Source: an uncultured Candidatus Saccharibacteria bacterium
GTDB lineage: Bacteria > Patescibacteriota > Minisyncoccia > Phycocordibacterales > JACOZG01
Direction of reading: 5' to 3'
Length of the DNA: 51,251 bases
Assembly (NCBI GenBank): GCA_964546425.1
Contig: CAZJJW010000001.1
Coordinates: 1-51,251 of the forward strand
A program made the translations under genes and the position numbers. This document shows positions 1 through 51,251 of the stretch, piece by piece (position 1 is the first letter of the stretch; the number at the start of each line of letters is the position of its first letter). Under the pieces are notes generated by a model that saw only the letters and a list, made by a program, of their open reading frames with translations, was not told where the DNA came from and did not search any database.

Positions 1-63
1 ATCCACAGTTTTGACCATTTATTTGACGGGTCTTTTCTGTCTCTTTGAAGTGCTCACAAGCTG

Positions 64-134
64 TGCGGGTAGGGAGAATCGAACTCCCGCCTTAACATTG
101 GCAATGTTATGTCCTACCACTAAACGATACCCGC
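64..134 (-). tRNA. tRNA-Gly (anticodon GCC)
   Basis: Minus-strand cloverleaf read by eye: acceptor GCGGGTA/TACCCGC, D-arm GTTT-AGTGGTA-GGAC, anticodon arm TAACA-TTGCCAA-TGTTA, T-arm GGGAG-TTCGATT-CTCCC, discriminator A. 3' CCA is not encoded. Confidence 0.85.
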
Positions 135-806
135 ATTATGATACTTTTCTCTCGCCAAATCATTGGCTAACATCTTTATCCAAATCAATATTTTGCGCTT
201 CAAGTATGCACTGGAAACGACAACATTGCAAACACCGAATGGCAACCTCTTATTTGCACTTTTGCCGGTAATGACCATAGTCTTATTGAAATCCCCATCA
301 TTTAATCCGATCTCTTTAGCCCAATATTCTAGGCACGCTTTGGGGTCCAGGTCTGGATAAATCAGTAGCCAAGCTTTAATTCTGGGCCGGTCAAAGTTAC
401 AGATATTGCGTAGGAATTGTAAAAATATCTTGATCATCAGTGGGTCGGTATTGGCGATACCGCAATGGTATTTAGAGGTTTTATTGCCCTCTCCCCAATA
501 AATCATAAGGCCGGCGATAAAAAGCGGGTGGTACTTCAGAAGGGCAAATTCCTCAACCGCTTCGTCTTCCGCTTCCTCGTAGGCACGGCGTAGATGCTCT
601 CCGCGAATTCGATTGAGCTCTCTCAACCTTATCTTATTTTGGCTTTCCAGTTTCTTGGCTAAATCGATGGCAATTTTGTTAGACCAACCTTCGTTTTGAA
701 ACCAAGCGGAAAGGGTGCTTTTGGGGACCCGGAGTTCCGCTCTTATTTCATTGTAGCTCTTCCCCAGTTTCCTTAATTTTATGGCTCCATTTTTATCCTT
801 TCGCAT
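120..806 (-). CDS. HTH-domain protein with LAGLIDADG-like homing-endonuclease core (hypothetical)
   Basis: ORF 120..869 trimmed to the ATG at 806 (MRKDKNG...). N-terminal HTH-like KLGKSYNEIRAELRVPKSTLSAWF. FIAGLMIYWGEGNK plus the following ...GIANTDPLMIKIFLQFLRNI resembles a LAGLIDADG block. Visibly AT-rich. The last 5 codons lie inside tRNA-Gly. Confidence 0.45.
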   Translation of the reverse strand: MRKDKNGAIKLRKLGKSYNEIRAELRVPKSTLSAWFQNEGWSNKIAIDLAKKLESQNKIRLRELNRIRGEHLRRAYEEAEDEAVEEFALLKYHPLFIAGLMIYWGEGNKTSKYHCGIANTDPLMIKIFLQFLRNICNFDRPRIKAWLLIYPDLDPKACLEYWAKEIGLNDGDFNKTMVITGKSANKRLPFGVCNVVVSSAYLKRKILIWIKMLANDLAREKYHNAGIV

Positions 807-886
807 ACTGTATAAATATACTACAATGATACAGAAATAAGAAGGGGGTATAAAACAAAAAGAAATCATGATATTGTAAAGTCATA

Positions 887-958
887 GCTCCTGTGGTGAA
901 ATGGATATCACAACAGTCTTCGGAACTGTCGTTGGGGGTTCGAATCCCTCCGGGAGCA
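887..958 (+). tRNA. tRNA-Arg (anticodon TCG)
   Basis: Cloverleaf read by eye: acceptor GCTCCTG/CGGGAGC (one G-U), D-arm GTGA-AATGGATA-TCAC, anticodon arm ACAGT-CTTCGGA-ACTGT, T-arm GGGGG-TTCGAAT-CCCTC, discriminator A. No encoded CCA. Confidence 0.85.
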
Positions 959-968
959 CACACTAGAT

Positions 969-2435
969 ATGAAGCGACAAATCCCCATCGAAGTTTCACA
1001 AGTAACCGAAATCTTGCAAAAAGCTGGTTTTTCGGCCTATTTGGTCGGCGGCTGTGTTCGTAACTTGTTACTCGATGCTAAACCACGAGACTGGGACATC
1101 ACGACTAACGCCAAACCGGAGCAAATTACCTCCCTCTTCGCCAAAACTTTTTATGAAAATGAGTTTGGCACCGTGACCATTGTTAGTGAAGAAACAACCG
1201 ATGAGACTCTTAGAAATGTCGAGGTCACTCCTTTTCGAACCGAGACGACCTATTCTGACAAAAGACACCCGGACCAAGTAAAGTTCGGCGACAAGCTTGA
1301 AGATGATCTTAAGCGGCGCGACTTCACGATTAACGCTTTGGCCTATAACCCGGCTCAAGGACAACTCGTTGATCTTTTTGGTGGTGAAAAAGATTTAAAG
1401 GACAAATTAATTAAGGCGGTAGGCAATCCGGATGAGAGGTTTAGCGAGGATCCACTAAGAATGTTGCGGGCGATTAGATTAGCGGCCGAACTTGGTTTCA
1501 CGATTAACAGCGAGACAGCCCAAGCCATCCAAAATAAGGCCGACTTAATCAAAGTTGTTTCTAAGGAACGGATTAGAGATGAGTTCAGCAAAATAATTTT
1601 GTCGAAAAACCCAATGATTGGCTTGATTCTGGCTCATAAATTAAGTATTTTGGCTCATTTTCTTCCTGAATTAGAAGAGGGTGTGGGTATGAAACAAACC
1701 AAAGAACACAAGTATGCTGTCTTTGAGCACACTATACGGGTAGTTCAACATTCGGCAGACAGAGATTATAAGTTTCACGTGAGACTGGCGGCATTATTCC
1801 ATGATGTGGGCAAACCACGAACCCGAGCTTGGAGTCCGGAGAAGGGTGATTGGACTTTCTATGGTCACGATATCGTGGGCGCCCGAATGACCCAAGAGAT
1901 CCTAAATCGGCTGAAGTTCCCCAAAAAAACCATCGAAATAGTCGTGAAACTAGTGAGAAACCATATGTTTTTTACTGATATTGAGCGGATTACATTATCG
2001 GCCGTCCGGCGAATCATCAGAAACGTGGGACCGGAGCACATTTGGGAGCTAATGGAAGTTCGGCGCTGTGATCGAATCGGCATGGGCCGACCCAAAGAAA
2101 GTCCCTACCGACTCCGCAAGTACGAGTCAATGATTGAAGAAGCTCTACGGAGTCCAACCTCTGTTGGAATGCTAAAAATTACTGGTAATGATGTTATTCG
2201 TGAAACCAAGCTGAATCCGGGGCCCAAAATCGGCCATATTTTGCATGTTCTCCTAGAAGAAGTCTTAGAAAAACCAGAGCTGAACGAGGGGGCCTACCTA
2301 ATTAGCCAAGCTAAAGAGCTGGCTAAACTGGAAGAAGGTGAGTTGAAAACGTTGGGCGAGAAAGGCAAAGAAAAAAAAGAAGAAACCGAGCAAGCCGAGC
2401 TAGAAAAGATTCGGTCCAAGTTTCATGTGAAATAA
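969..2435 (+). CDS. cca: CCA-adding tRNA nucleotidyltransferase with HD domain
   Basis: N-terminal pol-beta NTase signature YLVGGCVRNLLL...DWDITT, RRDFTINA motif, HD-domain LFHDVGK. 488 aa. Starts 10 nt after tRNA-Arg. Confidence 0.85.
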   Translation: MKRQIPIEVSQVTEILQKAGFSAYLVGGCVRNLLLDAKPRDWDITTNAKPEQITSLFAKTFYENEFGTVTIVSEETTDETLRNVEVTPFRTETTYSDKRHPDQVKFGDKLEDDLKRRDFTINALAYNPAQGQLVDLFGGEKDLKDKLIKAVGNPDERFSEDPLRMLRAIRLAAELGFTINSETAQAIQNKADLIKVVSKERIRDEFSKIILSKNPMIGLILAHKLSILAHFLPELEEGVGMKQTKEHKYAVFEHTIRVVQHSADRDYKFHVRLAALFHDVGKPRTRAWSPEKGDWTFYGHDIVGARMTQEILNRLKFPKKTIEIVVKLVRNHMFFTDIERITLSAVRRIIRNVGPEHIWELMEVRRCDRIGMGRPKESPYRLRKYESMIEEALRSPTSVGMLKITGNDVIRETKLNPGPKIGHILHVLLEEVLEKPELNEGAYLISQAKELAKLEEGELKTLGEKGKEKKEETEQAELEKIRSKFHVK

Positions 2436-2555
2436 ATAACCACCCGTATGGGGTGGTGTGGACATCGTCAAAGGTGTATAGGACACCAGACTTAGTCAGG
2501 TGGATCTAATCATATCTGTCCTTTATTATATATGAGACAATCTAAAGGACAAATC

Positions 2556-3497
2556 TCAACTGTGGATAACTCGAGGACGGCGGTCGTGGAAATTTTTGTG
2601 GATATCTTTTAACTGGCGGTCGGTGATGTGGGTATAAACTTGGGTTGTAGAAATATTGGCATGACCCAACATCATCTGGACCGAACGGATATCGGCGCCG
2701 TTTTCTAGCAAATCAGTGGCAAAACTATGGCGCAAGGTGTGCGGCGTTACCTTCCTGGTGATTCCGGCTTTGATGGCCCAAAACTTAATGATTCGTTCAA
2801 TGCTCCGAGGTGAGAGGCGGGCCGGTTCGCCCCGAGAAACGTTGACAAATAGGGCTTCATGGACATCTTGACGTTTATCTAAGTAGGTTTTGAGGACTTT
2901 TTTCGCTGACGTTGATATGAAAACCAACCGGATTTTCTCGCCCTTACCCCGCACTGAAAATTCGTCTTTTTTAAGATCGACGGTGTCTCGATCAAGGGCG
3001 CAAAGCTCGGAGACGCGCAAGCCGGTCGAGAAGAGGAGTTCAAGAATCGCTTTGTCGCGAAGCGCCTTCTCTTCGGCGCCCGTTGGCGCCTCGAGCAAGC
3101 GGGTCAATTCATCTTGACTGATTAAATCAAGCTCGCGGCTGCCGGTTTTAGCCAATTCAATCCGATTGGCGGGCAAGGTTTCCACCCCGCGCTTCTCTAA
3201 ATATTTCAAAAAGGTGCGCAGGGCAATCAGGTGGTAATTCTGGGTATTTTTCTTCAGTTCTTTGCGATTAAGCCAAAGGCGATAACGTCGGACTGATTCG
3301 TCATCAATCTGACCGGGTTTCTTCATCTGGGCAAACCCAAAAAAGCGCCCCAAGTAATAGTCGTAATTGGCCACCGTTTTCAAACTTCGCCCCTTCTCAA
3401 TCTCCAGGTGTTCCAACCACTCCCGCCGCCATTGCTCCAATTCCATGCCTCCATTATACCCCATATTGTGCGACACGAAGGAGTTCTGGTTATCCAC
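2556..3497 (-). CDS. Tyrosine site-specific recombinase, XerC/XerD family
   Basis: C-terminal catalytic region ARLSPRS..., HTLRHSFATDLLENGADIRSVQMMLGHANISTTQVYTHI. Start uncertain: GTG at 3497, or ATG at 3464 or 3446 (MELEQWRREWLEHL...). Confidence 0.85.
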   Translation of the reverse strand: MDNQNSFVSHNMGYNGGMELEQWRREWLEHLEIEKGRSLKTVANYDYYLGRFFGFAQMKKPGQIDDESVRRYRLWLNRKELKKNTQNYHLIALRTFLKYLEKRGVETLPANRIELAKTGSRELDLISQDELTRLLEAPTGAEEKALRDKAILELLFSTGLRVSELCALDRDTVDLKKDEFSVRGKGEKIRLVFISTSAKKVLKTYLDKRQDVHEALFVNVSRGEPARLSPRSIERIIKFWAIKAGITRKVTPHTLRHSFATDLLENGADIRSVQMMLGHANISTTQVYTHITDRQLKDIHKNFHDRRPRVIHS

Positions 3498-3501
3498 TCT
3501 T

Positions 3502-3520
3502 GCGGAGGCTTCGCCTCCGC
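3502..3520. repeat. REP hairpin, family A (GCGGAGGC-TTC-GCCTCCGC)
   Basis: Perfect 8-bp stem with 3-nt loop, 22 nt upstream of the RAYT-like gene start. Confidence 0.8.
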
Positions 3521-3542
3521 CTAGTTGTGGTAAACTAAAAAT

Positions 3543-4247
3543 GTGTCACGGAAACTTAGTTTTGGGGTTGATGAGTTCTACCACCTTTATAATCGAGGTG
3601 GTGATAAGCGACAAATCTTCAATGATCATTCAGACTATGATCGCTTCTTGCGACTGCTCTATTTGTGCAATGATACCAAGCCGGTGGAGTTAAGGCGCTC
3701 GTGGCAAGACCGCGGAGGCGAAGCCTCCGCCGATCAAGAAAGGGAATTGATGGTGGATATCGGGACTTACTGCCTCATGCCCAACCACTTCCACCTCCTT
3801 GTTAAAGAACGAGTAGAGGGAGGCATCAGTATTTTCATGCACAAACTTTCGACCGGCTATTCGATGTATTTCAATCTGAAACACGAAAGAACCGGTTCAC
3901 TATTTGAGGGCGCATTCAAGGCCAAACACATTGATGGGGACGAGTATCTAAAATATAGCTTCGCTTACATCCACCTTAATCCGGTCAAACTAATTAAGCC
4001 AAACTGGCGCGAACAAGGCATCGGCGACACCAAGCAGGTCCACCGTTACTTAGAGAGCTATCCTTATTCGAGTTACAACCATTATGTTACGAACAACAAA
4101 AGTTCCGATCCCATTATTAATCAAGTCGCTTTCCCTGATTACTTTAACCAAAAGGGCGATTTTATCAACTATCTGAATGAGTGGCTAAAATACAACGAGG
4201 ACGAGCCGGCGGCGGAGGCGAAGCCTCCGCGGGCCTTGCTTTTTTAA
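3543..4247 (+). CDS. REP-associated tyrosine transposase-like protein (IS200/IS605-type Y1 transposase fold), copy 1
   Basis: GTG start. HUH motif NHFHLLV; Tyr motif region FAYIHLNPVK. Paralogous to ORF 13450..14109 (shared EFYHLYNRG, TGSLF(E/Q)G). Flanked by and containing family A REP hairpins. Confidence 0.75.
   Translation: MSRKLSFGVDEFYHLYNRGGDKRQIFNDHSDYDRFLRLLYLCNDTKPVELRRSWQDRGGEASADQERELMVDIGTYCLMPNHFHLLVKERVEGGISIFMHKLSTGYSMYFNLKHERTGSLFEGAFKAKHIDGDEYLKYSFAYIHLNPVKLIKPNWREQGIGDTKQVHRYLESYPYSSYNHYVTNNKSSDPIINQVAFPDYFNQKGDFINYLNEWLKYNEDEPAAEAKPPRALLF
3712..3730. repeat. REP hairpin, family A, inverted orientation (loop GAA), inside RAYT-1 ORF
   Basis: GCGGAGGC-GAA-GCCTCCGC, perfect. 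Translated in frame as ...GGEASA... Confidence 0.8.
4212..4230. repeat. REP hairpin, family A (loop GAA), in last codons of RAYT-1
   Basis: GCGGAGGC-GAA-GCCTCCGC, perfect. Encodes ...AEAKPP... near the C-terminus. Confidence 0.8.
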
Positions 4248-4271
4248 GCAAAATATGATACCCTTGACATT

Positions 4272-4496
4272 ATGTTGAAAACCAAGAAAAAGCAGGTGAT
4301 TATTAAGAAGGTCCAAATCCATGCCAAGGATACCGGATCGTCGGCGGTCCAGTTGGCGATTTTGAATGAACGAATCGTCGAGCTCACCAAGCATTTGAAG
4401 AAAAATAAAAAGGACGAGAGTTCGCGGCGCGGACTCTTGAAAATTGTGGCCGAGCGCCGGACGCATCAAAAGTATTTAGCCGCTAAAAAGAAGTAA
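4272..4496 (+). CDS. rpsO: 30S ribosomal protein S15 (short form, 74 aa)
   Basis: [44 protein letters not shown] matches the conserved S15 core. The C-terminus is shorter than classical S15. The stop overlaps the next start (TAATG). Confidence 0.8.
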
Positions 4497-5029
4497 TGGC
4501 AATCATCAAACACAAAGGCCAGCGGATTGCGGTCTTTATTGATACGCAAAATCTCTATCACTGCGCCAAAAATTTATATCAAGCCCGGGTCAACTTCGCC
4601 GCGATTCTTAAAGACGCGGTCGGGGATCGGACCTTAGTCCGAGCGATCGCTTATATGGTCACGACCGAATCCGGCGAGGAGAAAAACTTTGTCGAAGCGT
4701 TGAAAAAGATGGGGATTGAGGTCAAAACCAAAGACCTCCAGATCTTTTCCGGCGGCGCCAAGAAGGCGGATTGGGATGTCGGCCTGGCCGTTGACGCGAT
4801 TAAAGTCGCTTCCAAGGTAGACTCGGTAGTGCTAGTTTCCGGTGACGGCGATTTCGTGCCATTGGTAGAATATCTTAAAGTCAGCGCCGGCGACCAGGTG
4901 GAAGTTATCTCGTTCGGCAAAAGTACTTCCGCCAAACTTAAAGAAATCGCCGACGACTTCATTGATCTGGGAGAAAACCCGCGCAAATATCTGCTCGGCC
5001 GGCGAAGCGCCAAAGTGGTAAAGGGATAG
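4496..5029 (+). CDS. NYN-domain (LabA/DUF88-like) putative ribonuclease
   Basis: IAVFIDTQNLYH..., DWDVGLAVDAI..., VVLVSGDGDFVPLVEYL are typical NYN/LabA blocks. Confidence 0.7.
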   Translation: MAIIKHKGQRIAVFIDTQNLYHCAKNLYQARVNFAAILKDAVGDRTLVRAIAYMVTTESGEEKNFVEALKKMGIEVKTKDLQIFSGGAKKADWDVGLAVDAIKVASKVDSVVLVSGDGDFVPLVEYLKVSAGDQVEVISFGKSTSAKLKEIADDFIDLGENPRKYLLGRRSAKVVKG

Positions 5030-5061
5030 AACAATCTCGGTAACTCTATTATAATAGAGTC

Positions 5062-5574
5062 ATGCCTGATGACTTAAACGATAAACTTCAAGAGGCGAAA
5101 CTCGCGATGGAGGGACCCGAGTGGACCGCCAAGCGCGAGACCGAAACCAAAACCAAAACCCTCAAAGACGAACAAACCACGTTCGAAACTCGTCTGGCGG
5201 TGGTCAACAAACAAAAAGAGGAGCTGGAATTGGCCTGGGTTGATTTAGATAATAAACGCAAAGCGATTCGCGTGGTTTTAAATCCATTGCTTGACGCAGA
5301 AAAAAAGGTTGAGGCCGAAGAAAACACTTTAGAAACCGAGGAAGCGAAGATTGGTTTGGCGGCCGACAAACATCTGGTGGAAGAAAAACGTTGGGCCGCC
5401 CAAGCTAAACGTAAAGAGCTTGAGGGCCAGCGCTGGCAAGAAGAAGAAAAGTTGGCCAAATTAGAAAAGCTGATCGAAACTCACACTTTGAAATACCGCG
5501 CCTTGTTAGATGAAGAAGATAAAATTCGGGCCCGGCTCGACCAACTTAGGGTTGAGCTGGCGACCGCCCAGTAA
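5062..5574 (+). CDS. Hypothetical coiled-coil protein (Glu/Lys/Ala-rich)
   Basis: Long ORF with heptad-like charged composition. No recognisable catalytic motif. Confidence 0.5.
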   Translation: MPDDLNDKLQEAKLAMEGPEWTAKRETETKTKTLKDEQTTFETRLAVVNKQKEELELAWVDLDNKRKAIRVVLNPLLDAEKKVEAEENTLETEEAKIGLAADKHLVEEKRWAAQAKRKELEGQRWQEEEKLAKLEKLIETHTLKYRALLDEEDKIRARLDQLRVELATAQ

Positions 5575-5575
5575 T

Positions 5576-6781
5576 ATGGCCCTCCCGCCCGACGATTTAC
5601 AAGCGAAACGGGAAGCCGCCGCGCGCGCCATGGAAGGCGACGCGCGGCAAGCGAAACGAGCCGAAGAAAACGCAAAACTCGCCACGCGCCGGAGTGAAGC
5701 GGCGCGCGCGATGGAGAACGAAGAACAACGTCATCACCGCGAAAGCCGCGAGGAGCTGGCGCGCCGTCAGGCGGCCGCCGTCCAAGCCAAGCTTGACGCC
5801 GAAACCAAACAAGTCGAAGCCGAGCGCGCCGCCCAGAAAGCGACCCTCGAGGCGGCCGCCAGGCGCGAACAAGCCGCGTTTCAGGCCAAGCAAAAGAGAG
5901 TGGGAACGATTGAGCGGGCGGGCCGAATCATTGAGACTTTAAAAAGTGGGGATTTGAAATTAACCTCCCTGCGGACCTATAAAGGCGACATGGCTCGGGC
6001 CGTTCGGGAGGAGGGGATCTCGGTTTCCAAAATCGCGATGGCCGGCCAAGGCCGCCGCGGCGCCCGGGGCGAGGTCGCGCTTGCCCGCCGGTCAAACCTC
6101 GGTTGGTTGGTTTTCCTTTTACTGCTGGTCGGCGGCGGCGCGGCGGGTTATTACTATTATTATCTCTGGCCGAACCAAACCACTCCGAGGCCGGCGACGA
6201 TCGCCGCCCCCAGTCCAATCATTTTTTCTGAAGCTAGGGCGCCGCTTGATCTCACCAGCTTAAGCGGCACCGAGGCGATCCAGCAACAGATTAATACCGA
6301 GGCGACGCGCGCGGGTTTAAGCGGCGGCGCGATAAAAAACATTTATTTCACTCGCGGCGGCCAAATTTTACCCTTCAGCGCCTTCCGTCAGGCGGCCGGA
6401 CTCAATTTGCCAGCTGATTTATCGCGGACGGTGGAAGAAGAATTTATGTTTGGAATTTATAATAACAGTGTCGCCAACAACCGCTTTCTCATTATCGAAC
6501 CCAAACTGTCGGAACTGGCTTTTGGCGCCATGCTTGATTGGGAACCAAAATTGCTTGATGATATTTTTCCGCTCTTAAGCGGGGGCCCGCCCCAGAGCAA
6601 TGCCCGCGGCCAAATTTTCATTGATCGCCTGGTGCACAATAAGGACGCCCGATTGCTTAAAAATAAGGCGGGCGAAACAATTCTCTTCTATGCTTTCCTT
6701 GATCCCCACCACCTAATCATCAGCCGCAACGAAGAAACTTTCTTAGAAGTTCTAAAACGCTTCACGGCTGGAGAAAATTAA
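5576..6781 (+). CDS. Hypothetical membrane-anchored protein (charged coiled-coil N-region, one TM, C-terminal globular domain)
   Basis: ORF 5510..6781 trimmed to the ATG at 5576, directly after the previous stop. TM segment LGWLVFLLLLVGGGAAGYYYYYLW. Confidence 0.5.
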   Translation: MALPPDDLQAKREAAARAMEGDARQAKRAEENAKLATRRSEAARAMENEEQRHHRESREELARRQAAAVQAKLDAETKQVEAERAAQKATLEAAARREQAAFQAKQKRVGTIERAGRIIETLKSGDLKLTSLRTYKGDMARAVREEGISVSKIAMAGQGRRGARGEVALARRSNLGWLVFLLLLVGGGAAGYYYYYLWPNQTTPRPATIAAPSPIIFSEARAPLDLTSLSGTEAIQQQINTEATRAGLSGGAIKNIYFTRGGQILPFSAFRQAAGLNLPADLSRTVEEEFMFGIYNNSVANNRFLIIEPKLSELAFGAMLDWEPKLLDDIFPLLSGGPPQSNARGQIFIDRLVHNKDARLLKNKAGETILFYAFLDPHHLIISRNEETFLEVLKRFTAGEN

Positions 6782-6805
6782 TCAACAATATGTTAAAGTG
6801 AAACA

Positions 6806-7129
6806 ATGAATCTAGACACCAACCATTTTAAGAAAAAGCTGGAGCGCGAGAAAGCCGAGTTAGACCAAGACCTGGCGCAAATTGAATCGGTTAAAGAAGC
6901 GGAGACGGAATTTCGCGACGAGGTGGCTGATCAATTGGAAGATCTGGATGAACGTCAAGCGCTGCAAATGACGCTCACAGCTCGATTGAAAGAGGTGGAG
7001 CGCGCGCTCGAGAAAATCACCGCGGGCCAGTACGGTATTTGCGAAGTGGGCGGTGAACCGATCGAGCCAGAGCGGCTTGGGGCCGATCCGGCGGCTCGAA
7101 CCTGTAAACGCCATCTCAATGTGGGCTAA
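6806..7129 (+). CDS. DksA/TraR-family protein with degenerate zinc finger
   Basis: Coiled-coil N-region and C-terminal GQYGICEVGGEPIEPERLGADPAARTCKRH, which is the DksA/TraR layout with only 2 of the usual 4 Cys. Confidence 0.55.
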   Translation: MNLDTNHFKKKLEREKAELDQDLAQIESVKEAETEFRDEVADQLEDLDERQALQMTLTARLKEVERALEKITAGQYGICEVGGEPIEPERLGADPAARTCKRHLNVG

Positions 7130-8681
7130 AGTCCACTCCGCCCAAATTGTCGGCCTCAAGGCCGATCTGGTGGAGGTGGAAATTGATATTGGCAAAGGCC
7201 TTCATTCTTTTGGTGTCGTGGGACTACCAGATAAGGCGGTCGAGGAAGCCAAGGACCGGATCAGCGCCGCCATTAAAAATTCCGGCTTCAAATCCCCGCA
7301 AAAAAGCAACAAAAAGGTGATTGTCTCGCTGGCGCCGGCCGATTTGAAGAAAGAGGGGCCGGTGTTTGATTTGGCGATCGCGCTCGCTTATCTCTTGGCC
7401 AGTGGCGAGATCAAATTTAAACCGGCCGGAAAACTTTTTCTTGGCGAACTGGCGCTCGACGGCACGCTCCGGCCAATCAAGGGCGCCCTGATGATCGCCC
7501 GCAAAGCCAAAACCGCCGGTTTCCAAGAATTATATTTGCCCACGTTAAATGCCGAGGAAGCGGCGCTAATCCAAGGAGTGGCTGTCTATGGCTGTCGCTC
7601 GCTTAAAGAACTGACAAATCATCTTTCGCCGCCGGTGACGGAAGAAGGCCAGTTTCAGCCACTGATTATCCTCAAGCCGCAACCGGCCACCGAGATTGTG
7701 AGCGAGCGCGGCAACTTCGATATTGACTTGGCCGATGTCAAAGGCCAGCAAACCGCCAAACGCGGGCTTGAAATCGCGGCCGCCGGTGGTCACAATATCG
7801 CGATGTCCGGCCCGCCCGGCACCGGCAAAACAATGTTAGCCAAGGCCTTCGGCGGCATTCTGCCGCCGCTTGACTTCGAGGCCGTGCTCGAAGCGACCGG
7901 CATCCACTCCGCCGCCGGCTTGCTCGAGCACATCATTATCACCGCGCCGCCCTTCCGCGCGCCGCATCACACTTCATCTTATGTCTCGCTGGTCGGCGGC
8001 GGCAATTGGCCGAAGCCCGGCGAGATTACGTTGGCGCACCGGGGCGTACTTTTTCTCGACGAATTCCCGGAGTTCGACAAGCGGGTGATTGAGTCCTTGC
8101 GCCAGCCGCTTGAGGACCGGACCATCAACATCGCTCGAGCAAAAGGATCGATGACCTTCCCGGCCAATTTCATTTTAATCGCGGCGATGAATCCGTGCCC
8201 TTGCGGCAACAAAGGTCTGCGCAGTCGCGAGTGCATTTGCTCCCAAGTGGCCCTAATGCGTTATCAACGTAAATTATCCGGGCCGATTGTCGATCGGATT
8301 GATTTGTGGCTCGAAGTCGCCCAAGTGGATCATGAGAAATTGTCGGCCGCTTATGGCGGCGAAGAGAGCTCGGCCACGGTCAGAGAGCGCGTCCTGGCCG
8401 CCAGGGCCAAGCAACACGCGCGCTTCGCCGCTCGAACCGGTAAACATCAGATCACCACCAACAGCGAAATGGGCGCCAAGGACCTGCGCCGCTTCGCGCC
8501 GCTTAGTCCCAGCGCCACCAAACTTTTAAACGATTCGGCCAAACGGCTTGACTTATCCGCCCGGGCCTACCACCGCGTCATCAAACTTGCCCGCACCATC
8601 GCCGACCTCGCCCAGGCCGACAACATTGCCGAGGATCACCTCCTTGAAGCCCTCCAATACCGCCCCAAGGTCTCGTTTTAA
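7119..8681 (+). CDS. comM: YifB/ComM-family Mg-chelatase-like AAA+ ATPase
   Basis: ORF 7053..8681 trimmed to the ATG at 7119 (MWAKVHSAQIVG...). Walker A SGPPGTGKTM, Walker B VLFLDEFPEF, Cys cluster CPCGN...C.C. Confidence 0.8.
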   Translation: MWAKVHSAQIVGLKADLVEVEIDIGKGLHSFGVVGLPDKAVEEAKDRISAAIKNSGFKSPQKSNKKVIVSLAPADLKKEGPVFDLAIALAYLLASGEIKFKPAGKLFLGELALDGTLRPIKGALMIARKAKTAGFQELYLPTLNAEEAALIQGVAVYGCRSLKELTNHLSPPVTEEGQFQPLIILKPQPATEIVSERGNFDIDLADVKGQQTAKRGLEIAAAGGHNIAMSGPPGTGKTMLAKAFGGILPPLDFEAVLEATGIHSAAGLLEHIIITAPPFRAPHHTSSYVSLVGGGNWPKPGEITLAHRGVLFLDEFPEFDKRVIESLRQPLEDRTINIARAKGSMTFPANFILIAAMNPCPCGNKGLRSRECICSQVALMRYQRKLSGPIVDRIDLWLEVAQVDHEKLSAAYGGEESSATVRERVLAARAKQHARFAARTGKHQITTNSEMGAKDLRRFAPLSPSATKLLNDSAKRLDLSARAYHRVIKLARTIADLAQADNIAEDHLLEALQYRPKVSF

Positions 8682-9112
8682 GACTTCAGAACAAATTTCT
8701 TAATCATCATCGCCAGATATTGTTGAAACAGGGGGAATTGCTTTTTGATCTTAGTAATCAGCACTACCGGTTTTAACTTTTCATATTCATGGACCACTTG
8801 ATTACGCAATTTAGCCGATTCCGAAATTTGGTCCACAAAATCGCGCTCGAGAATCTTCGCTTCGGCCAAGCCGTAGAAGGTCGAACGGTAACTTTCGGGG
8901 CTCTCAATCGGACTGTCCGACAAAATAAGCGTATTGATATCAACCGCTTCGTCTACCACCAGCTGGAATAACCGCTCAATCGTTCTAATTATCATCTGAT
9001 CGGCCAAAATCTTCTCGTTCGCCAGCACTAAAAGCGGCTCTAACTCGTCAAGATAAGCCCGTAGCCGGTCGGTTTTGCGTTTAATTTCGTCAGTTTGCAT
9101 AAACCCGTTCAT
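8678..9112 (-). CDS. hepT: HepT-like HEPN (DUF86) toxin
   Basis: RNQVVHEY matches the Rx4HxY HEPN motif. Start taken at ATG 9112 (or 9100), overlapping the end of the upstream NTase gene. Confidence 0.7.
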   Translation of the reverse strand: MNGFMQTDEIKRKTDRLRAYLDELEPLLVLANEKILADQMIIRTIERLFQLVVDEAVDINTLILSDSPIESPESYRSTFYGLAEAKILERDFVDQISESAKLRNQVVHEYEKLKPVVLITKIKKQFPLFQQYLAMMIKKFVLKS

Positions 9113-9500
9113 GTTTACGAGCCCAATTAATAAGCTTCTGGTCACGACGGTCGCGCAACCACCTAGTCTCCATCCAAATTTTCGTGGCATACACTTTCCA
9201 ACGGCTAAAGCTTCCCACCGGATTTTCGTATAGTAGCTTACCGTCGCGAACGATCGCATGAGAGAGTGTTGGTGAGGCTGTGGCCAGGTCAACTACCTCG
9301 ACATTTGGCCTTTTAAAAACAGCGGACAAATCCATCATGAGTCGATAGAGATCAAAACTCTGTTGGCTAATTACACCAACATCAACATCGCTTTTCGCAT
9401 GAGTCTTGCCGGTCGCTTGTGAACCATAAAGCACGACAAAATCAAGCCCATACTTCTCGGCCAGAACGGCCACTTTGGGTTTAATGACTTCTAATTCCAT
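9090..9500 (-). CDS. mntA: MNT-type nucleotidyltransferase antitoxin
   Basis: YGSQATGKTHAKSDVDVGV is the minimal NTase G-S...D-x-D motif. Overlaps the HEPN gene. Confidence 0.7.
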   Translation of the reverse strand: MELEVIKPKVAVLAEKYGLDFVVLYGSQATGKTHAKSDVDVGVISQQSFDLYRLMMDLSAVFKRPNVEVVDLATASPTLSHAIVRDGKLLYENPVGSFSRWKVYATKIWMETRWLRDRRDQKLINWARKHERVYAN

Positions 9501-9643
9501 CTCTCTACTCTACCAAAAATCAAACCTTTCTCCAATACCGCCCCAAGGTCTAGCTTTAATCTATCGTTTTCTTAAAAGCTGTATTACAATAAGACGAGGT
9601 GGAAGAAATTTTTTCTTTACTTAGGTCTTTTTGGAGGCAAATT

Positions 9644-9892
9644 ATGGAACGAGAGGAATTGGAAAAACTTCTGGCGCATGTCCCGTCGTTAATCCAGAAG
9701 CTTGAGGCCCTGAACGCGGAGGTAAACCAGATTTGCGACGACACGCGCAGCGCCCGGTCGGAACCGGCAACCCGAGAAATCCTGGCGGTGGTCGGGCCAT
9801 TGCAAGTTTACACCTTGCAAAGTATGGCGAAACTGAAACAAGCTAAAAAAGACCTCGAGGTCGCTCTCAAACCATTTGAAGTCCTCGCCTAA
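9644..9892 (+). CDS. Hypothetical small helical protein
   Basis: ORF 9599..9892 trimmed to ATG 9644, which is preceded by GGAGG (9633-9637). No recognisable family. Confidence 0.4.
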   Translation: MEREELEKLLAHVPSLIQKLEALNAEVNQICDDTRSARSEPATREILAVVGPLQVYTLQSMAKLKQAKKDLEVALKPFEVLA

Positions 9893-9900
9893 CCAAACAA

Positions 9901-9926
9901 ATGCCACACCTAGTTAGGTGTGGCAT
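9901..9926. terminator. Bidirectional hairpin between convergent genes
   Basis: ATGCCACACCT-AGTT-AGGTGTGGCAT, an 11-bp perfect stem followed by TATTT. Sits between 9644..9892(+) and 9953..10897(-). Confidence 0.6.
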
Positions 9927-9952
9927 TATTTGGGAAAATCTAGATCAAAAAT

Positions 9953-10897
9953 TTAAAACGGGTTTTTCGCCCCTCTGACCTCAAAGTGGACGTGCGGCCC
10001 GGTCGAACGGCCGGTGGAACCGATGGCGCCGATGACTTGACCCTGTTCGACGCCCTGCCCCACCACCACCTCGTTACTGGTATTATGAGCATAGAGCGTT
10101 TGTGTACCGTTGGGGTGGGCGACGACAATGTAATTGCCGTAGCCGCCATTCCAGCCGCCGGTTTTGCTAATAATCACCTGGCCGCCGGCGGCCGCCACGA
10201 TCGGCGCACCGAGCTTGCCCGCCAAATCAACTCCGTTATAACCATGGAGGCCTTGGGTTTTTACGCCACCGGCAATTGGTCTCTGATAATAACCAACGAA
10301 GCTCGGCCCACGACTGCCGCGAACCGGATTCTTTGGTGCGGGCCTTTTGGTCGCCACCGCCGCCTCCTCACCGTCGGGGATCATGATGATGTCACCCACC
10401 GCCAGGGTTTGGTCAGACTCTAGATCATTAAATTGGATGATTTCTTGAGCGTCACCCTTGTACTTAGTCGCAATACTCTCGATGGTCTCGCCCCGAGCCA
10501 CGGTGTGGCGCAGGCCGGTGATTGGCAGGATGACCAAGGTGTCTCCTTCTTTAATCGCCTGACCGCGGCTCAAATTGTTGGCCCAAAGAATGGTGTTAAC
10601 CGAGACATCAAACATTTGGGCGATGCCCCCGAGCGTATCGTCCGGCCGGACGACATAGATGCTAATCTGGTCGCCGGCCGACGTATCATCGAGATCGGCC
10701 GTGGTGCCGAGCGGACCGGCGTCAGCCAAGAGCGCGCTGCCGCCCACGATCGTGATGTCAGCCCCGCCAACCGCCGGCGTCCCGCTCGCCCCGACTGGGG
10801 CCGCCTCGAGACCGACGGTTTGGGAATTAGAACCAAAAACACCCGCCGTAGCCGGCGGGACAGCATAAAAATGGCTAAGCAAAGCCAAAGTAACCAA
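9953..10897 (-). CDS. Secreted LysM-LysM-M23 peptidoglycan metallopeptidase
   Basis: Two LysM-like repeats (YVVRPDDTLGGIAQMF...; HTVARGETIESIATKY...). M23 motifs GVDLAG..., YAHN, GSTGRSTGPHVHFEV. The tracked start is TTG, so the true start is uncertain. Confidence 0.85.
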   Translation of the reverse strand: MVTLALLSHFYAVPPATAGVFGSNSQTVGLEAAPVGASGTPAVGGADITIVGGSALLADAGPLGTTADLDDTSAGDQISIYVVRPDDTLGGIAQMFDVSVNTILWANNLSRGQAIKEGDTLVILPITGLRHTVARGETIESIATKYKGDAQEIIQFNDLESDQTLAVGDIIMIPDGEEAAVATKRPAPKNPVRGSRGPSFVGYYQRPIAGGVKTQGLHGYNGVDLAGKLGAPIVAAAGGQVIISKTGGWNGGYGNYIVVAHPNGTQTLYAHNTSNEVVVGQGVEQGQVIGAIGSTGRSTGPHVHFEVRGAKNPF

Positions 10898-11066
10898 AAG
10901 CGCACTAAAAACTTTAAAATGAGTAAAAATAAGGCTAAAATTAGGGTTGCCAATCGGTCTTACGGTAAAATAGCTTTAATTTAAGCCATTTGTCTGACGA
11001 ACGGTCATTACAGCCACTCTCTAATTATAGCCGAGGTCGAGGCGAATTTCAACCGTTGGGAGGATA

Positions 11067-11086
11067 AACTGTGGATATGTTACAAT
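11067..11086 (+). promoter_or_regulatory. Extended DnaA-box-like 11-mer abutting an extended -10 promoter (TGTTACAAT)
   Basis: AACTGTGGATA at 11067-11077, TGT at 11078-11080, TACAAT at 11081-11086. The ATG of the helicase gene is at 11093, implying a leaderless or very short leader. Confidence 0.5.
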
Positions 11087-11092
11087 CGCCAA

Positions 11093-13045
11093 ATGGAAGC
11101 ACTTAGGGGCTTAAACTCCGATCAACAAGTGGCCGCGGAGCATCGCGCCGGCCCACTGCTCATTGTGGCCGGCGCCGGCGCCGGCAAAACCAAGACGATT
11201 GTCGCCCGGATCTTAAGATTAATTGAAACTGGAATCGCGCCCGAGCAAATTTTGGCCATCACCTTCACCAATAAGGCGGCCGGCGAGATGCGGGAGCGGG
11301 TCCGAACGGCTTTGACCTCCGAAACTTCTTTAAGGTTCGACCTTGGGAATCCTGAATCTAAAGGTCGAACCTTGTCGGAGGTCGGGCCGCTGCCGTTTGT
11401 CAGCACTTTCCATGCCCTGGGTGTTTATTTGCTCCGCGCCGAAAGTCAAGCCACCGGTCTCGGCAAATACTTCAGCATTTTTGATAAAGAAGATTCGCTT
11501 CGGGTGGTCAAAGAGGTAATGAAAACCGGCGGCTTGGACCCAAAACAAATCGAGCCGCGCAAGATTCTGGGCCGAATCTCGCGGGCCAAGGGCAATGGCG
11601 TTAATTGGACCCAATTTCAAAATTCTAATAACGAAAGTTATTTCGATAAACTAGTGATACCGGTCTGGCGCGCCTATGAAATCGAACTTAGGGCGCGCCG
11701 GACGCTTGACTTCGATGACTTACTTTTGAAAACCGCGGAATTACTCGAGGCCAACCCGCTCATTCTTAAACGTTATCAAGATCGCTGGCGCTATATTCAC
11801 ATTGACGAATACCAAGATACCAATGAAATCCAATACCGCCTAGCGCGACTGCTAGCGGTGGCCCATCAAAACATTTGTGTCGTCGGTGATGTTGACCAGT
11901 CTATCTACAGCTGGCGGGGAGCCGACTGCCGCAATATTTTGCGCTTCGAGGAAGATTATCCGAAGGCAAAAGTCGTGCTGCTAGAGCAAAATTATCGTTC
12001 AACCAAAAATATCTTGGAAGCGGCTAATGTGATTATTAAAAAGAATTTTGAGCGCCAAGAGAAAAATTTATTTACCAATAATCCGGCCGGCGACCCAATC
12101 AAGCTCTGGGTTGGTCTCGACGAGAAGGCGGAAGCGGCGCTGGTGGCCGAAGAAGGGGCGCAGTTAATCGAATCTGGCGTCAAACCGGAAGATATCGCCG
12201 TACTCTACCGGACCAATTTCCAATCTCGGGCGATTGAAGAAGCCATGCTCGCCCGCGGTTTGCCTTACCAGGTGCTCGGGACGCGCTTCTTCGAGCGCCA
12301 GGAGGTCAAAGATGTCTTGGCTTATCTCAAGGCGGCTCTTAATCCAGAAGATATCGAGAGCGCCAAGCGGATTATTAATCTGCCGCCCCGGGGCGTGGGC
12401 AAAGGAACGCTCGTCAAACTCTATTCCGGCCAGGCGGCCAGTCTACCGGCCAAAATGCGCGAGAAAATCAGCGAATTCCAAAAGTTGCTCGGCGCCATTC
12501 GCGAGCGGGCCGAGGCCGAACCGCCGTCGTCAGTCCTTAAATTTATTATTCAAGCGGCGGGGCTGGAAAAATTGTACCAAGACGGCACCGAGGAGGGCGC
12601 GGAGCGGCTGGCGAACATTAAGGAACTGGTGACGCTGGCCCTAAGATATGACGTCGAGCCGGCGGGCGAAGCCGTTCACAAGTTAATCACCGACGCGGCC
12701 TTGGCTTCCGACCAGGACACACTCAAAGAGCGCGGCGGCGGGATTAAACTAATGACCGTTCATACCGCCAAAGGCCTCGAATTCCGTTATGTTTTCATTA
12801 CCGGCCTGGAACAAAATCTCTTCCCGAGCGGTCACCTTGATGAGGACGGCGACCGCGATCATGAAGAAGAGCGACGACTCTTCTACGTCGCCCTCACCCG
12901 GGCCAAAGAACGACTTTACTTAACTTACGCCCAAGTCCGGACCATCTTCGGCTCGCGCCAATTCACTTTGCCATCCGAATTCCTGACCGACATCCCGCCG
13001 CACCTCGTCGAGAGCCGAGACTTCTTGATTGATATTGGATTTTAA
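11093..13045 (+). CDS. UvrD/PcrA-family ATP-dependent DNA helicase
   Basis: Walker A AGAGAGKTKT, motif II HIDEYQDTN, VVGDVDQSIYSWRGA, LEQNYRS, VHTAKGLEF, YVALTRAK. Confidence 0.9.
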   Translation: MEALRGLNSDQQVAAEHRAGPLLIVAGAGAGKTKTIVARILRLIETGIAPEQILAITFTNKAAGEMRERVRTALTSETSLRFDLGNPESKGRTLSEVGPLPFVSTFHALGVYLLRAESQATGLGKYFSIFDKEDSLRVVKEVMKTGGLDPKQIEPRKILGRISRAKGNGVNWTQFQNSNNESYFDKLVIPVWRAYEIELRARRTLDFDDLLLKTAELLEANPLILKRYQDRWRYIHIDEYQDTNEIQYRLARLLAVAHQNICVVGDVDQSIYSWRGADCRNILRFEEDYPKAKVVLLEQNYRSTKNILEAANVIIKKNFERQEKNLFTNNPAGDPIKLWVGLDEKAEAALVAEEGAQLIESGVKPEDIAVLYRTNFQSRAIEEAMLARGLPYQVLGTRFFERQEVKDVLAYLKAALNPEDIESAKRIINLPPRGVGKGTLVKLYSGQAASLPAKMREKISEFQKLLGAIRERAEAEPPSSVLKFIIQAAGLEKLYQDGTEEGAERLANIKELVTLALRYDVEPAGEAVHKLITDAALASDQDTLKERGGGIKLMTVHTAKGLEFRYVFITGLEQNLFPSGHLDEDGDRDHEEERRLFYVALTRAKERLYLTYAQVRTIFGSRQFTLPSEFLTDIPPHLVESRDFLIDIGF

Positions 13046-13095
13046 ATTTTTGACACAAATTTTATGTTGAGTAAGATTAGTTTAAATTATGCCCA

Positions 13096-13410
13096 TTGAA
13101 ACATATGTCGTTATGGTTTTGTCCGCCATTATGTTTGGCGCTTGTTTGTTCCCATTACATTTACCGTTTTCTTCTTGTCCTTTCTGGTATTTGGGACGAT
13201 CAAGATTACTTTGGCGACGTTAGAAAGAAAGTTGACTGGCTTTCTAAAATTAACGAGCTGGCTCTCTATAACTACATGATCTCGTTTATCTATTCGCTAA
13301 TTACCGGAAATTGGTTAGTCTTTTTGGTTGTCTTTATCACCACCAGTTCCTACGACCTGGTGAAATATAGTTTCCACCAACTGGGCTATTACAAAAATGT
13401 CTCGCCATAA
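13096..13410 (+). CDS. Hypothetical small membrane protein
   Basis: AT-rich ORF with hydrophobic segments. TTG at 13096 or ATG at 13105. The stop is immediately followed by a REP-B hairpin. Confidence 0.3.
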   Translation: MKHMSLWFCPPLCLALVCSHYIYRFLLVLSGIWDDQDYFGDVRKKVDWLSKINELALYNYMISFIYSLITGNWLVFLVVFITTSSYDLVKYSFHQLGYYKNVSP

Positions 13411-13437
13411 CCACTTGGAGGCTAAGCCTCCAAGTGG
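13411..13437. repeat. REP hairpin, family B (CCACTTGGAGGC-TAA-GCCTCCAAGTGG)
   Basis: Perfect 12-bp stem with 3-nt loop, 12 nt upstream of the RAYT-2 start. Confidence 0.8.
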
Positions 13438-13449
13438 TAGACTGATGCC

Positions 13450-14109
13450 ATGCGTAAAGTTGAGTTCGCTAACAACGAGTTTTACCATCTCTACAATCGT
13501 GGCGTTGATAAGAGAAATATCTTCGGCGAAAAGAAAGATGTTGACCGTTTTCTGCAAAGTCTCAAAGAATTCAACACCATTGAACCGATCGGCAGTATTT
13601 TTGAGCAATCGTTTTCCAAAACCATCTCTCAATCAGAAAAGAAGCTGGTAGAATTCGTGTGCTACGCGCTAAACCACAACCACTACCATCTTTTGGTCAG
13701 ACAAGTTTCCGACCAGGGAATCGAGAAGTTTATGCATCGTCTCTCGACTGGCTACACCAGATATTTCAATGACAGAAACCAGAGAACGGGGTCTTTGTTT
13801 CAAGGCCCCTACCAAGCTCGTTATGTTGACTCCAACGAATACCTCCTGCACCTAAGCGTTTACATCAACCTAAATGACATCGCCCATGGCGTAAACCAAC
13901 TTGGAGGCTTAGCCTCCAAGTTGGGAAGAACTAGTTGGGGGGAATTTACCTTACCGACAACAAGACCGGCTTTATGTCAGAAGGATATTATTTTAGGCCA
14001 GTTTGGAAACATTCAAGAATATAAGGACTTTGCCAAAGAGGCACTGGTTGGTATCCAAGAACAGAAATTATTAGCCAAGGAGCTCGAGGGTTTAGAACTT
14101 GGAGGCTAA
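13450..14109 (+). CDS. REP-associated tyrosine transposase-like protein, copy 2
   Basis: HUH motif NHYHLLV; Y region SVYINLND. Paralog of 3543..4247. Bracketed by and containing family B REP hairpins. Confidence 0.7.
   Translation: MRKVEFANNEFYHLYNRGVDKRNIFGEKKDVDRFLQSLKEFNTIEPIGSIFEQSFSKTISQSEKKLVEFVCYALNHNHYHLLVRQVSDQGIEKFMHRLSTGYTRYFNDRNQRTGSLFQGPYQARYVDSNEYLLHLSVYINLNDIAHGVNQLGGLASKLGRTSWGEFTLPTTRPALCQKDIILGQFGNIQEYKDFAKEALVGIQEQKLLAKELEGLELGG
13896..13924. repeat. REP hairpin, family B, inverted orientation (loop TTA), inside RAYT-2 ORF
   Basis: CCAACTTGGAGGC-TTA-GCCTCCAAGTTGG, a 13-bp perfect stem. Encodes ...NQLGGLASKLG... Confidence 0.8.
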
Positions 14110-14119
14110 GCCTCCAAGT
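14097..14119. repeat. REP hairpin, family B; loop TAA is the RAYT-2 stop codon
   Basis: ACTTGGAGGC-TAA-GCCTCCAAGT, a 10-bp perfect stem. TAA at 14107-14109 ends ORF 13450..14109. Confidence 0.8.
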
Positions 14120-14124
14120 AGAAT

Positions 14125-14904
14125 ATGCGGGCGAAAAAATCATTGGGGCAGCATTGGTTGCGGTCGGGGAGCGCCCGGCAGGCGATAATTGAGGCCGCGG
14201 GGCTAAGCGACCCCACTTCGCCAAGGCTTCGCGGGGCGACCACTACTGTGGTCGAGATCGGGCCCGGAGAAGGATTCTTGACCGAAACGTTGTTAGAAAC
14301 CGGCGTCAAAGTGGTCGCGGTTGAAAAAGATGATCGGTTGATTGAAGTTTTACAAGCAAAATTTAAAAAAGAAATTCTAGATGGCCAACTAGAATTGAGG
14401 CACGTGGATATTTTGGACTTCGACTATAACCTACTCCCCAAAACCTATTCCCTCGTCGCCAACATTCCTTACTACATCACCGGCGCGGTGATCAAAAAAT
14501 TTTTAACATCAGAAAATCAACCCCAAGCGATGACGCTTCTGGTTCAAAAAGAGGTCGCGGAGAGAATCGCGCGCGAGAAAAAAGAATCTCTTTTATCAAT
14601 CTCGGTCAAAGTTTATGGCCAGCCGAAATATATTAAGACTGTTCCCGCCGGCGCCTTCGCGCCGGCGCCCAAAGTTGATTCAGCAATTCTCTCAATCACC
14701 AATATTTCACGCCAGAATTTTGAAAATGTCAGTGAAGAAAAATTTTTCGCTATTTTAAAGCGCGGTTTTGCCCACAAACGCAAATTACTCAAAAGCAATC
14801 TCAGCTGTTCGGCGGAAGTCTTGGCGAATTGTCATATCAACGAGCAAGCGCGCGCCGAAAATTTAACTTTAGACCAATGGCTTTGTCTTTGCAAAAACTG
14901 CTAA
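14125..14904 (+). CDS. rsmA: 16S rRNA (adenine1518/1519-N6)-dimethyltransferase
   Basis: KKSLGQHWL, SAM motif VVEIGPGEGFLT, ANIPYYITG. Extra segment SDPTSPRLRGATT before the SAM motif. Confidence 0.85.
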   Translation: MRAKKSLGQHWLRSGSARQAIIEAAGLSDPTSPRLRGATTTVVEIGPGEGFLTETLLETGVKVVAVEKDDRLIEVLQAKFKKEILDGQLELRHVDILDFDYNLLPKTYSLVANIPYYITGAVIKKFLTSENQPQAMTLLVQKEVAERIAREKKESLLSISVKVYGQPKYIKTVPAGAFAPAPKVDSAILSITNISRQNFENVSEEKFFAILKRGFAHKRKLLKSNLSCSAEVLANCHINEQARAENLTLDQWLCLCKNC

Positions 14905-15353
14905 TCACTCTGTTGGCCAGTCTCGCCGTGCTTGTTGGCTTACACCCAACGGAGGCGAAGCCTCCGCCGAGCGGAGGCTTCGCCTCCGTTGTGATTGGCG
15001 ACACCACCATTAAGCTTGAGCTCGCCCGGACGCCAGCCGAGCAAACCCAAGGTTTGTCAGACCGAACATCACTTGACGAGCGGGCCGGAATGCTTTTTGT
15101 CTTCCCGGCCGACCAAATTCCGGCCTTTTGGATGAAGGAGATGCGCTTCCCAATTGATATCATTTGGCTCAACGTCGACGGGCAAATTGTTGACATTACT
15201 CCCAACCTCGCCCCAAGCACTTTTCCGCAAACTTTTTCGCCAAAAATCCCAATTCGCTATGTCTTAGAGGTGAATGCCGGCTTCGCCGGCCGCCATGACC
15301 TGAAAATCGGCGATTTTATCCACTTTTCGGGTGTTCCGGGGCTACAAAATTAA
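14877..15353 (+). CDS. DUF192-family secreted protein
   Basis: ORF 14829..15353 trimmed to ATG 14877 (MALSLQKLLITLLASLAVLVGL signal/anchor). GMLFVFP...FWMKEMRFPIDIIWL...YVLEVNAG is the DUF192 pattern. Confidence 0.65.
   Translation: MALSLQKLLITLLASLAVLVGLHPTEAKPPPSGGFASVVIGDTTIKLELARTPAEQTQGLSDRTSLDERAGMLFVFPADQIPAFWMKEMRFPIDIIWLNVDGQIVDITPNLAPSTFPQTFSPKIPIRYVLEVNAGFAGRHDLKIGDFIHFSGVPGLQN
14948..14990. repeat. REPIN-like doublet of two inverted family A REPs, in frame inside the DUF192 gene
   Basis: AACGGAGGCGAAGCCTCCG-CCGA-GCGGAGGCTTCGCCTCCGTT. Two hairpins in opposite orientation form a larger near-palindrome. Translated as TEAKPPPSGGFASV. Confidence 0.8.
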
Positions 15354-15378
15354 CTCTCGGTGAAGTATAATAAAGGAG

Positions 15379-16125
15379 GTGAAAAAGCGGATTTTAATAA
15401 TTCTGGCTTTTGGTGTACTTGTTTTGTCGGCCGGTTTAGTAATTTTGTGGTGGATCGGCGGCAAAAGCTTGGAAAATAACACCAGCGACGTGGAGGCCAA
15501 CCGCGCCCAGTTGGTCCAAGCCACCAATGAATTGCTCGGCAGCCGCCCCGGAACCAGTACGGAGATTCTCCGCCAAGCGATTGAGAAGAAGGGCGACTTG
15601 CCAGTTATTATTCCTGACCTTCGCCAAGTGAAACCGGCTGGCGTCTACTACGAACTAGTGGACTTGCGCTTGGCCGACATTACCGAGCCCTCGGCCTTAC
15701 GTGAGTACGGTCTCCAAGTCGCGGCGGCGATGTCGCTTTATGCCAAGGCCGAAATCCACAACGAAATGGCCGAGGCGCTGGCGGCTTATCAAGCGAATCA
15801 GCCGCTTCAATTAACCGGCGTGACAAAGATGAAGAACTTGTACCTGCAAATCATTGAGCGGCTCGCAATCCAGACCGTGCCACAGAGCGCTGGCCCGGCT
15901 CACTTGGCGCTCATCAACTCGCTCGTCGGTCTGGCCGAGATCGATATCCATATGGAACAGATCTTCGACGAGCCGGTGGTTGGTCTGCAAGCGATTCAGC
16001 TCTATCCGGAACGCTACGGCGCCTTGCTCAAAGCGATGCTGGGGATTAATAAATACTTCACCGATCAGGGAATTAAGTTCTCGGCTACCGAACACACCGA
16101 CCTGCCTTACATTTTTGCTCAATGA
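15379..16125 (+). CDS. Hypothetical N-terminally anchored protein (first gene of T4SS-like operon)
   Basis: GTG start. TM segment ILIILAFGVLVLSAGLVILWWIGG. The stop overlaps the next start (ATGA). Confidence 0.5.
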   Translation: MKKRILIILAFGVLVLSAGLVILWWIGGKSLENNTSDVEANRAQLVQATNELLGSRPGTSTEILRQAIEKKGDLPVIIPDLRQVKPAGVYYELVDLRLADITEPSALREYGLQVAAAMSLYAKAEIHNEMAEALAAYQANQPLQLTGVTKMKNLYLQIIERLAIQTVPQSAGPAHLALINSLVGLAEIDIHMEQIFDEPVVGLQAIQLYPERYGALLKAMLGINKYFTDQGIKFSATEHTDLPYIFAQ

Positions 16126-19076
16126 TTAAAAAGAATTTCAAAAAAATAATTTCTCTACTCGCCGTCGTTGGTTTGCTACTGCCGATTTTAATTCAAGCTC
16201 AAGTTGACCCGGAGGATCCGAATGGTTTACTGCCCGGACCAGCCGGTTATGTTCCCGGCCAGGGTCAGGACGAACTGGCCCAAAAACGCCAACAAGATAG
16301 CCAGCCCTGCCAGGCGGAGCAAAGCGGTGGCGGCGGACCGGGTGGTATCATTCCGCAGGCTAACAGCTTACAAAATATTTTTACCCAAGGTTTCACCAAG
16401 GGAATGGGTCAGATGTTTCAAGATCTGTTCGCCAACCGCCTGCCTAATATTGTGAAAGATATCTTGGAGCGTCGTCTCCAGCAAGAAATTCAGCAAAGGC
16501 TGGCTTATGATTTACCTAACTTATTAAACAGTCGCGTCCGAGGCGAGTTGGGGCGGGGCCAGACCCCAGACCAGATCCGCACCGCCTTGCCAACGTTCTT
16601 GCCGCAATGGCTGAATGAAATCATGCCGCAAATTGTCTCGGCGGCGCTCTCAAGCACTTTGCAGAATGGTCTGCGGGAAAACTTACCGCCAGAATTGGTG
16701 GTTGATCTTCAGAGCCAGGTCCCGGACATTATCAACAATAGTAACATTCCCGACCAAGTGGCGGGCATCGTCGCCACCACCACCGCCGTCTCCAGTGGCA
16801 GTGACCCGCTCAATAGCGGCCAGCGTCAAGATCTGACCGACGAAACCGTGAACGGGATCGTGAGGGAAGCCCAAAACGGCATCAATCACAGCGACGCCGT
16901 CACCGCTCTCTCTGAACAAATTATTCCGAACATTATTAGCCAACTCGCGCCCCAACTACTCCAGCAGTTGATGCCGGCCGTCAACAGCTCGCTTGGCAAC
17001 TTCGGCTCGAGTGGCGGCTACAACAATCTGGCCAATCTTAGTTTAGAAAATATTTTTAGCGGTGGGGCGGTGGGCGGTATCGGCGGTCAATTTATCGGCG
17101 ATCTGCAACTCAATCAAAATTTCTTAAACCCGCTCCAACAAAGTCTGACGGGTATCGCCGGCAACTGGGGCCACTCGGCGGCGCTGGGCGTTTTTGCCCT
17201 AAACCCGGCCAATGTCTTACCGCCACCGCCCATTCTTAACCAAGCGATGGGCAACATCGGCAGTGGCGCCGCCGGTCAAGTCGTTTCTAATTCAAGCGGT
17301 ATCGCCAGTGGCGCCGTCAGCAACGCCGGTCTTGGTGGCTTGAGCAATAGTTTGAAAACCGGGATTGCCGGGAGTTTGGCATCTGGTGTTGGTGGTCTGG
17401 TCTCGAGCCTGCCCGGCGGTCAATTCTTGGCCCCGATTGTTCAAGAATATGTTTCCCAATTTACTAGCACTTTGTTTGGCATTAGCGGCGGCACACCAAT
17501 CGGTTTAGCAACCGAAGGCGTGGTTCTGGCAAACGCTCCGACTATTACTCCTACTGGTGGGCCCGGCGCGGGAGGCATTGCCCAAACCGGTCTCGCCAAC
17601 ACCATCGCCACCGAACAGGGCTTCATGACCAGTAATCAGAACACTGGCCAAACCGCCGCCAACACCGACGCGATTAAACAAACCGAGCAAAGGATTCAAA
17701 ACCTGACCCAGCAAGGATGTAACGAGGAAAAAAAAGCGCGCGGGGAGATGGAGAGTTTGACTAATTTGTTTTATAAACTCATTCCGGCGGCGCTGAAAGC
17801 GCGGATTAACGCGACCGCCGAAATTTACAACAAAATTTCCGAATATTTCAACAAGGCCTACCAGGTTAGCCCCGGCGCTCGCGGCATTGCCAATACTGGA
17901 ACTCCAGGGGCCAACAATGACGGTGAGTCGGTTATTGCTCAACCAAATCAAGACATAAAAGATTCCAACAAAGAAGTTCTCAATAAACACGTCGCCCAGG
18001 GTCAACAAAATCCCAACCCCAACGTGAAAAAGGCGGCCCAAGACGCCGCCCAAGCCGCGGCTTCGGTGCCAGAGTTTGTGAAGCAACCACTCCTCACCGA
18101 CCAAAAACGAACCGCCCTCAAGGACCCGGAGCAACGGGGAAATATGTCACCGGAAGAATATTGGGACTCGATTGATAGGGCGGCGGAAGACACGCGAGCC
18201 AACGCCTACTTGTGGTTAACCGGCAACGTTGACAACGAGCAACGGCTGAAAAACGAGGTCGGCCTGGCCCAACTGGTGGCCGGCGGCGGCTTCCGCGACA
18301 TTCGAGAATGTACCGAGTTTATCAATCAACAGAATGCCGACCCAAACTTTGTTGGGCCGCCGACGTCGGCCGCGCAGTTCTGTAATCCCGACAAATGGAA
18401 AGTTAAAACTCCCGGCTCCGCCGTGCAGTCCACTTGGCTCAAATCTTTATTGGCCTTCTGGGACTTCCTAACCAGTTCTGATGTCCATCAAAGCGACGCC
18501 ATCAAGGCCGTGGCCGACCAGCCGGTAATTGCGATCCAAGATTTAAGTCAACCACCCCAGGGGGCGGGTAGTGGCCAGGGGCCGATCACTCCCGGCCAAG
18601 ATCCGTGCCCAACCACCGACCCCTGCCCCAAGTCTGGTTGGCAACCAAACCAAATCAACACCGCCGGCATCGAAAACGCCATAAGTAATAGCCTAAACAA
18701 TCAACTTGATAACCTCCTAAATGGCGGATTCGGCGGTGACGGCGATAGTTCGGGCGGCGGAAGCGGATTCAACCCGGGCGATCTTGCTGCGATAATTGGT
18801 AACGTCGCCGCCAGTCTTCCACCGCCCCCACCAATTCAGATTAGTTTTACCCAAACAAAAGTCGATAATATCCACAGCAAGCTGGGGTGGAACGCACCCG
18901 CAGCCACTTTCTGTAAATCAGGGAACAATTGGGTCGGGAGCGAGCCGGGGATTGCCGCGGAGACACCACTAGGTCCTAATGGAAACGTAACGGTTACCCA
19001 TCAAGCAAACGCCACTTACGAAATAAGCTGTTACAACTCGGCAAACGCGGACCAAAAACAACTACGACTACAGTGA
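16122..19076 (+). CDS. Large secreted low-complexity protein (984 aa, Gly/Gln/Asn/Ser/Pro-rich)
   Basis: Signal peptide MIKKNFKKIISLLAVVGLLLPILIQAQV. Long Gly-rich and Gln-rich tracts. Cys-containing C-terminal domain. No enzymatic motif seen. Confidence 0.6.
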   Translation: MIKKNFKKIISLLAVVGLLLPILIQAQVDPEDPNGLLPGPAGYVPGQGQDELAQKRQQDSQPCQAEQSGGGGPGGIIPQANSLQNIFTQGFTKGMGQMFQDLFANRLPNIVKDILERRLQQEIQQRLAYDLPNLLNSRVRGELGRGQTPDQIRTALPTFLPQWLNEIMPQIVSAALSSTLQNGLRENLPPELVVDLQSQVPDIINNSNIPDQVAGIVATTTAVSSGSDPLNSGQRQDLTDETVNGIVREAQNGINHSDAVTALSEQIIPNIISQLAPQLLQQLMPAVNSSLGNFGSSGGYNNLANLSLENIFSGGAVGGIGGQFIGDLQLNQNFLNPLQQSLTGIAGNWGHSAALGVFALNPANVLPPPPILNQAMGNIGSGAAGQVVSNSSGIASGAVSNAGLGGLSNSLKTGIAGSLASGVGGLVSSLPGGQFLAPIVQEYVSQFTSTLFGISGGTPIGLATEGVVLANAPTITPTGGPGAGGIAQTGLANTIATEQGFMTSNQNTGQTAANTDAIKQTEQRIQNLTQQGCNEEKKARGEMESLTNLFYKLIPAALKARINATAEIYNKISEYFNKAYQVSPGARGIANTGTPGANNDGESVIAQPNQDIKDSNKEVLNKHVAQGQQNPNPNVKKAAQDAAQAAASVPEFVKQPLLTDQKRTALKDPEQRGNMSPEEYWDSIDRAAEDTRANAYLWLTGNVDNEQRLKNEVGLAQLVAGGGFRDIRECTEFINQQNADPNFVGPPTSAAQFCNPDKWKVKTPGSAVQSTWLKSLLAFWDFLTSSDVHQSDAIKAVADQPVIAIQDLSQPPQGAGSGQGPITPGQDPCPTTDPCPKSGWQPNQINTAGIENAISNSLNNQLDNLLNGGFGGDGDSSGGGSGFNPGDLAAIIGNVAASLPPPPPIQISFTQTKVDNIHSKLGWNAPAATFCKSGNNWVGSEPGIAAETPLGPNGNVTVTHQANATYEISCYNSANADQKQLRLQ

Positions 19077-21346
19077 AAGAGCTCATATATAAAATTATAC
19101 TAGTCTTAATAGTTGGAGCGCTGTTTCTTCCTCACGTGGTAAAAGCGCAAGATGGTTTTGACGTTGACCCCAGTACAAAGCGGGCGGAGATGATTGATGG
19201 CCTGATCCGTGACGCTAACCTAAGGGGCGCACCGGAAGGAGAACTGGCTTGGTTGCATGTACTGCGGGCAGGATATTTGACGGGGGTCTACGACTCGAAC
19301 GCCCCCTTTCCACCTCCTGCCGAGGATCAAACTGGAATACCAGAACAAATTAAGATCGAGCAAGAAATTCTAAAGCGTTGGACCGCCGACTACCGAGGAG
19401 CTTCTGATTACAATGTGGTTTTGAATGCGATCGGCATCAGGGATAACAATCTAAACAAACTTCTGGATCCTAACAGTAACGATCAGTCCAACGCCGACAG
19501 GGCCATTAGAGAGCAATTTGCAAATCAAACAAAACTCGACCCGTCTACCATCGAGTGCGGGGGCTGGCTCCTGCCTGGCGGCTGCGACATTCTCAAGGCC
19601 GGAATTATCTTCGTCAATAAATTTGTCGAACCGACAGTCAGAAATCTTCTTTTAGACGGCGCCAACTGGATCTTCAACAAGGTTGTCAACGAGTCGGTAA
19701 GAAACTTTAGCGATTATGGCAAAGCTAACGGGGTCCAACTCGCTTGGGCGATGTCTCGCGATATCGTGAATGTCGCTTTGATTTTCTTCCTCCTCTATAT
19801 CGCCATCGGCACTATTCTGGGTTTCTTCGAGGGCAAGCGGCTCTTGGTCGCCATTGTCATCGCCGCGCTGTTGGTCAATTTCAGCGCCTTCTTCACTAAT
19901 ATTCTGATCGACGCCAGCAACATCGCCGCCAACCAGTTCTATAATCTAGCCGGCGGTGGGGCCACTACCGCCTCGGGGGCGCCAGACATTGGCACCCGCT
20001 TAGTATCAGCCACCGCCATTGATGCCCGCGACTTCGCTCTAGCAACGGCCGGCGCTGACCCCATCTCTAAACTCTCGGCCATCTTTGTCCAAGATGTTGG
20101 CCATATCATTCTCTATGTCATCACCGCCGTGGTCCTATTTGCGGCCGTGGCAATGTTTTTTGTCCGGATGATTACGCTCATTATCTTAATCATTATTTCT
20201 CCCTTTGCTTTCCTTTTCTTCACTTTGCCAAAAACTAAGGGCTACGCCGACCAATGGTTAAAAAGTCTCCTCAACCAAATACTTTTTGCCCCGATCTTCC
20301 TTTTCTTTTTTGCCGTCACGATAACGATTGCGAGTCAGAACGGCTTTCAACAAATGCAGCGGGGGAATGGCTCCGAAGGTTATATTGGATTCTTCTCGAT
20401 GCTGATTTACGTCATCTTGATTAATGGGATGATGGTCGGCGCGCTCCTGATTGCTAAACAGTTTGGCGCCGCCGGCGCCGGCGCGGCGATGAAAGGCCTC
20501 AAATCATATGGACTAGGTGCGGCTGGTGGGGCGACGGTTGGTTTGGCTGGTCGTTTGGGCCGAACTAGTCTTGGTCGGGGAGCCAGCGCCTGGGCTGACT
20601 CAAAGAAACTGGAGGCCAGAGCGGCGCAGGGTGGAGCTAAGGGTTGGTTTGCCAGGCAACAACTTAGAACCTTGCGTGGCGTTGCCGGTGCCAGTTTTGA
20701 CGCTCGAGCCACCAAAGCCGGGCAGGCGGCGGGCCTCGGCACCCTGGGCAAGGCCGGCGGCAAAGGTGGCTATGGAGCTCAGTTGAAAGAACAAGTGAAG
20801 GAGCGAGAAGAATTTACTAAGGGTTGGAGCGAGGAGAATAAAGCACAATACGCCGAGAACTTAGCTAAACGCCCAGGCATTCTCCGCGGCCGATTTGGCG
20901 GTCAAGCGCCACGGAAAAACCGAATAGCCGCTGAAAACATCAGCCAGGCAAAAGAACGAGCCGCGATCAACCTTCACAACGAGAGAATTGACCGAGAGAT
21001 CGAGCAACAAAAAGTGGTTTTGGACTTCGAAACCAAAAAACAGGAAACTTCTCGTTACAAAGCCGAGGTGCAGGTCGCCGAGCAGGCTCTGGCAACCGCG
21101 ACCGTTAGCGGCAACCCGGAGCTGGTGGCCAAATATACCAATGCCCTAACTGACGCCAGAACCAAAATGAACAACGCCAATCGAGAGTACGACGCGGTTC
21201 AAGCAGAGATTAAAAAGACAGAGGAGAAGAAGCGCACCTTCAAGAAAAGAGAGAAAAGTGTTGGGGAACAAGTCGCGGAGGCGCTGCAAAAAACTCAAGG
21301 AGGTGGTCGAGGAAGCCCGCCGACGCCACCGCCAGCCACACCATAA
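19073..21346 (+). CDS. Polytopic membrane protein, VirB6/TrbL-like, with Gly/Ala-rich and coiled-coil C-terminal tail
   Basis: GTG start overlapping the previous stop (GTGA). Signal/anchor, then at least 5 hydrophobic helices (e.g. VNVALIFFLLYIAIGTILGFF, LLVAIVIAALLVNFSAFFTNILI). Tail AGAGAAMKGLKSYGLGAAGG... then a charged coiled coil and PPTPPPATP. Confidence 0.5.
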   Translation: MKELIYKIILVLIVGALFLPHVVKAQDGFDVDPSTKRAEMIDGLIRDANLRGAPEGELAWLHVLRAGYLTGVYDSNAPFPPPAEDQTGIPEQIKIEQEILKRWTADYRGASDYNVVLNAIGIRDNNLNKLLDPNSNDQSNADRAIREQFANQTKLDPSTIECGGWLLPGGCDILKAGIIFVNKFVEPTVRNLLLDGANWIFNKVVNESVRNFSDYGKANGVQLAWAMSRDIVNVALIFFLLYIAIGTILGFFEGKRLLVAIVIAALLVNFSAFFTNILIDASNIAANQFYNLAGGGATTASGAPDIGTRLVSATAIDARDFALATAGADPISKLSAIFVQDVGHIILYVITAVVLFAAVAMFFVRMITLIILIIISPFAFLFFTLPKTKGYADQWLKSLLNQILFAPIFLFFFAVTITIASQNGFQQMQRGNGSEGYIGFFSMLIYVILINGMMVGALLIAKQFGAAGAGAAMKGLKSYGLGAAGGATVGLAGRLGRTSLGRGASAWADSKKLEARAAQGGAKGWFARQQLRTLRGVAGASFDARATKAGQAAGLGTLGKAGGKGGYGAQLKEQVKEREEFTKGWSEENKAQYAENLAKRPGILRGRFGGQAPRKNRIAAENISQAKERAAINLHNERIDREIEQQKVVLDFETKKQETSRYKAEVQVAEQALATATVSGNPELVAKYTNALTDARTKMNNANREYDAVQAEIKKTEEKKRTFKKREKSVGEQVAEALQKTQGGGRGSPPTPPPATP

Positions 21347-21355
21347 AATAAAACC

Positions 21356-22069
21356 ATGGACGATCAAAATCAACAAATAAGAGACCTCGTTGCCGACTTG
21401 CCGGCGGCACTCCAAACGGCGGCGCGCGACCGGTCGTGGGAAAACGATCTGCGCGCGATTGCCAACAAACACGGCTTCACACCGGAACAAGTTTCGATTT
21501 GGATTGACGAAACCTTATTGGTCTTAATGGGGGCGCTCACCCGGATTGATTACGCCAAAAATCTCGCCCTGACACTTGGTTTACCAAATGAGACTTGCGC
21601 CGCGCTCGCGCGTGAGGTGGAGGAAAAAATATTTCAGCCACTGGATAAACCATTACAATTACTCCAACAAAATAAAACCAGGGATGAACGCTTTGAGAAG
21701 TTGCCACCGAATATTCAGCAAGCGATCTCGTCGGCCGATAATGAGCGGGCGATTCAAGAAATTGGCAAGAAATATGCCTTACACATTGATCAGCTTGGAT
21801 TGCTCGATGATGAAGTGAATTTGGTGCTGCTTGGCGACACGCCGTCTAATCAATTTGTGGAAAAAATAAAGAACGTCTTGCGGATTGACGGGGCCCAGGC
21901 CCAAGCGGTCGGGCAAGAAGTCAGCGAGCGCATCTTCATGCCGCTCCGCGATTCGCTCCGAGCTTTAAGCGAGCCTCCAACGTCAAGCATCGTCGAACAA
22001 AAGTTGGGTGGCACATTTAGTCTCCCGGTCGAAAAGAAAATTGATCCTTACCACGAACCGATAGATTAA
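21356..22069 (+). CDS. Hypothetical protein with internal two-fold repeat
   Basis: Two similar modules: ...IANKHGFTPEQVSIWIDETLLVLMG...AREVEEKIFQPL and ...IGKKYALHIDQLGLLDDEVNLVLLG...GQEVSERIFMPL. Confidence 0.5.
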   Translation: MDDQNQQIRDLVADLPAALQTAARDRSWENDLRAIANKHGFTPEQVSIWIDETLLVLMGALTRIDYAKNLALTLGLPNETCAALAREVEEKIFQPLDKPLQLLQQNKTRDERFEKLPPNIQQAISSADNERAIQEIGKKYALHIDQLGLLDDEVNLVLLGDTPSNQFVEKIKNVLRIDGAQAQAVGQEVSERIFMPLRDSLRALSEPPTSSIVEQKLGGTFSLPVEKKIDPYHEPID

Positions 22070-22070
22070 C

Positions 22071-22490
22071 ATGGCAAATTTCCAGGTGCCACAATTTATT
22101 GAGATCGAGGATCGGATTTTCGGACCGCTGACCTTCAAGCAGTTCGTCTACTTGGCCGGCGGCGGGGGCGCGGCCTTCATCGAGTGGGTTTATATTCCCG
22201 TCCACTTCATCGCCATAATGTTCATCGCGCCAACCGTCGGCTTGGCTTTGGCGCTGGCCTTCTACAAAATTAATGACCGACCCTTTATTTTGATGATGGA
22301 GTCGGCCTTCCACTATCTGCTCGACCACAAATTGTACATTTGGAAAAAGGTCGAGCCCAAACTTCGCCAAGACGCCGCGGGGCAGATTACCAAGATCACG
22401 CAAGAGCGGGGAATTGCGATTCCTAAATTATCGGAGAGCAAATTGAAAGATTTGTCCTGGAGCTTGGATGTCAGGGAGAAGATCAAATAA
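22071..22490 (+). CDS. PrgI-family (VirB3-like) T4SS membrane protein
   Basis: N-terminus MANFQVPQFIEIEDRIFGPLTFKQFVYLAGGGGAAF followed by two TM helices. This matches the PrgI-family layout normally found upstream of VirB4. Confidence 0.6.
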   Translation: MANFQVPQFIEIEDRIFGPLTFKQFVYLAGGGGAAFIEWVYIPVHFIAIMFIAPTVGLALALAFYKINDRPFILMMESAFHYLLDHKLYIWKKVEPKLRQDAAGQITKITQERGIAIPKLSESKLKDLSWSLDVREKIK

Positions 22491-22501
22491 ATTTGATCTT
22501 C

Positions 22502-22975
22502 AAATCCGAAATTCGAAGTTCTAAATCCTAAATAATATCAAATGGTCGAAACCCAAAGTCCAAAACGATACGATCTTGAAGATAGAACGCTCAAGTTTGC
22601 TGGCGCTGTGAGAATGTTCGTGCAAAAACTGCCAAAAGGTATCAGCAATTTTGAGGACATCAAACAACTGGTTCGATCGTCTGGCTCGGTTGGTGCTAAC
22701 TATATCGAGGCCAACGAAGCCCTAAGCAAAAAAGATTTCCTCATGAGAATCAAGATTTGTCGCAAAGAAGCCAAAGAAACCGGCTTCTGGCTCAAACTGC
22801 TCCAGGTTGGCGAAACGGGGCCGGTTGATAAGGAAAGATCCAAATTATTAAACGAAGCGGGCGAGTTAATGAAAATATTTGGAGCGATATTAGCTAAATC
22901 CGAAACAAATTAAAATGTTTAGGGCATTAAAAAATTGGAATTTGGGATTTGTTTGGGATTTCGATATTCGGATTT
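22502..22975 (+). mobile_element. IVS-type cassette: four-helix-bundle gene enclosed by imperfect inverted-repeat arms
   Basis: The left arm 22502-22541 (AAATCCGAA ATTCGAAG TTCTAAATCCTAAAT...) pairs in blocks with the right arm 22939-22975 (9 bp, 7 bp and 11 bp helices read by eye). Confidence 0.55.
22542..22913 (+). CDS. Four-helix-bundle protein (23S rRNA intervening-sequence protein family)
   Basis: RYDLEDRTLKFAGAVRMF..., VRSSGSVGANYIEANEALSKKDFLMRIKICRKEAKETGFWLKLL is the family signature. Confidence 0.75.
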   Translation: MVETQSPKRYDLEDRTLKFAGAVRMFVQKLPKGISNFEDIKQLVRSSGSVGANYIEANEALSKKDFLMRIKICRKEAKETGFWLKLLQVGETGPVDKERSKLLNEAGELMKIFGAILAKSETN

Positions 22976-23002
22976 CGGGCTTAAGTGGTCTAGAATTAAT
23001 AT

Positions 23003-23647
23003 ATGACTAAAACTGCCAGCCAAACCACTCAAGAATTCGTCCCGATTCAGGCCATCCGCGATGGCGTGGTGGTGCTTAAGACTGGCGGCTTGCGCTTGGT
23101 TCTCATTGTCTCCTCGATTAACTTCGCCCTCAAATCTGAGGATGAGCAGACGGCAATTTTGCTCCAATTCCAAAACTTTCTTAATTCGCTCGACTTCCAC
23201 GTCCAACTTTTTGTCGAATCGCGCCGACTCGATATCCGGCCCTATCTGCGAACGCTTGAAGAACGGTTGGTGGCTCAAACTAACGACTTAATGAAGGTCC
23301 AAACCAGAGAATACATCGAGTTCATTAAAAAGTTCACCGAGACAACCGACATCATGTCGAAAAGCTTCTTTGTGGTTATCCCCTACGCGCCGGCGCTGAT
23401 CCAGGTAGGCAAAAGGGGCGGCCTGCTGTCTCGGGTCATGGGGGGCAAGCGCACCGCCGCCGAGGTTAAAACCGATGATCAAGCCGAGTTTGAGGAACAA
23501 CGGACGCAACTCGAACAGCGGGGGAGCGTGATTGAGCAAGGATTCGCGCGGCTTGGCTTGCGGGTGTTGCAACTCGGGACCGAGGAATTGGTCGAACTTT
23601 ATTTCAAGATTTTTAATCCCGGCGAGACTGACATCCCGAGCATTTAA
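23003..23647 (+). CDS. T4SS-associated protein resembling a stand-alone VirB4/TrbE N-terminal domain
   Basis: FVPIQAIRDGVVVLKTGGLRLVLIVSSINFALKSEDEQTAILLQFQNFLNSLDFHVQLFVESRR resembles the N-domain pattern of VirB4-type ATPases. There is no Walker motif. Confidence 0.4.
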   Translation: MTKTASQTTQEFVPIQAIRDGVVVLKTGGLRLVLIVSSINFALKSEDEQTAILLQFQNFLNSLDFHVQLFVESRRLDIRPYLRTLEERLVAQTNDLMKVQTREYIEFIKKFTETTDIMSKSFFVVIPYAPALIQVGKRGGLLSRVMGGKRTAAEVKTDDQAEFEEQRTQLEQRGSVIEQGFARLGLRVLQLGTEELVELYFKIFNPGETDIPSI

Positions 23648-23970
23648 ATCCGAAGCACTAAATCCGAAATCCTAAATAATATCAAATGGTCGAAACCCAA
23701 AGTCCAAAACGATACGATCTTGAAGATAGAACGCTCAAGTTTGCTGGCGCTGTGAGAATGTTCGTGCAAAAACTGCCAAAAGGTATCAGCAATATCGAGG
23801 CCAACGAAGCCCTAAGCAAAAAAGATTTCCTCAATCAGTAAATCTTAAATTCGAAGCACCAAATCCTAAACAATACCAAATGCCCAAAATTACAAACTCA
23901 AAACCGTTTTGGATTTCAAACATTAAGATTTTGAATTTGTTTGGGGTTTCGATATTAGGATTTCGGGCTT
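23648..23970 (+). repeat. Decayed second copy of the IVS-type cassette (arms plus gene remnant plus nested extra left arm)
   Basis: Left-arm CCGAAATCCTAA at 23664-23675 pairs perfectly with TTAGGATTTCGG at 23955-23966. 23842-23885 carries another left-arm-like segment ending in ATG. Confidence 0.55.
23686..23841 (+). pseudogene. Truncated four-helix-bundle gene (51 codons)
   Basis: Identical to 22542-22649, then a 54-nt in-frame deletion, then identical to 22704-22743, then a divergent ATCAGTAA stop. Confidence 0.75.
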
Positions 23971-24003
23971 ACATCTCTCGGGTTTCGAGTTTATAATATA
24001 ATT

Positions 24004-25815
24004 ATGTGGCCCTTTAAGAAAAAAGAGAAAGCGGACGCGGCGGTGGCGCCCGTTTTCCCCCAAGATATTTATCAAATGGGCGTGCTGGAACTGCGCGATG
24101 TGATTGCGCCGTCGGCGCTTAAAATCACCCCGCGAATTTTAAACTTGGGCGACAAGGTGGCGCGGACTTTCTATGTCATCTCTTATCCGCGGATTCTCGC
24201 CGGTGATTGGCTCTCGCCGGTGATCAATCTCGACAAAGTTTTCGACATCTCGATTCTGATTCACCCGATTGACAGCTCGGTCGCCTTGCGCCAACTGGAG
24301 AAAAAGGTGGCCGAAGTTCAGAGTCAGATCAGCTTGAAAGAAGAAAAGGGCTTGGTCCGCGATCCGATTCTCGACACCGCTTATGAAGATATCGAGACGT
24401 TGCGCGACTCACTCCAGCAAGCGCGTGAAAAAATTTTTGATGTCGGTCTCTATATCACGATTTACGCCGACAACGAGGATGAATTGAACAAAACCGAGAT
24501 TGAGATCAAGGGCATTCTCGATGCCAAGTTGGTCTACTTGAAGCCGGCGCTCTTCCAACAAGCCGAGGGCTTCAAGAGTGTCTTGCCGGTGGCCGAAGAT
24601 TTGCTTAATGTCAATTACAAACTCAATTCCTCGCCGCTCTCGAGCGTTTTCCCTTTCGTCTCGTTCGATCTGACTTCCAACAAGGGGATTCTCTACGGCA
24701 TCAACCGCCACAATTCCAGTTTGGTGCTGTTTGATCGTTTCTCGCTCGAGAACTACAACTCGGTCGTCTTCGCCAAATCCGGCTCCGGCAAATCCTACGC
24801 CGCCAAACTGGAAATCTTGCGCAGTTTGATGTTTGACACCGATGTGCTGGTGATCGATCCGGAGCGCGAATACGAATTCTTGTCCGAAGCGGTCGGCGGG
24901 CGCTACTTCAACATCTCGCTGACCTCCGAACACCATATCAATCCGTTTGATCTACCGTTCCCGCGCGAGGATGAGTCGCCGGCGGATGTCTTGCGCTCGA
25001 ATATCATCAACTTGGTCGGCTTGTTTCGCTTGATGTTGGGCGGCTTGACGCCGGAAGAAGACGCGATTATTGACCGCGCCATTACCGAAACTTACGCGCT
25101 TAAAGATATTACCGCCGATAGTAACTTCGGGGGTAAACCGCCGCCACTCCTCTCGGATTTGGAGTTGGTGTTGGTCGGGATGGAGGGCGGCGAGCAGTTG
25201 GCGCAACGTTTGCTCAAATACACGCGCGGCACTTGGGCCGGTTTCTTAAACAAGCCGACCAATGTTGATATCAACAAGAAATTCATCGTCTTTTCGGTCC
25301 GCGATATGGAAGATGAACTGAAGCCGGTGGCGATGTATATCGTGATGCACAATATTTGGAACGCCATCCGCCGCAATTTGAAAAAGCGCTTGCTCGTCAT
25401 TGACGAGGCCTGGTGGATGATGAAATCCAAAGACACCGCCTCGTTCTTGTTTTCGCTGGTTAAAAGGGGAAGAAAATACTATTTGGGCGTGGCCACGATT
25501 ACTCAAGACGTGGGCGACTTCTTAAAGTCAGAATACGGTTTGCCGATTATTACTAATTCCTCGATTCAATTATTACTCAAACAATCGCCGGCTTCGATTG
25601 AGATGGTCCAGCAAACTTTCCAACTGACCGACGAGGAAAAATACTTGCTTTTGGAATCGGCGGTCGGCGAGGGCATCTTCTTCGCCGGTTTGAAGCACGT
25701 GGCGGTGAAAATCATCGCCTCTTACACCGAAGATCAAATTATCACCTCCGATCCGTCGCAGATTCTGGCGATTAAGAAGGCGAAGGAGGAATTAGAAGCC
25801 GTTGGGCCGCAATAA
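24004..25815 (+). CDS. VirB4/TraC/PrgJ-type T4SS ATPase
   Basis: N-domain ...IAPSALKITPRILNLGDKVARTFYVISYPRILAGDWLSPVI.... Walker A FAKSGSGKSY, Walker B LLVIDEAWWMM. 603 aa. Confidence 0.85.
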   Translation: MWPFKKKEKADAAVAPVFPQDIYQMGVLELRDVIAPSALKITPRILNLGDKVARTFYVISYPRILAGDWLSPVINLDKVFDISILIHPIDSSVALRQLEKKVAEVQSQISLKEEKGLVRDPILDTAYEDIETLRDSLQQAREKIFDVGLYITIYADNEDELNKTEIEIKGILDAKLVYLKPALFQQAEGFKSVLPVAEDLLNVNYKLNSSPLSSVFPFVSFDLTSNKGILYGINRHNSSLVLFDRFSLENYNSVVFAKSGSGKSYAAKLEILRSLMFDTDVLVIDPEREYEFLSEAVGGRYFNISLTSEHHINPFDLPFPREDESPADVLRSNIINLVGLFRLMLGGLTPEEDAIIDRAITETYALKDITADSNFGGKPPPLLSDLELVLVGMEGGEQLAQRLLKYTRGTWAGFLNKPTNVDINKKFIVFSVRDMEDELKPVAMYIVMHNIWNAIRRNLKKRLLVIDEAWWMMKSKDTASFLFSLVKRGRKYYLGVATITQDVGDFLKSEYGLPIITNSSIQLLLKQSPASIEMVQQTFQLTDEEKYLLLESAVGEGIFFAGLKHVAVKIIASYTEDQIITSDPSQILAIKKAKEELEAVGPQ

Positions 25816-25817
25816 TT

Positions 25818-26195
25818 ATGGCCGAAGCAAAGAAAGCGAAAATGGGCTGGTTGGGTGGCGGGGTGGCCATTGGGTTGGCCGCGATGGTTGACCTGGTCAA
25901 ACTCCTGCTCTACTTCATCCTGATCGGCTTTGTGGTAAACTGGATTATCAGTTTTATGTTTTTGCTGGCCTTCGCGATTTGGCTGACGCTCAAACACGCG
26001 ATGACCCTACCACGGGGGATTACCCTGCTCGGAGCCGTGGTCTACAGCTTAGTCCCGTTTGCCATGACCGGCACGGTGGCGGGGATGGTCGCGAGGATTA
26101 TTGCCGGAGATAAGTTAGCGGTGGCGATACCGGGCGGCAAAGCCGCCCCGAAACCGTCCCGGCTGCGGTTCGGTCATGTTTCTTACGAAGGATAG
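25818..26195 (+). CDS. Small polytopic membrane protein (T4SS operon)
   Basis: 3-4 hydrophobic helices. Starts 2 nt after the VirB4 stop. Confidence 0.5.
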   Translation: MAEAKKAKMGWLGGGVAIGLAAMVDLVKLLLYFILIGFVVNWIISFMFLLAFAIWLTLKHAMTLPRGITLLGAVVYSLVPFAMTGTVAGMVARIIAGDKLAVAIPGGKAAPKPSRLRFGHVSYEG

Positions 26196-26212
26196 TGAGC
26201 AAACTATCGATT

Positions 26213-26437
26213 TTATAACAACCTCCTAAACTCATTCTCCGACAAACCGGCTTGTTTAATAATTGATTTGTATAACCAACGTGGTAGATCGCCCGGATGC
26301 ATTGGGATGGTGAGGTGGCGTTTGGTGGTAGGATGATAAAAAGCTTTGTGGCTACCGCTCTGCTCGTCTTCCAGAAAGCCCGCCCGCAAGATGGCTTTGG
26401 CCATCTGGCGAGCGGTTAAGTTTGGCAAACGAGTCAT
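26213..26437 (-). CDS. hicA: HicA-family mRNA interferase toxin
   Basis: RQMAKAILRAGFLEDEQSGSHKAFYHP...LTIPMHPGDLPRWLYKSIIKQAGLS is the HicA/YcfA pattern. Confidence 0.75.
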   Translation of the reverse strand: MTRLPNLTARQMAKAILRAGFLEDEQSGSHKAFYHPTTKRHLTIPMHPGDLPRWLYKSIIKQAGLSENEFRRLL

Positions 26438-26685
26438 GCCGGCTGGGGAAGGGGAATTTGGATAATAACCACGCTGGGCAAAGAAGATTCCACCGGAACC
26501 GTTTCGCCATGCTTGAGCATTGAGCGCAAATGAAGCTGAATCGCTTCATGGGCATTGGTGATAGCCTCCTCGGTGGTCCGACCACGAGAGAAACAGCCCG
26601 GCAAAACCGGAACCTCGACCCAGTAACCGGACTCCTCGCCCGCTTCGTTGGGATGGATAATCACACTATATGTACTGGTACGCAT
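26434..26685 (-). CDS. hicB: HicB-family antitoxin (UPF0150 core only)
   Basis: YSVIIHPNEAGEESGYWVEVPVLPGCFSRGRTTEEAITNAHEAIQLHL. Overlaps hicA by 4 nt. Confidence 0.75.
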   Translation of the reverse strand: MRTSTYSVIIHPNEAGEESGYWVEVPVLPGCFSRGRTTEEAITNAHEAIQLHLRSMLKHGETVPVESSLPSVVIIQIPLPQPA

Positions 26686-26723
26686 AGCCTACAGATTACC
26701 ATAGTTGTGGTAAAATAAAAGGC

Positions 26724-27467
26724 ATGAAATTGGCGACGTTGATAATTGCCCTGACCCTAGCTGGCACCGCCTTGGCCCAAACGCCGACCGGTACGGTTGA
26801 TCTCTTGTGGCAAGCTAATACTTACACGCCGCCGTGGTACCGCGGCCACAGTTTGCCTACCGCCGGTAGCGTGGTCAAAGTCGTCGCCTTGCCGCATATT
26901 AAGGTTGGCGGAGGCCTGCCTGCGCAGGCAGGCGAAGCCTCGGCGCGAGATCTCATTTTCCGGTGGCAGAAGGATGGCCGCGATGTGCCAAGTGTCTCCG
27001 GCGCCGGGCAAGACACACTCTCTTACATTGTTGACAGCGGTGGCAATACGATTGCCGTGGCCGTGCTTAATCGGACCGGAACGCTCTTGGCCGCCCGGCG
27101 CCTAACGCTCCTTGCCAGCGAGCCGAAAGTGGTGCTTTATGAAGAGGACCCGCTGGCCGGCACGGCTTATTGGCAAGCGGTGGCGACCACCACCTTGCTC
27201 GCGGAACCTGAACTGACGGTGCGCGCCGAGCCGTACTTCTTCACTCGGGCGGCAGTCGAAGCCGGGCGCTTAAATTACGAGTGGAAATTAAACGGCAAAA
27301 AGATTATCACCGACGCCGCCAACACTCAATTACTCACCTTCGCCGCGCCGGCCGAAGGCGGGGGGGAGAATACCATTGAGCTAGCCGTCAGTAATTTAGC
27401 CAACGCGCTGCAGAGCGCCAAAACCAAATTGCTACTTAAATTTAATCAGCAAAATTTTAGTTTTTGA
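26724..27467 (+). CDS. Secreted hypothetical protein (T4SS operon)
   Basis: Signal peptide MKLATLIIALTLAGTALAQ. Beta-rich composition. Carries a REP-A-derived insert. Confidence 0.5.
   Translation: MKLATLIIALTLAGTALAQTPTGTVDLLWQANTYTPPWYRGHSLPTAGSVVKVVALPHIKVGGGLPAQAGEASARDLIFRWQKDGRDVPSVSGAGQDTLSYIVDSGGNTIAVAVLNRTGTLLAARRLTLLASEPKVVLYEEDPLAGTAYWQAVATTTLLAEPELTVRAEPYFFTRAAVEAGRLNYEWKLNGKKIITDAANTQLLTFAAPAEGGGENTIELAVSNLANALQSAKTKLLLKFNQQNFSF
26908..26944. repeat. REP family A variant split by a nested 18-nt palindromic insert
   Basis: GCGGAGGC + CTGCCTGCGCAGGCAGGC + GAA + GCCTCGGC. Positions 26914-26933 form a perfect 20-nt palindrome, GCCTGCCTGC/GCAGGCAGGC. Confidence 0.6.
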
Positions 27468-27468
27468 G

Positions 27469-27882
27469 ATGAAAATATACCTTGCTTTAATCTTGTTTTC
27501 TCTATCATGGTTTACGCCGTGGGTATTAGCGGCCGACTGTACCAACTCCGGCGGCAATACGGTGTGTGTCTTAGAGCCGTCCATTCCAGAAACTCCACAA
27601 GTTGAAGACTTTGGTTCGTATCTGGGTAAACTCTTCAACAAAATAATCACCGCGGCGGCCATTTTGGCGGTACTGGCCATTGCCTGGTTTGGCTTCCAAT
27701 ATATGTTCAGCAACATTCCGGGCTTGAAATTGGAAAGTAAAAATAGAATCTGGGGCGCCGTCGGGGGTTTGATTCTAATCTTAGCCGCTTACATAATTCT
27801 AAAAGAGATCAACCCCCAGATTACCGAGAATATCGGGGGCTTGTTTAAAGATATTATCAAACCACTCCAAACACAGCCATGA
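27469..27882 (+). CDS. T4SS pilin-like protein (VirB2/TrbC-like: signal peptide plus two TM helices)
   Basis: Signal peptide MKIYLALILFSLSWFTPWVLA. Helices ITAAAILAVLAIAWFGFQYMF and IWGAVGGLILILAAYIIL, separated by a short loop. Confidence 0.55.
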   Translation: MKIYLALILFSLSWFTPWVLAADCTNSGGNTVCVLEPSIPETPQVEDFGSYLGKLFNKIITAAAILAVLAIAWFGFQYMFSNIPGLKLESKNRIWGAVGGLILILAAYIILKEINPQITENIGGLFKDIIKPLQTQP

Positions 27883-29129
27883 ACAAATTTATTATAATTC
27901 TAGTGGTGGTTGGATTCGTCATTATTGGCGGAGTGGCTTGGTGGTTTATTTTACCAACGCGCCAAGCACCCTTGCCCGCTCCAACCGAGACCGCCGAGCC
28001 GCTTTTTCCGACTGGCGGGGCGGTCAGCCCGCCGGCCAGTGAAGCGACCGAGCCAGCGCCGCCGGCGATTCCGGGTCAAAGTTTACCAGTCAAACAAATT
28101 TCGAAAAAGGCCGTCGCCGGGATGTTTGTCGCCGGCACCACCGCCACTAGTTCGGTGATTTACCTCGAGCGAGCGACCGGCCATGTCTACGTTTTGCCCC
28201 ACGACGGGAGCGAGGCCGCGCGCCTGTCCCAAACCACGATTCCCAAAATTGTCACTGTGGTGGGCGGAAAAACCGCTTCCAGTATCAAAGTTTTAGCTCA
28301 ATATTTGAAAGATGGTCGCCGCCAGAACTTCTTGGCTAATTTGCGGGTGGCCTCTACCACACCGGGTGAGAGCTTCGCCACCAATGCCAGCGAGAGTCCG
28401 GTCGGCGAGCTCTCCGGTTCACTGCTTGACGCCAATATTGAACAAGTAGTTTTCTCTCCGGTTCAAGACAAAATTTTCCACTTAGCCAACTCGAGTAGCG
28501 GCGCGGTTGGCACGATTTTTGATCCCATCACCAAAAGTCAAATTATCATTTTCTCTTCGCCGTTAAATGAGTGGCTTATTGGTTGGCCGGCCACCAGTAC
28601 GATTGCTCTCCTTGCCAAACCATCGGCTGAAACGGTCGGCTTCCTTTACTTGCTCGATGTGAAAACCAAAAAGTCGCGATTGGTTGTGTCGGGCGTTAAT
28701 GGGTTAACCACCCTCGTTAATAAAGCGGGGGACAAAATTTTGCTTAGCGGCATCGCGAATGGGCAATTAGCTTTTGGTTGGTATGATCTCGGACGACAAG
28801 CGTTCTCCGCCCTGCCGGTGAAAACTTTGACTGACAAGTGTGTCTGGGGCCGCGACAGTGCCGCGGTTTATTGCGGCGTGCCGACCACGCTTCCAGCCGG
28901 ACCATACCCGGATCACTGGTACTCGGGCGAAACCAGTTTCACCGACAATCTTTGGAAAATAAATATCCTGACCGGTCAGGCGCAAATCATTTTTAACCCC
29001 GAACTTAGCAATTTGGGCGAAGCGCTCGACGCTTATCAACTTTTGCTGACCAACGACGAAACAACGTTGTATTTTATCAACAAATACGATTCTACTTTGT
29101 GGTCGCTTGATTTAAGGCCGGTGTTTTAA
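27879..29129 (+). CDS. N-anchored hypothetical protein with Pro/Ala/Thr linker and beta-rich domain
   Basis: ATGA overlap with the pilin gene. TM segment FIIILVVVGFVIIGGVAWWFIL. Linker PAPTETAEPLFPTGGAVSPPASEATEPAPPAIPG. Confidence 0.5.
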   Translation: MNKFIIILVVVGFVIIGGVAWWFILPTRQAPLPAPTETAEPLFPTGGAVSPPASEATEPAPPAIPGQSLPVKQISKKAVAGMFVAGTTATSSVIYLERATGHVYVLPHDGSEAARLSQTTIPKIVTVVGGKTASSIKVLAQYLKDGRRQNFLANLRVASTTPGESFATNASESPVGELSGSLLDANIEQVVFSPVQDKIFHLANSSSGAVGTIFDPITKSQIIIFSSPLNEWLIGWPATSTIALLAKPSAETVGFLYLLDVKTKKSRLVVSGVNGLTTLVNKAGDKILLSGIANGQLAFGWYDLGRQAFSALPVKTLTDKCVWGRDSAAVYCGVPTTLPAGPYPDHWYSGETSFTDNLWKINILTGQAQIIFNPELSNLGEALDAYQLLLTNDETTLYFINKYDSTLWSLDLRPVF

Positions 29130-29835
29130 ACCGGCGGAAAAGGGATTCGGCCACAATCGTAAAGAGATTGCTGGTAATCCAATAGACGGCCACCGCCGAG
29201 GGCAAGCTAAGGGAGAAAAAAACCACTAAGACCGGCAAGACATAACGGACTTGGATATTCATGCTCCGGGCTAAATCTTCCTGGAACGAGCGCTCGGTTT
29301 TGGCCGGATTGGGGCTGGGCGGCGGCGGCATCATCAGCTGGGCTTGGATCATTTGAGTCAACCCGGCCAAGAGCGCCAGAATGTAACTTTTGGCCGTCAG
29401 ATCAAAAATCCCAAAGAAAAGCATGTCCACCGCCGGCGGCGCCACCACGAAAGAATAAAGGGCGGTTGGGTCAAAATTAAACCCACTCTGGAAAACGGCG
29501 TAAAGCGCGATAATGATCGGCAATTGAATAAAGATCGTCAGACCGCCCAGGGGATTGACCCGGTGCTCGCGGTACAGATTCATCAATTGTCGCGCTTGCT
29601 CGGCCTTATCGTCTTGGTGCTTGGCTTTGAGCTCTTTAATGAGCGGCTCAAGCGCCTTCATCTTGGCTTGAGTGCGAAGCATCTGCCACTGAAGCGGCAA
29701 GAGTAAAAATTTAACCGCCACCGTAAGCGCGACAATCGCTAAACCAATATCATGCCCGGGCAAAAGCGCGCTTAGAAAGACTAGCGCGTTGTAAAGGGGA
29801 AGAAAAAAGATCTGATGGAAAAATACTTTCACCAT
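29092..29835 (-). CDS. yidC: YidC/Oxa1-family membrane protein insertase
   Basis: ...GLAIVALTVAVKFLLLPL..., MKALEPLIKELKAKH, NPLGG..IFIQLPIIIALY. Confidence 0.85.
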   Translation of the reverse strand: MVKVFFHQIFFLPLYNALVFLSALLPGHDIGLAIVALTVAVKFLLLPLQWQMLRTQAKMKALEPLIKELKAKHQDDKAEQARQLMNLYREHRVNPLGGLTIFIQLPIIIALYAVFQSGFNFDPTALYSFVVAPPAVDMLFFGIFDLTAKSYILALLAGLTQMIQAQLMMPPPPSPNPAKTERSFQEDLARSMNIQVRYVLPVLVVFFSLSLPSAVAVYWITSNLFTIVAESLFRRFKTPALNQATTK

Positions 29836-30107
29836 CAGATGATTTTAGCCCGTTTGAGCAAAAAAACAAGTTGTTGCTCGAGCTCTGGAAAGCTAAGCTC
29901 GGCAGCGCCCTTGGTAAAGAAAATGAAGGTGTCGTAATGCTTGGGTGAGCTCGCTTGGTGCCGGCGGATAATGTGGCGGGCCCGGCGCTTGAGCTTATTT
30001 CGGGTCACGGCCAAGCGGGCCACTTTAGCCGAGACCACCAGAACGAACCGCCCCGCCGCGGTGGCGGGCAAGCCCGACCCTTTGACCAACTTGAGCGAGG
30101 CCTGCAT
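29835..30107 (-). CDS. rnpA: Ribonuclease P protein component (short, 90 aa)
   Basis: ORF 29835..30293 trimmed to ATG 30107. FVLVVSAKVARLAVTRNKLKRRARHIIR is the RnpA RNR-like motif. Sits directly downstream of rpmH. Confidence 0.7.
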   Translation of the reverse strand: MQASLKLVKGSGLPATAAGRFVLVVSAKVARLAVTRNKLKRRARHIIRRHQASSPKHYDTFIFFTKGAAELSFPELEQQLVFLLKRAKII

Positions 30108-30109
30108 TG

Positions 30110-30244
30110 TTAAACGGTGAGCCGCCGCCGGCCCTTCTGCCGTCTCGCTTTTAACACCCTCCGCCCGGCTTTGGTGCGGCTTCGGGCCAAGAAACCGTGC
30201 GTCCGGCCCCGTTTTCGCTTTTTGGGTTGGTAAGTTTGTGACAT
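30110..30244 (-). CDS. rpmH: 50S ribosomal protein L34 (44 aa; not in the ORF track)
   Basis: Hand translation of the minus strand gives [44 protein letters not shown], the canonical L34 sequence pattern. Confidence 0.9.
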
Positions 30245-30269
30245 AAAACCATCCTAACACGGCTGGCGG

Positions 30270-30322
30270 GAGTAATCCACTTGTTATCAACACAATTACA
30301 ACACAGACGCTGTTTGATAATC
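30270..30322. repeat. 53-bp direct repeat, copy 1 (rpmH-proximal)
   Basis: GAGTAATCCACTTGTTATCAACACAATTACAACACAGACGCTGTTTGATAATC, identical to 31713-31765. Looser similarity (CCAA.GG..TATAAT) continues about 20 nt further. Confidence 0.95.
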
Positions 30323-30340
30323 CGGACCAAAGGTATAATT

Positions 30341-31033
30341 TTAGTAAATGTAGGTGGTGATACTGGCTTCTGCTATGTCTTTCATTTTCTCAAATAATTC
30401 GCGTTGCTTCCATTCTTTTTCTCGGAAAAACATCGAGACCGGAGAATAATTATCTTGTTTATGGACAAAAATGCGGTTTAGTGGATAAAACTCGTTCATC
30501 GTAATAACTCTATCCCTAATTGATGAACCATCGGCAAAATCGTCTCCCCAGCCAAAGCAAACAAATGGTGTTATTTTCTCGTATTGCAGTGTTGCTCTCA
30601 CTCCGATGAGATTTTTGCCTAGCCTCTCGATAGCATTCCCCATTGATTGCTTTTTCTTGCCTTCCGCAATGCGCTTGCTGTTAGTGCCCTGGTGTTTCAT
30701 CTCAACGGCGAGAGCAATTCTGCGGTAATTATCGTCCGCTTTCTTTCGTAACACCAAAATACCGCCATCGGGTTTGATATAAGAGTCTTCTTTTGTGAGA
30801 GCTGAAAACTCTGATCTTTTGTCGTAGGTCTTGATAATACCAATTAACTCGGCTAGTTTAATTGATTTTACATAATCAAGATAGTAACCCAAACTGGCGA
30901 GATTGAAGCGGCTATTTAGGTGTGCAATGACCCTAGCCATTACGATGGCGATTTTCTTGTCATCGCCCTTGGACAGAGTATTCTTAGGCGTGTGCTGGCT
31001 TATGTTTTGCCGTAAAAAGTTGCTGTTGCTCAT
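30341..31033 (-). CDS. EcoRI-family type II restriction endonuclease
   Basis: IKPDGGILVL...ALAVEMKHQG...GNAIERLGKNL parallels the EcoRI blocks IKPDGGIVEV / EAKHQG / GNAIERSHKN (PD...E.K active site). AT-rich. Confidence 0.7.
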   Translation of the reverse strand: MSNSNFLRQNISQHTPKNTLSKGDDKKIAIVMARVIAHLNSRFNLASLGYYLDYVKSIKLAELIGIIKTYDKRSEFSALTKEDSYIKPDGGILVLRKKADDNYRRIALAVEMKHQGTNSKRIAEGKKKQSMGNAIERLGKNLIGVRATLQYEKITPFVCFGWGDDFADGSSIRDRVITMNEFYPLNRIFVHKQDNYSPVSMFFREKEWKQRELFEKMKDIAEASITTYIY

Positions 31034-31655
31034 GTTCTGGGTTTCTCACAAAATAATGACCGTCTAGCTTATCCAGATTAAATATCAGCACTTCGCTGTG
31101 GAATAAAATATCCTTGAACACGTCCTTGGGAAGTGAGACAATGCTGGTAATTGGCGGGTATTTCCCATTTATAAATTTAACCCACCGTTTGCTGTTCTCG
31201 GTCTGATTAAGCCGAAAACCGTAGGGGGTAAACATTGCCATTGGCACTTCTGCGCCAAATAATTCTACCGCCTTTTGGAACCAGATTTCTGGCAGGAGCG
31301 GCCTACCACCATAATGTTCTTGGATATACACCTTAGTCTTGCTGTCAATATTAAACGGTGGGTTCATAATTACAAGGGCGGGCGTCTCGAGCTCGCCTTT
31401 TTCTACCTCTAGGTAGTTCTTGACTTTAGTGTAAGGAAAGCCCTGATTTTCAATGTCTATTCCCAATACTCTATAGCCATTCTTCTTCCATGGCCTCAAT
31501 AACGACCCGCGGCCAACGCAAGGATCAAGAATAAGGCCGTTTTCTTTAATCTGCTCATTGAGGATGCTGTACAAAAACTCGCTTACGTGGTCTGGGGTAT
31601 AGACCGTAGCTCCTTTTTCGTTCTCATAAAAATTATTGCGGTCTACTCGATACAT
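30984..31655 (-). CDS. N6-adenine DNA methyltransferase (gamma-type, small)
   Basis: ORF 30984..31736 trimmed to ATG 31655. The N-terminal MLITSGLL... is read out of the direct repeat. Motif I ILDPCVGRGSLL, motif IV MNPPF. Confidence 0.8.
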   Translation of the reverse strand: MYRVDRNNFYENEKGATVYTPDHVSEFLYSILNEQIKENGLILDPCVGRGSLLRPWKKNGYRVLGIDIENQGFPYTKVKNYLEVEKGELETPALVIMNPPFNIDSKTKVYIQEHYGGRPLLPEIWFQKAVELFGAEVPMAMFTPYGFRLNQTENSKRWVKFINGKYPPITSIVSLPKDVFKDILFHSEVLIFNLDKLDGHYFVRNPEHEQQQLFTAKHKPAHA

Positions 31656-31712
31656 AATTAAAGTATAGCAAGTATCAACCCACCTGAATACTCGTGTTGG
31701 GGATAGCAAAAA

Positions 31713-31765
31713 GAGTAATCCACTTGTTATCAACACAATTACAACACAGACGCTGTTTGATAATC
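31713..31765. repeat. 53-bp direct repeat, copy 2 (dnaA-proximal)
   Basis: Identical to 30270-30322. Confidence 0.95.
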
Positions 31766-31793
31766 TATCCCAAGGGCATATAATCTACTCACT

Positions 31794-33149
31794 GTGATTG
31801 AGAACGACCAATTGTGGCAAAGCGCGCTCGCCGAACTCGAGGTGGGCGTTTCCAAAGCCAACTTCGGCACCTGGTTTCGCAACACCAGCGTCGTCAAACA
31901 AGACACCGGCATCATCCATATCGGCGTACCGAACGCTTTTGTCAAAGACTGGCTTGCCAACAAATACCATAAGTCAATTTTGAAATCGCTCCGGGCGCTG
32001 GCGCCGGAAGTGCGGGCCATTGAATACACGATTATTAAATATGACCAGGCCGATAAGGCCAATCGAGTTGATTTGGGAGTAAAATCGCCGTTTGCCAACC
32101 AAATGGAGATCGGCGAACTCTACATTGACAAAGCCGACAACCTAAACCCGCGCTACATCTTCGATTCTTTCGTCGTCGGCTCTTTCAACGAGCTGGCCCA
32201 CGCCGCGGCTCAAGGGGTGGTCAAGAAGCTCGGACGCGTTTACAACCCGTTGTTTGTTTACGGCGGCACCGGCCTGGGTAAAACTCACTTGATTCAGGCG
32301 GTCGGCAATGTGATCAAACACGCCGGCGGCAAAAAGGTTTATTATGTCACCTCCGAGCAGTTTGTCATTGATTACATCAGCGCGGTTCAGAATAATCGGC
32401 CGAACGTTTTTAAGAATAAGTACCGCGACTATGATGTCCTGATTATGGACGATGTCCAATTTCTGTCCAAAAAAGTCCAGTCCCAGGAAGAGTTGTTCCA
32501 TTTATTCAATCATTTTCACGAAAATAACAAACAAATCATCTTTTCTTCCGACAAGCCGCCCAAATACATCACCGACTTGGAAGAACGGTTGCGCTCGCGG
32601 TTTGAGGGGGGAATGATTGTGGATATCGCGCGCCCGGACTATGAATCGCGCCTGGCGATCTTAAAAACCAAGCTGCATAACAGCGCTTTTTATCCCTCAA
32701 ACGAAGTCATTGACTATCTCGCTAACATTATCCAAGACAACATCAGGGAGCTGGAGGGCTCGCTTAACTCCATTGTTTGTCAATCACAATTGAAAAATCG
32801 CAATTTGTCTCTCCCTGAAGTTAAAGTTTTACTCAAGGACTCGATTAGACCCAAGAAGCTGGTCTCGATTAAAAATGTGGCTGGGGTGGTGGCGGAATTC
32901 TATAACATTAATGAAAAGATGCTTTACGAGAAAACGCGCAAGAAAGAAGTGGTTAAACCGCGCCAAGTGATTATGTATCTTTTGCGGGAGGACTTCAACA
33001 GTTCTTACCCTTACATCGGCCAAAAACTCGGCGGCCGCGACCACACCACGGTGATCCACGCTTATGATAAAATTAAGAATGATTTAAAAGGGGATAACTT
33101 GCTTGGCCAGGAAATTGAACAAATTAGAACTTTACTTTACAGTGAATAA
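31794..33149 (+). CDS. dnaA: Chromosomal replication initiator DnaA
   Basis: GTG start 9 nt after TATAAT (31779-31784). Walker A GGTGLGKTHL, Walker B LIMDDVQF, C-terminal DNA-binding GGRDHTTVIHA. Confidence 0.95.
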   Translation: MIENDQLWQSALAELEVGVSKANFGTWFRNTSVVKQDTGIIHIGVPNAFVKDWLANKYHKSILKSLRALAPEVRAIEYTIIKYDQADKANRVDLGVKSPFANQMEIGELYIDKADNLNPRYIFDSFVVGSFNELAHAAAQGVVKKLGRVYNPLFVYGGTGLGKTHLIQAVGNVIKHAGGKKVYYVTSEQFVIDYISAVQNNRPNVFKNKYRDYDVLIMDDVQFLSKKVQSQEELFHLFNHFHENNKQIIFSSDKPPKYITDLEERLRSRFEGGMIVDIARPDYESRLAILKTKLHNSAFYPSNEVIDYLANIIQDNIRELEGSLNSIVCQSQLKNRNLSLPEVKVLLKDSIRPKKLVSIKNVAGVVAEFYNINEKMLYEKTRKKEVVKPRQVIMYLLREDFNSSYPYIGQKLGGRDHTTVIHAYDKIKNDLKGDNLLGQEIEQIRTLLYSE

Positions 33150-33157
33150 TTCTTTCT

Positions 33158-33256
33158 TTACCCACAGTTTATCAAGCGGCCGGCTATTCTGTTATCCCCA
33201 GATCCACCAGGTTAGATATAATAGTAATTTAATTAATACTTAATTATTATAATAAG
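33158..33256. promoter_or_regulatory. Candidate oriC segment (DnaA boxes plus AT-rich unwinding element) in the dnaA-dnaN spacer
   Basis: TTACCCACAGTT at 33158-33169, TTATCCCCA at 33192-33200, GATCCACC at 33201-33208, then an almost pure A/T run GATATAATAGTAATTTAATTAATACTTAATTATTATAATAAG up to the dnaN ATG. Confidence 0.5.
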
Positions 33257-34366
33257 ATGAAAGTTGAATGTCTAAAAGATAAACTCCGTCAAGCGATCGC
33301 GATTGCCGATCGGATTACCGGCAAGAATCTTTCTTTAGCCGCTCTGGGGCATGTTTTCCTGGAGGCCAAAGATCACACGGTGATAGTCAGAACGACCAAT
33401 CTTGATTTGGGCATCGAAATCAACCTCCCCGTTAAAGTGGCCAAAGCGGGTGTCGCGCTAGTGAACAGTGGAGTAATTCATAATTTTCTTAATCATTTGG
33501 CGACTGATGAGGTGGTCAAATTGGAAGTGGTGAACGATAATTTGACGATTTCGACCGAGCATAGCGCCAGCGTCATTAAAGCTTATCCGCCGGACGATTT
33601 CCCCACCATTCCGCGGCTGGGGCAGGCGGCCAGTTTCACTGTGCCGGCCCAAAATCTGGCCAGTGGTTTGCGAGCCACGATCTATGCCGCCTCGCTCTCG
33701 GACATCAAACCCGAAATCGCCAGTGTTTATTTTTATTATGACGAGGAACGACGGCAACATGTTTTTGTGGCCACCGATTCTTTTCGTCTAGCCGAGAAAC
33801 GTCTCACCGGCGGCGCAGCCGCCATTGAGGCCTATAAACTAATCATCCCGATCAAAAATGCGGCGGAAATTTTTCGGGTGTTTGAATCGAGCGCCGCCGA
33901 AGTGATCATTAAACATAGCGCCAACCAAGCGGCGTTTGAAAGCGGCGAACTTTATCTCACCTCGCGCTTGGTCGAGGGCGTCTTCCCGGATTATCGTCAG
34001 GTGGTGCCGTCAAGCGCGCTCTCAAGCGTGGTGGTGCTTAAAAATGATTTGCTGAACGCGCTTAAATTATCGAACGTTTTTTCTGACAAATTAAATCAAA
34101 TTAATCTGCGAGTAATGGCCCAAGACAATGTTTTCGAAATCAATTCCCAAAATAGCGATGTCGGCGAAAGCAGCACCCGCCTGGAAGCGGCCATCCAGGG
34201 TGAAGCGGTTGATATTAGTTTTAATGTCAAATATTTGCTCGACTGTTTGCCGGCGGTGGCGAGCGACAGCGTCCACCTGCAGTTCAACGGCAAAACCCGG
34301 CCGATTTTGGTGTCCGGGGTGGGCGATCCCTCTTTCAGTTATTTAATCATGCCGCTCAATCGCTAA
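33257..34366 (+). CDS. dnaN: DNA polymerase III beta sliding clamp
   Basis: 369 aa, located immediately after dnaA. Typical three-domain length. Blocks ATDSFRLAE and LIMPL. Confidence 0.9.
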   Translation: MKVECLKDKLRQAIAIADRITGKNLSLAALGHVFLEAKDHTVIVRTTNLDLGIEINLPVKVAKAGVALVNSGVIHNFLNHLATDEVVKLEVVNDNLTISTEHSASVIKAYPPDDFPTIPRLGQAASFTVPAQNLASGLRATIYAASLSDIKPEIASVYFYYDEERRQHVFVATDSFRLAEKRLTGGAAAIEAYKLIIPIKNAAEIFRVFESSAAEVIIKHSANQAAFESGELYLTSRLVEGVFPDYRQVVPSSALSSVVVLKNDLLNALKLSNVFSDKLNQINLRVMAQDNVFEINSQNSDVGESSTRLEAAIQGEAVDISFNVKYLLDCLPAVASDSVHLQFNGKTRPILVSGVGDPSFSYLIMPLNR

Positions 34367-34367
34367 A

Positions 34368-34610
34368 ATGAAAGAAGTCGGGCTGTTTTTAGGGAAATTT
34401 CGCGATCTCAAAGTCGCGGACGCCGACCTGAAACAAGACTTAAGCGATATAATTTTTAATCAACTCGGGATTAAATTAAAACCGAGCGATTTTAATCTTT
34501 CCGGTGACGTGGTTTATCTCCAAGCCGCGCCGATTATCAAGAGTGAAATTTTGATTAACCGGGTCAAAATCCTGGCCGCCCTCGGCCGCAAGCTCGAGAA
34601 AATTATCTAG
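34368..34610 (+). CDS. Small DUF721/DciA-like protein (tentative)
   Basis: 80 aa directly after dnaN. The C-terminal pattern GDVVYLQAAPIIKSEILINRVKILAAL resembles the DUF721 core. Weak evidence. Confidence 0.3.
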   Translation: MKEVGLFLGKFRDLKVADADLKQDLSDIIFNQLGIKLKPSDFNLSGDVVYLQAAPIIKSEILINRVKILAALGRKLEKII

Positions 34611-37065
34611 TTTGGAAATCGACGCTTTGCTCGGCTTGGTTGCGGACCGAATCATAGACGACCACGCGCAACTGGTTAAGATCTTGCGGATTATCTAAGT
34701 CCTCTGGTATAAAAGAGAAAACGAATGGCTCCTTCCTCGTTGAACCGAGAAATTGATTATTAACGAACACGTCCACTTGCGCCAGCGGCCAGCGGCCGCG
34801 GTAATCTAACTCGACATTAATTTTAGCAGCCGCGCCGTAGCTCCCATTGCTCGTGGGTGAAGTCAGGCTAAAATTTGGCCCGGCGCCCGGCAGGTGCACA
34901 TCATCGGTGGCGGTCGGTAGATCCGCTTCGGTTTGTTCTTTGATATTTTGACTCGCTGCCCAGACCCGAATCGGCGGTTCCCAAAGTTTAAATTGCGAGT
35001 CATCGGTCCGGCCCAGCCAATAGAGAATCGAGTGAATTTGAGTGAGCACATGTTCTTCTTTGGTTTCTTCCGGGGTATTGTCGGTCGCTAATTTCCCCGA
35101 GATTTTATCAATGAAATAATTTTTGCCGCCTTGCCAGAAGCCGCGGTGGACTGGTGGCAGGTCGAGACTTGTCTCAAGCGGCGGCGTGAATGTTTCCACC
35201 GGTACGGTTTTTAAGGCCTCGGCCATGAAGGCGTGCCAGAGCGGCGCCACAATGAAGCCGGCCACCTTCTTCTCCATCGGGGTGTTGTCATTGTTGCCGA
35301 CCCAGGCGCCGGCGACGATGCTCGGCGTATAGCCCAAAACCCAAGCATCTTTGTAATCATTGGTGGTGCCGGTTTTGGCGGCGACTTGGCGGTTCGGGAA
35401 AGTGAGCGGCGAGTTAATGGCGAAGGTGGGCACGCGCGCTTCATTATCCGATAGAATATTCGAAATTAAGCGGGCGGTGTTTATCGGTAACACCTGACGG
35501 CTGGCGGGCGTGAATTCTTCTAAAACCTGGCCCTCATCGTCTTCAATTTTAAGAATACTGGCGTAAGGATTTCTGGCGCCCTCGTTGGCGAAGACGCCGT
35601 AGGCGCTCGTCAAGTCAAGCAGGGAGACTTCGCCGCCGCCCAAGACCAAGGTCAGGCCGTATTGGCCCGGCTTGCCCAAGCTCTCGATCCCCAGGTCTCG
35701 GGCGAGCTTCAGGACATCGGCTAGACCGGCCAAGTACAAAACTTTAATTGAGGGAATATTAATAGATTGGGCCAAGGCGTGGCGCAAATCAATCGGCCCC
35801 CGATACTTATCGTCATAATTGGTTGGTTTATAACAATTGGCAGCCCGCTCGGCACAAGTCGTATCAAATTGGGTTGGCAGATCAAACAACATTGTTTCCG
35901 GAGCATAACCTTTATTGAAAGCTTGCGCGTAGACAATCGGTTTAAACGAGGAGCCCGGCTGGCGGTGAGCGGTCGTGATGTTAAAATTACCCTCGTTGGT
36001 GATGTCAAAGTAGTCTCGGGAACCGACCATCACCAGAATCTGGCCCGTTTTTGGGTCAATGGCCACCAGGCCGGCGTTGCCGGCGTTGAATTTGGTCTGG
36101 TTTTCTTCACCGTATTTCTTAACAATTTCTTCGGCCTTTTGTTCCAATGGCCAGTTGAGCGTGGTTGTCACCTTGAAGCCCTTGGTGAGCAGCGCCTCAC
36201 GGCCGTACTTTTCTTCCAGATAACTTCTGACGAATTCCACAAAGTGCGGCGCCTTAATGCCGCGCTCGCTGCGCGGGGCGAAGCTGACCTTCTCCGCCTC
36301 GGCCGCTTTAGCTTCCTCATCTGTGATAAAACCAAGCTCGCCCATTCTTTTTAAGACCAAGTTTTTGCGATCTTCCAGTCGATCACGATGACTGCCGTAC
36401 GGCGAGTAGAAAGTTGGCGCTTGGGGCAGGGCGGCGAGGTAGGCGGCTTCGGCGAGTGTTACTTCACTGGCTGGCTTTTGGAAGAAACTTTGAGCCGCTT
36501 CTTCAATGCCATAAATATTGCCGCCGTAAGGCGTTTCGTTGAGATAAAGGCCCAAGATTTGCTCTTTGGTCATCGCCCGCTCGATTTTCAACGCCAGGAC
36601 CACTTCTTTCAACTTCCGCGTAATCTTTTTGTCTTGAGTTAGAAGCGAGTTTTTAATCAATTGCTGGGTGATCGTCGAACCGCCCTGGCCGAGCGAGCCT
36701 TGACGTAGCCGGAGATTGACCAGGATGGCCCGCAAGATGGCCTTGGGCTCAATCCCGTGGTGGTGGTAGAACTCGGCGTCTTCGATCGCCACTGTGGCGT
36801 TCTTGATGTTTTTAGAAATCTCCTCGAAGGGGACGACTTGCCGTTTAACATTCTCATGAATGTCATAGAGCAAAATTTTGCCGGTCCGGTCATAAATTTT
36901 GGTGGACTCGGTCACTTGCCGCTCGCTGAAGGTATTGAAGTCCGGAATCGGCAGACTGACCAACCACAGCGTCAAAATGCCGGCGCCAAAAAACCCGAGC
37001 GTCAGTACCAGCAAAACAATCTTTACCCCCCAGTGCCGCCAAAATTTCCGCCACTTAATTTTCAT
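34603..37065 (-). CDS. Class A penicillin-binding protein (PBP1A-type transglycosylase/transpeptidase)
   Basis: GT51 motifs AIEDAEFYHHHG and GGSTITQQ. Transpeptidase motifs SSFKP, SIN and KTGTT. N-terminal TM anchor. Confidence 0.9.
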   Translation of the reverse strand: MKIKWRKFWRHWGVKIVLLVLTLGFFGAGILTLWLVSLPIPDFNTFSERQVTESTKIYDRTGKILLYDIHENVKRQVVPFEEISKNIKNATVAIEDAEFYHHHGIEPKAILRAILVNLRLRQGSLGQGGSTITQQLIKNSLLTQDKKITRKLKEVVLALKIERAMTKEQILGLYLNETPYGGNIYGIEEAAQSFFQKPASEVTLAEAAYLAALPQAPTFYSPYGSHRDRLEDRKNLVLKRMGELGFITDEEAKAAEAEKVSFAPRSERGIKAPHFVEFVRSYLEEKYGREALLTKGFKVTTTLNWPLEQKAEEIVKKYGEENQTKFNAGNAGLVAIDPKTGQILVMVGSRDYFDITNEGNFNITTAHRQPGSSFKPIVYAQAFNKGYAPETMLFDLPTQFDTTCAERAANCYKPTNYDDKYRGPIDLRHALAQSINIPSIKVLYLAGLADVLKLARDLGIESLGKPGQYGLTLVLGGGEVSLLDLTSAYGVFANEGARNPYASILKIEDDEGQVLEEFTPASRQVLPINTARLISNILSDNEARVPTFAINSPLTFPNRQVAAKTGTTNDYKDAWVLGYTPSIVAGAWVGNNDNTPMEKKVAGFIVAPLWHAFMAEALKTVPVETFTPPLETSLDLPPVHRGFWQGGKNYFIDKISGKLATDNTPEETKEEHVLTQIHSILYWLGRTDDSQFKLWEPPIRVWAASQNIKEQTEADLPTATDDVHLPGAGPNFSLTSPTSNGSYGAAAKINVELDYRGRWPLAQVDVFVNNQFLGSTRKEPFVFSFIPEDLDNPQDLNQLRVVVYDSVRNQAEQSVDFQTR

Positions 37066-37119
37066 CCCAACACTCTAACACAGGTAGCTAAGAAGATTAA
37101 GGCATGCTAAGATAACGGC

Positions 37120-37380
37120 ATGAGGAAATCCGCCTACACTTTTCGGGTAATGATTGAGCCGGACGGTAAAGGGTATCACGGCTTTGTCCCGCTCTTGCCG
37201 GGGGTCCATACTTACGGTAAAAATTTTAAGGAGACCAGAAACCGCCTTGACGAAGCCGTTAAGTGCCACCTTCAAGGTTTACTCAAAGATCGAGAGGCTA
37301 TCCCCCAAGAGTCCGAGGCTCTCGAGATTGTTACCACCATTTCTGATCGCGAGCTTGGTATGGCGAGCCGCTATGCCTAA
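37120..37380 (+). CDS. hicB: HicB-family antitoxin (UPF0150 core)
   Basis: YTFRVMIEPDGKGYHGFVPLLPGVHTYGKNFKETRNRLDEAVKCHLQGL. Confidence 0.7.
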   Translation: MRKSAYTFRVMIEPDGKGYHGFVPLLPGVHTYGKNFKETRNRLDEAVKCHLQGLLKDREAIPQESEALEIVTTISDRELGMASRYA

Positions 37381-37597
37381 ACTGCCGGTCATCAGGACGC
37401 GACAATTGATTGAGGTGCTTCGCAAATTAGGTTTTTACAAACACCACCAGGTTGGTAGCCACGCTCAATTTAAGAATTTTTCGGGTCAGAGAATTACTGT
37501 TATTATTCACAGTCGTGATCAAGTCGGGCGGAAAACCCTGAAGGGAATCATTACCGATTTACATCTGACGGTTGAGGAGTTTATTGGTTTGCTTTAG
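37373..37597 (+). CDS. hicA: HicA-family toxin
   Basis: ORF 37154..37597 trimmed to ATG 37373. RQLIEVLRKLGFYKHHQVGSHAQFKN...ITVIIHSRDQVGRKTLKGIITDLHL. Confidence 0.7.
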   Translation: MPKLPVIRTRQLIEVLRKLGFYKHHQVGSHAQFKNFSGQRITVIIHSRDQVGRKTLKGIITDLHLTVEEFIGLL

Positions 37598-37642
37598 TAT
37601 ATTTTATGGAACTAACTCGGCGGTTTGAATATTTATTAGCTA

Positions 37643-37651
37643 TGTTACAAT
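37643..37651 (+). promoter_or_regulatory. Extended -10 promoter element TGTTACAAT
   Basis: Same 9-mer as at 11078-11086. TTGAAT-like -35 at 37625-37630. Confidence 0.45.
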
Positions 37652-37657
37652 AGAGCC

Positions 37658-37831
37658 ACAACTGAATATGGCCTAAACCTCGCCACTGGCGAGGCATGGC
37701 ATGAAATCGCGACGAACATGGAAAACCCATCATTAGGGCGTTCGTCGCGTTATATCGGGAAACCGGTATAGGACCGCAAGGTCTCCTAGTGGTGGGCTTT
37801 CTGCCGCTAGGGCGTATCAAGCGCGACGGAT
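37658..37831 (+). ncRNA. Candidate structured leader or ncRNA (five consecutive hairpins) upstream of the methyltransferase
   Basis: Hairpins at 37678-37694, 37708-37749 (10-bp stem), 37751-37770 (8 bp, GAAA loop), 37771-37784 (GCAA loop) and 37785-37811 (8 bp). Class unknown. Confidence 0.35.
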
Positions 37832-39001
37832 ATGCCCAAACATCAACTTAAAACCAATGTAATTTATTGCGGAGACAATCTGCAGATGTTAAAAGAAGTC
37901 CCCGATGAGTCGGTGGATTTAATTTACATTGATCCGCCGTTCAACAGTAACCGCAATTACGAGGTCTTTTGGGGAGATGTTCAAGAAAAAAGGGCATTTG
38001 AAGATCGCTTTGGCGACGTCGACGCTTACATCCAATACATGAGACCACGCGTTTTGGAACTTTATCGCGTCCTCAAGCCGACAGGCAGTTTCTATTACCA
38101 CTGCGACTGGTATGCTAGTCATTATGTTAAACTAATGCTGGACCAGATTTTCAACTTTAACAATTTTCAAAATGAGATTGTGTGGGCTTATCGTACCGGC
38201 GGAGCAACAAAGAAAAGATGGGCCAGAAAACACGACACGATTTTCTTTTATACAAAATCGCAAAAATATACTTTTAATTTCCAGCTTGAGCGTATTTACT
38301 ATGGAAAACCGTTCTTTTCTCCGAAGCAAGACGAACAAGGACGATGGTATGCAGATGTTATTGTCAGGGACGTTTGGGACATTCCAGCCGTTATCAATAT
38401 TTCAAAAGAACGTCTCGGTTATCCAACCCAAAAACCACTTGCGTTGCTTGAGAGAATAATTAGTGCCAGTAGCCAGAAAGACGATGTCGTTCTAGATGCT
38501 TTCTGTGGTTGCGGGACCGCTCTGGTAGCTTCTCACAAACTAGGTCGAAAATGGATTGGCATTGATATTTCACCAACAGCGTGCCGTGTCATGGCGCAAC
38601 GGCTCTGGGACGAGTTCAGATTGGAGGAGGGCAAAGATTTTATGCTTAGCGATATGCCACGGAGCGAAGCCGACTTGATGCAACTCCCGCCGTTTGAATT
38701 CCAAAATTGGGCTTGCGTTGCCCTTGGCGCCATACCTAATCGGGTCAAGGTTGGTGATTATGGGATTGACGGCAAGCTTTACCCGATTGAGCGAGAGAAG
38801 GGCAAAAGCGACGAGAAGGGATTGTTTGGCGATTTCCAAACTGCTATTAGGCGAGACGGCCGGAGGAAGGGTTATTTCGTTTCCTTTGATTTCACCGAGG
38901 ACGCTATCAGAGAAATAAAACGTCTCGACAAAGAGGGCCAAATTGAAATTATTCCCATAACCGTTAAGGAATTATTGAAGAAAGAAGAACTTGCCGTATG
39001 A
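37832..39001 (+). CDS. Beta-class DNA methyltransferase (N6-adenine or N4-cytosine) with degenerate C-terminal nuclease-like domain
   Basis: Motif IV IYIDPPF precedes motif I VVLDAFCGCGTALVAS. YPTQKPLALLERII. The C-terminal GDYGIDG...KGYFVSFDFTEDA resembles an Mrr-type domain lacking its central block. Confidence 0.8.
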   Translation: MPKHQLKTNVIYCGDNLQMLKEVPDESVDLIYIDPPFNSNRNYEVFWGDVQEKRAFEDRFGDVDAYIQYMRPRVLELYRVLKPTGSFYYHCDWYASHYVKLMLDQIFNFNNFQNEIVWAYRTGGATKKRWARKHDTIFFYTKSQKYTFNFQLERIYYGKPFFSPKQDEQGRWYADVIVRDVWDIPAVINISKERLGYPTQKPLALLERIISASSQKDDVVLDAFCGCGTALVASHKLGRKWIGIDISPTACRVMAQRLWDEFRLEEGKDFMLSDMPRSEADLMQLPPFEFQNWACVALGAIPNRVKVGDYGIDGKLYPIEREKGKSDEKGLFGDFQTAIRRDGRRKGYFVSFDFTEDAIREIKRLDKEGQIEIIPITVKELLKKEELAV

Positions 39002-39095
39002 TTGTGGGTTAGGTTCGTTATATCATAGTCAGGTTTGGAAGTCAAGGCGAAATAGGGAGCTTGCATAGGTTTGGAGGATTTGGTAGGATAAAGCT

Positions 39096-39794
39096 ATGGA
39101 TTCTGAGCTTCTGCCCATTGGGGAAACCGCTAAGTTGTTGAGGGTGTCGATTGATACTTTACGGCGCTGGGATAAAAGCGGTCGGTTGGAGTCTTTGAGG
39201 GAATCACCCGCCGGCCATCGCTATTATTGGCGCCAAGAGATTGAGGCCCAAGAATGGGTCGTTAGGGGATCCAAAATCTCTGAAGCTTACTATTGCTCCA
39301 ACAGTGCCGTCTTCCAAGCCCGGCTAATGACCCTGCAAACTAAGTTGGAAAAGGTCGAAGACAAAAACTTGAGGGAAATTTCTCCGCTCATTGTGGCGGT
39401 GGCCGGCGAGATCGGAAATAATTCCTTTGATCACAACTTGGGTAATTGGCCGGATGTCGCTGGCGTCTTTTTTGGCTATAATCTTAGCAAGCGCCGGATA
39501 GTTTTGGCCGACCGAGGCCAAGGGGTCTTGAAGACCCTTAAACAAACTCTCCCAGAACTTAAAAACGACGACGAGGCTTTAAGGGTCGCTTTCACCAAGG
39601 TGATATCTGGCCGGGCGCCGGAGTCCAGAGGTAACGGTCTGAAATTTGTGAGAGAGGTTATGATTAAATATCCACTGCGACTGACATTCCGGACGGGGGA
39701 GGCGGGGTTGGAACTAAAACCGGGAGACAAGGATTTGGTCATTAAAAAAGTTAAGCCAGCTTTTAGGGGTTGTCTGGCGGTTATTAAATTTTAA
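39096..39794 (+). CDS. MerR-type HTH fused to an RsbW/SpoIIAB-like GHKL ATPase domain
   Basis: N-terminus IGETAKLLRVSIDTLRRWDKSGRL (MerR HTH). C-terminal N-box EIGNNSFDHN, G1 ADRGQG, G2 RGNGLKFV. Confidence 0.6.
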   Translation: MDSELLPIGETAKLLRVSIDTLRRWDKSGRLESLRESPAGHRYYWRQEIEAQEWVVRGSKISEAYYCSNSAVFQARLMTLQTKLEKVEDKNLREISPLIVAVAGEIGNNSFDHNLGNWPDVAGVFFGYNLSKRRIVLADRGQGVLKTLKQTLPELKNDDEALRVAFTKVISGRAPESRGNGLKFVREVMIKYPLRLTFRTGEAGLELKPGDKDLVIKKVKPAFRGCLAVIKF

Positions 39795-39798
39795 TTTT

Positions 39799-40086
39799 AT
39801 GAAGATTGAGCTGAAAAAATTTGGGACAATGCTTGTTTCGCGCCAAGCCGGCCGAGAAGCGTATGCCGCTTTTGCCCCCTCGCTCCGGGAGGCGGGAAGG
39901 GCCGAACCAATCGAGGTGGACTTTTCCGGCGTGATTACCTTCTCGCCCTCTTGGGGCGATGAATTCTTGCGTCCACTGGCGGAGAATTATGGTGATCGGC
40001 TGGAATTACTAGAAAGCGACAATCTTTCGGTGCTTGCCAGCCTAGATATTCTTAAAAAGACAAATGCGGTAAACTTAGAAAGATGA
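39799..40086 (+). CDS. STAS-like (DUF4325-type) small protein
   Basis: 95 aa. VSRQAGREAY...IEVDFSGVITFSPSWGDEF matches the DUF4325/STAS-like pattern. The stop overlaps the tyrS start (ATGA). Confidence 0.5.
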   Translation: MKIELKKFGTMLVSRQAGREAYAAFAPSLREAGRAEPIEVDFSGVITFSPSWGDEFLRPLAENYGDRLELLESDNLSVLASLDILKKTNAVNLER

Positions 40087-41237
40087 ATGACGAACTTTTA
40101 ACCCGCGGGATTGAGCGGATTTATCCGTCAAAAGAGGCGCTGGAGAAAGTGCTAGCGACCGGGAAGAAATTAAAAATTTACTTCGGGATTGATCCGACCG
40201 GGCCGCTTCACATTGGCCATGGCGCAAACTTGCTTAAATTGCGGGAGTTTCAAGACGTCGGTCACGAAATAATTATTTTGATCGGTGACTTTACCGCAAT
40301 GATCGGGGACCCGACGGACAAAATGGCGGCGCGGGTGAAGTTGAGTCAGGAGCAGGTGAAGGAAAATTTTAAAAATTACCAAGACCAGATTAGCAAAATT
40401 CTTGACCCAGAGAAGACTAAATTCAAGTTTAACAGTGAGTGGTTAAATAAACTTAGCCTTGACCGGATACTTGAACTTTCTTCTGAATTTACGGCTGGTC
40501 AGATGTTTGAACGGGACATGTTTCAAGAAAGGGTTAAACATGAAAAGCCCATTTATCTCCACGAGTTTCTCTACCCCTTGATGCAAGCGTATGACGCGGT
40601 AATGTTGGATGTGGATGTCCAAATTGGCGGCAACGATCAGACGTTTAATATGTTGGCTGGCCGGACCTTGATGCGCAAATTGAAAAATAAAGAAAAGTTT
40701 GTCATCGCCACCAAGCTTTTGGTTGATCCGACGGGCAAGAAAATGGGCAAGACCGAAGGCAATATGGTAACGCTTGATGAGACGCCGGCCGAGATGTATG
40801 GCCAGGTAATGAGTTGGCCGGATTCTTTATTGTCACTCGCCTTTGAAATTTGTACCCGTTTGTCCCTCGACAAGCTCGGGGCCTCGGCCGCTAGCGATCC
40901 CAAAGCCGCCAAGATGAAACTCGCCCGCGAGATTGTGCGCCTCTATCATGATGAAAAAAAATCAGTGGAAGCCGAAACCGATTTCATTGCTAAGTTTCAA
41001 AAGAAAGAAGCGCCGGAAGCGCCGGAAGAAATTGCCGCCCAAGCGGGGGAGAAGTTGGCTGACGTCTTGCTCCACGCCGGCGCCGTTAAGTCCAAGAGCG
41101 ACTTCCGGCGCTTAATCAAGGACGGCGCCGTCCACAATTTGGACGGCGCCGTGATCACCGATCCCGATTTTGTGGTTACCAAGGATTTACGTTTAAAGCT
41201 TGGCAAACACCGGTTTTTCTTACTCGTCCTCTTCTGA
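40083..41237 (+). CDS. tyrS: Tyrosyl-tRNA synthetase
   Basis: HIGH motif PLHIGHG, KMSKS motif KMGKT, GGNDQ, C-terminal S4-like domain. Confidence 0.9.
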   Translation: MNDELLTRGIERIYPSKEALEKVLATGKKLKIYFGIDPTGPLHIGHGANLLKLREFQDVGHEIIILIGDFTAMIGDPTDKMAARVKLSQEQVKENFKNYQDQISKILDPEKTKFKFNSEWLNKLSLDRILELSSEFTAGQMFERDMFQERVKHEKPIYLHEFLYPLMQAYDAVMLDVDVQIGGNDQTFNMLAGRTLMRKLKNKEKFVIATKLLVDPTGKKMGKTEGNMVTLDETPAEMYGQVMSWPDSLLSLAFEICTRLSLDKLGASAASDPKAAKMKLAREIVRLYHDEKKSVEAETDFIAKFQKKEAPEAPEEIAAQAGEKLADVLLHAGAVKSKSDFRRLIKDGAVHNLDGAVITDPDFVVTKDLRLKLGKHRFFLLVLF

Positions 41238-41436
41238 TTCTAAACCGAGACCTTCTTCCTCGCTGTCCTCGCTCAAAATACCGGGCTCCTCTTCATCCAA
41301 ACCCTCCTCCAATTCGTCTTCGTTTAAGACGTCATCCATATTTATAGCTTAAGGTGGTTACGACCTTTTAATTGATAAATTTTGGGACGCTACAGTTTTA
41401 TCACACTGATATTATTTTGCAATCTTTTAACGAGCG

Positions 41437-41465
41437 AACTGTGGATAACATTTTTGTGGTACAAT
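41437..41465 (+). promoter_or_regulatory. AACTGTGGATA motif plus extended -10 (TGGTACAAT)
   Basis: Motif at 41437-41447. TGG at 41457-41459, TACAAT at 41460-41465. Followed by the hairpin TGCGCG-GCGGT-CGCGCA and a T-rich stretch (41478-41500). Confidence 0.45.
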
Positions 41466-41528
41466 AATTGAAGTAAGTGCGCGGCGGTCGCGCATTTCTT
41501 GTTCTTTCCAGAAAGGGACGGTGCAACG

Positions 41529-42131
41529 ATGTGGTGGCTTATGGTTTTAACGACCCTGGCGCCTCAATTCTTGTTGAGTCCTTGTGATTTTGGTGAGAGG
41601 GTGGAGATTGGGCGTCAGATTTCGGTTCCGGGATTTGAGTTGAATTATGGTGCTGGCTCGGATGGTTGCGGCGAATCTTACGGTACTTTGCGTCTTATTA
41701 TGTCGGAACGTTTTGATCGACAGACTCAATTTTTCACCGTCGATCCAGCTAATACCAGTGAATGGACTTGGCACATCATGGTTTGGGGAACCTTAGGCGC
41801 CCCAGGCCGGCCGCTGGAATTCAGGGACAGTCTCCGTTTATTCCGCCGCGAGGTGGAGTTGGCCCAATCTTTCAGGGTGGTCTCCGACCCTTCTGGGTTC
41901 AGTTACCTAGCGGGCCTTTGGGCGATGCCAGCCATGGTCGAAGGGGTTGAAATGTCTTACCGAGAATTTGCCGACTTCGCCCTGCCGCCCGCTCGCTGGT
42001 TCACTTTAGACCTCACTCTGTCCGGCTCGTTTGGCTCGGACGCTCTGGCCGATTGGCGCGGCGCGGCGTTTGTGCCCGAACCATCGTCTCTCTGGCTCGT
42101 TTTAGTGTTGGTCTGTCTCTGGCGGCGCTAG
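41529..42131 (+). CDS. Secreted hypothetical protein with PEP-CTERM-like sorting tail
   Basis: ORF 41499..42131 trimmed to ATG 41529 (MWWLMVLTTLAPQFLL signal). The C-terminus VPEPSSLWLVLVLVCLWRR is PEP, then a TM helix, then a basic tail. Confidence 0.55.
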   Translation: MWWLMVLTTLAPQFLLSPCDFGERVEIGRQISVPGFELNYGAGSDGCGESYGTLRLIMSERFDRQTQFFTVDPANTSEWTWHIMVWGTLGAPGRPLEFRDSLRLFRREVELAQSFRVVSDPSGFSYLAGLWAMPAMVEGVEMSYREFADFALPPARWFTLDLTLSGSFGSDALADWRGAAFVPEPSSLWLVLVLVCLWRR

Positions 42132-42655
42132 AGCCCCGACCCTTGCTGGTGCCCATCGGGGGCGCCAGCTTTTTGTTTCAAAGAAAATTTAGTTTGAGCG
42201 AGGGCGGTGAGGCCAATCGCAATGGCGTCAAACTCATCATCGTGTTTTGGTCTTTTTTCTAATTTAATTAATTTTGGCACCATGGTCATAACTTGATTCT
42301 TGGTGGCCTTGCCGTACCCGCAGATGGCACTCTTCACTTGCAGGGGGGTGAACTCGGTGATCGATACTCGTCGCGCGGCCGCGACATAGATCAGCATCCC
42401 GCGCACCTCGCTCACCTTACTTGCTGTTTTTTGGTTGGTGGTAAAAAATAGTTTCTCCAGGGCGAAGATGTCCGGTTGATGTTTCTTGAGACTTTGATCT
42501 AGTTTCTCGCCTAATTGCCGGAGACGTTCTTCGAACGGCAATTTGGCCGAAGTCTGCCAACAATCGGAGAAAACCAATTTCTCTTTGCCGTTTTCTTGGT
42601 CAATCAGAGCAATGCCCAATCGTTCAAACCCCGGATCAATCGCGAGCACCCTCAT
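42128..42655 (-). CDS. ruvC: Holliday junction resolvase RuvC
   Basis: MRVLAIDPG...GIALI, EKLFF, HDDEFDAIAIGL (catalytic acidic residues). Confidence 0.85.
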   Translation of the reverse strand: MRVLAIDPGFERLGIALIDQENGKEKLVFSDCWQTSAKLPFEERLRQLGEKLDQSLKKHQPDIFALEKLFFTTNQKTASKVSEVRGMLIYVAAARRVSITEFTPLQVKSAICGYGKATKNQVMTMVPKLIKLEKRPKHDDEFDAIAIGLTALAQTKFSLKQKAGAPDGHQQGSGL

Positions 42656-43179
42656 GCGGCGTTGGTAAAAATATTTTTAACATCGTCGTGTTCCTCAAGT
42701 TCGACGAGCAGATTATCCAGCTGGGTTTTTTCGGTCGCGGCGATCGCGGTGGGGGCTTTGGCTTGCCAACCCGCCTCGGTTTTTTGGAAGGCCCAAAGCG
42801 CCGCGCCGGGTGCGGCGAGATTGGCACCATTCTTGTCCAGCAAATGTTTAATTTCTTGCGCCGTGCGATTTTTGTTGTCAGTCAGAGCTTCAATCACCAA
42901 GGCCGAACCGCCGGGGCCATAGGCCTCATAGATAATTTCTTCTAGATTACCACCGGCGCCGGCGGCATTTTTGATTGCCCGTTCAACATTGTCATTTGGC
43001 ATATTGGCGACGCGCGCTTTCTCAATCGCCCGGCGCAAGCCAGGCGCGTTTTTATCCCCGCCTGATTTTTCGGCCTCAATCGTGATACTTTTAGCCAGCA
43101 GGCCGAAAAGTTTGCTTTTTTTGGCGTCCGCCGCGCCTTTTTTGTGTTTAATTTGCGACCACTTGTTGTGTCCGGACAT
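42652..43179 (-). CDS. yebC: YebC/PmpR-family protein (short, 175 aa)
   Basis: MSGHNKWSQIKHKKGAADAKKSKLF..., YEAYGPGGSALVIEALTDNKNRT. Shorter than the classical roughly 240-aa form. Confidence 0.8.
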   Translation of the reverse strand: MSGHNKWSQIKHKKGAADAKKSKLFGLLAKSITIEAEKSGGDKNAPGLRRAIEKARVANMPNDNVERAIKNAAGAGGNLEEIIYEAYGPGGSALVIEALTDNKNRTAQEIKHLLDKNGANLAAPGAALWAFQKTEAGWQAKAPTAIAATEKTQLDNLLVELEEHDDVKNIFTNAA

Positions 43180-43182
43180 GAT

Positions 43183-44190
43183 TTAAATTAATTTTTTCTG
43201 CTTATTTTTTGGGTAATCAAACCCCAGATGATCGTAAGCTTTCCCGGTCGCTACCCGCCCGCGCGGCGTCCGTTCCAAGAAACCAAGTTGAATCAGAAAT
43301 GGTTCATGCACTTCTTCAATGGTCGCTTCTTCTTCGGCGGTGGCGGCGGCCAACGTGCCGATGCCCACCGGGCCGCCGCCGAACTTCTCGATCAAGGTCG
43401 TTAAGACGCGGCGGTCGGCGGCGGTCAGGCCCAATTCGTCAACTCCTAACAAATCGAGCGTCTTTTTCACCGCTTGGCGATCCAGAACGGTTTTGTGGAC
43501 CTGAACGAAGTCGCGGCAACGTTTCAGGAAGTGGTTGGCGATCCGCGGCGTGAATCGGCTCCGAGCGGCGATCTCTCGGGCCGCCGGCGCGTCGGCTTTA
43601 ATCTTCATAATTTTGGCTGACCGTTCCACAATGGTCCGGATCTCGTCCTCGGTGTAAAAGTCAAGCCGAAAGGTGCCGCCCGAAAAGCGCGAGCGGAGCG
43701 GCGCCGAGAGCAGGGCGATCCGGGTAGTGGCCGCCACCAAGGTAAACGGCGGCAAATCAAGCTGGATGACGCGCGCGCCGGGGCCTTTGCCAATGATGAT
43801 ATTTAATGTGCCCGATTCCATCGCTGGGTACAAAACTTCTTCAATCAACTTGTTTAACCGGTGCACTTCATCAATAAACAAAATGTCGCCCGCCGTCAGA
43901 TTGGTGAGAATCGAAGCCAGGTCGCCCACCTTCTCAATCGCCGGGCCGGAAGTCACTTTAATCGGCGCTCCCATTTCTTTGGCCACCAAATAGGCGAGCG
44001 TGGTCTTGCCAAGCCCGGGCGGGCCGTAGAAGAGCAAATGTTCGGCCGGATGGGAGCGCTCCTTGGCGGCCTGAAGCAAAATCCGCAAATTATCTTTAAT
44101 ATTTTGCTGGCCGATATACTCGTCCCACAAAGTCGGCCGCAAGGCGCTGTCTAGATACCAATCGTTTTCTTTTGTTAATTCGCTTGACAT
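43183..44190 (-). CDS. ruvB: Holliday junction branch-migration helicase RuvB
   Basis: LRPTLWDEYIGQ, Walker A GPPGLGKTTLA, Walker B ILFIDEVHRL, sensor ATTR. Confidence 0.92.
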   Translation of the reverse strand: MSSELTKENDWYLDSALRPTLWDEYIGQQNIKDNLRILLQAAKERSHPAEHLLFYGPPGLGKTTLAYLVAKEMGAPIKVTSGPAIEKVGDLASILTNLTAGDILFIDEVHRLNKLIEEVLYPAMESGTLNIIIGKGPGARVIQLDLPPFTLVAATTRIALLSAPLRSRFSGGTFRLDFYTEDEIRTIVERSAKIMKIKADAPAAREIAARSRFTPRIANHFLKRCRDFVQVHKTVLDRQAVKKTLDLLGVDELGLTAADRRVLTTLIEKFGGGPVGIGTLAAATAEEEATIEEVHEPFLIQLGFLERTPRGRVATGKAYDHLGFDYPKNKQKKLI

Positions 44191-44226
44191 AAAATTGTTT
44201 CTATGCTAGGCTTCTCTGGTCAAGGA

Positions 44227-44378
44227 CATGAATCTCTAAGCAACTAAGCTTCCGGGCTTAATCGGGTTTAACCAAAAGGGTGAGTTGGTCTTCGGCCTTA
44301 CGGCGGATTGCTCGCTCATACCTTGCGGTTTCGCCTAACTTTTAATGTAATATTAGAAGGTTTGCTTAGAGGTTCATG
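44227..44378. ncRNA. Candidate structured RNA closed by a 17-bp long-range helix (strand and class unresolved)
   Basis: CATGAATCTCTAAGCAA at 44227-44243 pairs with TTGCTTAGAGGTTCATG at 44362-44378, enclosing 118 nt with several short hairpins. Lies in the 211-nt pilB-ruvB spacer. Confidence 0.3.
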
Positions 44379-44401
44379 CTCTGGACCTCGCTTGAAAAGG
44401 C

Positions 44402-46090
44402 CTAAATTACTTCCTCATTGATATCAACCACCCGCCCGAGTTCTTCGAGCGAGGTGACGCCGGCCAAAACTTTGAGGATGCCATCTTGGCGCATGTCGAG
44501 AATGCCTTGCGGAATGGCGGCGCGGCGGATCTCACGTTCGTTGGGGTTGGTGGCCATGAGCGCCGCCACGGCGTCATCAATCAGAACGGCTTCGAAGATA
44601 CCAAGTCGGCCGCGATAACCGGTGTGATAACATTTATCACAGCCGGCCGCGCGCCAGATTTGCCCGCCGGCGGCGAGGACCAAGTCGGGACGTTTCTTTT
44701 TTATGCTTTCTACCACTTCAGCCAATAATTTCTTCTCTTCGGTTGACGGCGCGTCCGCTTTTTTGCAATCCGGACACAAGACGCGGACCAAGCGCTGGGC
44801 CATGGCGATATTCAAGGCCGACTCGATGATTTTGGGATTAATCTCAAGATCAATCAAGCGCGGAATAGTGCCGGCGGCGTTATTGGTGTGGAGAGTGGAG
44901 AAGACGAGGTGGCCGGTGAGCGAGGAATTGATGGCAATTTTGGCCGTTTCTTTGTCGCGGATTTCGCCGACCATGATGATGTCCGGATCTTGACGCAAGG
45001 CGCTGCGCAGGCCGGTCAAGAAGGTGTAATTTTTCTCCGGATTGACTTGCGTTTGGTTGACGCCTTTTAGATGATACTCGATCGGATCTTCAATCGTGAT
45101 AATTTTGTTTTCGTTGTTGCTGACCCGGCGCAAGAAGGCGTAGAGCGTCGTCGTTTTGCCCGAGCCGGTCGGGCCGGTCAGGAGGACCATGCCGTTCGGC
45201 TTATTAATCTCGCGCTCGACGATTTTGAAAAGTTGCGGCTCGATCCCCAAAGTGGCAAACGAGACTTCAATCGCTTTCGGATTAAGCAAACGCAAAACAA
45301 TCGATTCGCCGTAGGCGCCCGGCAAGATCGAAGTCCGGATTTCGATGTCGTTACCACTCAAATGAATACTGAAACGTCCGTCTTGGGCGGTACTTTGAAT
45401 GTTCAATTTCAAACCGGAGACCAACTTAATCCGCGAGAGCAGGTGGCGATACAATTTATTGTCCAGAAAAGTAATATCGTGGAGCACGCCATCCAATCGG
45501 TAACGTAGACGCACTTCTTCTACTTGCGGCTCGATGTGGATATCAGAGGCAAACGTGATAATGCCGCCGGCCAAAATAATTTCGAGCAAACTCGAGATGC
45601 CACCCTCTTTCAAAGCCACGGCGCTCTCACGTTCAAGTAGAGCTTTGAGACTCTGGGCGTCTTTCATCTGGCCGACAAAACGACTGATGTCCTCGTCGGA
45701 GATATCAATCGCGCCGACCTCCGTTTTGGTGGACTTAGAAATTTCCGGATAACGTTCCCAGGCCCGGGCCAGGCTGGCTTCCGAGCCGAGATAGGCATTA
45801 ACGGTAAAGTTTTTTTCTCCAAGCGCTTTCAAAACCGCTTGGGTTTTCGGATTAGCCGGCGCCAAGACGACGACGAACAAATTTTTGCCCGTAATTTTGA
45901 AGGCGGCGACTTTGGCCTCGCGCGCCTCGGCCTCGGGGATCAAGCGGAGCGCGTCGGTGTTGATGGCAAACTTCGAGAGGTCAATGTAGGGGAGCGAATA
46001 CTTGGTGGCGAGCACCGAAGCCAACCCTTCGGCCTCGTGGCTGTAGAGCTCATCCACCTTCTTCAACTCCGTTTCATTGAACTCGAGCAT
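44402..46090 (-). CDS. pilB: Type IV pilus / type II secretion assembly ATPase (PilB/GspE family)
   Basis: Walker A LLTGPTGSGKTTT, Asp box, Walker B IIMVGEIRD, His box LVFSTLHTN, tetracysteine CPDC...C.KC. Confidence 0.9.
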   Translation of the reverse strand: MLEFNETELKKVDELYSHEAEGLASVLATKYSLPYIDLSKFAINTDALRLIPEAEAREAKVAAFKITGKNLFVVVLAPANPKTQAVLKALGEKNFTVNAYLGSEASLARAWERYPEISKSTKTEVGAIDISDEDISRFVGQMKDAQSLKALLERESAVALKEGGISSLLEIILAGGIITFASDIHIEPQVEEVRLRYRLDGVLHDITFLDNKLYRHLLSRIKLVSGLKLNIQSTAQDGRFSIHLSGNDIEIRTSILPGAYGESIVLRLLNPKAIEVSFATLGIEPQLFKIVEREINKPNGMVLLTGPTGSGKTTTLYAFLRRVSNNENKIITIEDPIEYHLKGVNQTQVNPEKNYTFLTGLRSALRQDPDIIMVGEIRDKETAKIAINSSLTGHLVFSTLHTNNAAGTIPRLIDLEINPKIIESALNIAMAQRLVRVLCPDCKKADAPSTEEKKLLAEVVESIKKKRPDLVLAAGGQIWRAAGCDKCYHTGYRGRLGIFEAVLIDDAVAALMATNPNEREIRRAAIPQGILDMRQDGILKVLAGVTSLEELGRVVDINEEVI

Positions 46091-46133
46091 TGATAGTCAA
46101 AGTCTAGCGCCGAATCGCTATCCACACTAGGGG

Positions 46134-46161
46134 TTGACAAAAAAGGTGTATATGATATAAT
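46134..46161 (+). promoter_or_regulatory. Near-consensus sigma70-type promoter
   Basis: TTGACA at 46134-46139, 16-nt spacer, TGA-TATAAT with the hexamer at 46156-46161. Confidence 0.6.
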
Positions 46162-46183
46162 GGGTAAAGAAGGAGGTGCTAAT

Positions 46184-46375
46184 ATGGGCACTTTGAAAAT
46201 AGCGGTTTTGACGGCCAGTTTGCTGGCGTTCCTGGGTTTATTGGGGGGCGGGGATTGCGAGATCAACATCGATCGCGGCGGCTACGGGTATGTGCCCGTG
46301 GTCTATGAGTATGTCGATTACGGGTATGGCTACTACGATCCGTACGGATACGACTGTTGGGATTACTGTTACTGA
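46184..46375 (+). CDS. Small secreted Tyr/Gly-rich peptide (63 aa)
   Basis: AGGAGG at 46171-46176, 7 nt before ATG 46184. Signal-like MGTLKIAVLTASLLAFLGLLGG. Mature part GYGYVPVVYEYVDYGYGYYDPYGYDCWDYCY. Confidence 0.5.
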   Translation: MGTLKIAVLTASLLAFLGLLGGGDCEINIDRGGYGYVPVVYEYVDYGYGYYDPYGYDCWDYCY

Positions 46376-46389
46376 AAGGAGACAGAGCC

Positions 46390-46818
46390 ATGAAAAAGTT
46401 CTTGTGCATCTTGGCCGTATTGATGTGTGCGGCACCAACGTTCGCGCGTGGACGGTGCGGTGGGTATTACTCACCCCGACCGGTACGGGTCTATCGTTCC
46501 TACTATCATCGGTATCGGCCAGTGCCGGTCTACCGGACGTACTATCCGCCGCGGTATTACGCGCCGCCCATGTACTATTCGGCGCCCACGTACTACGTCC
46601 CGCCGCCGATTTACGATCGGCCAGCGCCAACTACCACCAGACCGGCACCAGTCGTTAACTTGCAATTCCCGCCGGGCTTTGTGGAAACTGGTCGCCGCTA
46701 TCACAAGCACGGTGGCGACGTCGGTCAGATTGACTGGGTCAAAGGCCGAATCGGCGACCACAAGGTCAAGCTCGAATTCAACTCCGATGGCACGATCCAG
46801 GATCGAGAAGACGACTGA
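46390..46818 (+). CDS. Secreted Tyr/Pro/Arg-rich protein with small C-terminal globular domain
   Basis: AAGGAG at 46376-46381 before ATG 46390. Signal MKKFLCILAVLMCAAPTFA. Repeated YY-P/R units. Followed by an intrinsic terminator. Confidence 0.55.
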   Translation: MKKFLCILAVLMCAAPTFARGRCGGYYSPRPVRVYRSYYHRYRPVPVYRTYYPPRYYAPPMYYSAPTYYVPPPIYDRPAPTTTRPAPVVNLQFPPGFVETGRRYHKHGGDVGQIDWVKGRIGDHKVKLEFNSDGTIQDREDD

Positions 46819-46846
46819 AGCCCGGAGAAGACGCCGGCATTTGTGA

Positions 46847-46883
46847 AGCGCGGACTACCACGACGGTAGAACGCGCTTTTTTT
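46847..46883 (+). terminator. Rho-independent terminator
   Basis: AGCGCGGACTACC-ACGAC-GGTAGAACGCGCT hairpin followed by a T run. Confidence 0.7.
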
Positions 46884-46899
46884 ATGCTAAAATCTCACT

Positions 46900-47337
46900 A
46901 TGCCTCTGGCGAAAAGTTTAGCAGAAACCGCTAAGTTGGCGGCGGAGTTCACCGCCGCGCTCCGACCGAGCGAGGTGGGCGCCACCATCGTCGGCCTCTA
47001 CGGCGATCTCGGTTCGGGCAAAACCGTTTTTGCCCAAGCGGTGGCTAAGCAACTCGGAGTCAACGAAGTGGTAACGAGCCCAACCTTCGTCATCGAGAAG
47101 GTCTATCGTTTGCCCGGCGAGGCCAAATGGTGGCGACACCTGATCCACATTGACGCTTATCGGTTGAAGAACGTCAGCGAGATGCTCGACCTCGGTTGGA
47201 CGGAGATTGCGGGCGATGTTTCCAACTTGATTCTGATCGAATGGGCCGATCGAATTGAAAAAATTCTCCCGCCCCAGACCCGAAAAATCTTTTTCAAATT
47301 TATTGATGAAACCACCAGAGAAATTAGGGTTGCCTAA
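46900..47337 (+). CDS. tsaE: tRNA t6A biosynthesis ATPase TsaE
   Basis: GLYGDLGSGKTVFAQ, TSPTFVI, HIDAYRL. Confidence 0.85.
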   Translation: MPLAKSLAETAKLAAEFTAALRPSEVGATIVGLYGDLGSGKTVFAQAVAKQLGVNEVVTSPTFVIEKVYRLPGEAKWWRHLIHIDAYRLKNVSEMLDLGWTEIAGDVSNLILIEWADRIEKILPPQTRKIFFKFIDETTREIRVA

Positions 47338-47377
47338 TTTGCCAATGCCGTGCTATACTCCGAGTGTGAATAAAGTA

Positions 47378-47539
47378 ATGATCCAAAACAAAATTACCTC
47401 GCTGGAAGCCGAGTTCGCCCTGCTAAAGAAAGCGGTTACACCCCAGCCGGATTTTAATGTTGATGAATCAAACTGGAAAAAGCTGAAGCCGTCACTCAAA
47501 CGCGCCCGAGCCAAAACCTACCGGAGAGTATATGGATAG
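47378..47539 (+). CDS. Putative antitoxin of the PIN module (small, basic C-terminus)
   Basis: ORF 47255..47539 trimmed past the tsaE stop (ATG 47378, alternatively 47345). Overlaps the PIN gene start by 8 nt. Confidence 0.4.
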   Translation: MIQNKITSLEAEFALLKKAVTPQPDFNVDESNWKKLKPSLKRARAKTYRRVYG

Positions 47540-47954
47540 GTCGTCGGTATTTCTAGACACCAGCGTCCTCGTCGCGGCACTGTTGTCGGATACCGGCGGC
47601 TCATCTTATCTCCTGACCGTTCTCAAAGATAAATTTACTTTTCACACAAACGGATATGTTCTCGCTGAACTTGAGCATGTCCTCGACTCCAAATTTGCTC
47701 GACAGGCTGTTCTGTACACCAAACTCTTTTTGATTTTGGGAGTAGCTAAAGTGGTGGTGTGGCCTTACCCGCCCAAGCCTAGTCTCATACCCCTAAAGAA
47801 GATTATCTCCGAGAAAGATGCGCCTATTTTGGCCGGGGCTTTAGCGGGGAGCGATTATTTGCTGACGCTGGATAATGAATTCTTTAATGATCGAGTGGTG
47901 ACTTATGCTCGGCAAAGAAAACTTGAGATTGTTAAACCAAAAGATTTAATTTGA
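47532..47954 (+). CDS. PIN-domain putative toxin (VapC-like)
   Basis: VFLDTSVLVAALLS (first acidic residue), ...LAELEHVL..., ISEKDAPILAGAL, LLTLDNEF. Confidence 0.65.
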   Translation: MDRSSVFLDTSVLVAALLSDTGGSSYLLTVLKDKFTFHTNGYVLAELEHVLDSKFARQAVLYTKLFLILGVAKVVVWPYPPKPSLIPLKKIISEKDAPILAGALAGSDYLLTLDNEFFNDRVVTYARQRKLEIVKPKDLI

Positions 47955-47971
47955 GAACGACAAGGTTACCC

Positions 47972-48283
47972 ATGAAGCAAGCAAACTTAATCTGGAGAAT
48001 GGTCCTCGTGGTTTTAGTAGGGCTGGCAGTGTTTGGTTTAAGTTTTTTGGATAGCTCCACGATGATTTTTGTGGTTGGACCAATGGCGGCGATCGTGATG
48101 GGAATATTTCTTCTTTTGAATTATCTAAGGGGAGTTAAAACCGGAAGAATTATGGATACTAGTTTTTATGGCGTAATTATCAGAAAGAAAACTGAGCGAA
48201 CCCATTTCTTTATTGAATTGATCCTTTGTTTGATCTTTGGGGCGGTGTTTATACTCGTTGGTTTTTTCGCTTTGTTAAAATGA
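47972..48283 (+). CDS. Hypothetical small membrane protein (3 TM)
   Basis: ORF 47951..48283 trimmed to ATG 47972. Hydrophobic helices only. Confidence 0.4.
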   Translation: MKQANLIWRMVLVVLVGLAVFGLSFLDSSTMIFVVGPMAAIVMGIFLLLNYLRGVKTGRIMDTSFYGVIIRKKTERTHFFIELILCLIFGAVFILVGFFALLK

Positions 48284-48289
48284 CTTGTT

Positions 48290-50599
48290 ATGTCAACCAA
48301 ACCACCAGAGAAATTAGTTTTGCTTGATGCTCATGCGATTTTGCATCGGGCGTATCACGCCTTGCCGGAGTTTGTGTCGGCGAAGGGCGAGCCGACCGGC
48401 GGCTTGTACGGTTTGGCGGCGATGTTGGTCAAAATTATCAATGACTTGAAGCCCGATTACTTGGCGGCTTGTTACGATTTGGCCGAGACGACCTTCCGCA
48501 AGCAGATTTACGACGGTTACAAATCGGGCCGGGCCAAGGCCGACCTGGCGCTGGTGGCCCAAATGATTCGCTCGCGCGATGTCTTCGCCGCTTTTAATAT
48601 TCCAATCTACGACAAAGTCGGTTTCGAAGCGGATGATATTATCGGCACGGTCGTGGAGCAGATGAAGAAACGTAAAAATTTACAAATCATCATTGCCTCC
48701 GGCGATATGGACACGTTACAGTTGGTGGAAGATAAAAAAGTCGTGGTTTATACGCTCAAGAAGGGAATCAACGACACCATTCTCTATGACGAAAAGAAAG
48801 TCGAGGAACGTTATGGCTTTGGCCCCAAACTCTTGCCCGATTTCAAGGGCCTGGCCGGTGATCAGTCCGACAACATCATCGGTATCCACGGCATTGGCGA
48901 GAAGACTGCGACCGACTTGATTCAAAAATTTGGGACACTGGAGCAAATGTACCAGAAGTTGAAACCGAGCGATGTTAAAGAGCGGGTTTATAAATTGTTG
49001 ACCGAGGGTGAGGAAGAGGCACTCTTCTCCAAAACGTTGGCCGTCATCCGGCGCGACGCGCCGGTGAAATTTGAACTGCCCGCCGAGAAGTGGCGCGAGG
49101 GCGTGGACTTGGCCGTGATTGATAAATTGTTTACGGAACTCGAATTCCGAACGATGACGGCGCGGGTCAAAGCGGCGATAGAGGGCGCGCCGATCATTTC
49201 TTCAACATCGGATGTTGAAGAAGTATCCGAAGCACTCAAGATCGCCTTCTGGCTCTTAAATTCGGAAATTACTAATCCGGCGACGGGGGACATTTTACGG
49301 TTTACGAACTCGAAAAGTTTCAAAGAGGCCGAGGATAAGTTGCTCGCCGCCATCAAGAAAAATAATTTGGAAAAAGTTTATCAGGAGATTGAATTGCCGC
49401 TCATTCCGATTCTTGAGCGCGCCGAATGTCACGGCATTCTGGTTGATGTCGCTTATTTGAAAAAATTATCGAAAGAATATCACGCGCGGTTGAAAAAACT
49501 GGAAGAAAAAATTTACAAACTGGCCGGGGGCGAGTTCAATATCAATTCGCCGAGGCAGTTGGGCGAGATTTTATTCGATCAGCTGACGTTGAATGTCAAA
49601 GGCTTGAAGAAGACCGCCGGCGGCGCTCGCTCGACCCGCGAGTCGGAGCTTTTGAAGTTAAAAGATTCGCACCCAATTATTGAGGAGATTCTCTCTCATC
49701 GCGAACTGCAGAAATTACTCTCCACTTACGTTGACACGATTCCCGCCGCGGCTGATAAGGAGAATCGTCTGCACACCAAACTCCATCAAACTGGCGCCGC
49801 CACCGGCCGAATGTCCTCGTCTAATCCCAATTTGCAAAATATTCCAGCTAGTGCCATTTTTGGCCAAGAAATCCGCCGCGCCTTCCTCGCCACACCCGGC
49901 TTTAAGTGGGCGGCGTTCGATTATTCGCAAATTGAAATGCGAGTGCTCGCGATGCTCTCCGGCGACTCGGCGCTCTCGCGGATTTTCCAATCCGGCGAAG
50001 ATGTCCACACCGCCGTGGCGATGCGAGTGTTTAAGGTGGCGGAACCAGATGTGACCCGCGAGATGCGCCGCCGGGCCAAGGTGATCAACTTCGGCATTAT
50101 CTACGGCATGGGCGTCTCGGCCTTACAACGTAATCTTGGTTCCGACCGCGTCACCGCTCAAGAATTTTACAACAGTTACTTTGCCGCCTTCCCCAAGATT
50201 AAGAATTACTTCACTCAAACGATTACCCAAGCGAAAAAGTCAGGCTATACCGAAACTTTCTTCGGCCGCCGACGTTATTTGCCTGGGCTTAAATCAGCTT
50301 TGCCGCAAATTAAAGCGATGAACGAGCGGATGGCGATGAACGCGCCGCTCCAGGGTACGGCCGCCGACATCGTCAAGTTGGCGATGATTAATATTGATAA
50401 ATTGATTGAGGCCAAAGACTGGCAAAACCAAGTTTACCTGCTTTTGCAGGTCCACGACGAGCTAATCTACGAAATTGCCGACGCTCTCGTCGCCGAAGCG
50501 GCGCCGCTCATCAAATCAGCCATGGAAGCCGTCGTTTCCGGCGAAGTCCCGATTCTTGCCCATACTGCGATTGGCGATAATTGGGCGGAGGCCAAGTAA
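48290..50599 (+). CDS. polA: DNA polymerase I (5'-nuclease plus polymerase; reduced middle domain)
   Basis: 5'-nuclease LLDAHAILHRAYHA.... Pol motifs A DYSQIEMRVLA, B RRRAKVINFGIIYG, C LQVHDE. 769 aa. Confidence 0.92.
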   Translation: MSTKPPEKLVLLDAHAILHRAYHALPEFVSAKGEPTGGLYGLAAMLVKIINDLKPDYLAACYDLAETTFRKQIYDGYKSGRAKADLALVAQMIRSRDVFAAFNIPIYDKVGFEADDIIGTVVEQMKKRKNLQIIIASGDMDTLQLVEDKKVVVYTLKKGINDTILYDEKKVEERYGFGPKLLPDFKGLAGDQSDNIIGIHGIGEKTATDLIQKFGTLEQMYQKLKPSDVKERVYKLLTEGEEEALFSKTLAVIRRDAPVKFELPAEKWREGVDLAVIDKLFTELEFRTMTARVKAAIEGAPIISSTSDVEEVSEALKIAFWLLNSEITNPATGDILRFTNSKSFKEAEDKLLAAIKKNNLEKVYQEIELPLIPILERAECHGILVDVAYLKKLSKEYHARLKKLEEKIYKLAGGEFNINSPRQLGEILFDQLTLNVKGLKKTAGGARSTRESELLKLKDSHPIIEEILSHRELQKLLSTYVDTIPAAADKENRLHTKLHQTGAATGRMSSSNPNLQNIPASAIFGQEIRRAFLATPGFKWAAFDYSQIEMRVLAMLSGDSALSRIFQSGEDVHTAVAMRVFKVAEPDVTREMRRRAKVINFGIIYGMGVSALQRNLGSDRVTAQEFYNSYFAAFPKIKNYFTQTITQAKKSGYTETFFGRRRYLPGLKSALPQIKAMNERMAMNAPLQGTAADIVKLAMINIDKLIEAKDWQNQVYLLLQVHDELIYEIADALVAEAAPLIKSAMEAVVSGEVPILAHTAIGDNWAEAK

Positions 50600-50860
50600 T
50601 TATTTCACCAAACCTTCAGCGATATATTTTTTGATCAGCGATTGATAGGGGATATCGATTTCGTTGGCTTCTTCTTTAATTCGCGAAAGCAGATATTGCG
50701 GCAGGCGAATGGAGATCGAACGGGACGAGGGTTTGAGATTGGGGAAGGCGGCACGCCCGAAGTCGCTCGGCTCGAAGTGGCGGCTCAAATCCAAGCCTGA
50801 CCAGAACTGCCGCTCGGCTTTTTCGCTTTTAAATTTTGGCACCTTAATTTTCTTTTCCAT
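50600..50860 (-). CDS. brnA: BrnA-type antitoxin (CopG-like)
   Basis: ...ERQFWSGLDLS..., ISIRLPQYLLSRIKEEANEIDIPYQSLIKKYI. Confidence 0.65.
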   Translation of the reverse strand: MEKKIKVPKFKSEKAERQFWSGLDLSRHFEPSDFGRAAFPNLKPSSRSISIRLPQYLLSRIKEEANEIDIPYQSLIKKYIAEGLVK

Positions 50861-51140
50861 ATAATTTTCGTTCTTTTTTGTTTAAATCTCGGCCCGAGAT
50901 AATTCTAATTTTGCTGTTTCTCACTGTGAAGGCGATAAAAAGTAGGCGGGCCTTCTTGGTCATGCCAATGAGCAGATAACGCGCCTCATGGCCAGAATGG
51001 AGGATATCTTGAGCCAATCGCTTGCGAGAGTCAAAAAATACCTCCTCGCACTCCTCATCGCTGACGCCGTGAGCCTTAAAGTGCTTGCCCTGGTTGCCTT
51101 GATCCCACTCAAATTTCTCCGGTTCCGGCCAAATCGTCAT
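50844..51140 (-). CDS. brnT: BrnT-type toxin (DUF497)
   Basis: FEWDQGNQGKHFKAHGVSDEECEEVFFD..., LLFIAFTVRNSKIRIISGRDLNKKERKLY. Confidence 0.7.
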   Translation of the reverse strand: MTIWPEPEKFEWDQGNQGKHFKAHGVSDEECEEVFFDSRKRLAQDILHSGHEARYLLIGMTKKARLLFIAFTVRNSKIRIISGRDLNKKERKLYGKEN

Positions 51141-51198
51141 CCTGTATATACTATTCTATACACTTAACAATGTCAAATCAATGAAATAGCCACCGACC

Positions 51199-51227
51199 TT
51201 GACAGAAAAGCCGTTTGGGTGTATACT
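51199..51227 (+). promoter_or_regulatory. Consensus-like promoter for the gene starting at the window edge
   Basis: TTGACA at 51199-51204, 17-nt spacer, TATACT at 51222-51227. ATG at 51233, implying a leaderless transcript. Confidence 0.55.
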
Positions 51228-51251
51228 CGCTAATGGATACCTTGAAATGGC

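What the first reader, a model, noticed from the sequence alone, without database searches (positions are those of the whole stretch)
3502..4247. RAYT-like transposase 1 is bracketed by, and carries in frame, its own REP hairpin (family A)
Seen in sequence: the perfect hairpin GCGGAGGC-TTC-GCCTCCGC lies at 3502-3520, 22 nt upstream of the GTG start. The same element in the opposite orientation (loop GAA) lies at 3712-3730 inside the ORF (read as GGEASA) and at 4212-4230 in the last codons (AEAKPP). The ORF has HUH (NHFHLLV) and Tyr (YIHLNP) motifs of IS200/IS605-type Y1 transposases. A single-copy Y1 transposase flanked by inverted REPs is the REP-associated tyrosine transposase (RAYT) arrangement established mainly in Proteobacteria. 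This gene context looks like a reduced CPR-type genome, where I am not aware of REP/RAYT systems being characterised. The element is also tolerated as coding sequence.
Basis: partly seen in the sequence, partly recalled or inferred. Interest (0 to 1): 0.7.

Follow-up and report, generated by a model that had tools for sequence, protein, structure and literature searches.

The report
RAYT-like nuclease genes with own hairpins
A small Patescibacteria (CPR) genome carries two tyrosine-nuclease genes of the REP-associated (RAYT) type, each bracketed by and containing in frame its own DNA hairpin, and the same layout recurs in most of about 80 sampled relatives of a family of thousands, a group where such systems had not been described.

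Summary
GGAGGC-N3-GCCTCC occurs 8 times in the window (0 expected). Three copies sit around and inside Y1 gene 1 (3543-4247). Three sit around and inside a 45%-identical paralogue (13450-14109). Two form an inverted doublet in frame in a DUF192 gene.

Both proteins are class-2 HUH/Y1 enzymes (NHFH, YIHLNP). The best fold match is E. coli TnpAREP bound to a REP hairpin. No IS200 signature or TnpB was found.

In 80 homologue loci, the region upstream of the start and the region at the stop share a locus-specific word of at least 12 nt in 61/76 loci, against 3.5% for mismatched loci. About a quarter carry a third copy at +146..+187, nearly always in one reading frame. Hairpins track the protein tree and were replaced together at an orthologous locus.

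All keep AGG-N5-CCT at the stem top and lack the canonical GT[AG]G foot. Extra copies are few. Syntenic relatives without the gene lack the hairpins.

Verdict: a REPtron-like RAYT/REP system in Patescibacteria. It is a new variant of a known kind, because in-frame own-REP insertion is already known in RAYT subclass 2.4. Genome-wide copy number and enzyme activity remain untested.

The parts
3502..3520 (.). Family-A hairpin GCGGAGGC-TTC-GCCTCCGC, upstream copy, ending 22 nt before the start of Y1 gene 1
   Evidence: The equivalent copy is centred at a median of -44 from the start in homologue loci.
3528..3536 (+). Extended -10-like motif TGgTAAACT, 6 nt before the GTG start. This suggests a leaderless or near-leaderless transcript (inferred).
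   Evidence: Read. TGnTAnnnT lies within 30 nt of the start in 48/81 loci against 6/81 shuffled, with a 6-7 nt gap in 35 of them. It is conserved in the orthologous loci L006 and L150. The standard -35/-10 scan did not call it.
3543..4247 (+). Y1 (HUH/Tyr) gene 1, 234 aa, RAYT-like. Motifs NHFHLLV and YIHLNP.
3712..3730 (.). Family-A hairpin (loop GAA) in frame inside gene 1, residues 57-62 (GGEASA), in a low-confidence surface loop
   Evidence: Residues 55-58 have pLDDT below 50. The same site (+146..+187) is occupied in 19 loci and the same frame in 17 of them.
4212..4230 (.). Family-A hairpin (loop GAA) in the last codons of gene 1 (AEAKPP), in the disordered C-terminal tail
   Evidence: Residues 222-234 have pLDDT below 50. 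The 3' copy overlaps the stop in 21 copies, follows it in 28 and lies inside the CDS in 6.
13410..13438 (.). Family-B hairpin ACCACTTGGAGGC-TAA-GCCTCCAAGTGGT (13-bp stem), upstream of Y1 gene 2
13450..14109 (+). Y1 gene 2, 219 aa. A paralogue 45% identical to gene 1 over the catalytic core, with a different C-terminal part. Motifs NHYHLLV and YINLND.
   Evidence: It has its own subfamily of at least 2280 Patescibacteria proteins.
13896..13924 (.). Family-B hairpin (loop TTA) in frame inside gene 2 (NQLGGLASKLG), at +446
   Evidence: The same position is occupied in subfamily members L233 (+443), L250 (+435) and L251 (+446).
14097..14119 (.). Family-B hairpin whose loop TAA is the stop codon of gene 2. 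It ends 5 nt before the ksgA start.
14947..14991 (.). Inverted doublet of the family-A hairpin (REPIN-like, 45 nt = 15 codons), in frame after the signal anchor of a DUF192 protein (PTEAKPPPSGGFASV)
   Evidence: (I21)
14211..14236 (.). Tentative decayed hairpin remnant in the N-terminal loop of KsgA. The syntenic relative L006 has a perfect copy at the same place.
   Evidence: This feature is weak, because the palindrome is only imperfect.

Best explanation
This is a REPtron-like system. A domesticated or semi-domesticated class-2 Y1 (HUH/tyrosine) single-strand DNA nuclease-transposase of the RAYT type is paired with its own cognate DNA hairpins.

Inferred mechanism, by analogy with E. coli TnpAREP and IS608 TnpA:
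- The enzyme binds the hairpin when the DNA is single-stranded, for example on the lagging-strand template.
- It reads the invariant AGG-N5-CCT top of the stem.
- It cuts nearby through a 5'-phosphotyrosine intermediate and rejoins the strand.
- This copies or replaces hairpins, singly or as inverted doublets, at new and existing sites.

What is shown:
- The enzyme class.
- The stereotyped layout: hairpin, then an extended -10 motif, then an ORF that is probably leaderless, then a hairpin at the stop.
- A third in-frame copy in a disordered loop in about a quarter of loci.
- The locus-specific match between copies, and the co-variation of hairpin with protein clade.
- The joint replacement of all three copies at an orthologous locus.
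- Sparse extra copies in intergenic DNA and in loops of housekeeping proteins.

What is inferred:
- That the protein makes and renews the hairpins.
- That the in-frame copies persist because they fall in disordered segments.
- That the upstream copy, which lies over the -20 to -45 region of the promoter, may also serve as an operator.
For: - **Statistics.** 8 exact hairpins against 0 expected.
- **Enzyme class.** Pfam Y1_Tnp for both genes. NCBIfam REP_Tyr_transpos is the only transposase model hit. The best Foldseek match is 4er8_A, TnpAREP with a REP hairpin (E 3.4e-5, TM 0.62 on the target). IS608 and ISDra2 TnpA score 100-1000 times worse. The HUH and Y motifs align with E. coli RayT. The motifs NH[YF]H, FQ/FE and Y[IV]HLNP match the class-2 table of PMC6006769.
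- **Family-wide layout.** Upstream and stop regions share a word of at least 12 nt in 61/76 loci against 3.5% for mismatched loci. An internal copy of at least 14 nt occurs in 20/76 against 1.5%. Positions are -44, +146..+187 in one frame, and the stop.
- **Co-variation.** The hairpin arm follows the protein clade. At the orthologous xerC|Y1|rpsO locus, CGGAGGC (window, L006) is replaced by CCAAGGT (L150) at all three places. There is a compensated A:T to G:C pair between window gene 2 and L233.
- **Negative control.** Syntenic relatives L229 and L232 have no Y1 gene and no such hairpins in 20 kb.
- **Dispersal.** A doublet in DUF192. Three extra copies in L006. Thirteen 'far' copies in the homologue loci, where about 0.001 per 20 kb is expected. 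Six mostly intergenic copies in 20 kb of L231, next to a gene-2-type Y1.
- **Not IS-like.** The paralogues are 45% identical. Identical proteins P0263 and P0060 were read on 24 contigs each, and every place shown had the same neighbouring genes. ORFs are intact in 80/81 loci.
- **Tolerated in frame.** The coded peptides fall in segments with pLDDT below 50.
Against: - The canonical REP mark is absent: GT[AG]G at the stem foot in 0/302 arms.
- The copy number away from the genes is low here: one extra site in about 50 kb.
- The RAYT equivalog score is not reached: 37.6 against 80 bits.
- A sequence profile found no PDB relative.
- Presence is patchy among close syntenic relatives, and most homologues sit in other contexts. 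The gene-plus-hairpin unit is therefore gained and lost, which fits a mobile unit as well as a vertically kept one.
- The motifs resemble subclass 2.1, for which PMC6006769 reports no REPs.
- No activity data exist.
Confidence: 0.74

Rival explanations
1. It is an autonomous minimal IS of the IS200 type. The two outer hairpins are the left and right subterminal ends, and the whole 0.75-kb unit (hairpin, gene, hairpin) transposes by single-strand 'peel and paste'. Solo hairpins and doublets are footprints or MITE-like derivatives.
For: - Hairpins sit at both edges of the gene in most loci.
- Homologues lie in many different contexts. Only L006 and L150 share gene 1's site, and only L187 and L231 share gene 2's.
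- Close syntenic relatives lack the gene.
- In L231 the hairpin starts 9 nt after the uvrD stop, whereas in L229 and L232 ksgA directly follows uvrD. The hairpin therefore marks the edge of the extra DNA.
- Several paralogues occur per genome segment: two in the window, two in L233, three in L250.
Against: - No near-identical copies were seen, and the paralogues in the window are 45% identical.
- Identical proteins were always shown in one context, with 24 contigs read for each.
- The tyrosine motif is Y---NP, not the Y---Q of IS200 TnpA. The protein is 220-235 aa with a C-terminal domain, not about 150 aa (table from PMC6006769).
- No NCBIfam IS200 model was hit.
- There is no TnpB.
- The gene stays at one site while the neighbours diverge to 60-80% amino-acid identity.
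- Loop orientation of the two outer copies is 18 same, 23 inverted and 9 other, unlike the fixed same-strand ends of IS200/IS605.
Confidence: 0.13
2. The hairpins are cis-regulatory structures of the gene itself (operator, attenuator, mRNA stabiliser or terminator). They are kept by selection and are not mobile. Copies elsewhere are unrelated or serve host regulation.
For: - The positions are fixed relative to the promoter-like extended -10 motif, one coding loop and the stop codon.
- All three copies change together at an orthologous locus. This is what selection for recognition by one protein would give.
Against: - The identical hairpin lies in frame inside unrelated genes (DUF192 in the window, KsgA and an unknown ORF in L006) and as inverted doublets.
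- L231 has six copies between other genes.
- The internal copy is present in only about 26% of loci.
- None of the three copies at gene 1 scores as an intrinsic terminator (0 found).
- The upstream copy appears to lie outside the transcript.
Confidence: 0.1
3. The palindromes arise by chance or from sequence composition, for example from GC-rich codon patterns.
For: The same 19-mer occurs singly in many unrelated high-GC genomes.
Against: The window shows 0 expected against 8 observed. The hairpins are locus-specific and co-vary in 61/76 loci against 3.5% for mismatched pairs. The window is 50% GC.
Confidence: 0.01

Closest known systems
REPtron: RAYT / TnpAREP with flanking REPs (E. coli rayT, Pseudomonas RAYTs; PMC2817692, PMC3116915, PMC3333891, PMC3479197)
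   Same: - A class-2 HUH/Y1 enzyme with the Y---NP motif.
- The gene is flanked by its own hairpins.
- Each paralogue has its own hairpin type.
- Inverted doublets (REPIN-like) occur.
- Gene copy number is low and the copies are diverged.
- The best fold match is 4er8.
   Different: - There is no GT[AG]G foot (0/302). The conserved part is the stem top, AGG-N5-CCT.
- The WQ residues that PMC6006769 links to GTAG recognition are F-E/Q here.
- Dispersed copies are few (tens per genome at most, by extrapolation) rather than hundreds.
- The host is Patescibacteria with about 1 Mb genomes, whereas PMC6006769 found non-IS Y1 genes enriched in large genomes.
- Several paralogues can occur per 10-20 kb.
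TnpAY1 subclass 2.4 (Bertels group 4; Cyanobacteria, Bacteroidetes): REPs inserted in frame inside tnpAREP (PMC6006769)
   Same: The gene's own REP lies inside the gene without breaking the frame, in a peripheral loop.
   Different: [quoted passage not shown]
- Here the gene-1 type carries its copy before the HuH strand, at one conserved position and frame. The gene-2 type carries it after the Y motif.
- The motifs differ: WQ and YIxNNP there, F[EQ] and YIHLNP here.
TnpAY1 subclass 2.1 / Bertels group 1 / TIRYT (PMC6006769, PMC5581495, PMC3733652)
   Same: The motif set is NH[YF]H, FQ and Y[IV]HLNP. The length is about 238 aa with a C-terminal extension.
   Different: Subclass 2.1 was reported to have no REP-like sequences nearby, and some members have long terminal inverted repeats. 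Here hairpins are the rule. Membership was judged from motifs only and was not tested by phylogeny.
IS200/IS605 TnpA (IS608, ISDra2)
   Same: It has the HUH/Y1 fold, subterminal hairpins at both ends of a short unit, and single-strand DNA chemistry.
   Different: - IS200 TnpA has the Y---Q motif.
- It is about 150 aa.
- It occurs as many near-identical copies.
- It is often accompanied by TnpB.
- Its ends have a fixed same-strand orientation.

None of these is seen here.
Rickettsia palindromic elements (RPE) and intragenic REPs (PMC3733652)
   Same: Palindromic repeats are inserted in frame in housekeeping genes and tolerated in loops or termini. A REP can supply a stop codon.
   Different: RPEs are 100-150 bp and no cognate enzyme gene is known for them. 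Here the units are 17-45 nt and sit next to a cognate Y1 gene.

Membership tests
RAYT / TnpAREP (class-2 TnpAY1) | HUH motif and a single catalytic Tyr in a Y---NP motif | tested here: met
   The motifs are NHFHLLV and YIHLNP. They align to PEHMHCI and YIYINPVK of E. coli RayT. The ORF hits Pfam Y1_Tnp at E 5e-8.
RAYT / TnpAREP (class-2 TnpAY1) | Reaches the curated NCBIfam equivalog score (NF047646, 80 bits) | tested here: not met
   Gene 1 scores 37.6 bits and gene 2 scores 23.6 bits. It is the only transposase model hit, but below the cut-off.
RAYT / TnpAREP (class-2 TnpAY1) | Fold closest to TnpAREP rather than IS200-type TnpA | tested here: met
   4er8_A scores E 3.4e-5 with probability 1.00. 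The best IS608 or ISDra2 entries score E 5e-3 to 5e-2. The model has pLDDT 80.9.
RAYT / TnpAREP (class-2 TnpAY1) | Gene flanked by its own cognate palindromes (REPtron) | tested here: met
   Seen in the window. Seen in 61/76 homologue loci against 3.5% of mismatched pairs.
RAYT / TnpAREP (class-2 TnpAY1) | REPs carry a 5' GT[AG]G tetranucleotide at the stem foot | tested here: not met
   Found at 0/302 feet. Within the arms it occurs in 2.6% against 9% after shuffling.
RAYT / TnpAREP (class-2 TnpAY1) | Cognate REPs dispersed in many copies through extragenic DNA | tested here: inconclusive
   The window has one extra site (a doublet) in about 50 kb. There are 13 far copies in the homologue loci and six in 20 kb of L231. 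The whole genome was not available.
RAYT / TnpAREP (class-2 TnpAY1) | Low copy number, diverged paralogues, same site within a lineage | tested here: met
   The paralogues are 45% identical. Identical proteins were always shown in one context. The site is shared with L006 and L150. However, the gene is absent from L229, L231 and L232 at that site.
RAYT / TnpAREP (class-2 TnpAY1) | Cleaves and rejoins its REP as single-stranded DNA | not testable with these tools
   This needs purified protein and oligonucleotides.
IS200/IS605 TnpA (subclass 1.1) | Y---Q tyrosine motif and a core-only protein of about 150 aa | tested here: not met
   The motif is YIHLNP. The proteins are 234 and 219 aa. No IS200 model was hit in NCBIfam at E <= 0.01.
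IS200/IS605 TnpA (subclass 1.1) | Several near-identical copies per genome, often with tnpB | tested here: not met
   The two copies are 45% identical. The neighbours are xerC, rpsO, ksgA and a small ORF, with no TnpB.
TnpAY1 subclass 2.1 | Motifs NH[YF]H, FQ and Y[IV]HLNP with a C-terminal extension | tested here: met
   by motif comparison only.
TnpAY1 subclass 2.1 | Groups with reference 2.1 sequences in a tree, with no REPs nearby | not tested
   No reference set was at hand. The 'no REP' property is contradicted here.

The most novel reading that the evidence does not exclude
Patescibacteria hold a very large, undescribed branch of RAYT-like systems with a REP grammar of their own. In the gene-1 type the stem top AGG-N5-CCT is fixed and the foot is free. 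In the gene-2 type the foot A(C/T)TTGG is fixed and the top is free. The nuclease gene keeps cognate hairpins at fixed places: over its promoter, in frame in one loop, and at its stop codon. These copies are renewed in concert with the enzyme's specificity. That would mean the enzyme continually acts on its own gene, either for self-regulation or for hairpin replacement. These units would then be living intermediates between mobile IS200-type elements and domesticated RAYTs, thriving in about 1 Mb genomes.
Probability: 0.35. Interest if true: 0.78.

Novelty: new variant of a known kind. Interest (0 to 1): 0.62.

Why it matters
REP/RAYT systems are the best-studied case of a domesticated transposase that maintains a population of short DNA hairpins. 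They are known mostly from Proteobacteria, Cyanobacteria and Bacteroidetes, and have been linked to large genomes (PMC6006769).

This finding shows the same logic in ultra-small Patescibacteria genomes, in a family of thousands of members. Three features stand out:
- A different recognition mark (AGG-N5-CCT instead of GTAG).
- Several paralogues per genome.
- Hairpin copies at fixed in-frame positions that change together with the flanking copies.

This gives a natural data set of protein-hairpin co-variation for working out how Y1 enzymes read their hairpins. It also gives a clean test of whether such enzymes renew their own sites.

It has practical consequences too. The hairpins add peptides to housekeeping proteins (KsgA, DUF192). 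They also coincide with contig breaks and synteny changes in CPR assemblies.

Tried and rejected
1. **Genome-wide count.** I scanned genome contigs with GCGGAGGCNNNGCCTCCGC. Nearly all were single hits in unrelated genomes with a median GC of 64%, and none lay next to a Y1 gene.
2. **Viral contigs.** The same pattern in viral contigs gave 20 single hits, which is background.
3. **Solo hairpin at an empty site.** I thought the solo hairpin in L006 at 19384-19404 might mark the 'empty site' of gene 2. Alignment showed it lies inside the ksgA coding region, so it is a separate in-frame insertion.
4. **PDB sequence search.** A sequence profile against PDB found nothing at E <= 1. Only the fold search was informative.
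5. **Terminators.** I asked whether the hairpins could be intrinsic terminators. No terminator-like site was found in 3350-4350.
6. **Known RNA families.** Rfam reports only two tRNAs and a LOOT RNA elsewhere in the window.
7. **Orthology of gene 2 and the L187 Y1.** Both lie before ksgA, but the L187 protein is of the gene-1 type and gene 2 belongs to another subfamily.
8. **Fixed inverted orientation of the outer copies.** This is the arrangement described for REPtrons, but loop orientation here is 18 same, 23 inverted and 9 other.
Full report
**1. The observation**

The sequence is as described. The perfect hairpin GCGGAGGC-TTC-GCCTCCGC lies at 3502-3520, and its last base is 22 nt before the GTG of ORF 3543-4247. 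The same stem with loop GAA lies at 3712-3730 and at 4212-4230 inside that ORF, where it is read as RGGEASA and AAEAKPP.

The core GGAGGC-N3-GCCTCC occurs 8 times in the 51,251 bases. The mean of 100 dinucleotide-preserving shuffles is 0.00. Perfect hairpins with stems of at least 7 bp are in general about three times more frequent than in a first-order Markov simulation: 52 entries against 15.6 +/- 3.5.

The other five copies were not in the finding:
- Three belong to a second variant, ACTTGGAGGC-TAA/TTA-GCCTCCAAGT. They sit at 13410-13438, 13896-13924 and 14097-14119, around and inside a second Y1 gene (13450-14109).
- Two form a 45-nt inverted doublet at 14947-14991. It lies in frame in the N-terminal linker of a DUF192 protein.
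- In gene 2 the loop TAA of the last hairpin is the stop codon.

**2. The proteins**

- Both ORFs hit Pfam Y1_Tnp, at E 5.4e-8 and 1.7e-7.
- In NCBIfam the only transposase model hit is REP_Tyr_transpos. The scores are 37.6 and 23.6 bits, below the 80-bit cut-off. No IS200 model was hit.
- The two proteins are 45% identical over the catalytic core and differ in the C-terminal part.
- The motifs are NHFH/NHYH, F-E/Q and YIHLNP. These are the class-2 (RAYT) signature 'Y---NP' in the classification of Quentin et al. They are closest to the motif set listed for subclass 2.1 (PMC6006769).
- An AlphaFold model built on 21 homologues has mean pLDDT 80.9.
- Its best match in the PDB is 4er8_A, E. coli TnpAREP bound to a REP hairpin (E 3.4e-5, probability 1.00). 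IS608, ISDra2 and Sulfolobus TnpA follow at E 5e-3 to 5e-2.
- A profile of the family aligns its HUH and Tyr motifs with those of E. coli RayT. The WQ pair of RayT, which PMC6006769 associates with GTAG recognition, is F-E/Q here.
- The peptides coded by the two in-frame hairpins of gene 1 fall in the only segments with pLDDT below 50: residues 55-58 and 222-234.

**3. How common the family is**

Gene 1 has more than 6,000 relatives at E <= 1e-5 among 90%-identity clusters. All the named ones are Patescibacteria/Parcubacteria 'transposases'. Gene 2 has its own subfamily of at least 2,280. Some of these are labelled by JGI 'REP element-mobilizing transposase RayT', which I take to be an automated COG-derived label. 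The exact protein is on NCBI assembly GCA_016181425.1 and in several groundwater read sets.

**4. The comparative test**

I fetched 80 homologue loci from metagenomes and searched them for perfect hairpins.
- In most loci the gene is bracketed by a hairpin specific to that locus. Examples are CCAAGGT-CGG-ACCTTGG, ATCAAGGC-GGC-GCCTTGAT and TACAAGGT-TCA-ACCTTGTA.
- The 130 nt before the start and the region around the stop share a word of at least 12 nt, in either orientation, in 61/76 loci. The figure is 3.5% for 600 mismatched locus pairs. For words of at least 16 nt the figures are 59% against 0.5%.
- An internal copy of at least 14 nt is present in 20/76 loci against 1.5%.
- The upstream copy is centred at a median of -44 from the start, with an interquartile range of -48 to -36.
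- Internal copies cluster at +146..+187 in 19 loci. In 17 of them the loop triplet is a codon, which gives x-Gly-loop-(Ser/Thr/Ala/Pro)-(Leu/Phe).
- The 3' copy overlaps the stop codon in 21 cases, follows it in 28 and lies inside the coding region in 6.
- These counts use perfect stems and so underestimate the true number. For example, P0060 has an imperfect REPIN-like doublet that the scan missed.

**5. What is conserved in the hairpin**

Aligned on the loop, A-G-G is 97-100% invariant next to a 5-nt central region (AGG-N5-CCT). The outer two bases of that region usually pair. The lower stem varies freely. The canonical REP mark GT[AG]G is absent at the stem foot (0/302). Within the arms it is rarer than after shuffling.

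The gene-2 subfamily follows another rule in the few loci examined: window gene 2, L233, L250, L251 and the gene-2-like L231.
- The foot A(C/T)TTGG is kept and the top varies.
- Copies sit at about -40, +435..+446 and the stop. L251 also has one at +169.
- Window family B (ACTT-GGAGGC) fits both rules.
- Between window gene 2 and L233 the hairpin differs by one compensated pair, A:T to G:C, at both gene positions.

**6. Co-evolution and inheritance**

- In a rough neighbour-joining tree, related proteins have related hairpin arms. The internal copy is confined to some clades.
- The arrangement xerC(-) | Y1 | rpsO | NYN of gene 1 is shared by L006 (Y1 53% identical, NYN 80%, S15 73%, XerC 67%) and by L150.
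- Alignments show orthologous flanks and hairpins at the same three places. The hairpin is CGGAGGC in the window and L006 but CCAAGGT in L150. The three copies have therefore been replaced or have evolved together.
- Identical proteins P0263 and P0060 were read on 24 contigs each from many samples, and every place shown had the same neighbouring genes.
- The ORFs are intact in 80 of 81 loci.
- On the other hand, only a few homologues share either window context.
- Syntenic relatives found through the neighbouring NYN protein lack the gene at the xerC-rpsO site: L229, L231 and L232, with NYN 80-87% identical. Two of them also lack gene 2.
- The unit is therefore gained or lost on a longer time scale.
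- Several paralogues per short segment are common: two in the window, two in L233 and three in 20 kb of L250.

**7. Copies away from the genes**

- L006 has three more copies within 20 kb. One is in frame in KsgA (GGGLASA), at a place where the window has only an imperfect palindrome.
- The homologue loci hold 13 'far' copies, where about 0.001 per 20 kb would be expected by chance.
- L231 has six copies of ATTTGGACAC-N3-GTGTCCAAAT in 20 kb. One is 16 nt before its gene-2-like Y1. The others are mostly between convergent genes, which is the classical REP location.
- L229 and L232, which have no Y1 in 20 kb, have no such hairpin family.
- L230 has one solo AGG-type hairpin between uvrD and ksgA.

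Hairpin presence therefore follows gene presence. The density in the window itself is low: one extra site in about 50 kb.

**8. Anatomy of the unit**

An extended -10 motif (TGnTAnnnT) lies within 30 nt of the start in 48/81 loci, against 6/81 after shuffling. In 35 of those it ends 6-7 nt before the start codon, so the transcript is probably leaderless. In the window it is TGgTAAACT at 3528-3536.

The upstream hairpin then covers roughly -20 to -45 of the promoter and lies outside the transcript. This is an inference. The standard -35/-10 scan does not call a promoter there, and it finds no terminator-like site at any of the three hairpins.

**9. Interpretation**

The best reading is a REPtron-like RAYT/REP system, with confidence about 0.74. 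The enzyme class, the cognate flanking hairpins, one hairpin type per paralogue, REPIN-like doublets, intragenic in-frame copies and diverged low-copy genes all match what is known for RAYTs (PMC2817692, PMC3116915, PMC3333891, PMC6006769). That the enzyme cuts and rejoins the hairpins is inferred from homology, not shown.

The main rival is an autonomous IS200-like unit, at about 0.13. It is supported by the patchy presence and by the hairpins marking the edges of the extra DNA. It is opposed by the motif class, by the lack of near-identical copies and by one context per identical protein.

A purely regulatory role, at about 0.10, does not explain the copies inside unrelated genes.

**10. Comparison with the literature**

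- In-frame REP insertion inside tnpAREP is already described for subclass 2.4 (Cyanobacteria, Bacteroidetes).
- REPs inside other genes, and REPs supplying stop codons, are described by Di Nocera et al..
- Several things appear new:
  - The host group. No paper in the searchable library links REP/RAYT/REPIN with Patescibacteria or CPR.
  - The non-GTAG grammar.
  - The fixed position and frame of the internal copy, and its concerted change with the flanks.
  - The abundance of paralogues in about 1 Mb genomes. PMC6006769 found non-IS Y1 genes enriched in large genomes, and reported no REPs for the motif-similar subclass 2.1.

I therefore rate the finding as a new variant of a known kind.

**11. 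Unexplained**

- Copy-specific palindromic extension. 23/153 copies have at least 3 extra paired bp beyond what they share with any sister copy, where 2.4 are expected. 10 have at least 5, where 0.15 are expected.
- Loop orientation of the upstream and downstream copies is 18 same, 23 inverted and 9 other.

**12. Limits**

- The rest of the source genome could not be scanned.
- The tree is a simple distance tree.
- Some metagenome loci are close relatives of each other, so the counts are not fully independent.
- No experiment supports the proposed activity.

Noticed in passing
window 37670-37784 (+): LOOT RNA (Rfam RF03000), 81.7 bits against a gathering score of 46.4.
   Followed up: no
window 22071-25815: Type IV secretion-like genes are interrupted here. 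They are PrgI (22071-22490) and a TraG/VirB4-like ATPase (24004-25815). Between them lie a 23S_rRNA_IVP (four-helix-bundle) gene at 22542-22913 and a truncated second copy at 23686-23841. Direct repeats at 22499-22664 and 23643-23808 are 92% identical.
   Followed up: partly
window 14211-14236; L006 19384-19404: The KsgA N-terminal loop carries 7-9 extra residues in the window and in L006 compared with L187 and L175. L006 has a perfect hairpin there (GGGLASA). The window has only an imperfect palindrome, possibly a decayed copy.
   Followed up: partly
L242-L248 (contigs carrying P0060), last 260 bases: Assemblies from different samples end or diverge about 45 nt after the REPIN-like doublet downstream of the Y1 gene. 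This suggests a rearrangement or assembly break point at the repeat.
   Followed up: no
L250 1-574, 10001-10654, 19996-20654; L233 1-377 and 6001-6648: L250 has three Y1 genes within 20 kb, and L233 has two within 6 kb. Each has a different hairpin type.
   Followed up: partly
L249 20267-20355 and 18189-18211: Three different hairpin types (ACTTGGACGT..., ACTTAGTGG..., ACTTGGGGGT...) lie side by side, like a BIME cluster.
   Followed up: no
L231 2990-3070, 14444-14468, 16419-16443, 16987-17005, 20294-20316: Six copies of ATTTGGACAC-N3-GTGTCCAAAT occur in 20 kb of a syntenic relative. Most lie between convergent genes, and one lies just before a gene-2-like Y1 gene that follows uvrD.
   Followed up: partly
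window 64-134 (-), 887-958 (+): Two tRNA genes lie near the left end of the window.
   Followed up: no
window 1-1013 versus L001: NCBI contig JACOZI010000003.1 ends 2,529 bases upstream of gene 1, whereas the window extends 3,542 bases upstream. The window therefore comes from a longer or different assembly of the same locus.
   Followed up: no

Follow-up and report, generated by a model that had tools for sequence, protein, structure and literature searches.

A probable REPtron-like unit in a Parcubacteria genome: a Y1 transposase-like gene and its own hairpin at conserved positions

This Parcubacteria genome probably holds two REPtron-like units, of which the locus described here is one. A unit pairs a Y1 (HUH) single-strand-DNA transposase-like gene with its own cognate perfect hairpin, which lies over the promoter, in one or two permissive protein loops, where it is read in frame, and at the stop codon. 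The positions of the hairpins at and within these genes are an architecture kept across the whole gene family, not incidental insertions. Both genes, here called A and B, lie on the forward strand of the window, the whole stretch of 51,251 nt that was analyzed. The host is a groundwater bacterium with a tiny genome. An initial annotation had proposed a REP/RAYT system at this locus, an idea that our analyses found to be largely right but incomplete.

The B gene is an ORF of 219 aa (13450..14109, + strand) that begins with an ATG at 13450, and its three hairpins have a common core, ACTTGGAGGC-TAA/TTA-GCCTCCAAGT. The upstream hairpin (ACCACTTGGAGGC-TAA-GCCTCCAAGTGGT; 13410..13438, +) has a perfect stem of 13 bp, rather than the 12 bp first assigned to it, and ends 11 nt before the ATG. 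The internal hairpin, at a position we call the C site (CCAACTTGGAGGC-TTA-GCCTCCAAGTTGG; 13896..13924, +), also has a 13-bp stem and is read in frame as QLGGLASKL (in the context NQLGGLASKLG), directly after the helix that bears the catalytic Tyr. Its loop has the inverse orientation (TTA) to that of the flanking copies, since TAA in this frame would terminate the protein. The downstream hairpin (ACTTGGAGGC-TAA-GCCTCCAAGT; 14097..14119, +) has a 10-bp stem, and its loop, TAA at 14107-14109, is the stop codon of the ORF, as the initial annotation had noticed. The flanking hairpins at this locus are direct (TAA/TAA), not inverted. The pattern TTGGAGGCTWAGCCTCCAA was matched three times in the window versus 0.00 times expected from 100 shuffles. 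Folded as single-stranded DNA, the B hairpins gave -10.8 to -15.5 kcal/mol (z = -5.8 to -8.0), with the upstream hairpin at -15.5 kcal/mol (z = -8.0). No Rfam family covers the hairpins.

The B protein matched the Pfam Y1_Tnp family (PF01797; 1.7e-7, 31.8 bits) above the cut-off of 23. Its HUH motif, H78-Y-H80, is encoded at 13681-13689 and its catalytic Tyr138 at 13861-13863; H78, H80 and Y138 were invariant in a 21-sequence alignment. An AF2 model of the protein (pLDDT 82) placed the peptide of the internal hairpin in a low-confidence segment (pLDDT ~60). When the model was compared with the PDB by Foldseek, the best match was 4ER8 (E = 9e-5), the structure of the E. coli REP-associated transposase (TnpA-REP) in complex with a REP hairpin (Messing 2012, PMC3479197), followed by 2A6M, 2VJV and 2XM3 (~1e-3), among which are the TnpA proteins of IS608 and ISDra2. 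The link to TnpA-REP came from fold comparison only, as a sequence-profile search of the PDB returned no match. With the curated RAYT equivalog model NF047646 (REP_Tyr_transpos), whose cut-off is 80 bits, B scored 23.6 and A 37.6 bits, so neither passes. The RAYT-specific motif adjoining the catalytic Tyr, NP(L/V)(R/K)xG (Nunvar 2010, PMC2817692), is absent from B, which reads YINLNDIAHG at this place, without the NP. The proposal that B is a second RAYT paralog stands for a Y1/HUH paralog with 4ER8 as its nearest fold; the curated RAYT model and the RAYT motif do not bear it out.

The A gene (3543..4247, +) encodes 234 aa from a GTG start. Its protein also exceeded the Y1_Tnp cut-off of 23 (5.4e-8, 33.4 bits) and carries PNHFHLL and YIHLNPVK; H82-F-H84 and Y142 are invariant in the A-type alignment. 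Its YIHLNPVKLI is a partial NP(L/V)(R/K)xG, because the G is missing. A and B align over 146 aa with 45% identity and share the EFYHLYNRG, HUH and TGSLF blocks, whose presence in both had been pointed out earlier. Like B, the A gene has three hairpins: GCGGAGGC-TTC-GCCTCCGC (3502..3520, +), 22 nt before the start; GCGGAGGC-GAA-GCCTCCGC (3712..3730, +) at what we call the N site, which separates the N-terminal block from the HUH strand and where the hairpin is read in frame as RGGEASA; and a second GCGGAGGC-GAA-GCCTCCGC near the 3' end (4212..4230, +), read as AEAKPP in the C-terminal tail. The flanking copies of A are inverted (TTC/GAA). The gene lies in conserved synteny between xerC and rpsO, which extends to the comparison locus L208, and appears to be vertically inherited. 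Homologs numbered 6429 for the A type and 2282, mostly from Parcubacteria, for the B type. The two are ancient paralogous subfamilies, large in Patescibacteria, and not a recent duplication.

We considered whether the 710 bp at 13410-14119 could be an autonomous IS200-like insertion sequence, with the flanking hairpins as its ends and the internal hairpin incidental. Its size and layout resemble IS200, its hairpins stand directly at the gene ends, the neighborhoods of B-type genes differ between genomes, and homology between related loci ends at the flanking hairpins, which equally suits the REPtron-like reading. The B gene is also missing from the syntenic uvrD/ksgA interval of L208. That interval was rejected as a clean empty site at 65-75% nucleotide identity, a divergence that makes insertion boundaries indefinable from L208. 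However, in the ~60 kb of this genome that were scanned (the window plus ~9.5 kb more of the same contig) there is no second copy of the unit, A being the sole relative. B homologs are 45-62% identical across many genomes (53-62% by database search, 45-58% by tblastn; the nearest database homolog 60%), unlike the near-identity of an active insertion sequence, and most related pairs lose homology on one flank only, not on both. Moreover, the hairpin is dispersed without the gene, conserved in-frame hairpins are not a feature of IS200, and the A gene retains its synteny. Taken together, these observations make an autonomous insertion sequence decidedly unlikely.

The upstream hairpin of B is apparently fused to a promoter. 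A predicted extended -10 box, TGgTAGACT (13435..13443, +), takes its TG from the 3' foot of the hairpin, which itself occupies the -35/spacer region of the predicted promoter. Between the box and the ATG there are 6 nt, a spacing that suggests a leaderless mRNA. A similar element, TGgTAAACT (3528-3536), follows the upstream hairpin of A and ends 6 nt before the GTG start, and TGnTAnnnT directly follows the upstream hairpin in 64 of 79 homologs, mostly ending 6-7 nt before the start codon. A consensus promoter/terminator scan of the window made no call at the proposed promoters and found no terminator at the hairpins, and no hairpin is followed by a T-run.

The layout was then assessed in 96 non-redundant B-type homolog genes, with denominators of 92, 96, 96 and 91 for the four sites. 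An upstream hairpin ~40 nt before the gene (-35 to -57 from the start codon) was present in 78/92 (85%), an N-site hairpin at ~+175 in 56/96 (58%), a C-site hairpin at ~+450 (+410 to +520) in 50/96 (52%), and a downstream hairpin at the stop codon or up to 45 nt 3' of it in 69/91 (76%); the background density of hairpins was 0.037 per 100 nt. A stop codon inside the loop, as in the B gene, occurred in only 4/72; the general rule is a hairpin right 3' of the stop. A-type genes share this layout with different feet. Their homologs carry an upstream hairpin at -32 to -60 and another at the stop or just 3' of it, and their N site (+155 to +169) is also occupied in the genes of L149, L204 and L208. 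Generic genome palindromes, produced by restriction avoidance, base composition or assembly artefact and lying near the genes by coincidence, would fit the finding that the inner stem GGAGGC is common to families A and B here and is the commonest type across genomes (17/96). However, the eight GGAGGC-N3-GCCTCC sites in 51 kb are confined to the two genes and a single doublet, where chance predicts none; the four positions are kept in ~100 homologs with more than 35 sequences; and the B locus has the same sequence in four independent assemblies. A coincidence of this kind is barely credible.

Within B-type genes the foot, ACTTGG/CCAAGT, is conserved and the inner stem and loop are gene-specific; no fewer than 35 types of inner stem occur. 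Of 268 site pairs within genes, 220 (82%) had the same inner stem, versus 6.1% of pairs between genes. Stem pairs were changed on both sides in 10/12 cases, a pairing statistic that is inflated since perfect hairpins were the selection criterion for the covariation set. Close relatives (76-95% nucleotide identity) share the 6-nt inner stem in 8/9 pairs, and loop changes hit all copies together, as in L106 (TTT/AAA) versus L182 (CTT/AAG). The intragenic peptides (LGGEAS, LSGSTT, LGNPVS) vary as the palindrome dictates, so the constraint acts on nucleic acid and not on protein. A few genes (L017, L058, L115, L135) have mixed hairpin families, which counts against the REPtron-like reading. Flanking hairpins were inverted in 20 and direct in 32 of 52 genes, the orientation of the central 3 nt being nearly random, and a fixed inverted orientation was rejected. 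Also rejected was a strand-specific hairpin at the RNA level: 5-nt loops can be read as 3-nt loops closed by a G·T pair, and a function in RNA would put this wobble on the sense strand in every case, but it was found in both orientations.

An A-type and a B-type gene occur together on two unrelated contigs, the window and L149, and on each contig either gene has a hairpin family of its own; in L149 the B-type gene has ACTTGGGGGT-TTC/GAA hairpins and the A-type gene CGAAGGT-TTA hairpins. In the ~60 kb of this genome, family A has three dispersed copies at two loci (a DUF192 gene and a holA-like gene) and one decayed copy (ksgA), and family B has none outside its own gene. The DUF192 copies form an inverted doublet (GAA then TTC; 14947..14991, +) that lies in frame (TEAKPPPSGGFASV) and folds as a 21-bp REPIN-like hairpin (-30.3 kcal/mol, z = -11.5). 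This A-type doublet is ~830 nt downstream of the B gene, nearer to B than to A, so the claim that each gene is surrounded only by its own variant is true in and next to each gene and fails at the doublet. The probable decayed doublet in ksgA (14195..14236, +) encodes the extra peptide SDPTSPRLRGATT; the syntenic ksgA of L208 carries a perfect GGCGGAGGC-TTA-GCCTCCGCC at the same site.

The hairpins are also dispersed in related genomes. A contig scan with CTTGGAGGCNNNGCCTCCAAG matched at least 114 stretches, with none from this genome (JACOZI01) among the matches listed. Among these listed matches, the hairpin of the gene is also the hairpin dispersed on other contigs, with a genome-specific loop. 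Outside the gene there were 0.42 hairpins per 10 kb, which extrapolates to tens of copies per genome, and doublet members were inverted in 9/9 cases. Of 82 dispersed copies, 32 (39%) lie in frame inside long ORFs, where two of the three frames are used and the units of ~23-35 nt are read as LGGxASK or LEAxPPS; the designation of these elements as extragenic, implied by the REP label, is contradicted by this fraction. The proposed pair of co-diversified transposase/REP systems is borne out by L149 and by dispersal of the gene's hairpin in related genomes, and is qualified by the confinement of family B to its own gene in ~60 kb.

The same observations bear on whether the protein is a domesticated regulator, with the palindromes acting as duplex operators or as RNA structures (in transcript ending, mRNA stability or translation control), no current cleavage or mobility, and a spread that is historical. 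Perfect palindromes fit a dimeric binder of duplex DNA, and the near-random orientation of the central 3 nt is expected if symmetry alone matters. The upstream copy overlaps the promoter, the downstream copy adjoins the stop, and two copies lie within the mRNA. Nevertheless, the HUH and Tyr residues are invariant in both subfamilies, and the fold resembles that of enzymes binding hairpins in single-stranded form. Inner stem and loop change in concert at 3-4 sites and in the dispersed copies, for which some form of copying or conversion is required. Nor is there an obvious regulatory logic to the in-frame copies in DUF192, holA-like and ksgA genes, or a T-run after any hairpin. We therefore regard domestication as unlikely.

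The REPtron-like reading can be extended to a mechanism from the known chemistry of the protein family. The protein would bind the hairpin extruded from single-stranded DNA, recognizing it through the subfamily-specific foot (CACTTGG/CCAAGTG for the B type, other feet for the A type). Its HUH/Tyr site would cleave and rejoin DNA, seeding copies elsewhere, singly or as inverted doublets, which might land between genes or, in frame, where a gene encodes a tolerant protein loop. This cleaving and rejoining activity, short-patch conversion or template switching could keep the inner stem and loop uniform within a gene and genome, while both would drift between genomes. Protein bound to the promoter hairpin may repress its own gene, and the stop-codon hairpin may end or stabilize the transcript. 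A bolder version, which we advance tentatively and think unlikely, is that the hairpins within the transposase gene are no passengers but the core of a self-referential system, with the gene as master store for the whole genome: the enzyme would see only the conserved foot, swap or copy the inner stem-loop between sites, homogenize the copies, add short peptides to the proteins of a host with a minimal genome and use the promoter copy to set its own expression. If so, a heritable REP replicator would have its template within the sequence that codes for its replicase.

REP/RAYT systems are textbook long-lived, vertically inherited replicators known mainly from Proteobacteria with large genomes. 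In Parcubacteria, which have some of the smallest and most streamlined genomes known, a related system appears to be nearly universal. Our literature search, whose coverage was incomplete, found nothing relevant on REP, RAYT or IS200 in Patescibacteria or CPR, and the REP/RAYT literature examined held no description of a fixed layout of promoter, in-frame and stop hairpins. The features without a report in that literature are the conserved in-frame hairpins in the enzyme's own gene, the promoter-fused hairpin and the many in-frame copies in housekeeping proteins. With 3-4 copies per gene changing together and more than 35 types, the family is a natural experiment on the co-evolution of an HUH enzyme and its target, and could supply orthogonal enzyme/hairpin pairs for single-strand DNA tools. 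There are also consequences for annotation, as these genes are labeled 'transposase' in thousands of metagenome-assembled genomes and the hairpins break assemblies.

In the REPtron, a RAYT or TnpA-REP gene lies between its own REP hairpins (Nunvar 2010, PMC2817692; Bertels & Rainey 2011, PMC3116915). The units described here are alike in having a Y1 HUH/Tyr protein with 4ER8 as its best fold, in the placement of the gene between short GC-rich hairpins that are also dispersed in related genomes and, for family A, in this one, in the co-diversification of protein and hairpin with several pairs per genome, in the inverted REPIN-like doublets, and in the seemingly vertical inheritance of the A gene. 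They differ in their host, a patescibacterium with a ~1-Mb genome rather than a proteobacterium, and in their proteins, as A and B score far below the RAYT model and B lacks NP(L/V)(R/K)xG. Each hairpin is a perfect palindrome around a 3-nt loop and lacks an unpaired 5' GT(A/G)G head; where GTGG or GTAG is present, it is always paired and forms the 3' end of the foot (CCAAGTGG, CCAAGTAG), with the mirror CCAC on the 5' side. Flanking copies are not consistently inverted, unlike those of classical RAYT genes, and the extrapolated copy number is tens per genome, compared with hundreds for classical REPs. In addition, the transposase reading frame itself contains one or two copies, at conserved positions, and another copy overlaps the promoter.

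The TnpA proteins of the IS200/IS605 family (IS200, IS608, ISDra2) are similar in fold and catalytic motifs, and those elements likewise have subterminal hairpins on either side of a ~0.7-kb unit. The hairpins of IS200 also control expression. The end hairpins of IS200/IS605 elements are generally imperfect, whereas those found here are perfect and are dispersed without the gene. No multiple near-identical copies were seen in the ~60 kb scanned, the only other copy in the window being 45% identical, and the protein, which has a helical C-terminal domain, is longer by ~70 aa.

Finally, intragenic REPs and the Rickettsia palindromic elements are in-frame palindromic repeats in protein-coding genes (Di Nocera 2013, PMC3733652). 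As in those systems, the in-frame copies described here add short peptide segments to proteins, including those encoded by replication and repair genes. Here, however, the units are much shorter (~23-35 nt) and restricted to two specific frames, ~39% of the dispersed copies are in frame, and in-frame copies are also found in the gene of the presumed mobilizing enzyme itself.

The B gene, a Y1 (HUH) transposase-like ORF of 219 aa (13450-14109), carries three perfect hairpins with TAA or TTA as the loop, all found where the initial annotation had placed them. The upstream hairpin, ACCACTTGGAGGC-TAA-GCCTCCAAGTGGT (13410-13438), lies 11 nt ahead of the start codon and has a stem of 13 bp, one more than the 12 bp first assigned to it. 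The internal hairpin, CCAACTTGGAGGC-TTA-GCCTCCAAGTTGG (13896-13924), is read in frame as NQLGGLASKLG, and in the downstream hairpin, ACTTGGAGGC-TAA-GCCTCCAAGT (14097-14119), the loop TAA is the stop codon of the ORF. The core pattern of these hairpins matched three times versus 0.00 expected from shuffles, and their energies as single-stranded DNA were -10.8 to -15.5 kcal/mol (z -5.8 to -8.0). The B protein is also encoded on JACOZI010000003.1 (GCA_016181425.1, a metagenome-assembled Parcubacteria genome) and on four Logan contigs from related runs, the B locus sequence being identical in all four.

The paralogous A gene (3543-4247, 234 aa, GTG start) has hairpins of the form GCGGAGGC-TTC/GAA-GCCTCCGC at 3502-3520, 3712-3730 and 4212-4230. 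The A and B proteins share 45% identity across residues 1-146, and both exceed the Pfam Y1_Tnp threshold. The shared core GGAGGC-N3-GCCTCC occurs only eight times in 51 kb: three times at each gene, and as an inverted A-type doublet (14947-14991) within a DUF192 gene. Since this doublet lies ~830 nt downstream of the B gene, the initial claim that neither gene has the other's variant around it needs qualifying. The accompanying idea of two enzyme-hairpin pairs gained independent support from another contig, L149, where an A-type and a B-type gene (members of the two large subfamilies to which A and B belong) are separated by ~3 kb and have a separate hairpin family each; in a few genes (L017, L058, L115 and L135) the families are mixed. 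A-type and B-type genes lie 3-10 kb apart in four independent loci (the window, L149, L151 and L153), a proximity commoner than expected if the genes were placed at random in a genome of about 1 Mb. The window has two further long, perfect hairpins, AATGCCACACCT-AGTT-AGGTGTGGCATT (9900-9927) and ACGGCGCCGTCCA-CAATT-TGGACGGCGCCGT (41122-41152), which are unrelated to families A and B.

A search with the B protein retrieved 2282 homologs at E ≤ 0.001; the best 120 of these were 53-62% identical to it, and every one with a named source came from Parcubacteria or Patescibacteria. In a 21-sequence alignment, a QLGGxASKL peptide followed the catalytic-Tyr motif Y(V/I)NLN, and a second copy preceded the HUH strand. 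The two copies covary within each protein (LSGSTTKL/LSGSTTKL, LGNPVSKL/LGNPVSKL, LGSSAS/LGSSAS), at times differing only by one loop codon versus its reverse complement (E/F or K/L), as expected of a palindromic DNA repeat that is translated in frame. We scanned for perfect hairpins (stem 7 bp or longer, loop 3 or 5 nt) in 96 non-redundant B-type genes, drawn from 80 metagenome-search loci and from homolog-carrying loci of a pattern scan and look-ups. Four sites recurred: upstream, at -35 to -57 from the start (78/92 occupied); the in-frame N site, at about +165 to +195 (56/96); the in-frame C site, at about +440 to +470 (50/96); and downstream, from over the stop codon to 45 nt past it (69/91). 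The background in the same loci was 0.037 hairpins per 100 nt. The hairpin positions are thus a family-wide architecture of B-type genes. The stop codon within the loop, correctly described for B, is a minority form (4 of 72 genes); the general rule is a hairpin within 10 nt after the stop (50 of 72), and in B the usual ...LLE-stop is extended into the hairpin as ...GLELGG-stop. Coincidence or artefact is excluded as an explanation by this family-wide occupancy of the same sites, by the identity of the B locus across the Logan contigs, and by the confinement of the core to two genes and one doublet.

The A subfamily (6429 homologs) has the motifs PNHFHLL and YIHLNPVK, more usual than those of B. 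No hairpin-coded peptide was conserved in the A-type protein alignment; at the DNA level, A-type genes have an upstream hairpin (-32 to -60) and another that lies at the 3' end or overlaps it, often with a third near +160; the sequences are gene-specific, with feet (outer stems) other than ACTTGG.

The upstream hairpin adjoins a promoter-like element. The 3' foot, ...AAGTG, runs into nTAnnnT in 64 of 79 genes, making an extended -10 box, TGnTAnnnT, that most often ends 6-7 nt ahead of the start codon. The boxes of B (TGgTAGACT, 13435-13443) and A (TGgTAAACT, 3528-3536) both end 6 nt ahead of it, and the spacing between the TTG in the 5' foot and the -10 hexamer is 17 nt. This conserved box after the hairpin suggests that the A and B transcripts are leaderless and that the upstream hairpin fills the -35/spacer region. 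A simple consensus promoter scan of the window did not call the putative A and B promoters, and a terminator scan called none at the hairpins.

The foot of B-type hairpins, ACTTGG/CCAAGT (at times ACTTAG), is nearly invariant, while four inner stem pairs and the loop vary between genes, giving at least 35 inner-stem types. The inner stem was the same in 220 of 268 within-gene site pairs, versus 6.1% between genes. Among 73 distinct upstream hairpins, stem pairs had changed on both sides in 10 of 12 cases, and 93.5% of cells were paired versus 30-44% with the partner column slid; because this set was preselected as perfect hairpins, the pairing is partly built in, and site occupancy and within-gene identity are the informative measures. 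Eight of nine close gene pairs (76-95% nucleotide identity) had identical 6-nt inner stems, five of the six nucleotides agreed in the ninth (L044/L181), and loop changes affected all copies together (TTT/AAA in L106 versus CTT/AAG in L182). Inner stem and loop thus evolve in concert, and such concerted change beside a conserved foot suggests two roles, one for the foot and one for the inner part.

Within one gene the loop is nearly always one triplet or its reverse complement. Orientation between sites was near random (upstream versus downstream, 32 direct and 20 inverted), and TTA and TCA loops inside the ORF were kept in the stop-avoiding orientation; stop-codon avoidance accounts for the TTA of the window's internal copy beside the TAA of the flanking ones. 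Loop flips could come from template switching within a perfect palindrome. In the B-type gene of L136, the upstream and downstream hairpin ACTTAGAAAC...GTTTCTAAGT has a nested palindrome, GGGGTT-TCGA-AACCCC, in place of the loop; its close relative L137 has a 3-nt loop there, and the palindrome looks like an insertion.

The HUH motif and catalytic Tyr are invariant in the alignments of both subfamilies. An AlphaFold model of B (pLDDT 82) best matched E. coli TnpA-REP with its REP hairpin (4ER8, E = 9e-5), followed by the IS608 and ISDra2 transposases. The in-frame hairpin sites coincide with the least confident segments of the model (residues 51-60, pLDDT <50; 151-160, about 60) and are probably surface loops. 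The notion of a pure regulator acting through operator or RNA hairpins is weakened because the catalytic residues are invariant and some copying process is required.

Species-representative genomes scanned for CTTGGAGGC-N3-GCCTCCAAG yielded at least 114 stretches, mostly from Patescibacteria. Among the matches listed were 135 hairpins, 23 in or beside a homolog gene and the others scattered; several contigs of one genome have the same loop or its complement (GAG/CTC in MHRY01, CCG/CGG in JACRFL01, TAA/TTA in MFLV01 and JBBTTA01). Where a homolog gene region had 3 kb or more of flank (62 regions), copies of the gene's hairpin occurred outside the gene at 0.42 per 10 kb; the gene region itself (gene ± 200 nt, about 1 kb) held about 2.6 copies. 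Of 82 dispersed Patescibacteria copies, 32 were deeply embedded in open frames 200 aa or longer, read as LGGxASK (16), LEAxPPS (15) or in the third frame (1). Nine dispersed copies had another hairpin no more than 70 nt away (seven doublets at seven loci), all inverted like the DUF192 doublet. The ~9.5 kb of contig past the window held one more A-type hairpin, GGCGGAGGC-GAA-GCCTCCGCC (16765-16789 of contig L209, ~3.8 kb past the window's right end), within the reading frame of a holA-like gene (DNA pol III delta), where it is read FILAEAKPPPETL, and no B-type hairpin.

Synteny was compared between window 2500-15400 and a related genome, L208 (ERZ27249449 k141_554242), which share the order xerC, A-type gene, rpsO, NYN ... 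uvrD, ksgA, DUF192. The B gene is missing from the uvrD/ksgA interval of L208; the A gene remains next to xerC and rpsO there, its hairpin having the window's stem GCGGAGGC with the loop TTA/TAA. In a second set of A-type genes, a recA-ftsK ... L10/L12 neighbourhood is kept. The window's ksgA (14125-14904) has an extra segment of ~13 aa, SDPTSPRLRGATT (14195-14236), whose DNA looks like a decayed hairpin doublet, and a perfect A-type hairpin occupies the corresponding site (19384-19404) in the syntenic ksgA of L208. Four Logan contigs stop inside this segment, at window 14236/7. In most pairs of related loci homology stops at the flanking hairpins, which marks them as rearrangement junctions. 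As a rule homology is lost on a single flank, a pattern that speaks against the unit having simply transposed as a whole. An autonomous IS200-like element is further weakened by the absence of near-identical copies from about 60 kb of this genome and by the dispersal of the hairpin without the gene.

Against L001 (JACOZI010000003.1) the window differs by indels at about 4487-4950 and about 22500-23700, the length difference near 22.5-23.7 kb being repeat-associated; rpsO (4272-4496) and the NYN-domain gene (4496-5029), separate ORFs in the window, are annotated by NCBI as a single fusion product of 255 aa. Downstream of the locus lies a conjugation or type IV secretion-like cluster (about 19100-24300; TrbL, PrgI, TraC-like, TraG-like P-loop). 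The window also has a LOOT RNA match (Rfam RF03000, 37670-37784; 81.7 bits, gathering score 46.4).

The best fit is a REPtron-like system, in which a Y1 enzyme and its cognate hairpin co-diversify, present in two orthogonal versions in this genome. The foot would serve as the site of recognition or recombination, while copying or conversion between sites may act on the inner part; binding, cleavage and autorepression by the enzyme would complete the scheme. Both proteins score well below the cut-off of the NCBI curated RAYT model, and B lacks the NP(L/V)(R/K)xG motif of RAYTs (Nunvar et al.). A non-exhaustive literature search pairing REP, RAYT or IS200 with Patescibacteria or CPR gave no relevant report. 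Intragenic REPs and REPtrons are already known from other phyla, so the finding adds no new category. New relative to the published REP/RAYT descriptions compared are the host clade, the perfect palindromes lacking a GTAG head, the small number of copies with a large share of them in frame, and the conserved placement of copies within the coding sequence of the enzyme itself and on its promoter.

Follow-up and report, generated by a model that had tools for sequence, protein, structure and literature searches.

Gene content of the locus

The region between positions 15379 and 29129 of the 51,251 nt stretch analysed here (hereafter the window), which originates from an uncultured Candidatus Saccharibacteria bacterium, carries 11 conserved operon genes on the + strand. 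The named members encode a VirB6/TrbL protein, a PrgI/VirB3 protein, TrsD, a VirB4 ATPase and a VirB2-like pilin, and the other six (g1, g2, g4, g8, g9 and g11) encode family-less envelope or cytoplasmic proteins. All of the core ORFs (11/11) are full length when compared with their orthologues. According to the ORF list, start and stop codons overlap by 4 nt at 16122/16125, 19073/19076 and 27879/27882, in agreement with the initial annotation. The latter had counted thirteen co-directional genes; the tight + strand array holds, but not this number, as only 11 members are conserved. The 12th + strand ORF (22542–22913) turned out to be an inserted four-helix-bundle gene (PF05635, TIGR02436), and the + strand 62-aa ORF located in 26196–26723 runs antisense to hicB and is probably not a real gene. 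Three passengers (a four-helix-bundle cassette, its degenerate second copy and a minus-strand HicAB pair) had been overlooked. The characters that had been ascribed to all 11 listed products were recovered by the TM/signal scan and by Pfam, NCBIfam and PDB profile matches, and the proposal of a minimal T4SS-like apparatus is supported by the detection of the VirB4, TrsD, PrgI/VirB3, VirB6 and VirB2-like pilin families. The locus was compared with 82 related loci; 80 genome loci belong to Nomura-, Vogel-, Kaiser-, Taylor- and Campbellbacteria and to genomes carrying the label Paceibacterota.

Motor and membrane platform

The motor is a VirB4 ATPase core of 603 aa (24004–25815, + strand) recognized by NCBIfam, Pfam and PDB profiles. 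It passes the cut-off of the NCBIfam model conju_CD1110 (E 1.8e-109, 367 bits for a cut-off of 325, model positions 185–732), matches the Pfam families P-loop_TraG, AAA_10 and DUF87 and aligns with PDB entry 4AG5, the solved C-terminal domain of VirB4 (E 7.5e-42). Its Walker A (AKSGSGKS) and Walker B (LLVIDEAW) motifs, damage to which had been named at the outset as an argument against a T4SS, are both intact and aligned with those of 4AG5.

The upstream gene (23003–23647, + strand) encodes a 214-aa TrsD-like protein that corresponds to the N-terminal piece of VirB4 carried as a separate gene (NCBIfam TrsD model, E 2.5e-7). This protein also matches positions 2–109 of the CD1110-type VirB4 model (2.9e-7) and positions 99–233 of the Mbov_0397 VirB4 model (1e-9), so that TrsD and VirB4 tile the full-length VirB4 models consecutively (2–109 then 185–732 for the former; 99–233 then 293–893 for the latter). 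TrsD was found in 81 of the 82 loci (52–73% identity), with 42 invariant columns in the corresponding alignment (A6). In one related locus (L001), the TrsD orthologue matches PF26593 (TraC-like) and its gene ends 1 nt before virB4. The "stand-alone VirB4-N-like protein" of the initial annotation was correctly identified; it is TrsD, the conserved partner of a VirB4 that is naturally encoded by two genes, and not a peculiarity of this genome.

Two other subunits belong to known families. PrgI/VirB3, the membrane anchor of VirB4 in monoderm T4SSs, is represented by a small membrane protein (22071–22490, + strand; PF12666, E 1.2e-8, 35.7 bits for a cut-off of 27) found in 78/82 loci with 42–66% identity. 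The VirB6/TrbL-like polytopic channel subunit (19073–21346, + strand, 757 aa) matches PF04610 TrbL over residues 255–454 (E 1.9e-10, 41.3 bits for a cut-off of 25.9) and, according to the TM scan, combines a signal or anchor with an ectodomain of ~200 aa and five TM segments, its C-terminal tail of ~290 aa being hydrophilic; it was found in 68/82 loci (24–37% identity). The g8 gene (25818–26195, + strand), whose position directly 3' of virB4 is conserved, encodes a small polytopic membrane protein (125 aa, 3–4 TM segments in the TM scan) without any family or PDB match in Pfam, NCBIfam and PDB profile searches; the alignment of 27 positional orthologues (A5) reveals the conserved motifs FD and E.IP.L..LP.WT. 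VirB4/TrsD, PrgI/VirB3, VirB6 and g8 would together constitute a cytoplasmic-membrane platform.

Pilin and exposed components

The gene located at 27469–27882 (+ strand) encodes a protein in which two TM helices come after a signal peptide (TM scan). Its matches to PF04956 TrbC (1.3e-5, 25.7 bits versus 27.9) and PF18895 (4.2e-4, 20.8 bits versus 26.6) are both just under the Pfam cut-offs, and so is its best NCBIfam match, the Mbov_0395 pilin-like protein of Mycoplasma ICEs (7.2e-7). PF18895 T4SS_pilin is matched by 12 of 13 short pilin orthologues (best E 5e-10). Orthologues and topology therefore support the assignment of this protein to the VirB2-like pilin family.

The pilin gene is flanked by g9 and g11, which are predicted to encode proteins with recognizable folds. 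g9 (26724–27467, + strand, 247 aa), directly 5' of the pilin gene, encodes a secreted protein whose AF2 model (pLDDT 78.8, pTM 0.72) contains two tandem Ig/FN3-like beta-sandwich domains, and is matched by Foldseek to proteins with Ig/FN3 tandems, among them Sidekick, SiiE and RbmA; it was found in 79/82 loci (25–43% identity), and relatives possess a third, N-terminal Ig-like domain. g11 (27879–29129, + strand, 416 aa), the last gene of the operon and convergent with yidC, encodes a protein modelled as an extracellular beta-propeller that a disordered, Pro-rich linker connects to an N-terminal TM helix (AF2, pLDDT 86.5, pTM 0.81), its Foldseek matches being generic beta-propellers (WDR5, DCAF1, TolB, S9 peptidase propeller) with ~10% identity. 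It was detected in 70/82 loci, and PF01471, a peptidoglycan-binding domain, is present in seven homologues. These two predicted folds, assigned to conserved genes that had no name before, are, together with the recurrence of IVS-like cassettes described below, what the present analysis would add to the published system.

The three remaining genes are less tractable. g1 (15379–16125, + strand, 248 aa), the first gene of the operon, has a TATAAT-like box and the ribosome-binding site AAAGGAG in front of it and encodes a bitopic anchored protein (TM at residues 5–23) with a conserved C-terminal ectodomain that is probably helical. Neither g1 itself (Pfam, NCBIfam, PDB) nor its profile searched against PDB gave any match; nevertheless, Y110, P168, H175 and N180 are near-invariant in 45 aligned positional orthologues (A3), 11 of which carry bacterial TSP3 repeats. 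g2 (16122–19076, + strand) encodes a secreted low-complexity protein of 984 aa (signal-like N-terminus; rich in G, Q, N, P and S) without any Pfam or NCBIfam match, presumed to be an extracellular fibre or adhesin. It is the fastest-evolving and most length-variable member of the operon: tblastn detects it in only 7/82 loci (21–35% identity) and its positional orthologues mostly range from about 270 to 1350 aa. g4 (21356–22069, + strand, 237 aa) encodes a cytoplasmic protein devoid of TM segment (TM scan) and of Pfam or PDB match, which consists of two copies of a ~100-aa domain and ends with a conserved DPY(R/H)EP motif; in 45 aligned positional orthologues (A4), D230, P231, Y232 and E234 are near-invariant at the C-terminus. 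The roles that can be ascribed to g1, g2, g4, g8, g9 and g11 are suggested by position, topology and fold alone.

Passenger elements

The operon is interrupted by three insertions. The first one (22499–22983, + strand) is a cassette whose ORF (22542–22913) encodes a four-helix-bundle protein of the 23S rRNA IVS-protein family (PF05635, E 5e-12; TIGR02436, 69 bits for a cut-off of 24). The ORF lies between the arms of an imperfect inverted repeat (~30 nt; I2, 22506–22535/22949–22978), with an RNA fold z-score of -3.8. This cassette is not a T4SS component and is absent from the same spot in most relatives. The second insertion (23643–23971, + strand) is a degenerate copy of this cassette in which an internal deletion has left a 51-aa ORF (23686–23841), related to the first one by the direct repeats D1 (166 nt, 92%), D6 (42 nt, 100%), D2 and D3. 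It occupies the trsD-virB4 spacer, which is 356 nt long, versus an estimated median of 36 nt in relatives. The third one is a HicAB toxin-antitoxin pair on the minus strand (hicA, 26213–26437, PF07927, E 7e-17; hicB, 26434–26685, PF15919 HicB-like, 1.3e-15; Pfam), which fills a 528-nt gap (26196–26723) and splits the operon between g8 and g9.

HicAB was found at none of the 82 related loci, most of which also lack the four-helix-bundle cassettes. IVS-like cassettes recur in three spacers of the operon, around prgI and trsD; this operon is a hot spot for such elements. No core ORF is damaged by the cassettes or by HicAB, which are selfish passengers. The cassette remnant and HicAB do, however, interrupt the usual translational coupling of trsD with virB4 and of g8 with g9, so that expression of the downstream genes is only assumed.

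Other mobile or selfish genes lie in the window: IS200-like or REP-associated Y1 transposases are encoded at 3543–4247 and 13450–14109, and toxin-antitoxin pairs and an EcoRI-like restriction-modification pair are found near the T4SS locus.

Genomic setting and conservation

The T4SS locus is wedged between ksgA (14125–14904) and yidC-rnpA-dnaA, at the replication origin. The flanks consist of housekeeping genes, i.e., ksgA, a DUF192 gene, yidC (29092–29835, - strand), rnpA (29835–30293, - strand), dnaA (31794–33149) and dnaN (33257–34366). The order ksgA, g1, g2, VirB6, g4, PrgI, TrsD, VirB4, g8, g9, pilin, g11, yidC, rnpA, dnaA, dnaN is conserved: the sequence from ksgA through the T4SS to yidC, rnpA, dnaA and dnaN is kept in 44 of the 82 related loci, those covering this stretch from end to end, and all 44 belong to Paceibacteria-type genomes. 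The synteny check suggested by the initial annotation thus reveals an arrangement recurring in dozens of Paceibacteria genomes.

VirB4 shares 74–89% identity with its counterparts in 82/82 loci. Among the database matches listed, its own protein aside, 119 homologues are 79–91% identical; these and the 80 genome loci (74–89%) are all metagenome-derived, and the taxon names attached to them are, in this similarity comparison, all patescibacterial or unspecific; VirB4 proteins of Patescibacteria form a monophyletic clade in a published tree (PMC12102498). In every locus holding both genes (59/59), VirB4 is 12–28 percentage points more conserved than DnaA, and its identity correlates with that of DnaA (rho 0.39, p 0.003) and of YidC (rho 0.45). 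VirB4, TrsD and PrgI are under stronger constraint than DnaA, whereas the exposed parts evolve fast (18–48% identity versus 74–89% for VirB4). Shared synteny and the tracking of DnaA and YidC divergence by VirB4 indicate that the locus is chromosomal and vertically inherited.

One could suppose instead that the locus is an ordinary integrative conjugative element (ICE), or the decaying remnant of one, the cassettes and HicAB being signs of degeneration. The VirB4 family is indeed that of monoderm conjugative elements, its best NCBIfam models being CD1110 and that of Mycoplasma ICEs, and the Y1 transposases, toxin-antitoxin pairs and restriction-modification pair mentioned above are mobile or selfish genes lying nearby. 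However, the same chromosomal site and identical housekeeping flanks are shared by dozens of genomes from several Paceibacteria lineages, the divergence of VirB4 follows that of DnaA and YidC while VirB4 is the more conserved in all 59 loci, all 11 core ORFs are full length and the operon borders coincide with no island-like shift in GC content. In addition, 59 kb of sequence include neither relaxase, coupling protein nor element integrase. The Pfam scan of window ORFs of at least 110 aa (those mostly overlapped by a better-supported gene being left out) and the gene calls made to the right of the window on its 59,445-bp parent contig gave no match to relaxase, VirD4/FtsK-type or VirB11 families, which extends to this whole sequence the absence first noticed in the operon. 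The sole tyrosine recombinase of the window, 12 kb from the locus, is of the Xer type (XerA model, 254 bits for a cut-off of 220); the relaxase/VirD4 pair with an integrase that the initial annotation had regarded as the mark of an ICE is therefore not what flanks the locus. The ICE reading is contradicted by the flanks, the conservation and the missing relaxase, coupling protein and integrase, and appears extremely improbable.

Taken as a whole, the region 15379–29129 is best viewed as an intact chromosomal Patescibacteria-type T4SS with the Paceibacteria gene arrangement, vertically inherited and derived from the monoderm MPF-FATA conjugation machinery (probability of about 0.8).

Comparison with known T4SSs

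This operon is a further member of a system already published for Patescibacteria (CPR; Wang 2023, PMC10633639; Quinonero-Coronel 2025, PMC12102498) and not a new kind of T4SS. The published systems are described as originating from monoderm conjugation, lacking a relaxase and located near the replication origin (Wang 2023; Quinonero-Coronel 2025), and a survey of T4SSs across 3,035 Patescibacteria genomes reached the same conclusions (Quinonero-Coronel et al. 2025, Microb Genom, PMC12102498). The window shares with the Paceibacteria arrangement of this survey VirB4, TrsD, PrgI/VirB3, VirB6 and a VirB2-like pilin near virB4, the absence of relaxase and of coupling protein near virB4 and the neighbourhood of dnaA, dnaN, rnpA and ksgA. 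The essentials are identical, the window copy only adding lineage-specific insertions (cassette, remnant and HicAB); it thus represents one more, slightly disrupted, member of the described arrangement. g1, g2, g4, g8, g9 and g11 are outside the components named by that study, and topology, motifs or predicted folds are provided for them here. The statement that the system has no coupling protein holds only for the locus: the survey located VirD4-like genes elsewhere in 2,918 of its 3,035 genomes (PMC12102498).

Tn-seq identified the T4SS of Southlakia epibionticum ML1 (Saccharimonadia; SEML1_0005–0019) as essential when this bacterium grows as an epibiont (Wang et al. 2023, Cell, PMC10633639). 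Patescibacteria T4SSs are one of the few machineries on which the epibiotic life of ultra-small bacteria has been shown to depend, which makes them an important class. Both clusters include PrgI, VirB6-like and VirB2-like pilin proteins, both have a separate protein before VirB4 (~610 aa in Southlakia, the preceding protein being a TrsD homologue according to PMC12102498) and neither includes a coupling protein or a relaxase; an exported Ig-like protein encoded at the end of the Southlakia cluster is a further likeness. There are also differences: Southlakia has an array of six pilins instead of a single one, as well as a phage-tail-lysozyme/glucosaminidase and an NTF2-like (VirB8-like) protein, neither of which was found in the window locus, whereas the families of g1 and g4 and the anchored beta-propeller of g11 are not mentioned in the parts of the Southlakia annotation table used for the comparison.

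Among conjugative T4SSs, the closest are those of the MPF-FATA type (pGO1 Trs, pCF10 Prg/Pcf, Clostridioides CD1110-type CTn, Mycoplasma ICE Mbov_0395/0397). The VirB4 of the window scores above the CD1110-family cut-off, both kinds of system have PrgI, VirB6 and a TrsD-type N-terminal piece split from VirB4, the best NCBIfam match of the pilin is the Mycoplasma ICE pilin-like protein, and an outer-membrane core complex is absent from both. In contrast to these systems, the window cluster lacks a relaxase, a coupling protein, a VirB1-type hydrolase and a recognizable VirB8-like protein, and it is not carried by a mobile element but vertically inherited at the replication origin. With respect to VirB8, the locus encodes two bitopic proteins, g11 and g1: the g11 and g9 models are a beta-propeller and an Ig-like protein rather than an NTF2 fold, and the g1 profile matches nothing in PDB.

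Putative function

The initial annotation had suggested a role other than conjugation in a reduced, possibly epibiotic organism; this is supported by the present data and the same conclusion is in print (PMC10633639, PMC12102498). The following model can be proposed. VirB4/TrsD hexamers would dock on PrgI and VirB6 and power the assembly of a pilus-like conduit across the cell wall. The parts that span the wall and touch the host would be g11, g9, g1 and g2, standing in for VirB8, VirB1 and adhesins. Rather than conjugating DNA, the apparatus would exchange macromolecules with the host cell carrying the bacterium, either by uptake of host material or by protein export. To our knowledge, a pilus has not yet been seen for any Patescibacteria T4SS. 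Function, substrate and transport direction go beyond what the sequence features described here display, and the experimental data come only from another class, Saccharimonadia, with a differing locus (PMC10633639). As in most Patescibacteria (PMC12102498), a VirD4-like coupling protein may be encoded elsewhere in this genome, so the substrate could still be DNA.

A specific version of this model, which does not contradict it, is that of a dedicated importer of DNA (or of a nucleotide source) like Helicobacter ComB or archaeal Ced, host DNA being drawn through the VirB6/VirB4 channel. Like these non-conjugative systems, the window locus makes do with a minimal set of VirB2/3/4/6-type components and has neither relaxase nor coupling protein nor VirB11. 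The authors of the survey favour an import function, for DNA or for other macromolecules, and Patescibacteria are devoid of de novo nucleotide synthesis (PMC12102498 and literature cited therein). VirB4 also gives a match to the CedB DNA-import model, but this match is weak, partial, limited to the P-loop region and far under the cut-off (E 6.8e-9, 34.9 bits for a cut-off of 700), CedB being a distinct ATPase. Furthermore, the VirB7–10 homologues with which ComB crosses a double membrane are absent here, no DNA-binding or nuclease component is recognizable in the locus, Wang et al. rate protein export as equally possible (PMC10633639) and sequence cannot tell the direction of transport. The functional analogy with ComB and Ced is only inferred, and DNA import is regarded as possible but somewhat unlikely.

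A comparably tentative proposal is that of an exporter of effectors or other proteins, or of a pilus-only attachment device in which VirB4 would be needed only for pilus assembly. A cluster without coupling protein and relaxase is compatible with it, as are the adhesin-like folds (tandem Ig and beta-propeller) flanking the pilin gene together with a giant low-complexity secreted protein, and the contrast between fast-evolving exposed parts and a conserved motor is the pattern expected of host-contacting surfaces; Wang et al. also proposed protein export or an alternative role (PMC10633639). However, neither a candidate effector nor a secretion signal was identified, and the protein exporters that dispense with a coupling protein (Ptl, Brucella VirB) need periplasmic loading and outer-membrane core complexes, which are absent here. 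As for attachment, adhesion is already supplied by type IV pili in these bacteria (PilB in the window, PilM/PilN on the contig).

Two further readings go beyond published work and are rather doubtful. The first one is that Paceibacteria have replaced VirB8, VirB1 and adhesins by a lineage-specific extracellular module made of g11 (sometimes fused to PF01471), g9, the TSP3/helical anchor g1 and the giant g2, which would form with the single VirB2-like pilin a wall-spanning conduit to the host. The second one is a regulatory role of the four-helix-bundle cassettes: if not random passengers, these stem-enclosed genes might, by comparison with 23S rRNA intervening sequences, act as RNase III-type processing sites or promoter carriers and thereby uncouple or tune the expression of the motor genes. 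The constraint on the motor, the predicted folds of g9 and g11 and the cassette hot spot could guide work in cultivable relatives.

Two further genes of the window relate to the cell envelope. PilB is encoded at 44402–46090, PilM and PilN being encoded on the parent contig. As noticed initially, a LysM(x2)-M23 peptidoglycan hydrolase (9953–10897, - strand; PF01551, E 1.1e-28; PF01476, 5.5e-22) is encoded 4.5 kb upstream of the operon, which itself includes no cell-wall hydrolase detectable with Pfam or NCBIfam between 15379 and 29129. Its membership of the system is uncertain: it could take the place of VirB1, or may serve only in cell division. Its best NCBIfam matches, all under cut-off, are DipM, ActS and NlpD-type cell-wall enzymes, and M23/LysM domains were reported among the VirB1-like proteins encoded near virB4 in Paceibacteria (PMC12102498).

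Organization of the operon and its core components

The operon (15379–29129, + strand) is a compact gene array on the plus strand, with four-base start/stop overlaps at 16122/16125, 19073/19076 and 27879/27882 and gaps of 1–10 bases separating VirB6 from g4, g4 from PrgI, VirB4 from g8 and g9 from the pilin gene (g1, g2, g4, g8, g9 and g11 are conserved genes without family name, numbered by position). A TATAAT-like box and an AAAGGAG ribosome-binding site precede g1, and the last gene, g11, is convergent with yidC. Where the initial annotation counted thirteen co-directional genes, the array consists instead of eleven conserved genes and three passengers. Its descriptions of the individual proteins agree with the hydropathy scan: g1 (248 aa) and g11 (416 aa) each carry one N-terminal TM helix, in the 757-aa VirB6/TrbL, a leader and a ~200-aa ectodomain precede five TM segments followed by a long hydrophilic tail, the 125-aa g8 product is polytopic, and a signal peptide is present in both g9 (247 aa) and the pilin candidate (137 aa), the latter having two TM helices in addition. 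The 984-aa g2 product has a signal-like N-terminus and is rich in G (11%), Q (9%), N (8.5%) and P (7%).

Profile searches found VirB4, VirB6/TrbL and PrgI above cut-offs, and the pilin assignment is supported through orthologues. Pfam scores are 41.3 bits (cut-off 25.9) for the 757-aa protein against TrbL/VirB6 and 35.7 bits (cut-off 27) for the 139-aa protein against PrgI. The pilin candidate lies just below the Pfam cut-offs for TrbC/VirB2 and T4SS_pilin, the latter family being matched by 12 of 13 short pilin orthologues (best E 5e-10). VirB4 (603 aa) exceeds the NCBIfam equivalog cut-off for CD1110-type VirB4 (367 versus 325 bits) over model positions 185–732. TrsD (214 aa) matches positions 2–109 of the same model, positions 99–233 of the Mycoplasma ICE VirB4 model, and the TrsD family. 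As they match consecutive parts of the model, these two ORFs tile one VirB4. The VirB4 core aligns with the solved C-terminal domain 4AG5 (E 7.5e-42), and both Walker A (AKSGSGKS versus AKPGAGKS in 4AG5) and Walker B (LLVIDEAW versus VLVVDEAW) are kept, so that a VirB4 with damaged Walker motifs, which would have undermined the initial annotation, is discarded. The component inventory, the intact ATPase motifs and the predicted topology of the locus are thus established. A match of VirB4 to CedB was judged too weak for use.

The summed length of the two ORFs (214 + 603 aa) equals that of a full-length VirB4, as would be expected if the gene had been split by insertion of a four-helix-bundle cassette, a degenerate copy of which separates them. 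This scenario is rejected, as all 119 other VirB4 homologues among the matches listed are 589–625 aa long and in 81 of 82 related loci TrsD has a gene of its own that abuts virB4. The cassette insertion only widened a pre-existing boundary between trsD and virB4.

Conserved proteins without a family name

Folds were obtained, as predictions, for two of these proteins. The AlphaFold2 model of g11 is confident (pLDDT 86.5, pTM 0.81, from a 38-sequence alignment) and comprises a TM helix joined through a disordered proline-rich linker to an all-beta domain, which Foldseek matches to generic beta-propellers (WDR5, DCAF1, TolB and the S9 peptidase propeller) at ~10% identity. Seven g11 homologues have an added PF01471 peptidoglycan-binding domain. 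The g9 model (pLDDT 78.8, from only seven sequences) contains two beta-sandwich domains that resemble the tandem Ig/FN3 modules of adhesins (Foldseek), and relatives of g9 have a third such domain. A specific function is not transferable from these hits, since they are generic beta-propeller or Ig-like folds at ~10–15% identity. The NTF2 (VirB8-like) fold was not found in either of the two modelled proteins.

In the g1 orthologues, a shared C-terminal domain carries Y, P, H and N residues at near-invariant positions; bacterial TSP3 repeats, detected in 11 of 45 orthologues, were the sole outcome of per-member Pfam scans. The g4 product is cytoplasmic and has a duplicated ~100-aa domain and a nearly invariant C-terminal DPYRE motif, and g8 encodes a positionally conserved 3–4 TM protein with two conserved motifs. 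Profiles of the positional orthologues of g1, g4 and g8, like the orthologue profiles of TrsD and the pilin, matched nothing significant among PDB sequences, and per-member Pfam scans of g8 orthologues gave only stray matches. A match of g8 to TIGR00261 TraB was too weak to be retained (E 2.9e-4, 19.9 bits versus a cut-off of 178).

Genomic context and absence of a conjugation module

The operon is preceded by genes encoding PcrA/UvrD, a Y1 transposase-like protein, KsgA and a DUF192 protein, and followed by those for YidC, RnpA, an EcoRI-like restriction-modification pair, DnaA and DnaN. The KsgA and YidC-RnpA-DnaA-DnaN neighbours place the locus at the replication origin.

Pfam scans of the window's ORFs (at least 110 aa and not mostly overlapped by a better-supported gene) detected no family of relaxase, VirD4/FtsK or VirB11 type, in line with the absence of VirD4, relaxase and VirB11 initially reported, and there is none among the genes called past the window's right end on the 59,445-bp parent contig JACOZI010000003.1 (GCA_016181425.1). 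The conjugative DNA-processing module is therefore absent from the locus. The sole tyrosine recombinase (2556–3497, − strand) is of the Xer type, and no island-like step in GC content is seen where the operon begins and ends. An integrative conjugative element, which would place an integrase and a relaxase/VirD4 pair on the flanks, is rejected, as there is neither relaxase nor coupling protein among these ORFs and genes and the recombinase is Xer-type.

Conservation and inheritance

The VirB4 homologue search (E ≤ 1e-10) scored at least 8,000 proteins. The 119 homologues listed besides the window's own are 79–91% identical to it and 589–625 aa long; they come from metagenome assemblies and are named Patescibacteria, Paceibacterota, Nomura-, Vogel- or Pacebacteria, or simply "bacterium". 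A genome scan with VirB4 gave 80 loci (74–89% identity) from genomes labelled Nomura-, Vogel-, Kaiser-, Taylor- or Campbellbacteria or Paceibacterota, many of the 80 bearing instead the generic labels Patescibacteria, "bacterium" or "uncultured Candidatus Saccharibacteria" (one bulk MAG set). According to tblastn and positional ORF maps, the gene order is conserved across related genomes: where the contig reaches, it is ksgA, (DUF192), g1, g2, VirB6, g4, PrgI, TrsD, VirB4, g8, g9, pilin, g11, yidC, rnpA, dnaA, dnaN, and the ksgA-to-g11 stretch is complete in 44 loci.

Median identities are 77% for VirB4, 57% for TrsD and 51% for PrgI, then 37% for the pilin, 32% for g11, 30% for VirB6 and g9, 26% for g1 and 24% for g2. 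VirB4 is more conserved than DnaA by 12–28 percentage points in all 59 loci having both, a difference that includes some bias as the loci were picked by VirB4 similarity. VirB4 identity correlates with that of DnaA (rho 0.39, p 0.003) and of YidC (rho 0.45). Since the neighbours of VirB4 evolve fast, a recent horizontal sweep of the operon is ruled out. The pattern of sequence identities agrees with vertical inheritance of an operon whose cytoplasmic motor is very strongly constrained and whose exposed parts change rapidly; the locus is chromosomal, origin-proximal and vertically inherited. The extracellular products are only 18–48% identical, an unusually sharp contrast of constraint within one operon.

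Relationship to published systems and possible function

In Southlakia epibionticum, a T4SS cluster is essential for epibiotic growth according to Tn-seq (Wang et al. 2023, PMC10633639). It resembles Gram-positive conjugative systems and includes pilin genes but no recognisable coupling or relaxase proteins; its annotation table lists a ~610-aa VirB4, PrgI, VirB6-like proteins, an NTF2-like protein, a lysozyme and six pilins. The gene upstream of its virB4 is a TrsD homologue (PMC12102498). In a survey of 3,035 genomes (Quinonero-Coronel et al. 2025, PMC12102498), the VirB4 proteins group in a Patescibacteria clade inside the MPF-FATA class; TrsD, PrgI/VirB3, VirB6 and VirB2-like pilins are widely encoded close to virB4, hardly any relaxases occur, VirD4-like genes are common but lie at a distance from virB4, and the Paceibacteria locus neighbours dnaA, dnaN, rnpA, ksgA and rpmH. 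A 2025 review restates these points and speculates on a pilus conduit for uptake from the host. The literature search returned no experimental work on mechanism later than the 2023 Tn-seq study. Every testable defining feature of the surveyed system was found here, clade placement being by similarity only; the locus is therefore a member of this known Patescibacteria system. The initial observation of a minimal T4SS-like operon is largely correct and its interpretation, a role other than conjugation, is supported by the component families, the ATPase motifs, the conserved synteny and the occurrence of the same system in published work, where it was already described.

The following model can be proposed for this apparatus. 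TrsD and VirB4 would dock on PrgI, VirB6 and g8 and would drive the assembly of a VirB2-like pilus or conduit, g11, g9, g1 and g2 providing the wall-spanning and host-contact parts. The system would serve exchange with the host rather than conjugation. ComB and Ced are import systems, and by analogy the apparatus may import host material; on sequence grounds, protein export deserves roughly equal weight.

Passenger genes

The PrgI-TrsD spacer contains a cassette (22499–22983, +) with a four-helix-bundle ORF (22542–22913, +) of the 23S rRNA intervening-sequence family (PF05635; TIGR02436, 69 bits, cut-off 24). A second copy (23643–23971, +), degenerate, with an internal deletion and flanked by the same motifs, lies in the 356-nt trsD-virB4 gap, and a HicA + HicB pair (26213–26685, −), antisense to the operon and missing from all 82 related loci, occupies the 528-nt gap between g8 and g9. 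In a close relative the genes are uninterrupted: those for PrgI, TrsD and VirB4 follow directly on one another, trsD ending 1 base before virB4, and the toxin-antitoxin pair is lacking.

The window's four-helix-bundle protein was combined with seven insert-encoded proteins of related loci into an HMM, which found 19 cassette genes in 17 of 83 sources (the window, L004, L005, L009, L011–L014, L022, L024, L042, L045, L049, L051, L058, L059 and L062, the L numbers designating related loci). All but one (18/19) are located in three spacers, g4-PrgI, PrgI-TrsD and TrsD-VirB4, and the proteins are only ~36–38% identical to the window copy. An inverted repeat more than 3 SD above shuffles encloses 14 of the 19 (median z 6.1), and the window cassette is likewise enclosed (RNA fold z −3.8). 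This ORF-within-a-stem layout resembles that of 23S rRNA intervening sequences. One related locus carries instead a 135-aa ORF, which we take to resemble a GxxExxY-type protein. The literature search returned nothing on four-helix-bundle cassettes in T4SS operons of this kind.

The best sigma-70-like match of the operon region (23968–23997; CTTACA, 18 nt, TATAAT; 10/12 positions) is located in the degenerate cassette, at its right end, and precedes the virB4 start codon by 7 nt. The degenerate cassette may thus give virB4 its own promoter, which is a lead and not evidence; counts from the promoter and terminator scans were not above shuffled expectation.

Other features of the window

An EcoRI-like restriction endonuclease gene (30341–31033, −) and an N6-adenine methylase fragment (30984–31736, −) are inserted between rnpA and dnaA; in the related loci L001 and L002, rnpA (and rpmH) directly adjoin dnaA. 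Two Y1 transposase-like genes (219–234 aa; IS200-like or REP-associated tyrosine type), both below the NCBIfam cut-off, are found at 3543–4247 (+) and 13450–14109 (+), the latter between pcrA and ksgA, just upstream of the operon.

Toxin-antitoxin modules are dense for such a small segment, with HepT/MNT, HicAB, PIN (47532–47954) and, just beyond the window, BrnT/BrnA. The HepT-like RNase and MNT/Pol-beta nucleotidyltransferase pair (8678–9500, −) adjoins the LysM-M23 hydrolase gene. A further HicA-like ORF is present at 37154–37597, and another HicA gene lies beyond the window (14206–14430 of L083, the continuation of the parent contig).

The window also encodes a PilB/GspE-type ATPase (44402–46090, −), and PilM/PilN genes are located farther along the contig (L083 17717–19839), indicating that this genome has genes for a type IV pilus in addition to, and distinct from, the T4SS. 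Finally, a stretch of strong AT skew (5062–6781, +) contains two overlapping ORFs without family match, one of 170 aa, E/K-rich and coiled-coil-like, the other of 423 aa, A/E/R-rich in its N-terminal half, with a single TM segment and a globular domain at the C-terminus.

Follow-up and report, generated by a model that had tools for sequence, protein, structure and literature searches.

A restriction-modification unit between 53-bp direct repeats at the rpmH/dnaA control region of a Candidatus Vogelbacteria chromosome: a probable insertion with long target duplication

A two-gene segment between rpmH and dnaA

In the stretch of DNA analyzed here (51,251 nt, referred to as the window), which comes from a metagenome-assembled genome, a two-gene restriction-modification (R-M) segment of 1390 bp lies between rpmH and dnaA and is bracketed by 53-bp direct repeats. 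The features of the locus are listed below; promoter assignments throughout are based on consensus and position.

29092-29835: yidC, next after rnpA
29835-30113: rnpA, next after rpmH
30110-30244 (-): rpmH, ribosomal protein L34 (Pfam Ribosomal_L34, 5.5e-20), first gene of the rpmH-rnpA-yidC operon
30251-30256 (-): TAGGAT, putative -10 of rpmH, 6 nt before the ATG and outside the repeat, assigned by position only
30270-30322: left repeat copy, identical to the right copy and homologous to the single-copy spacer of relatives
30273-30281: DnaA-box word TAATCCACT in the left copy
30274-30279 (-): TGGATT, rpmH -35-like, in the left copy
30284-30292: DnaA-box word TTATCAACA in the left copy
30314-30319: TTGATA in the left copy
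30323-30340: diverged tail of the left copy, CGGACCAAAGGTATAATT, with a TTGATA-TATAAT spacing of 14 nt
30341-31033 (-): R, EcoRI-family type II restriction endonuclease, 230 aa, intact
30984-31655 (-): M, predicted minimal gamma-class N6-adenine DNA methyltransferase, 223 aa, ATG at 31655
31662-31694 (-): predicted cassette-borne promoter region of M, in a position conserved in other cassettes
31662-31667 (-): -10-like TATACT of M, 6 nt before the ATG
31683-31694 (-): conserved element CGAGTATTCAGG upstream of M
31713-31765: right repeat copy, with DnaA-box words at 31716-31724 and 31727-31735 and the dnaA -35 TTGATA at 31757-31762
31766-31793 (+): native tail, comprising the -35/-10 spacer, the dnaA -10 TATAAT (31779-31784) and a 9-nt leader
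31794-33149 (+): dnaA, GTG start, 451 aa (Pfam DnaA_N, Bac_DnaA and Bac_DnaA_C)

The rpmH-dnaA spacer of the window is 1549 bp long, and subtraction of one repeat period of 1443 bp leaves 106 bp. Only the ORFs of R and M have a family match inside the insert, and together they fill it. The segment is compositionally foreign and both genes are intact: its GC content is 42.2%, whereas the window averages 50.1%, and only 0.2% of 1390-nt windows rank so low; the GC3 of its genes is 0.47-0.49 versus 0.57-0.71 in the adjoining genes. These values and the gene matches given below confirm the AT-richer cassette with an EcoRI-family endonuclease and a small NPPF adenine methyltransferase, which was described in an earlier note made from the sequence alone. 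No recombinase gene was found between yidC and dnaN, and no integrase within or adjoining the insert.

The endonuclease and the methyltransferase

R is above the gathering score of the Pfam family EcoRI (PF02963; 51.4 bits at a cut-off of 22, E 1e-13) and matches PADLOC REase_II at 1.9e-15, while NCBIfam gave no useful assignment. With phmmer, EcoRI from the PDB was matched at 5e-8, and the motifs IKPDGGI, VEMKHQG and GNAIER were aligned; the reference residues of EcoRI are the catalytic D91, E111 and K113 and the recognition element GNAIER at 140-145. The AlphaFold model of R (pLDDT 74) had a significant match to EcoRI chains alone, with E 7e-13 and TM 0.67/0.60, the next match having an E of 8e-3. 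We found 946 homologues, mostly of 230 aa, in which D89, E111, K113 and G132-R137 are invariant or nearly so; in 30 of the homologues D89, E111, K113, G132-A134, E136 and R137 are invariant, and close homologues have either M, Q or R as the residue preceding GNAIER. In EcoRI, the GNAIER element reads the inner AATT. Since R has this element together with the catalytic D, E and K of EcoRI, its recognition site probably contains AATT. In a palindrome-avoidance test of specificity, neither GAATTC (18 sites in the window) nor CAATTG (12 sites) proved to be avoided, and AAATTT and AATT were not depleted there either.

M carries DPCVGRGS as its SAM-binding motif I and NPPF as its catalytic motif IV. 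It matches Pfam N6_Mtase at 1.1e-9, and the fold of its model is that of the catalytic domain in M.TaqI, CamA and HsdM (E 2e-9). The length of the family members is conserved (approximately 205-226 aa), and D44-G50 and N98/P100/F101 are invariant. The 3' end of M overlaps the start of R by 50 nt, and M and R are paired at every locus in which R is at least 64% identical and sufficient upstream DNA is present. A longer ORF with a GTG start, running into the repeat, is an artefact; the true start of M is the ATG at 31655.

A -10-like hexamer 6-7 nt before the ATG of M and the element CGAGTATTCAGG are shared by five cassettes in unrelated contexts (L019, L023, L026, L028 and L030), which points to a conserved promoter belonging to the cassette. 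This speaks against the proposal of the earlier note that M is driven by a copy of the rpmH promoter. In addition, the putative -10 of rpmH is located outside the repeat, and therefore the right copy retains only the -35-like TGGATT, with no -10.

The direct repeat and the promoters of rpmH and dnaA

A repeat search in the window delivered a direct repeat of 68 nt at 30270-30337 and 31713-31780, with 91% identity and a period of 1443. Its first 53 nt (30270-30322 and 31713-31765) are identical between the two copies. At up to 3 mismatches, the 32-nt core of the repeat occurs at only two places in the 51-kb window, with 0 expected from shuffles. Some similarity continues past the 53 nt: without gaps, the side starting at 30323 agrees with 31766-31780 at 9 of 15 positions (P about 0.006), and if a 2-nt gap is allowed, both copies reach a TATAAT (30334-30339 and 31779-31784). 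Thus, the perfect repeats with weaker similarity up to a TATAAT on each side, as originally described, were borne out by alignment. The same holds for the DnaA-box words: each copy has TAATCCACT and TTATCAACA, which align with conserved boxes in the spacers of relatives. The repeat was tested for being a tRNA and is not one.

The tail of the left copy, CGGACCAAAGGTATAATT, is a probable decayed copy of the native -35/-10 spacer with its TATAAT; it is not conserved downstream of R in other cassettes. From the native tail, GCATATAAT is conserved in two relatives (L053 and L054) and GCATATACT in a third one (L052).

The native dnaA promoter, TTGATA-16-TATAAT, scores 11/12 in the promoter scan, which calls the right copy only and not the left. 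The spacing between the dnaA-type -35 and -10 is 14 nt in the left copy and 16 nt in the native promoter, while it is 17 nt in those relatives with a readable -35/-10 pair (L008, L010, L011 and L018). The short spacer and the negative scan argue against the suggestion of antisense transcription into R from a second dnaA promoter at 30334.

For rpmH, the relatives have a -10 located 6-7 nt before the start codon (TATACT in L009, TACACT in L010 and L011, TATAAT in L018), and in L052 the plus strand at the matching position reads AGTCTA, the reverse complement of TAGACT. The minus-strand TGTTGTAAT was considered as an alternative rpmH -10 and is disfavoured by this placement; words of the TGTTnATAA type, to which it belongs, are mere reverse complements of DnaA boxes. 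The duplicated block appears to span the rpmH -35, two DnaA boxes and the dnaA -35, that is, from -35 to -35, so that both essential genes would keep a complete promoter.

Empty sites in related genomes

The repeat was compared with the rpmH-dnaA spacers of eight to nine related Patescibacteria genomes (L008-L011, L018, L052, L053 and L054/L055; a comparison between species, with DnaA 66-80% identical). All of them have the same gene order, one repeat copy in a spacer of 85-141 bp, and no cassette. This is the empty site with a single repeat copy for which a search among relatives had been proposed, found here between species. In five species with DnaA 66-68% identical, the spacers measure 106-141 bp and contain no insert. 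At 73% DnaA identity, L053 has a spacer of 85 bp and a gene order common on both sides, and the spacer of L054 and L055 is about 117 bp long. The closest of these genomes, L052 (DnaA 80%), harbours a single copy homologous to the entire 53-bp block, approximately 40 of 53 positions being identical by manual count, and the distances from the block to both start codons are as in the window. An empty allele at the strain level was not found, the nearest empty site being that at 80% DnaA identity, and a scan of JGI metagenomes yielded 0 matches to the repeat core.

From this comparison, the repeat is evidently native host DNA duplicated at insertion and not cassette DNA. Parsimony, composition and the mobility of the cassette argue for an insertion in the window rather than a deletion in all relatives. 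The earlier note had it that the cassette carries a duplicated control region. The duplication stands, but not the carriage, because other copies of the cassette lack the repeat.

The same cassette in other contexts

Homology to other cassettes at the DNA level extends from 30342 to approximately 31694-31712, and the sequences flanking those cassettes are unrelated. To judge from its contexts the cassette is mobile, because the same M-R pair is found in IS1595 transposons and beside serine recombinases, relaxases and TraG-like genes (the latter in L024, L028, L043, L045 and L046). Three of the transposons, L019, L023 and L026, contain a DDE_Tnp_IS1595 transposase, inverted repeats and a perfect 8-bp target duplication (ATAACTAG, AAGTTATC and TCAATTTA, respectively); in L047 the pair is also located within an IS1595 transposon, and the terminal inverted repeats of the four are 20-29 nt long. 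A second cassette without a transposase, in L033, is tightly bracketed by an imperfect direct repeat of 32-34 nt. We considered whether long flanking direct repeats are a trait of the cassette family and discarded the idea, since most copies have inverted repeats or nothing at their boundaries and only L033 is comparable. [quoted passage not shown] Their criteria are homologues of R and M inside an insert of less than 20 kb with no other mobile-element gene, a duplication of more than 30 bp which is present in single copy in an insert-free genome sharing both flanks, and a repeat which is neither a multicopy element nor a tRNA/att site (PMC2853133). The window contains R and M inside a 1390-bp insert between copies of a 53-bp duplication, and the repeat is in single copy in the relatives, a comparison made between species here and within species by Furuta et al. 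On these published criteria, the insertion in the window would therefore belong to an already described mode of R-M insertion.

We consider it likely, with a probability of roughly 0.75, that a mobile R-M unit inserted into the rpmH/dnaA control region with long target duplication. A type II R-M unit of 1.37-1.39 kb, in which a promoter of its own is followed by the genes for a minimal m6A methyltransferase and an EcoRI-family endonuclease and which is devoid of a recombinase gene, would have entered a Candidatus Vogelbacteria chromosome at the divergent promoters of rpmH and dnaA with their DnaA boxes, and the target of at least 53 bp, probably about 72 bp, would have been duplicated. Conservation suggests that M is transcribed from the cassette-borne promoter as a leaderless or near-leaderless mRNA, and R, whose start overlaps M by 50 nt, may be co-transcribed with it. 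After insertion, rpmH would still have a promoter made up of the left copy and its native -10, and dnaA would have one made up of the right copy, with the boxes, and its native -10. The architecture probably survived because an unduplicated insertion would sever one essential gene from its control elements. Thus, long duplication may let a selfish element occupy a site at which a simple insertion is probably lethal. By the loss of 2 nt of spacer from the left tail, a redundant antisense dnaA-type promoter directed into R and M may have been disabled. A precise excision is plausible, since RecA-type recombination within the 53 bp would exactly restore the ancestral spacer and release a circle of 1443 bp. 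Loss of the unit would be opposed by the post-segregational killing which is typical of type II R-M systems.

The identity of 53 out of 53 positions, followed by an abrupt drop to about 60%, is not predicted by a staggered cut with neutral decay and would require selection, gene conversion or an error-prone junction. Alternatively, a circle of 1.44 kb containing M, R and one copy of the block could have re-integrated by a single crossover within the 53 bp (Campbell-type), the circle originating from an earlier excision by repeat recombination in the same or a sister lineage. This predicts just what is observed, a perfect core and, in the left copy, a tail that has diverged only where it faces the cassette. 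It corresponds to a step in the "virus-like life cycle" that has been proposed for R-M units between repeats; amplification and release via flanking repeats were discussed by Furuta et al. (PMC2853133). However, the donor would have had to match at all 53 nt and then, over the following 19 nt, diverge by about 40% and carry an indel. Natural divergence looks different: L052 shows about 13 differences among the 53 positions in addition to those in its tail. No circle or second locus was found. We regard this course of events as unlikely. Since it needs an earlier insertion with long duplication, it extends the explanation favoured here and does not replace it.

Somewhat less likely still is an insertion between pre-existing tandem copies of the spacer, or the action of a recombinase in trans with the 53 bp as att core, both of which Furuta et al. 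list as alternative sources of repeats (PMC2853133). The sharp repeat boundaries and the serine recombinases adjoining other members of the cassette family would suit the att model. Pre-existing tandem copies are at odds with the single copy in all eight to nine relatives. The cassette ends abut the repeats, and no native DNA is left over: homology on the M side reaches approximately 31712, and the stop codon of R is 18 nt from the left copy. Against an att site speak the lack of an integrase in or next to the insert and the host-native nature of the repeat, which is absent from other cassettes; neither of the two marks of an att-flanked islet, a recombinase gene and a repeat carried by the element, was found. 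Serine recombinases are not known to make long duplications.

Transposition of an IS1595 element into the spacer, with subsequent loss of the transposase and the inverted repeats, is suggested by the at least four related cassettes which are cargo of such transposons and by a TATCCCC upstream of M (in the window, L019 and L023) that loosely resembles the transposon ends of L023. We consider it very improbable: between the repeats of the window there are no terminal inverted repeats, no 8-bp duplication and no transposase remnant, and the cassette edges coincide with repeats of 53 bp, while the duplications of IS1595 are 8 bp long. As candidate end remnants in the window, TATCCCC and TATACCTT are weak and in the wrong orientation or position, and were treated as chance.

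Contigs from Logan (k=31) were available for four runs, and the same 451-aa DnaA product was called on four of these contigs. Exact-protein look-ups of DnaA and of R gave no contigs other than these k=31 ones. All break 30 nt inside the right repeat and co-occur with a cassette contig of 1450 nt (1390 + 2 x 30). The same breaks in four runs show that the occupied allele is not a one-off; contigs of this k-mer size break at the repeat and therefore cannot separate occupied from empty alleles. An assembly artefact, in which a cassette from another replicon or strain sharing the 53 bp was threaded into the chromosome path, would be in keeping with the origin of the sequence from a MAG and with k=31 graphs, which cannot distinguish occupied, empty-plus-circle and mixed states, but it has very little probability given the same branch structure in four independent runs, a deposited 59-kb contig that is continuous across both repeat junctions, and the inability of a 1.4-kb circle without a replication gene to persist alone. 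Moreover, a 53-bp identity with a host-specific promoter does not arise by chance, and therefore a physical linkage must have existed at some point.

Comparison with known R-M systems

The insertion proposed here resembles the cases of Furuta et al. in having R and M in a short insert without a mobility gene, repeats longer than 30 bp which offer a route for excision or amplification, and an insert GC different from that of the host. It differs in its host, a member of the Patescibacteria (CPR), which is not among the genera listed there, in its target, the rpmH/dnaA promoter and DnaA-box block next to the origin, and in the diverged tail at one repeat edge. New in this case would be the target site, which is unusual and essential, and not the already described mode of insertion. 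With it, the Candidate Phyla Radiation would join the groups in which this mode of R-M mobility is known. The case is unusually clean: the insert is essentially promoter, M and R alone, and since the cassette recurs at many other loci, each edge can be placed to within a few bases. Further, the duplicated target is functionally readable as two divergent essential promoters sharing DnaA boxes.

In the EcoRI system the gene for R precedes that for M, and M.EcoRI also carries the NPPF motif. The unit in the window shares with EcoRI (PDB 1ERI/1CKQ) the PD...E.K and GNAIER motifs, the predicted whole-protein fold and an NPPF partner. Unlike EcoRI, R has 230 instead of 277 aa (approximately 22-26% identity), the order is M then R with an overlap of 50 nt, and M consists of a 223-aa catalytic domain only. 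The M-R module which is cargo of the IS1595-family transposons L019, L023, L026 and L047 is related to that in the window at 72% nucleotide identity; in contrast to them, the window copy has no transposase or inverted repeats, and its duplication is 53 bp and not 8 bp.

Position next to the origin

We searched the literature for R-M systems located between rpmH and dnaA and found no relevant report. Two further copies of the cassette were found in the vicinity of dnaA in different hosts, at a distance of about 3 kb in L030 and about 5-7 kb in L023, and were independently inserted. We looked at an origin-proximal enrichment of the family and did not retain it: 3 of about 11 contexts lie near the origin, or 2 of 10 if the window is not counted, which is only suggestive, and the four extra contexts (L043-L047) are not near dnaA. 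It is doubtful that the cassette family prefers the dnaA/oriC region and that the long duplication of DnaA boxes and promoters is a functional adaptation. If it were so, an addictive R-M unit would be tied to the most indispensable control region with the highest gene dosage, and the doubled DnaA boxes upstream of dnaA could possibly alter DnaA autoregulation or the timing of initiation.

As a side observation, the region upstream of dnaA has two clusters of DnaA boxes, which origin-prediction tools could misread.

An insertion between rpmH and dnaA

The earlier note had placed an EcoRI-like restriction-modification cassette between perfect 53-bp direct repeats in the rpmH-dnaA spacer, and this arrangement was confirmed: the two repeat copies are identical at 53/53 positions, and the GC-poor DNA between them holds two genes, one for an EcoRI-family endonuclease (R) and one for a minimal N6-adenine methyltransferase (M).

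Features of the locus (positions in the window)
29092-29835, minus strand, yidC
29835-30113, minus strand, rnpA
30110-30244, minus strand, rpmH
30270-30322, first (left) copy of the repeat, 53 bp
30341-31033, minus strand, R
30984-31655, minus strand, M
31713-31765, second (right) copy of the repeat, 53 bp
31794-33149, plus strand, dnaA
33257-34366, plus strand, dnaN

These are the only two copies of the repeat in the window, at a chance expectation of 0. The match can be extended to 68 nt, of which 91% are identical, and the period is 1443. Past the 53-bp identity 9 of the next 15 positions match (P about 0.006), and a 2-nt gap brings the tails of both copies to a TATAAT. At 42.2% GC, the 1390-bp insert is poorer than the window as a whole (mean 50.1%, sd 3.4%) and ranks among the lowest 0.2% of windows of its size; its genes have a GC3 of 0.47-0.49, their neighbours 0.57-0.71. 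No transposase, recombinase or inverted repeats were found at the window cassette, and the insert is essentially a promoter, M and R alone.

R (230 aa) matches the Pfam EcoRI family above the gathering score, and its alignment with EcoRI crystal-structure sequences passes through IKPDGG, E.K and GNAIER. The only significant PDB match of its AlphaFold model (30 homologues, pLDDT 74) is EcoRI (E 7e-13, TM 0.67/0.60). In M (223 aa), motif I (DPCVGRGS) precedes motif IV (NPPF), as in the gamma class, and there is no separate C-terminal recognition domain; the model of M (pLDDT 79) can be superposed on M.TaqI, CamA and type I HsdM over their catalytic domains (E about 2e-9). The catalytic positions are invariant across both families (946 hits for R, mostly 230 aa; 412 hits for M, about 205-226 aa) and are all retained here, and both genes are intact, neither being a pseudogene. 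In the light of the established structural knowledge of EcoRI, the conserved G-N-A-I-E-R element suggests AATT as the core of the recognition site of R. In the window we detected no avoidance of GAATTC (18 sites), CAATTG (12 sites) or AATT (412 sites).

The site is origin-proximal, with the minimum of the cumulative GC skew at about 31.5-35 kb. In the dnaA-dnaN spacer (33150-33256) the DnaA-box-like words TTACCCACA (33158) and TTATCCCCA (33192) precede an AT-rich run of 45 nt (about 33206-33250), a probable oriC unwinding element. The cassette is thus placed within the cluster of upstream boxes, outside the region where unwinding probably occurs. The NCBI annotation of this metagenome-assembled genome gives a DnaA of 415 aa with a later start, while four Logan contigs (k=31 assemblies of sequencing runs carrying this locus) give 451 aa from GTG 31794; the alignment of the 451-aa form with the DnaA of relatives begins at residue 1.

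Relatives with an empty site

The core reading of the locus, a foreign EcoRI-like cassette between repeats in the rpmH-dnaA spacer, also holds. The earlier note had proposed to look for a cassette-free site in related genomes, and such sites were found. In five species-level relatives (DnaA 66-68% identical) yidC-rnpA-rpmH abut dnaA with spacers of 106-141 bp, without R or M. At 73% DnaA identity, the contig L053 has an 85-bp spacer and the same gene order on both sides (TraG-like ... yidC-rnpA-rpmH and dnaA-dnaN-orf-PBP), and the spacer of L054 and L055 is about 117 bp. The closest contig, L052 (DnaA 80%), whose spacer measures about 100 nt, carries a single sequence homologous to the block over all 53 bp; a manual count on the alignment gives about 40/53 identical positions. 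Among these are block positions whose conservation does not extend to the more distant relatives, and the distances to both start codons equal those in the window. The window spacer of 1549 bp minus one 1443-bp period gives 106 bp.

The spacers of the relatives contain, in order, the DnaA box TTATCCACA, TAATCCACT, TTATnAACA, a -35 box (TTGAGT/TTGATA), 16-17 nt, (GCA)TATAAT and dnaA. Of this layout, the 53-bp block takes in boxes two and three as well as the dnaA -35. By these comparisons the repeat is host DNA duplicated at the target, not DNA of the cassette. The first and most conserved box, TTATCCACA, is present in L009-L011, L018 and L054, and L052 has TTATCCCGA; at this place the window (30261-30269) reads GGCTGGCGG. 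One DnaA box upstream of the duplicated pair was already lost in the window lineage. Further, the codon of L052 aligned to the rpmH start is AAC (NSQTYHPKKRK...; L052:1-50), with no ATG, GTG or TTG near and with the contig beginning inside rpmH; either a sequencing error or a non-canonical start may account for this.

Excision of the cassette via the repeats is possible. No strain-level empty allele was detected in exact-protein look-ups of Logan contigs or in a metagenome scan for the repeat core. In all four runs the Logan contigs end exactly 30 nt within the repeat. Each run therefore contains the cassette branch, and the pattern is compatible with co-existing empty alleles or circles.

A known mode of restriction-modification mobility

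Furuta, Abe and Kobayashi (2010; PMC2853133) described insertions of less than 20 kb containing R and M, with a target duplication of more than 30 bp and no other mobile element. Their cases, from Haemophilus, Thermus, Helicobacter and other genera, have repeats of 46-47 bp and roughly 400 bp. They stated the mechanism as unknown, with double-strand breakage suggested; repeat-flanked units are able to amplify via the repeats, and a cycle of insertion, amplification and release was proposed, with release and re-infection as its unproven steps (PMC2853133). Each of these defining features is found at the window locus, with an empty-site comparison that is between species and not within species. 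The cassette is therefore a clean example of an already-known mobility mode, and differs from the described cases by its new phylum and its unusual, functionally readable target.

The same M-R pair is found in other contexts. M and R are paired with overlapping reading frames at every locus with an R at least 64% identical and sufficient upstream DNA. DNA homology with other copies (66-72% identity) runs from 30342, the R stop codon, to about 31694-31712, and beyond these limits the flanks are unrelated. Four copies are cargo of IS1595-family transposons with terminal inverted repeats of 20-29 nt, in Patescibacteria and related metagenome contigs.

IS1595-family transposons with M-R cargo
L019:2782-5718, perfect 8-bp target duplication ATAACTAG
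L023:3316-6405, perfect 8-bp target duplication AAGTTATC
L026:2347-5634, perfect 8-bp target duplication TCAATTTA
L047:5615-8601

Five others (L024, L028, L043, L045, L046) lie in conjugative or integrative regions with serine recombinases, Replic_Relax relaxases and TraG/TrwB-like ATPases. In L033, without a transposase, M and R are bracketed by an imperfect direct repeat of 32-34 nt, at a distance of 113 nt on the upstream side of M and 26 nt on the downstream side of R (GCCGTCAGCC..CCATCCCCCACCA.CCGCCCGA; 382-403 and 1877-1897, extended about 370-403 and 1866-1897), and this copy may be another insertion with long target duplication; this high-GC contig is only 3 kb long and offers no empty site for comparison. 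Taken together, these contexts show the M-R cassette to be a promiscuous module. Independently inserted cassettes were observed about 3 kb from dnaA in L030:933-5528 (M-R, flippase-like gene, jag, yidC, rpmH region, dnaA) and about 5-7 kb from dnaA in L023:3316-10693 (transposon, TyrRS, PBP, orf, dnaN). With the window excluded, 2/10 contexts are near dnaA and four further ones are not origin-proximal, so that enrichment near the origin is only suggestive.

Predicted promoters at the insertion site

All promoters named here are predicted from sequence. The dnaA promoter, TTGATA (31757-31762), 16 nt and TATAAT (31779-31784), is the only strong call of the region in a promoter scan (11/12); its -35 is inside the repeat and its -10 outside the perfect part. 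For rpmH we found TAGGAT (30251-30256, 6 nt before the ATG), 17 nt and TGGATT (30274-30279, overlapping the TAATCCACT box), the geometry also seen in L009. The rpmH promoter would thus straddle the left repeat boundary, because TAGGAT is outside and TGGATT inside. In L009, L010, L011 and L018 the rpmH start codon comes 6-7 nt after the end of a -10 hexamer, and in L052 the corresponding position reads AGTCTA, which is TAGACT in reverse complement.

The regulatory proposals of the earlier note were mostly not borne out. It had M driven by a copy of the rpmH promoter, but the right repeat copy has CAACAC at the expected -10 position downstream of TGGATT and would not be a complete rpmH promoter. 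In most cassettes examined a -10-like hexamer (TATACT, CATTAT, TACACT, TACAAT, TATAGT) ends 6-7 nt before the M ATG, and six contexts share the element CGAGTATTC(A/C)(G/C)G upstream of M, between about -40 and -29; therefore M probably brings its own, cassette-borne promoter. The note had also predicted that a dnaA-type promoter at the left copy fires antisense into R. This promoter reads TTGATA-14 nt-TATAAT, 2 nt shorter than the native tail and with several substitutions. A 14-nt spacer falls outside the functional range for sigma-70-type promoters, which makes such firing unlikely.

The 53-bp block extends from the rpmH -35 to the dnaA -35. With the block duplicated, rpmH would keep a complete promoter on the left, and dnaA would keep one on the right together with two DnaA boxes. 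M and R have the orientation of rpmH-rnpA-yidC, and no minus-strand terminator-like site was found between R and rpmH; therefore, read-through would add to rpmH transcription and not oppose it. We infer that selection accepted solely an insertion preserving both essential promoters.

Beyond the block, identity drops from 53/53 to about 60% across the next 15-19 nt, which is not predicted by simple staggered nicks and neutral decay. One option is selection killing a redundant promoter directed into R and M; another is gene conversion, which holds the repeat interior identical while the edge erodes. A third option, re-integration of an excised circle through a homologous crossover, would need a donor identical over 53 nt yet with a divergent tail. 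Natural divergence does not give such a pattern, and L052 differs from the window in both block and tail.

The distance from the end of a -10-like hexamer to the rpmH, dnaA and M starts is just 6-9 nt in this clade (window 30245-30256, 31656-31667 and 31779-31796; L009-L011, L018, L052-L054), and no Shine-Dalgarno sequence is evident at these starts in the window and the same relatives. This suggests leaderless or near-leaderless mRNAs.

Other features of the window

At about 24000-29100 the window contains type IV secretion-like genes (TraG/VirB4-type P-loop ATPase, TrbC/T4SS-pilin-like) and an ORF of 411-436 aa beside yidC. Their order is kept in L053:1-2770 and L054:1-2785, and this is therefore a conserved neighbourhood and not a genome-specific island; relative to these contigs the window adds a HicB/HicA pair at this place. 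An Rfam LOOT RNA match (37670-37784, plus strand; 81.7 bits, gathering score 46.4) has a HicB/HicA pair (about 37150-37597) on one side and an N6_N4 DNA methyltransferase gene (about 37886-39001) on the other, the latter followed by a MerR-family gene.
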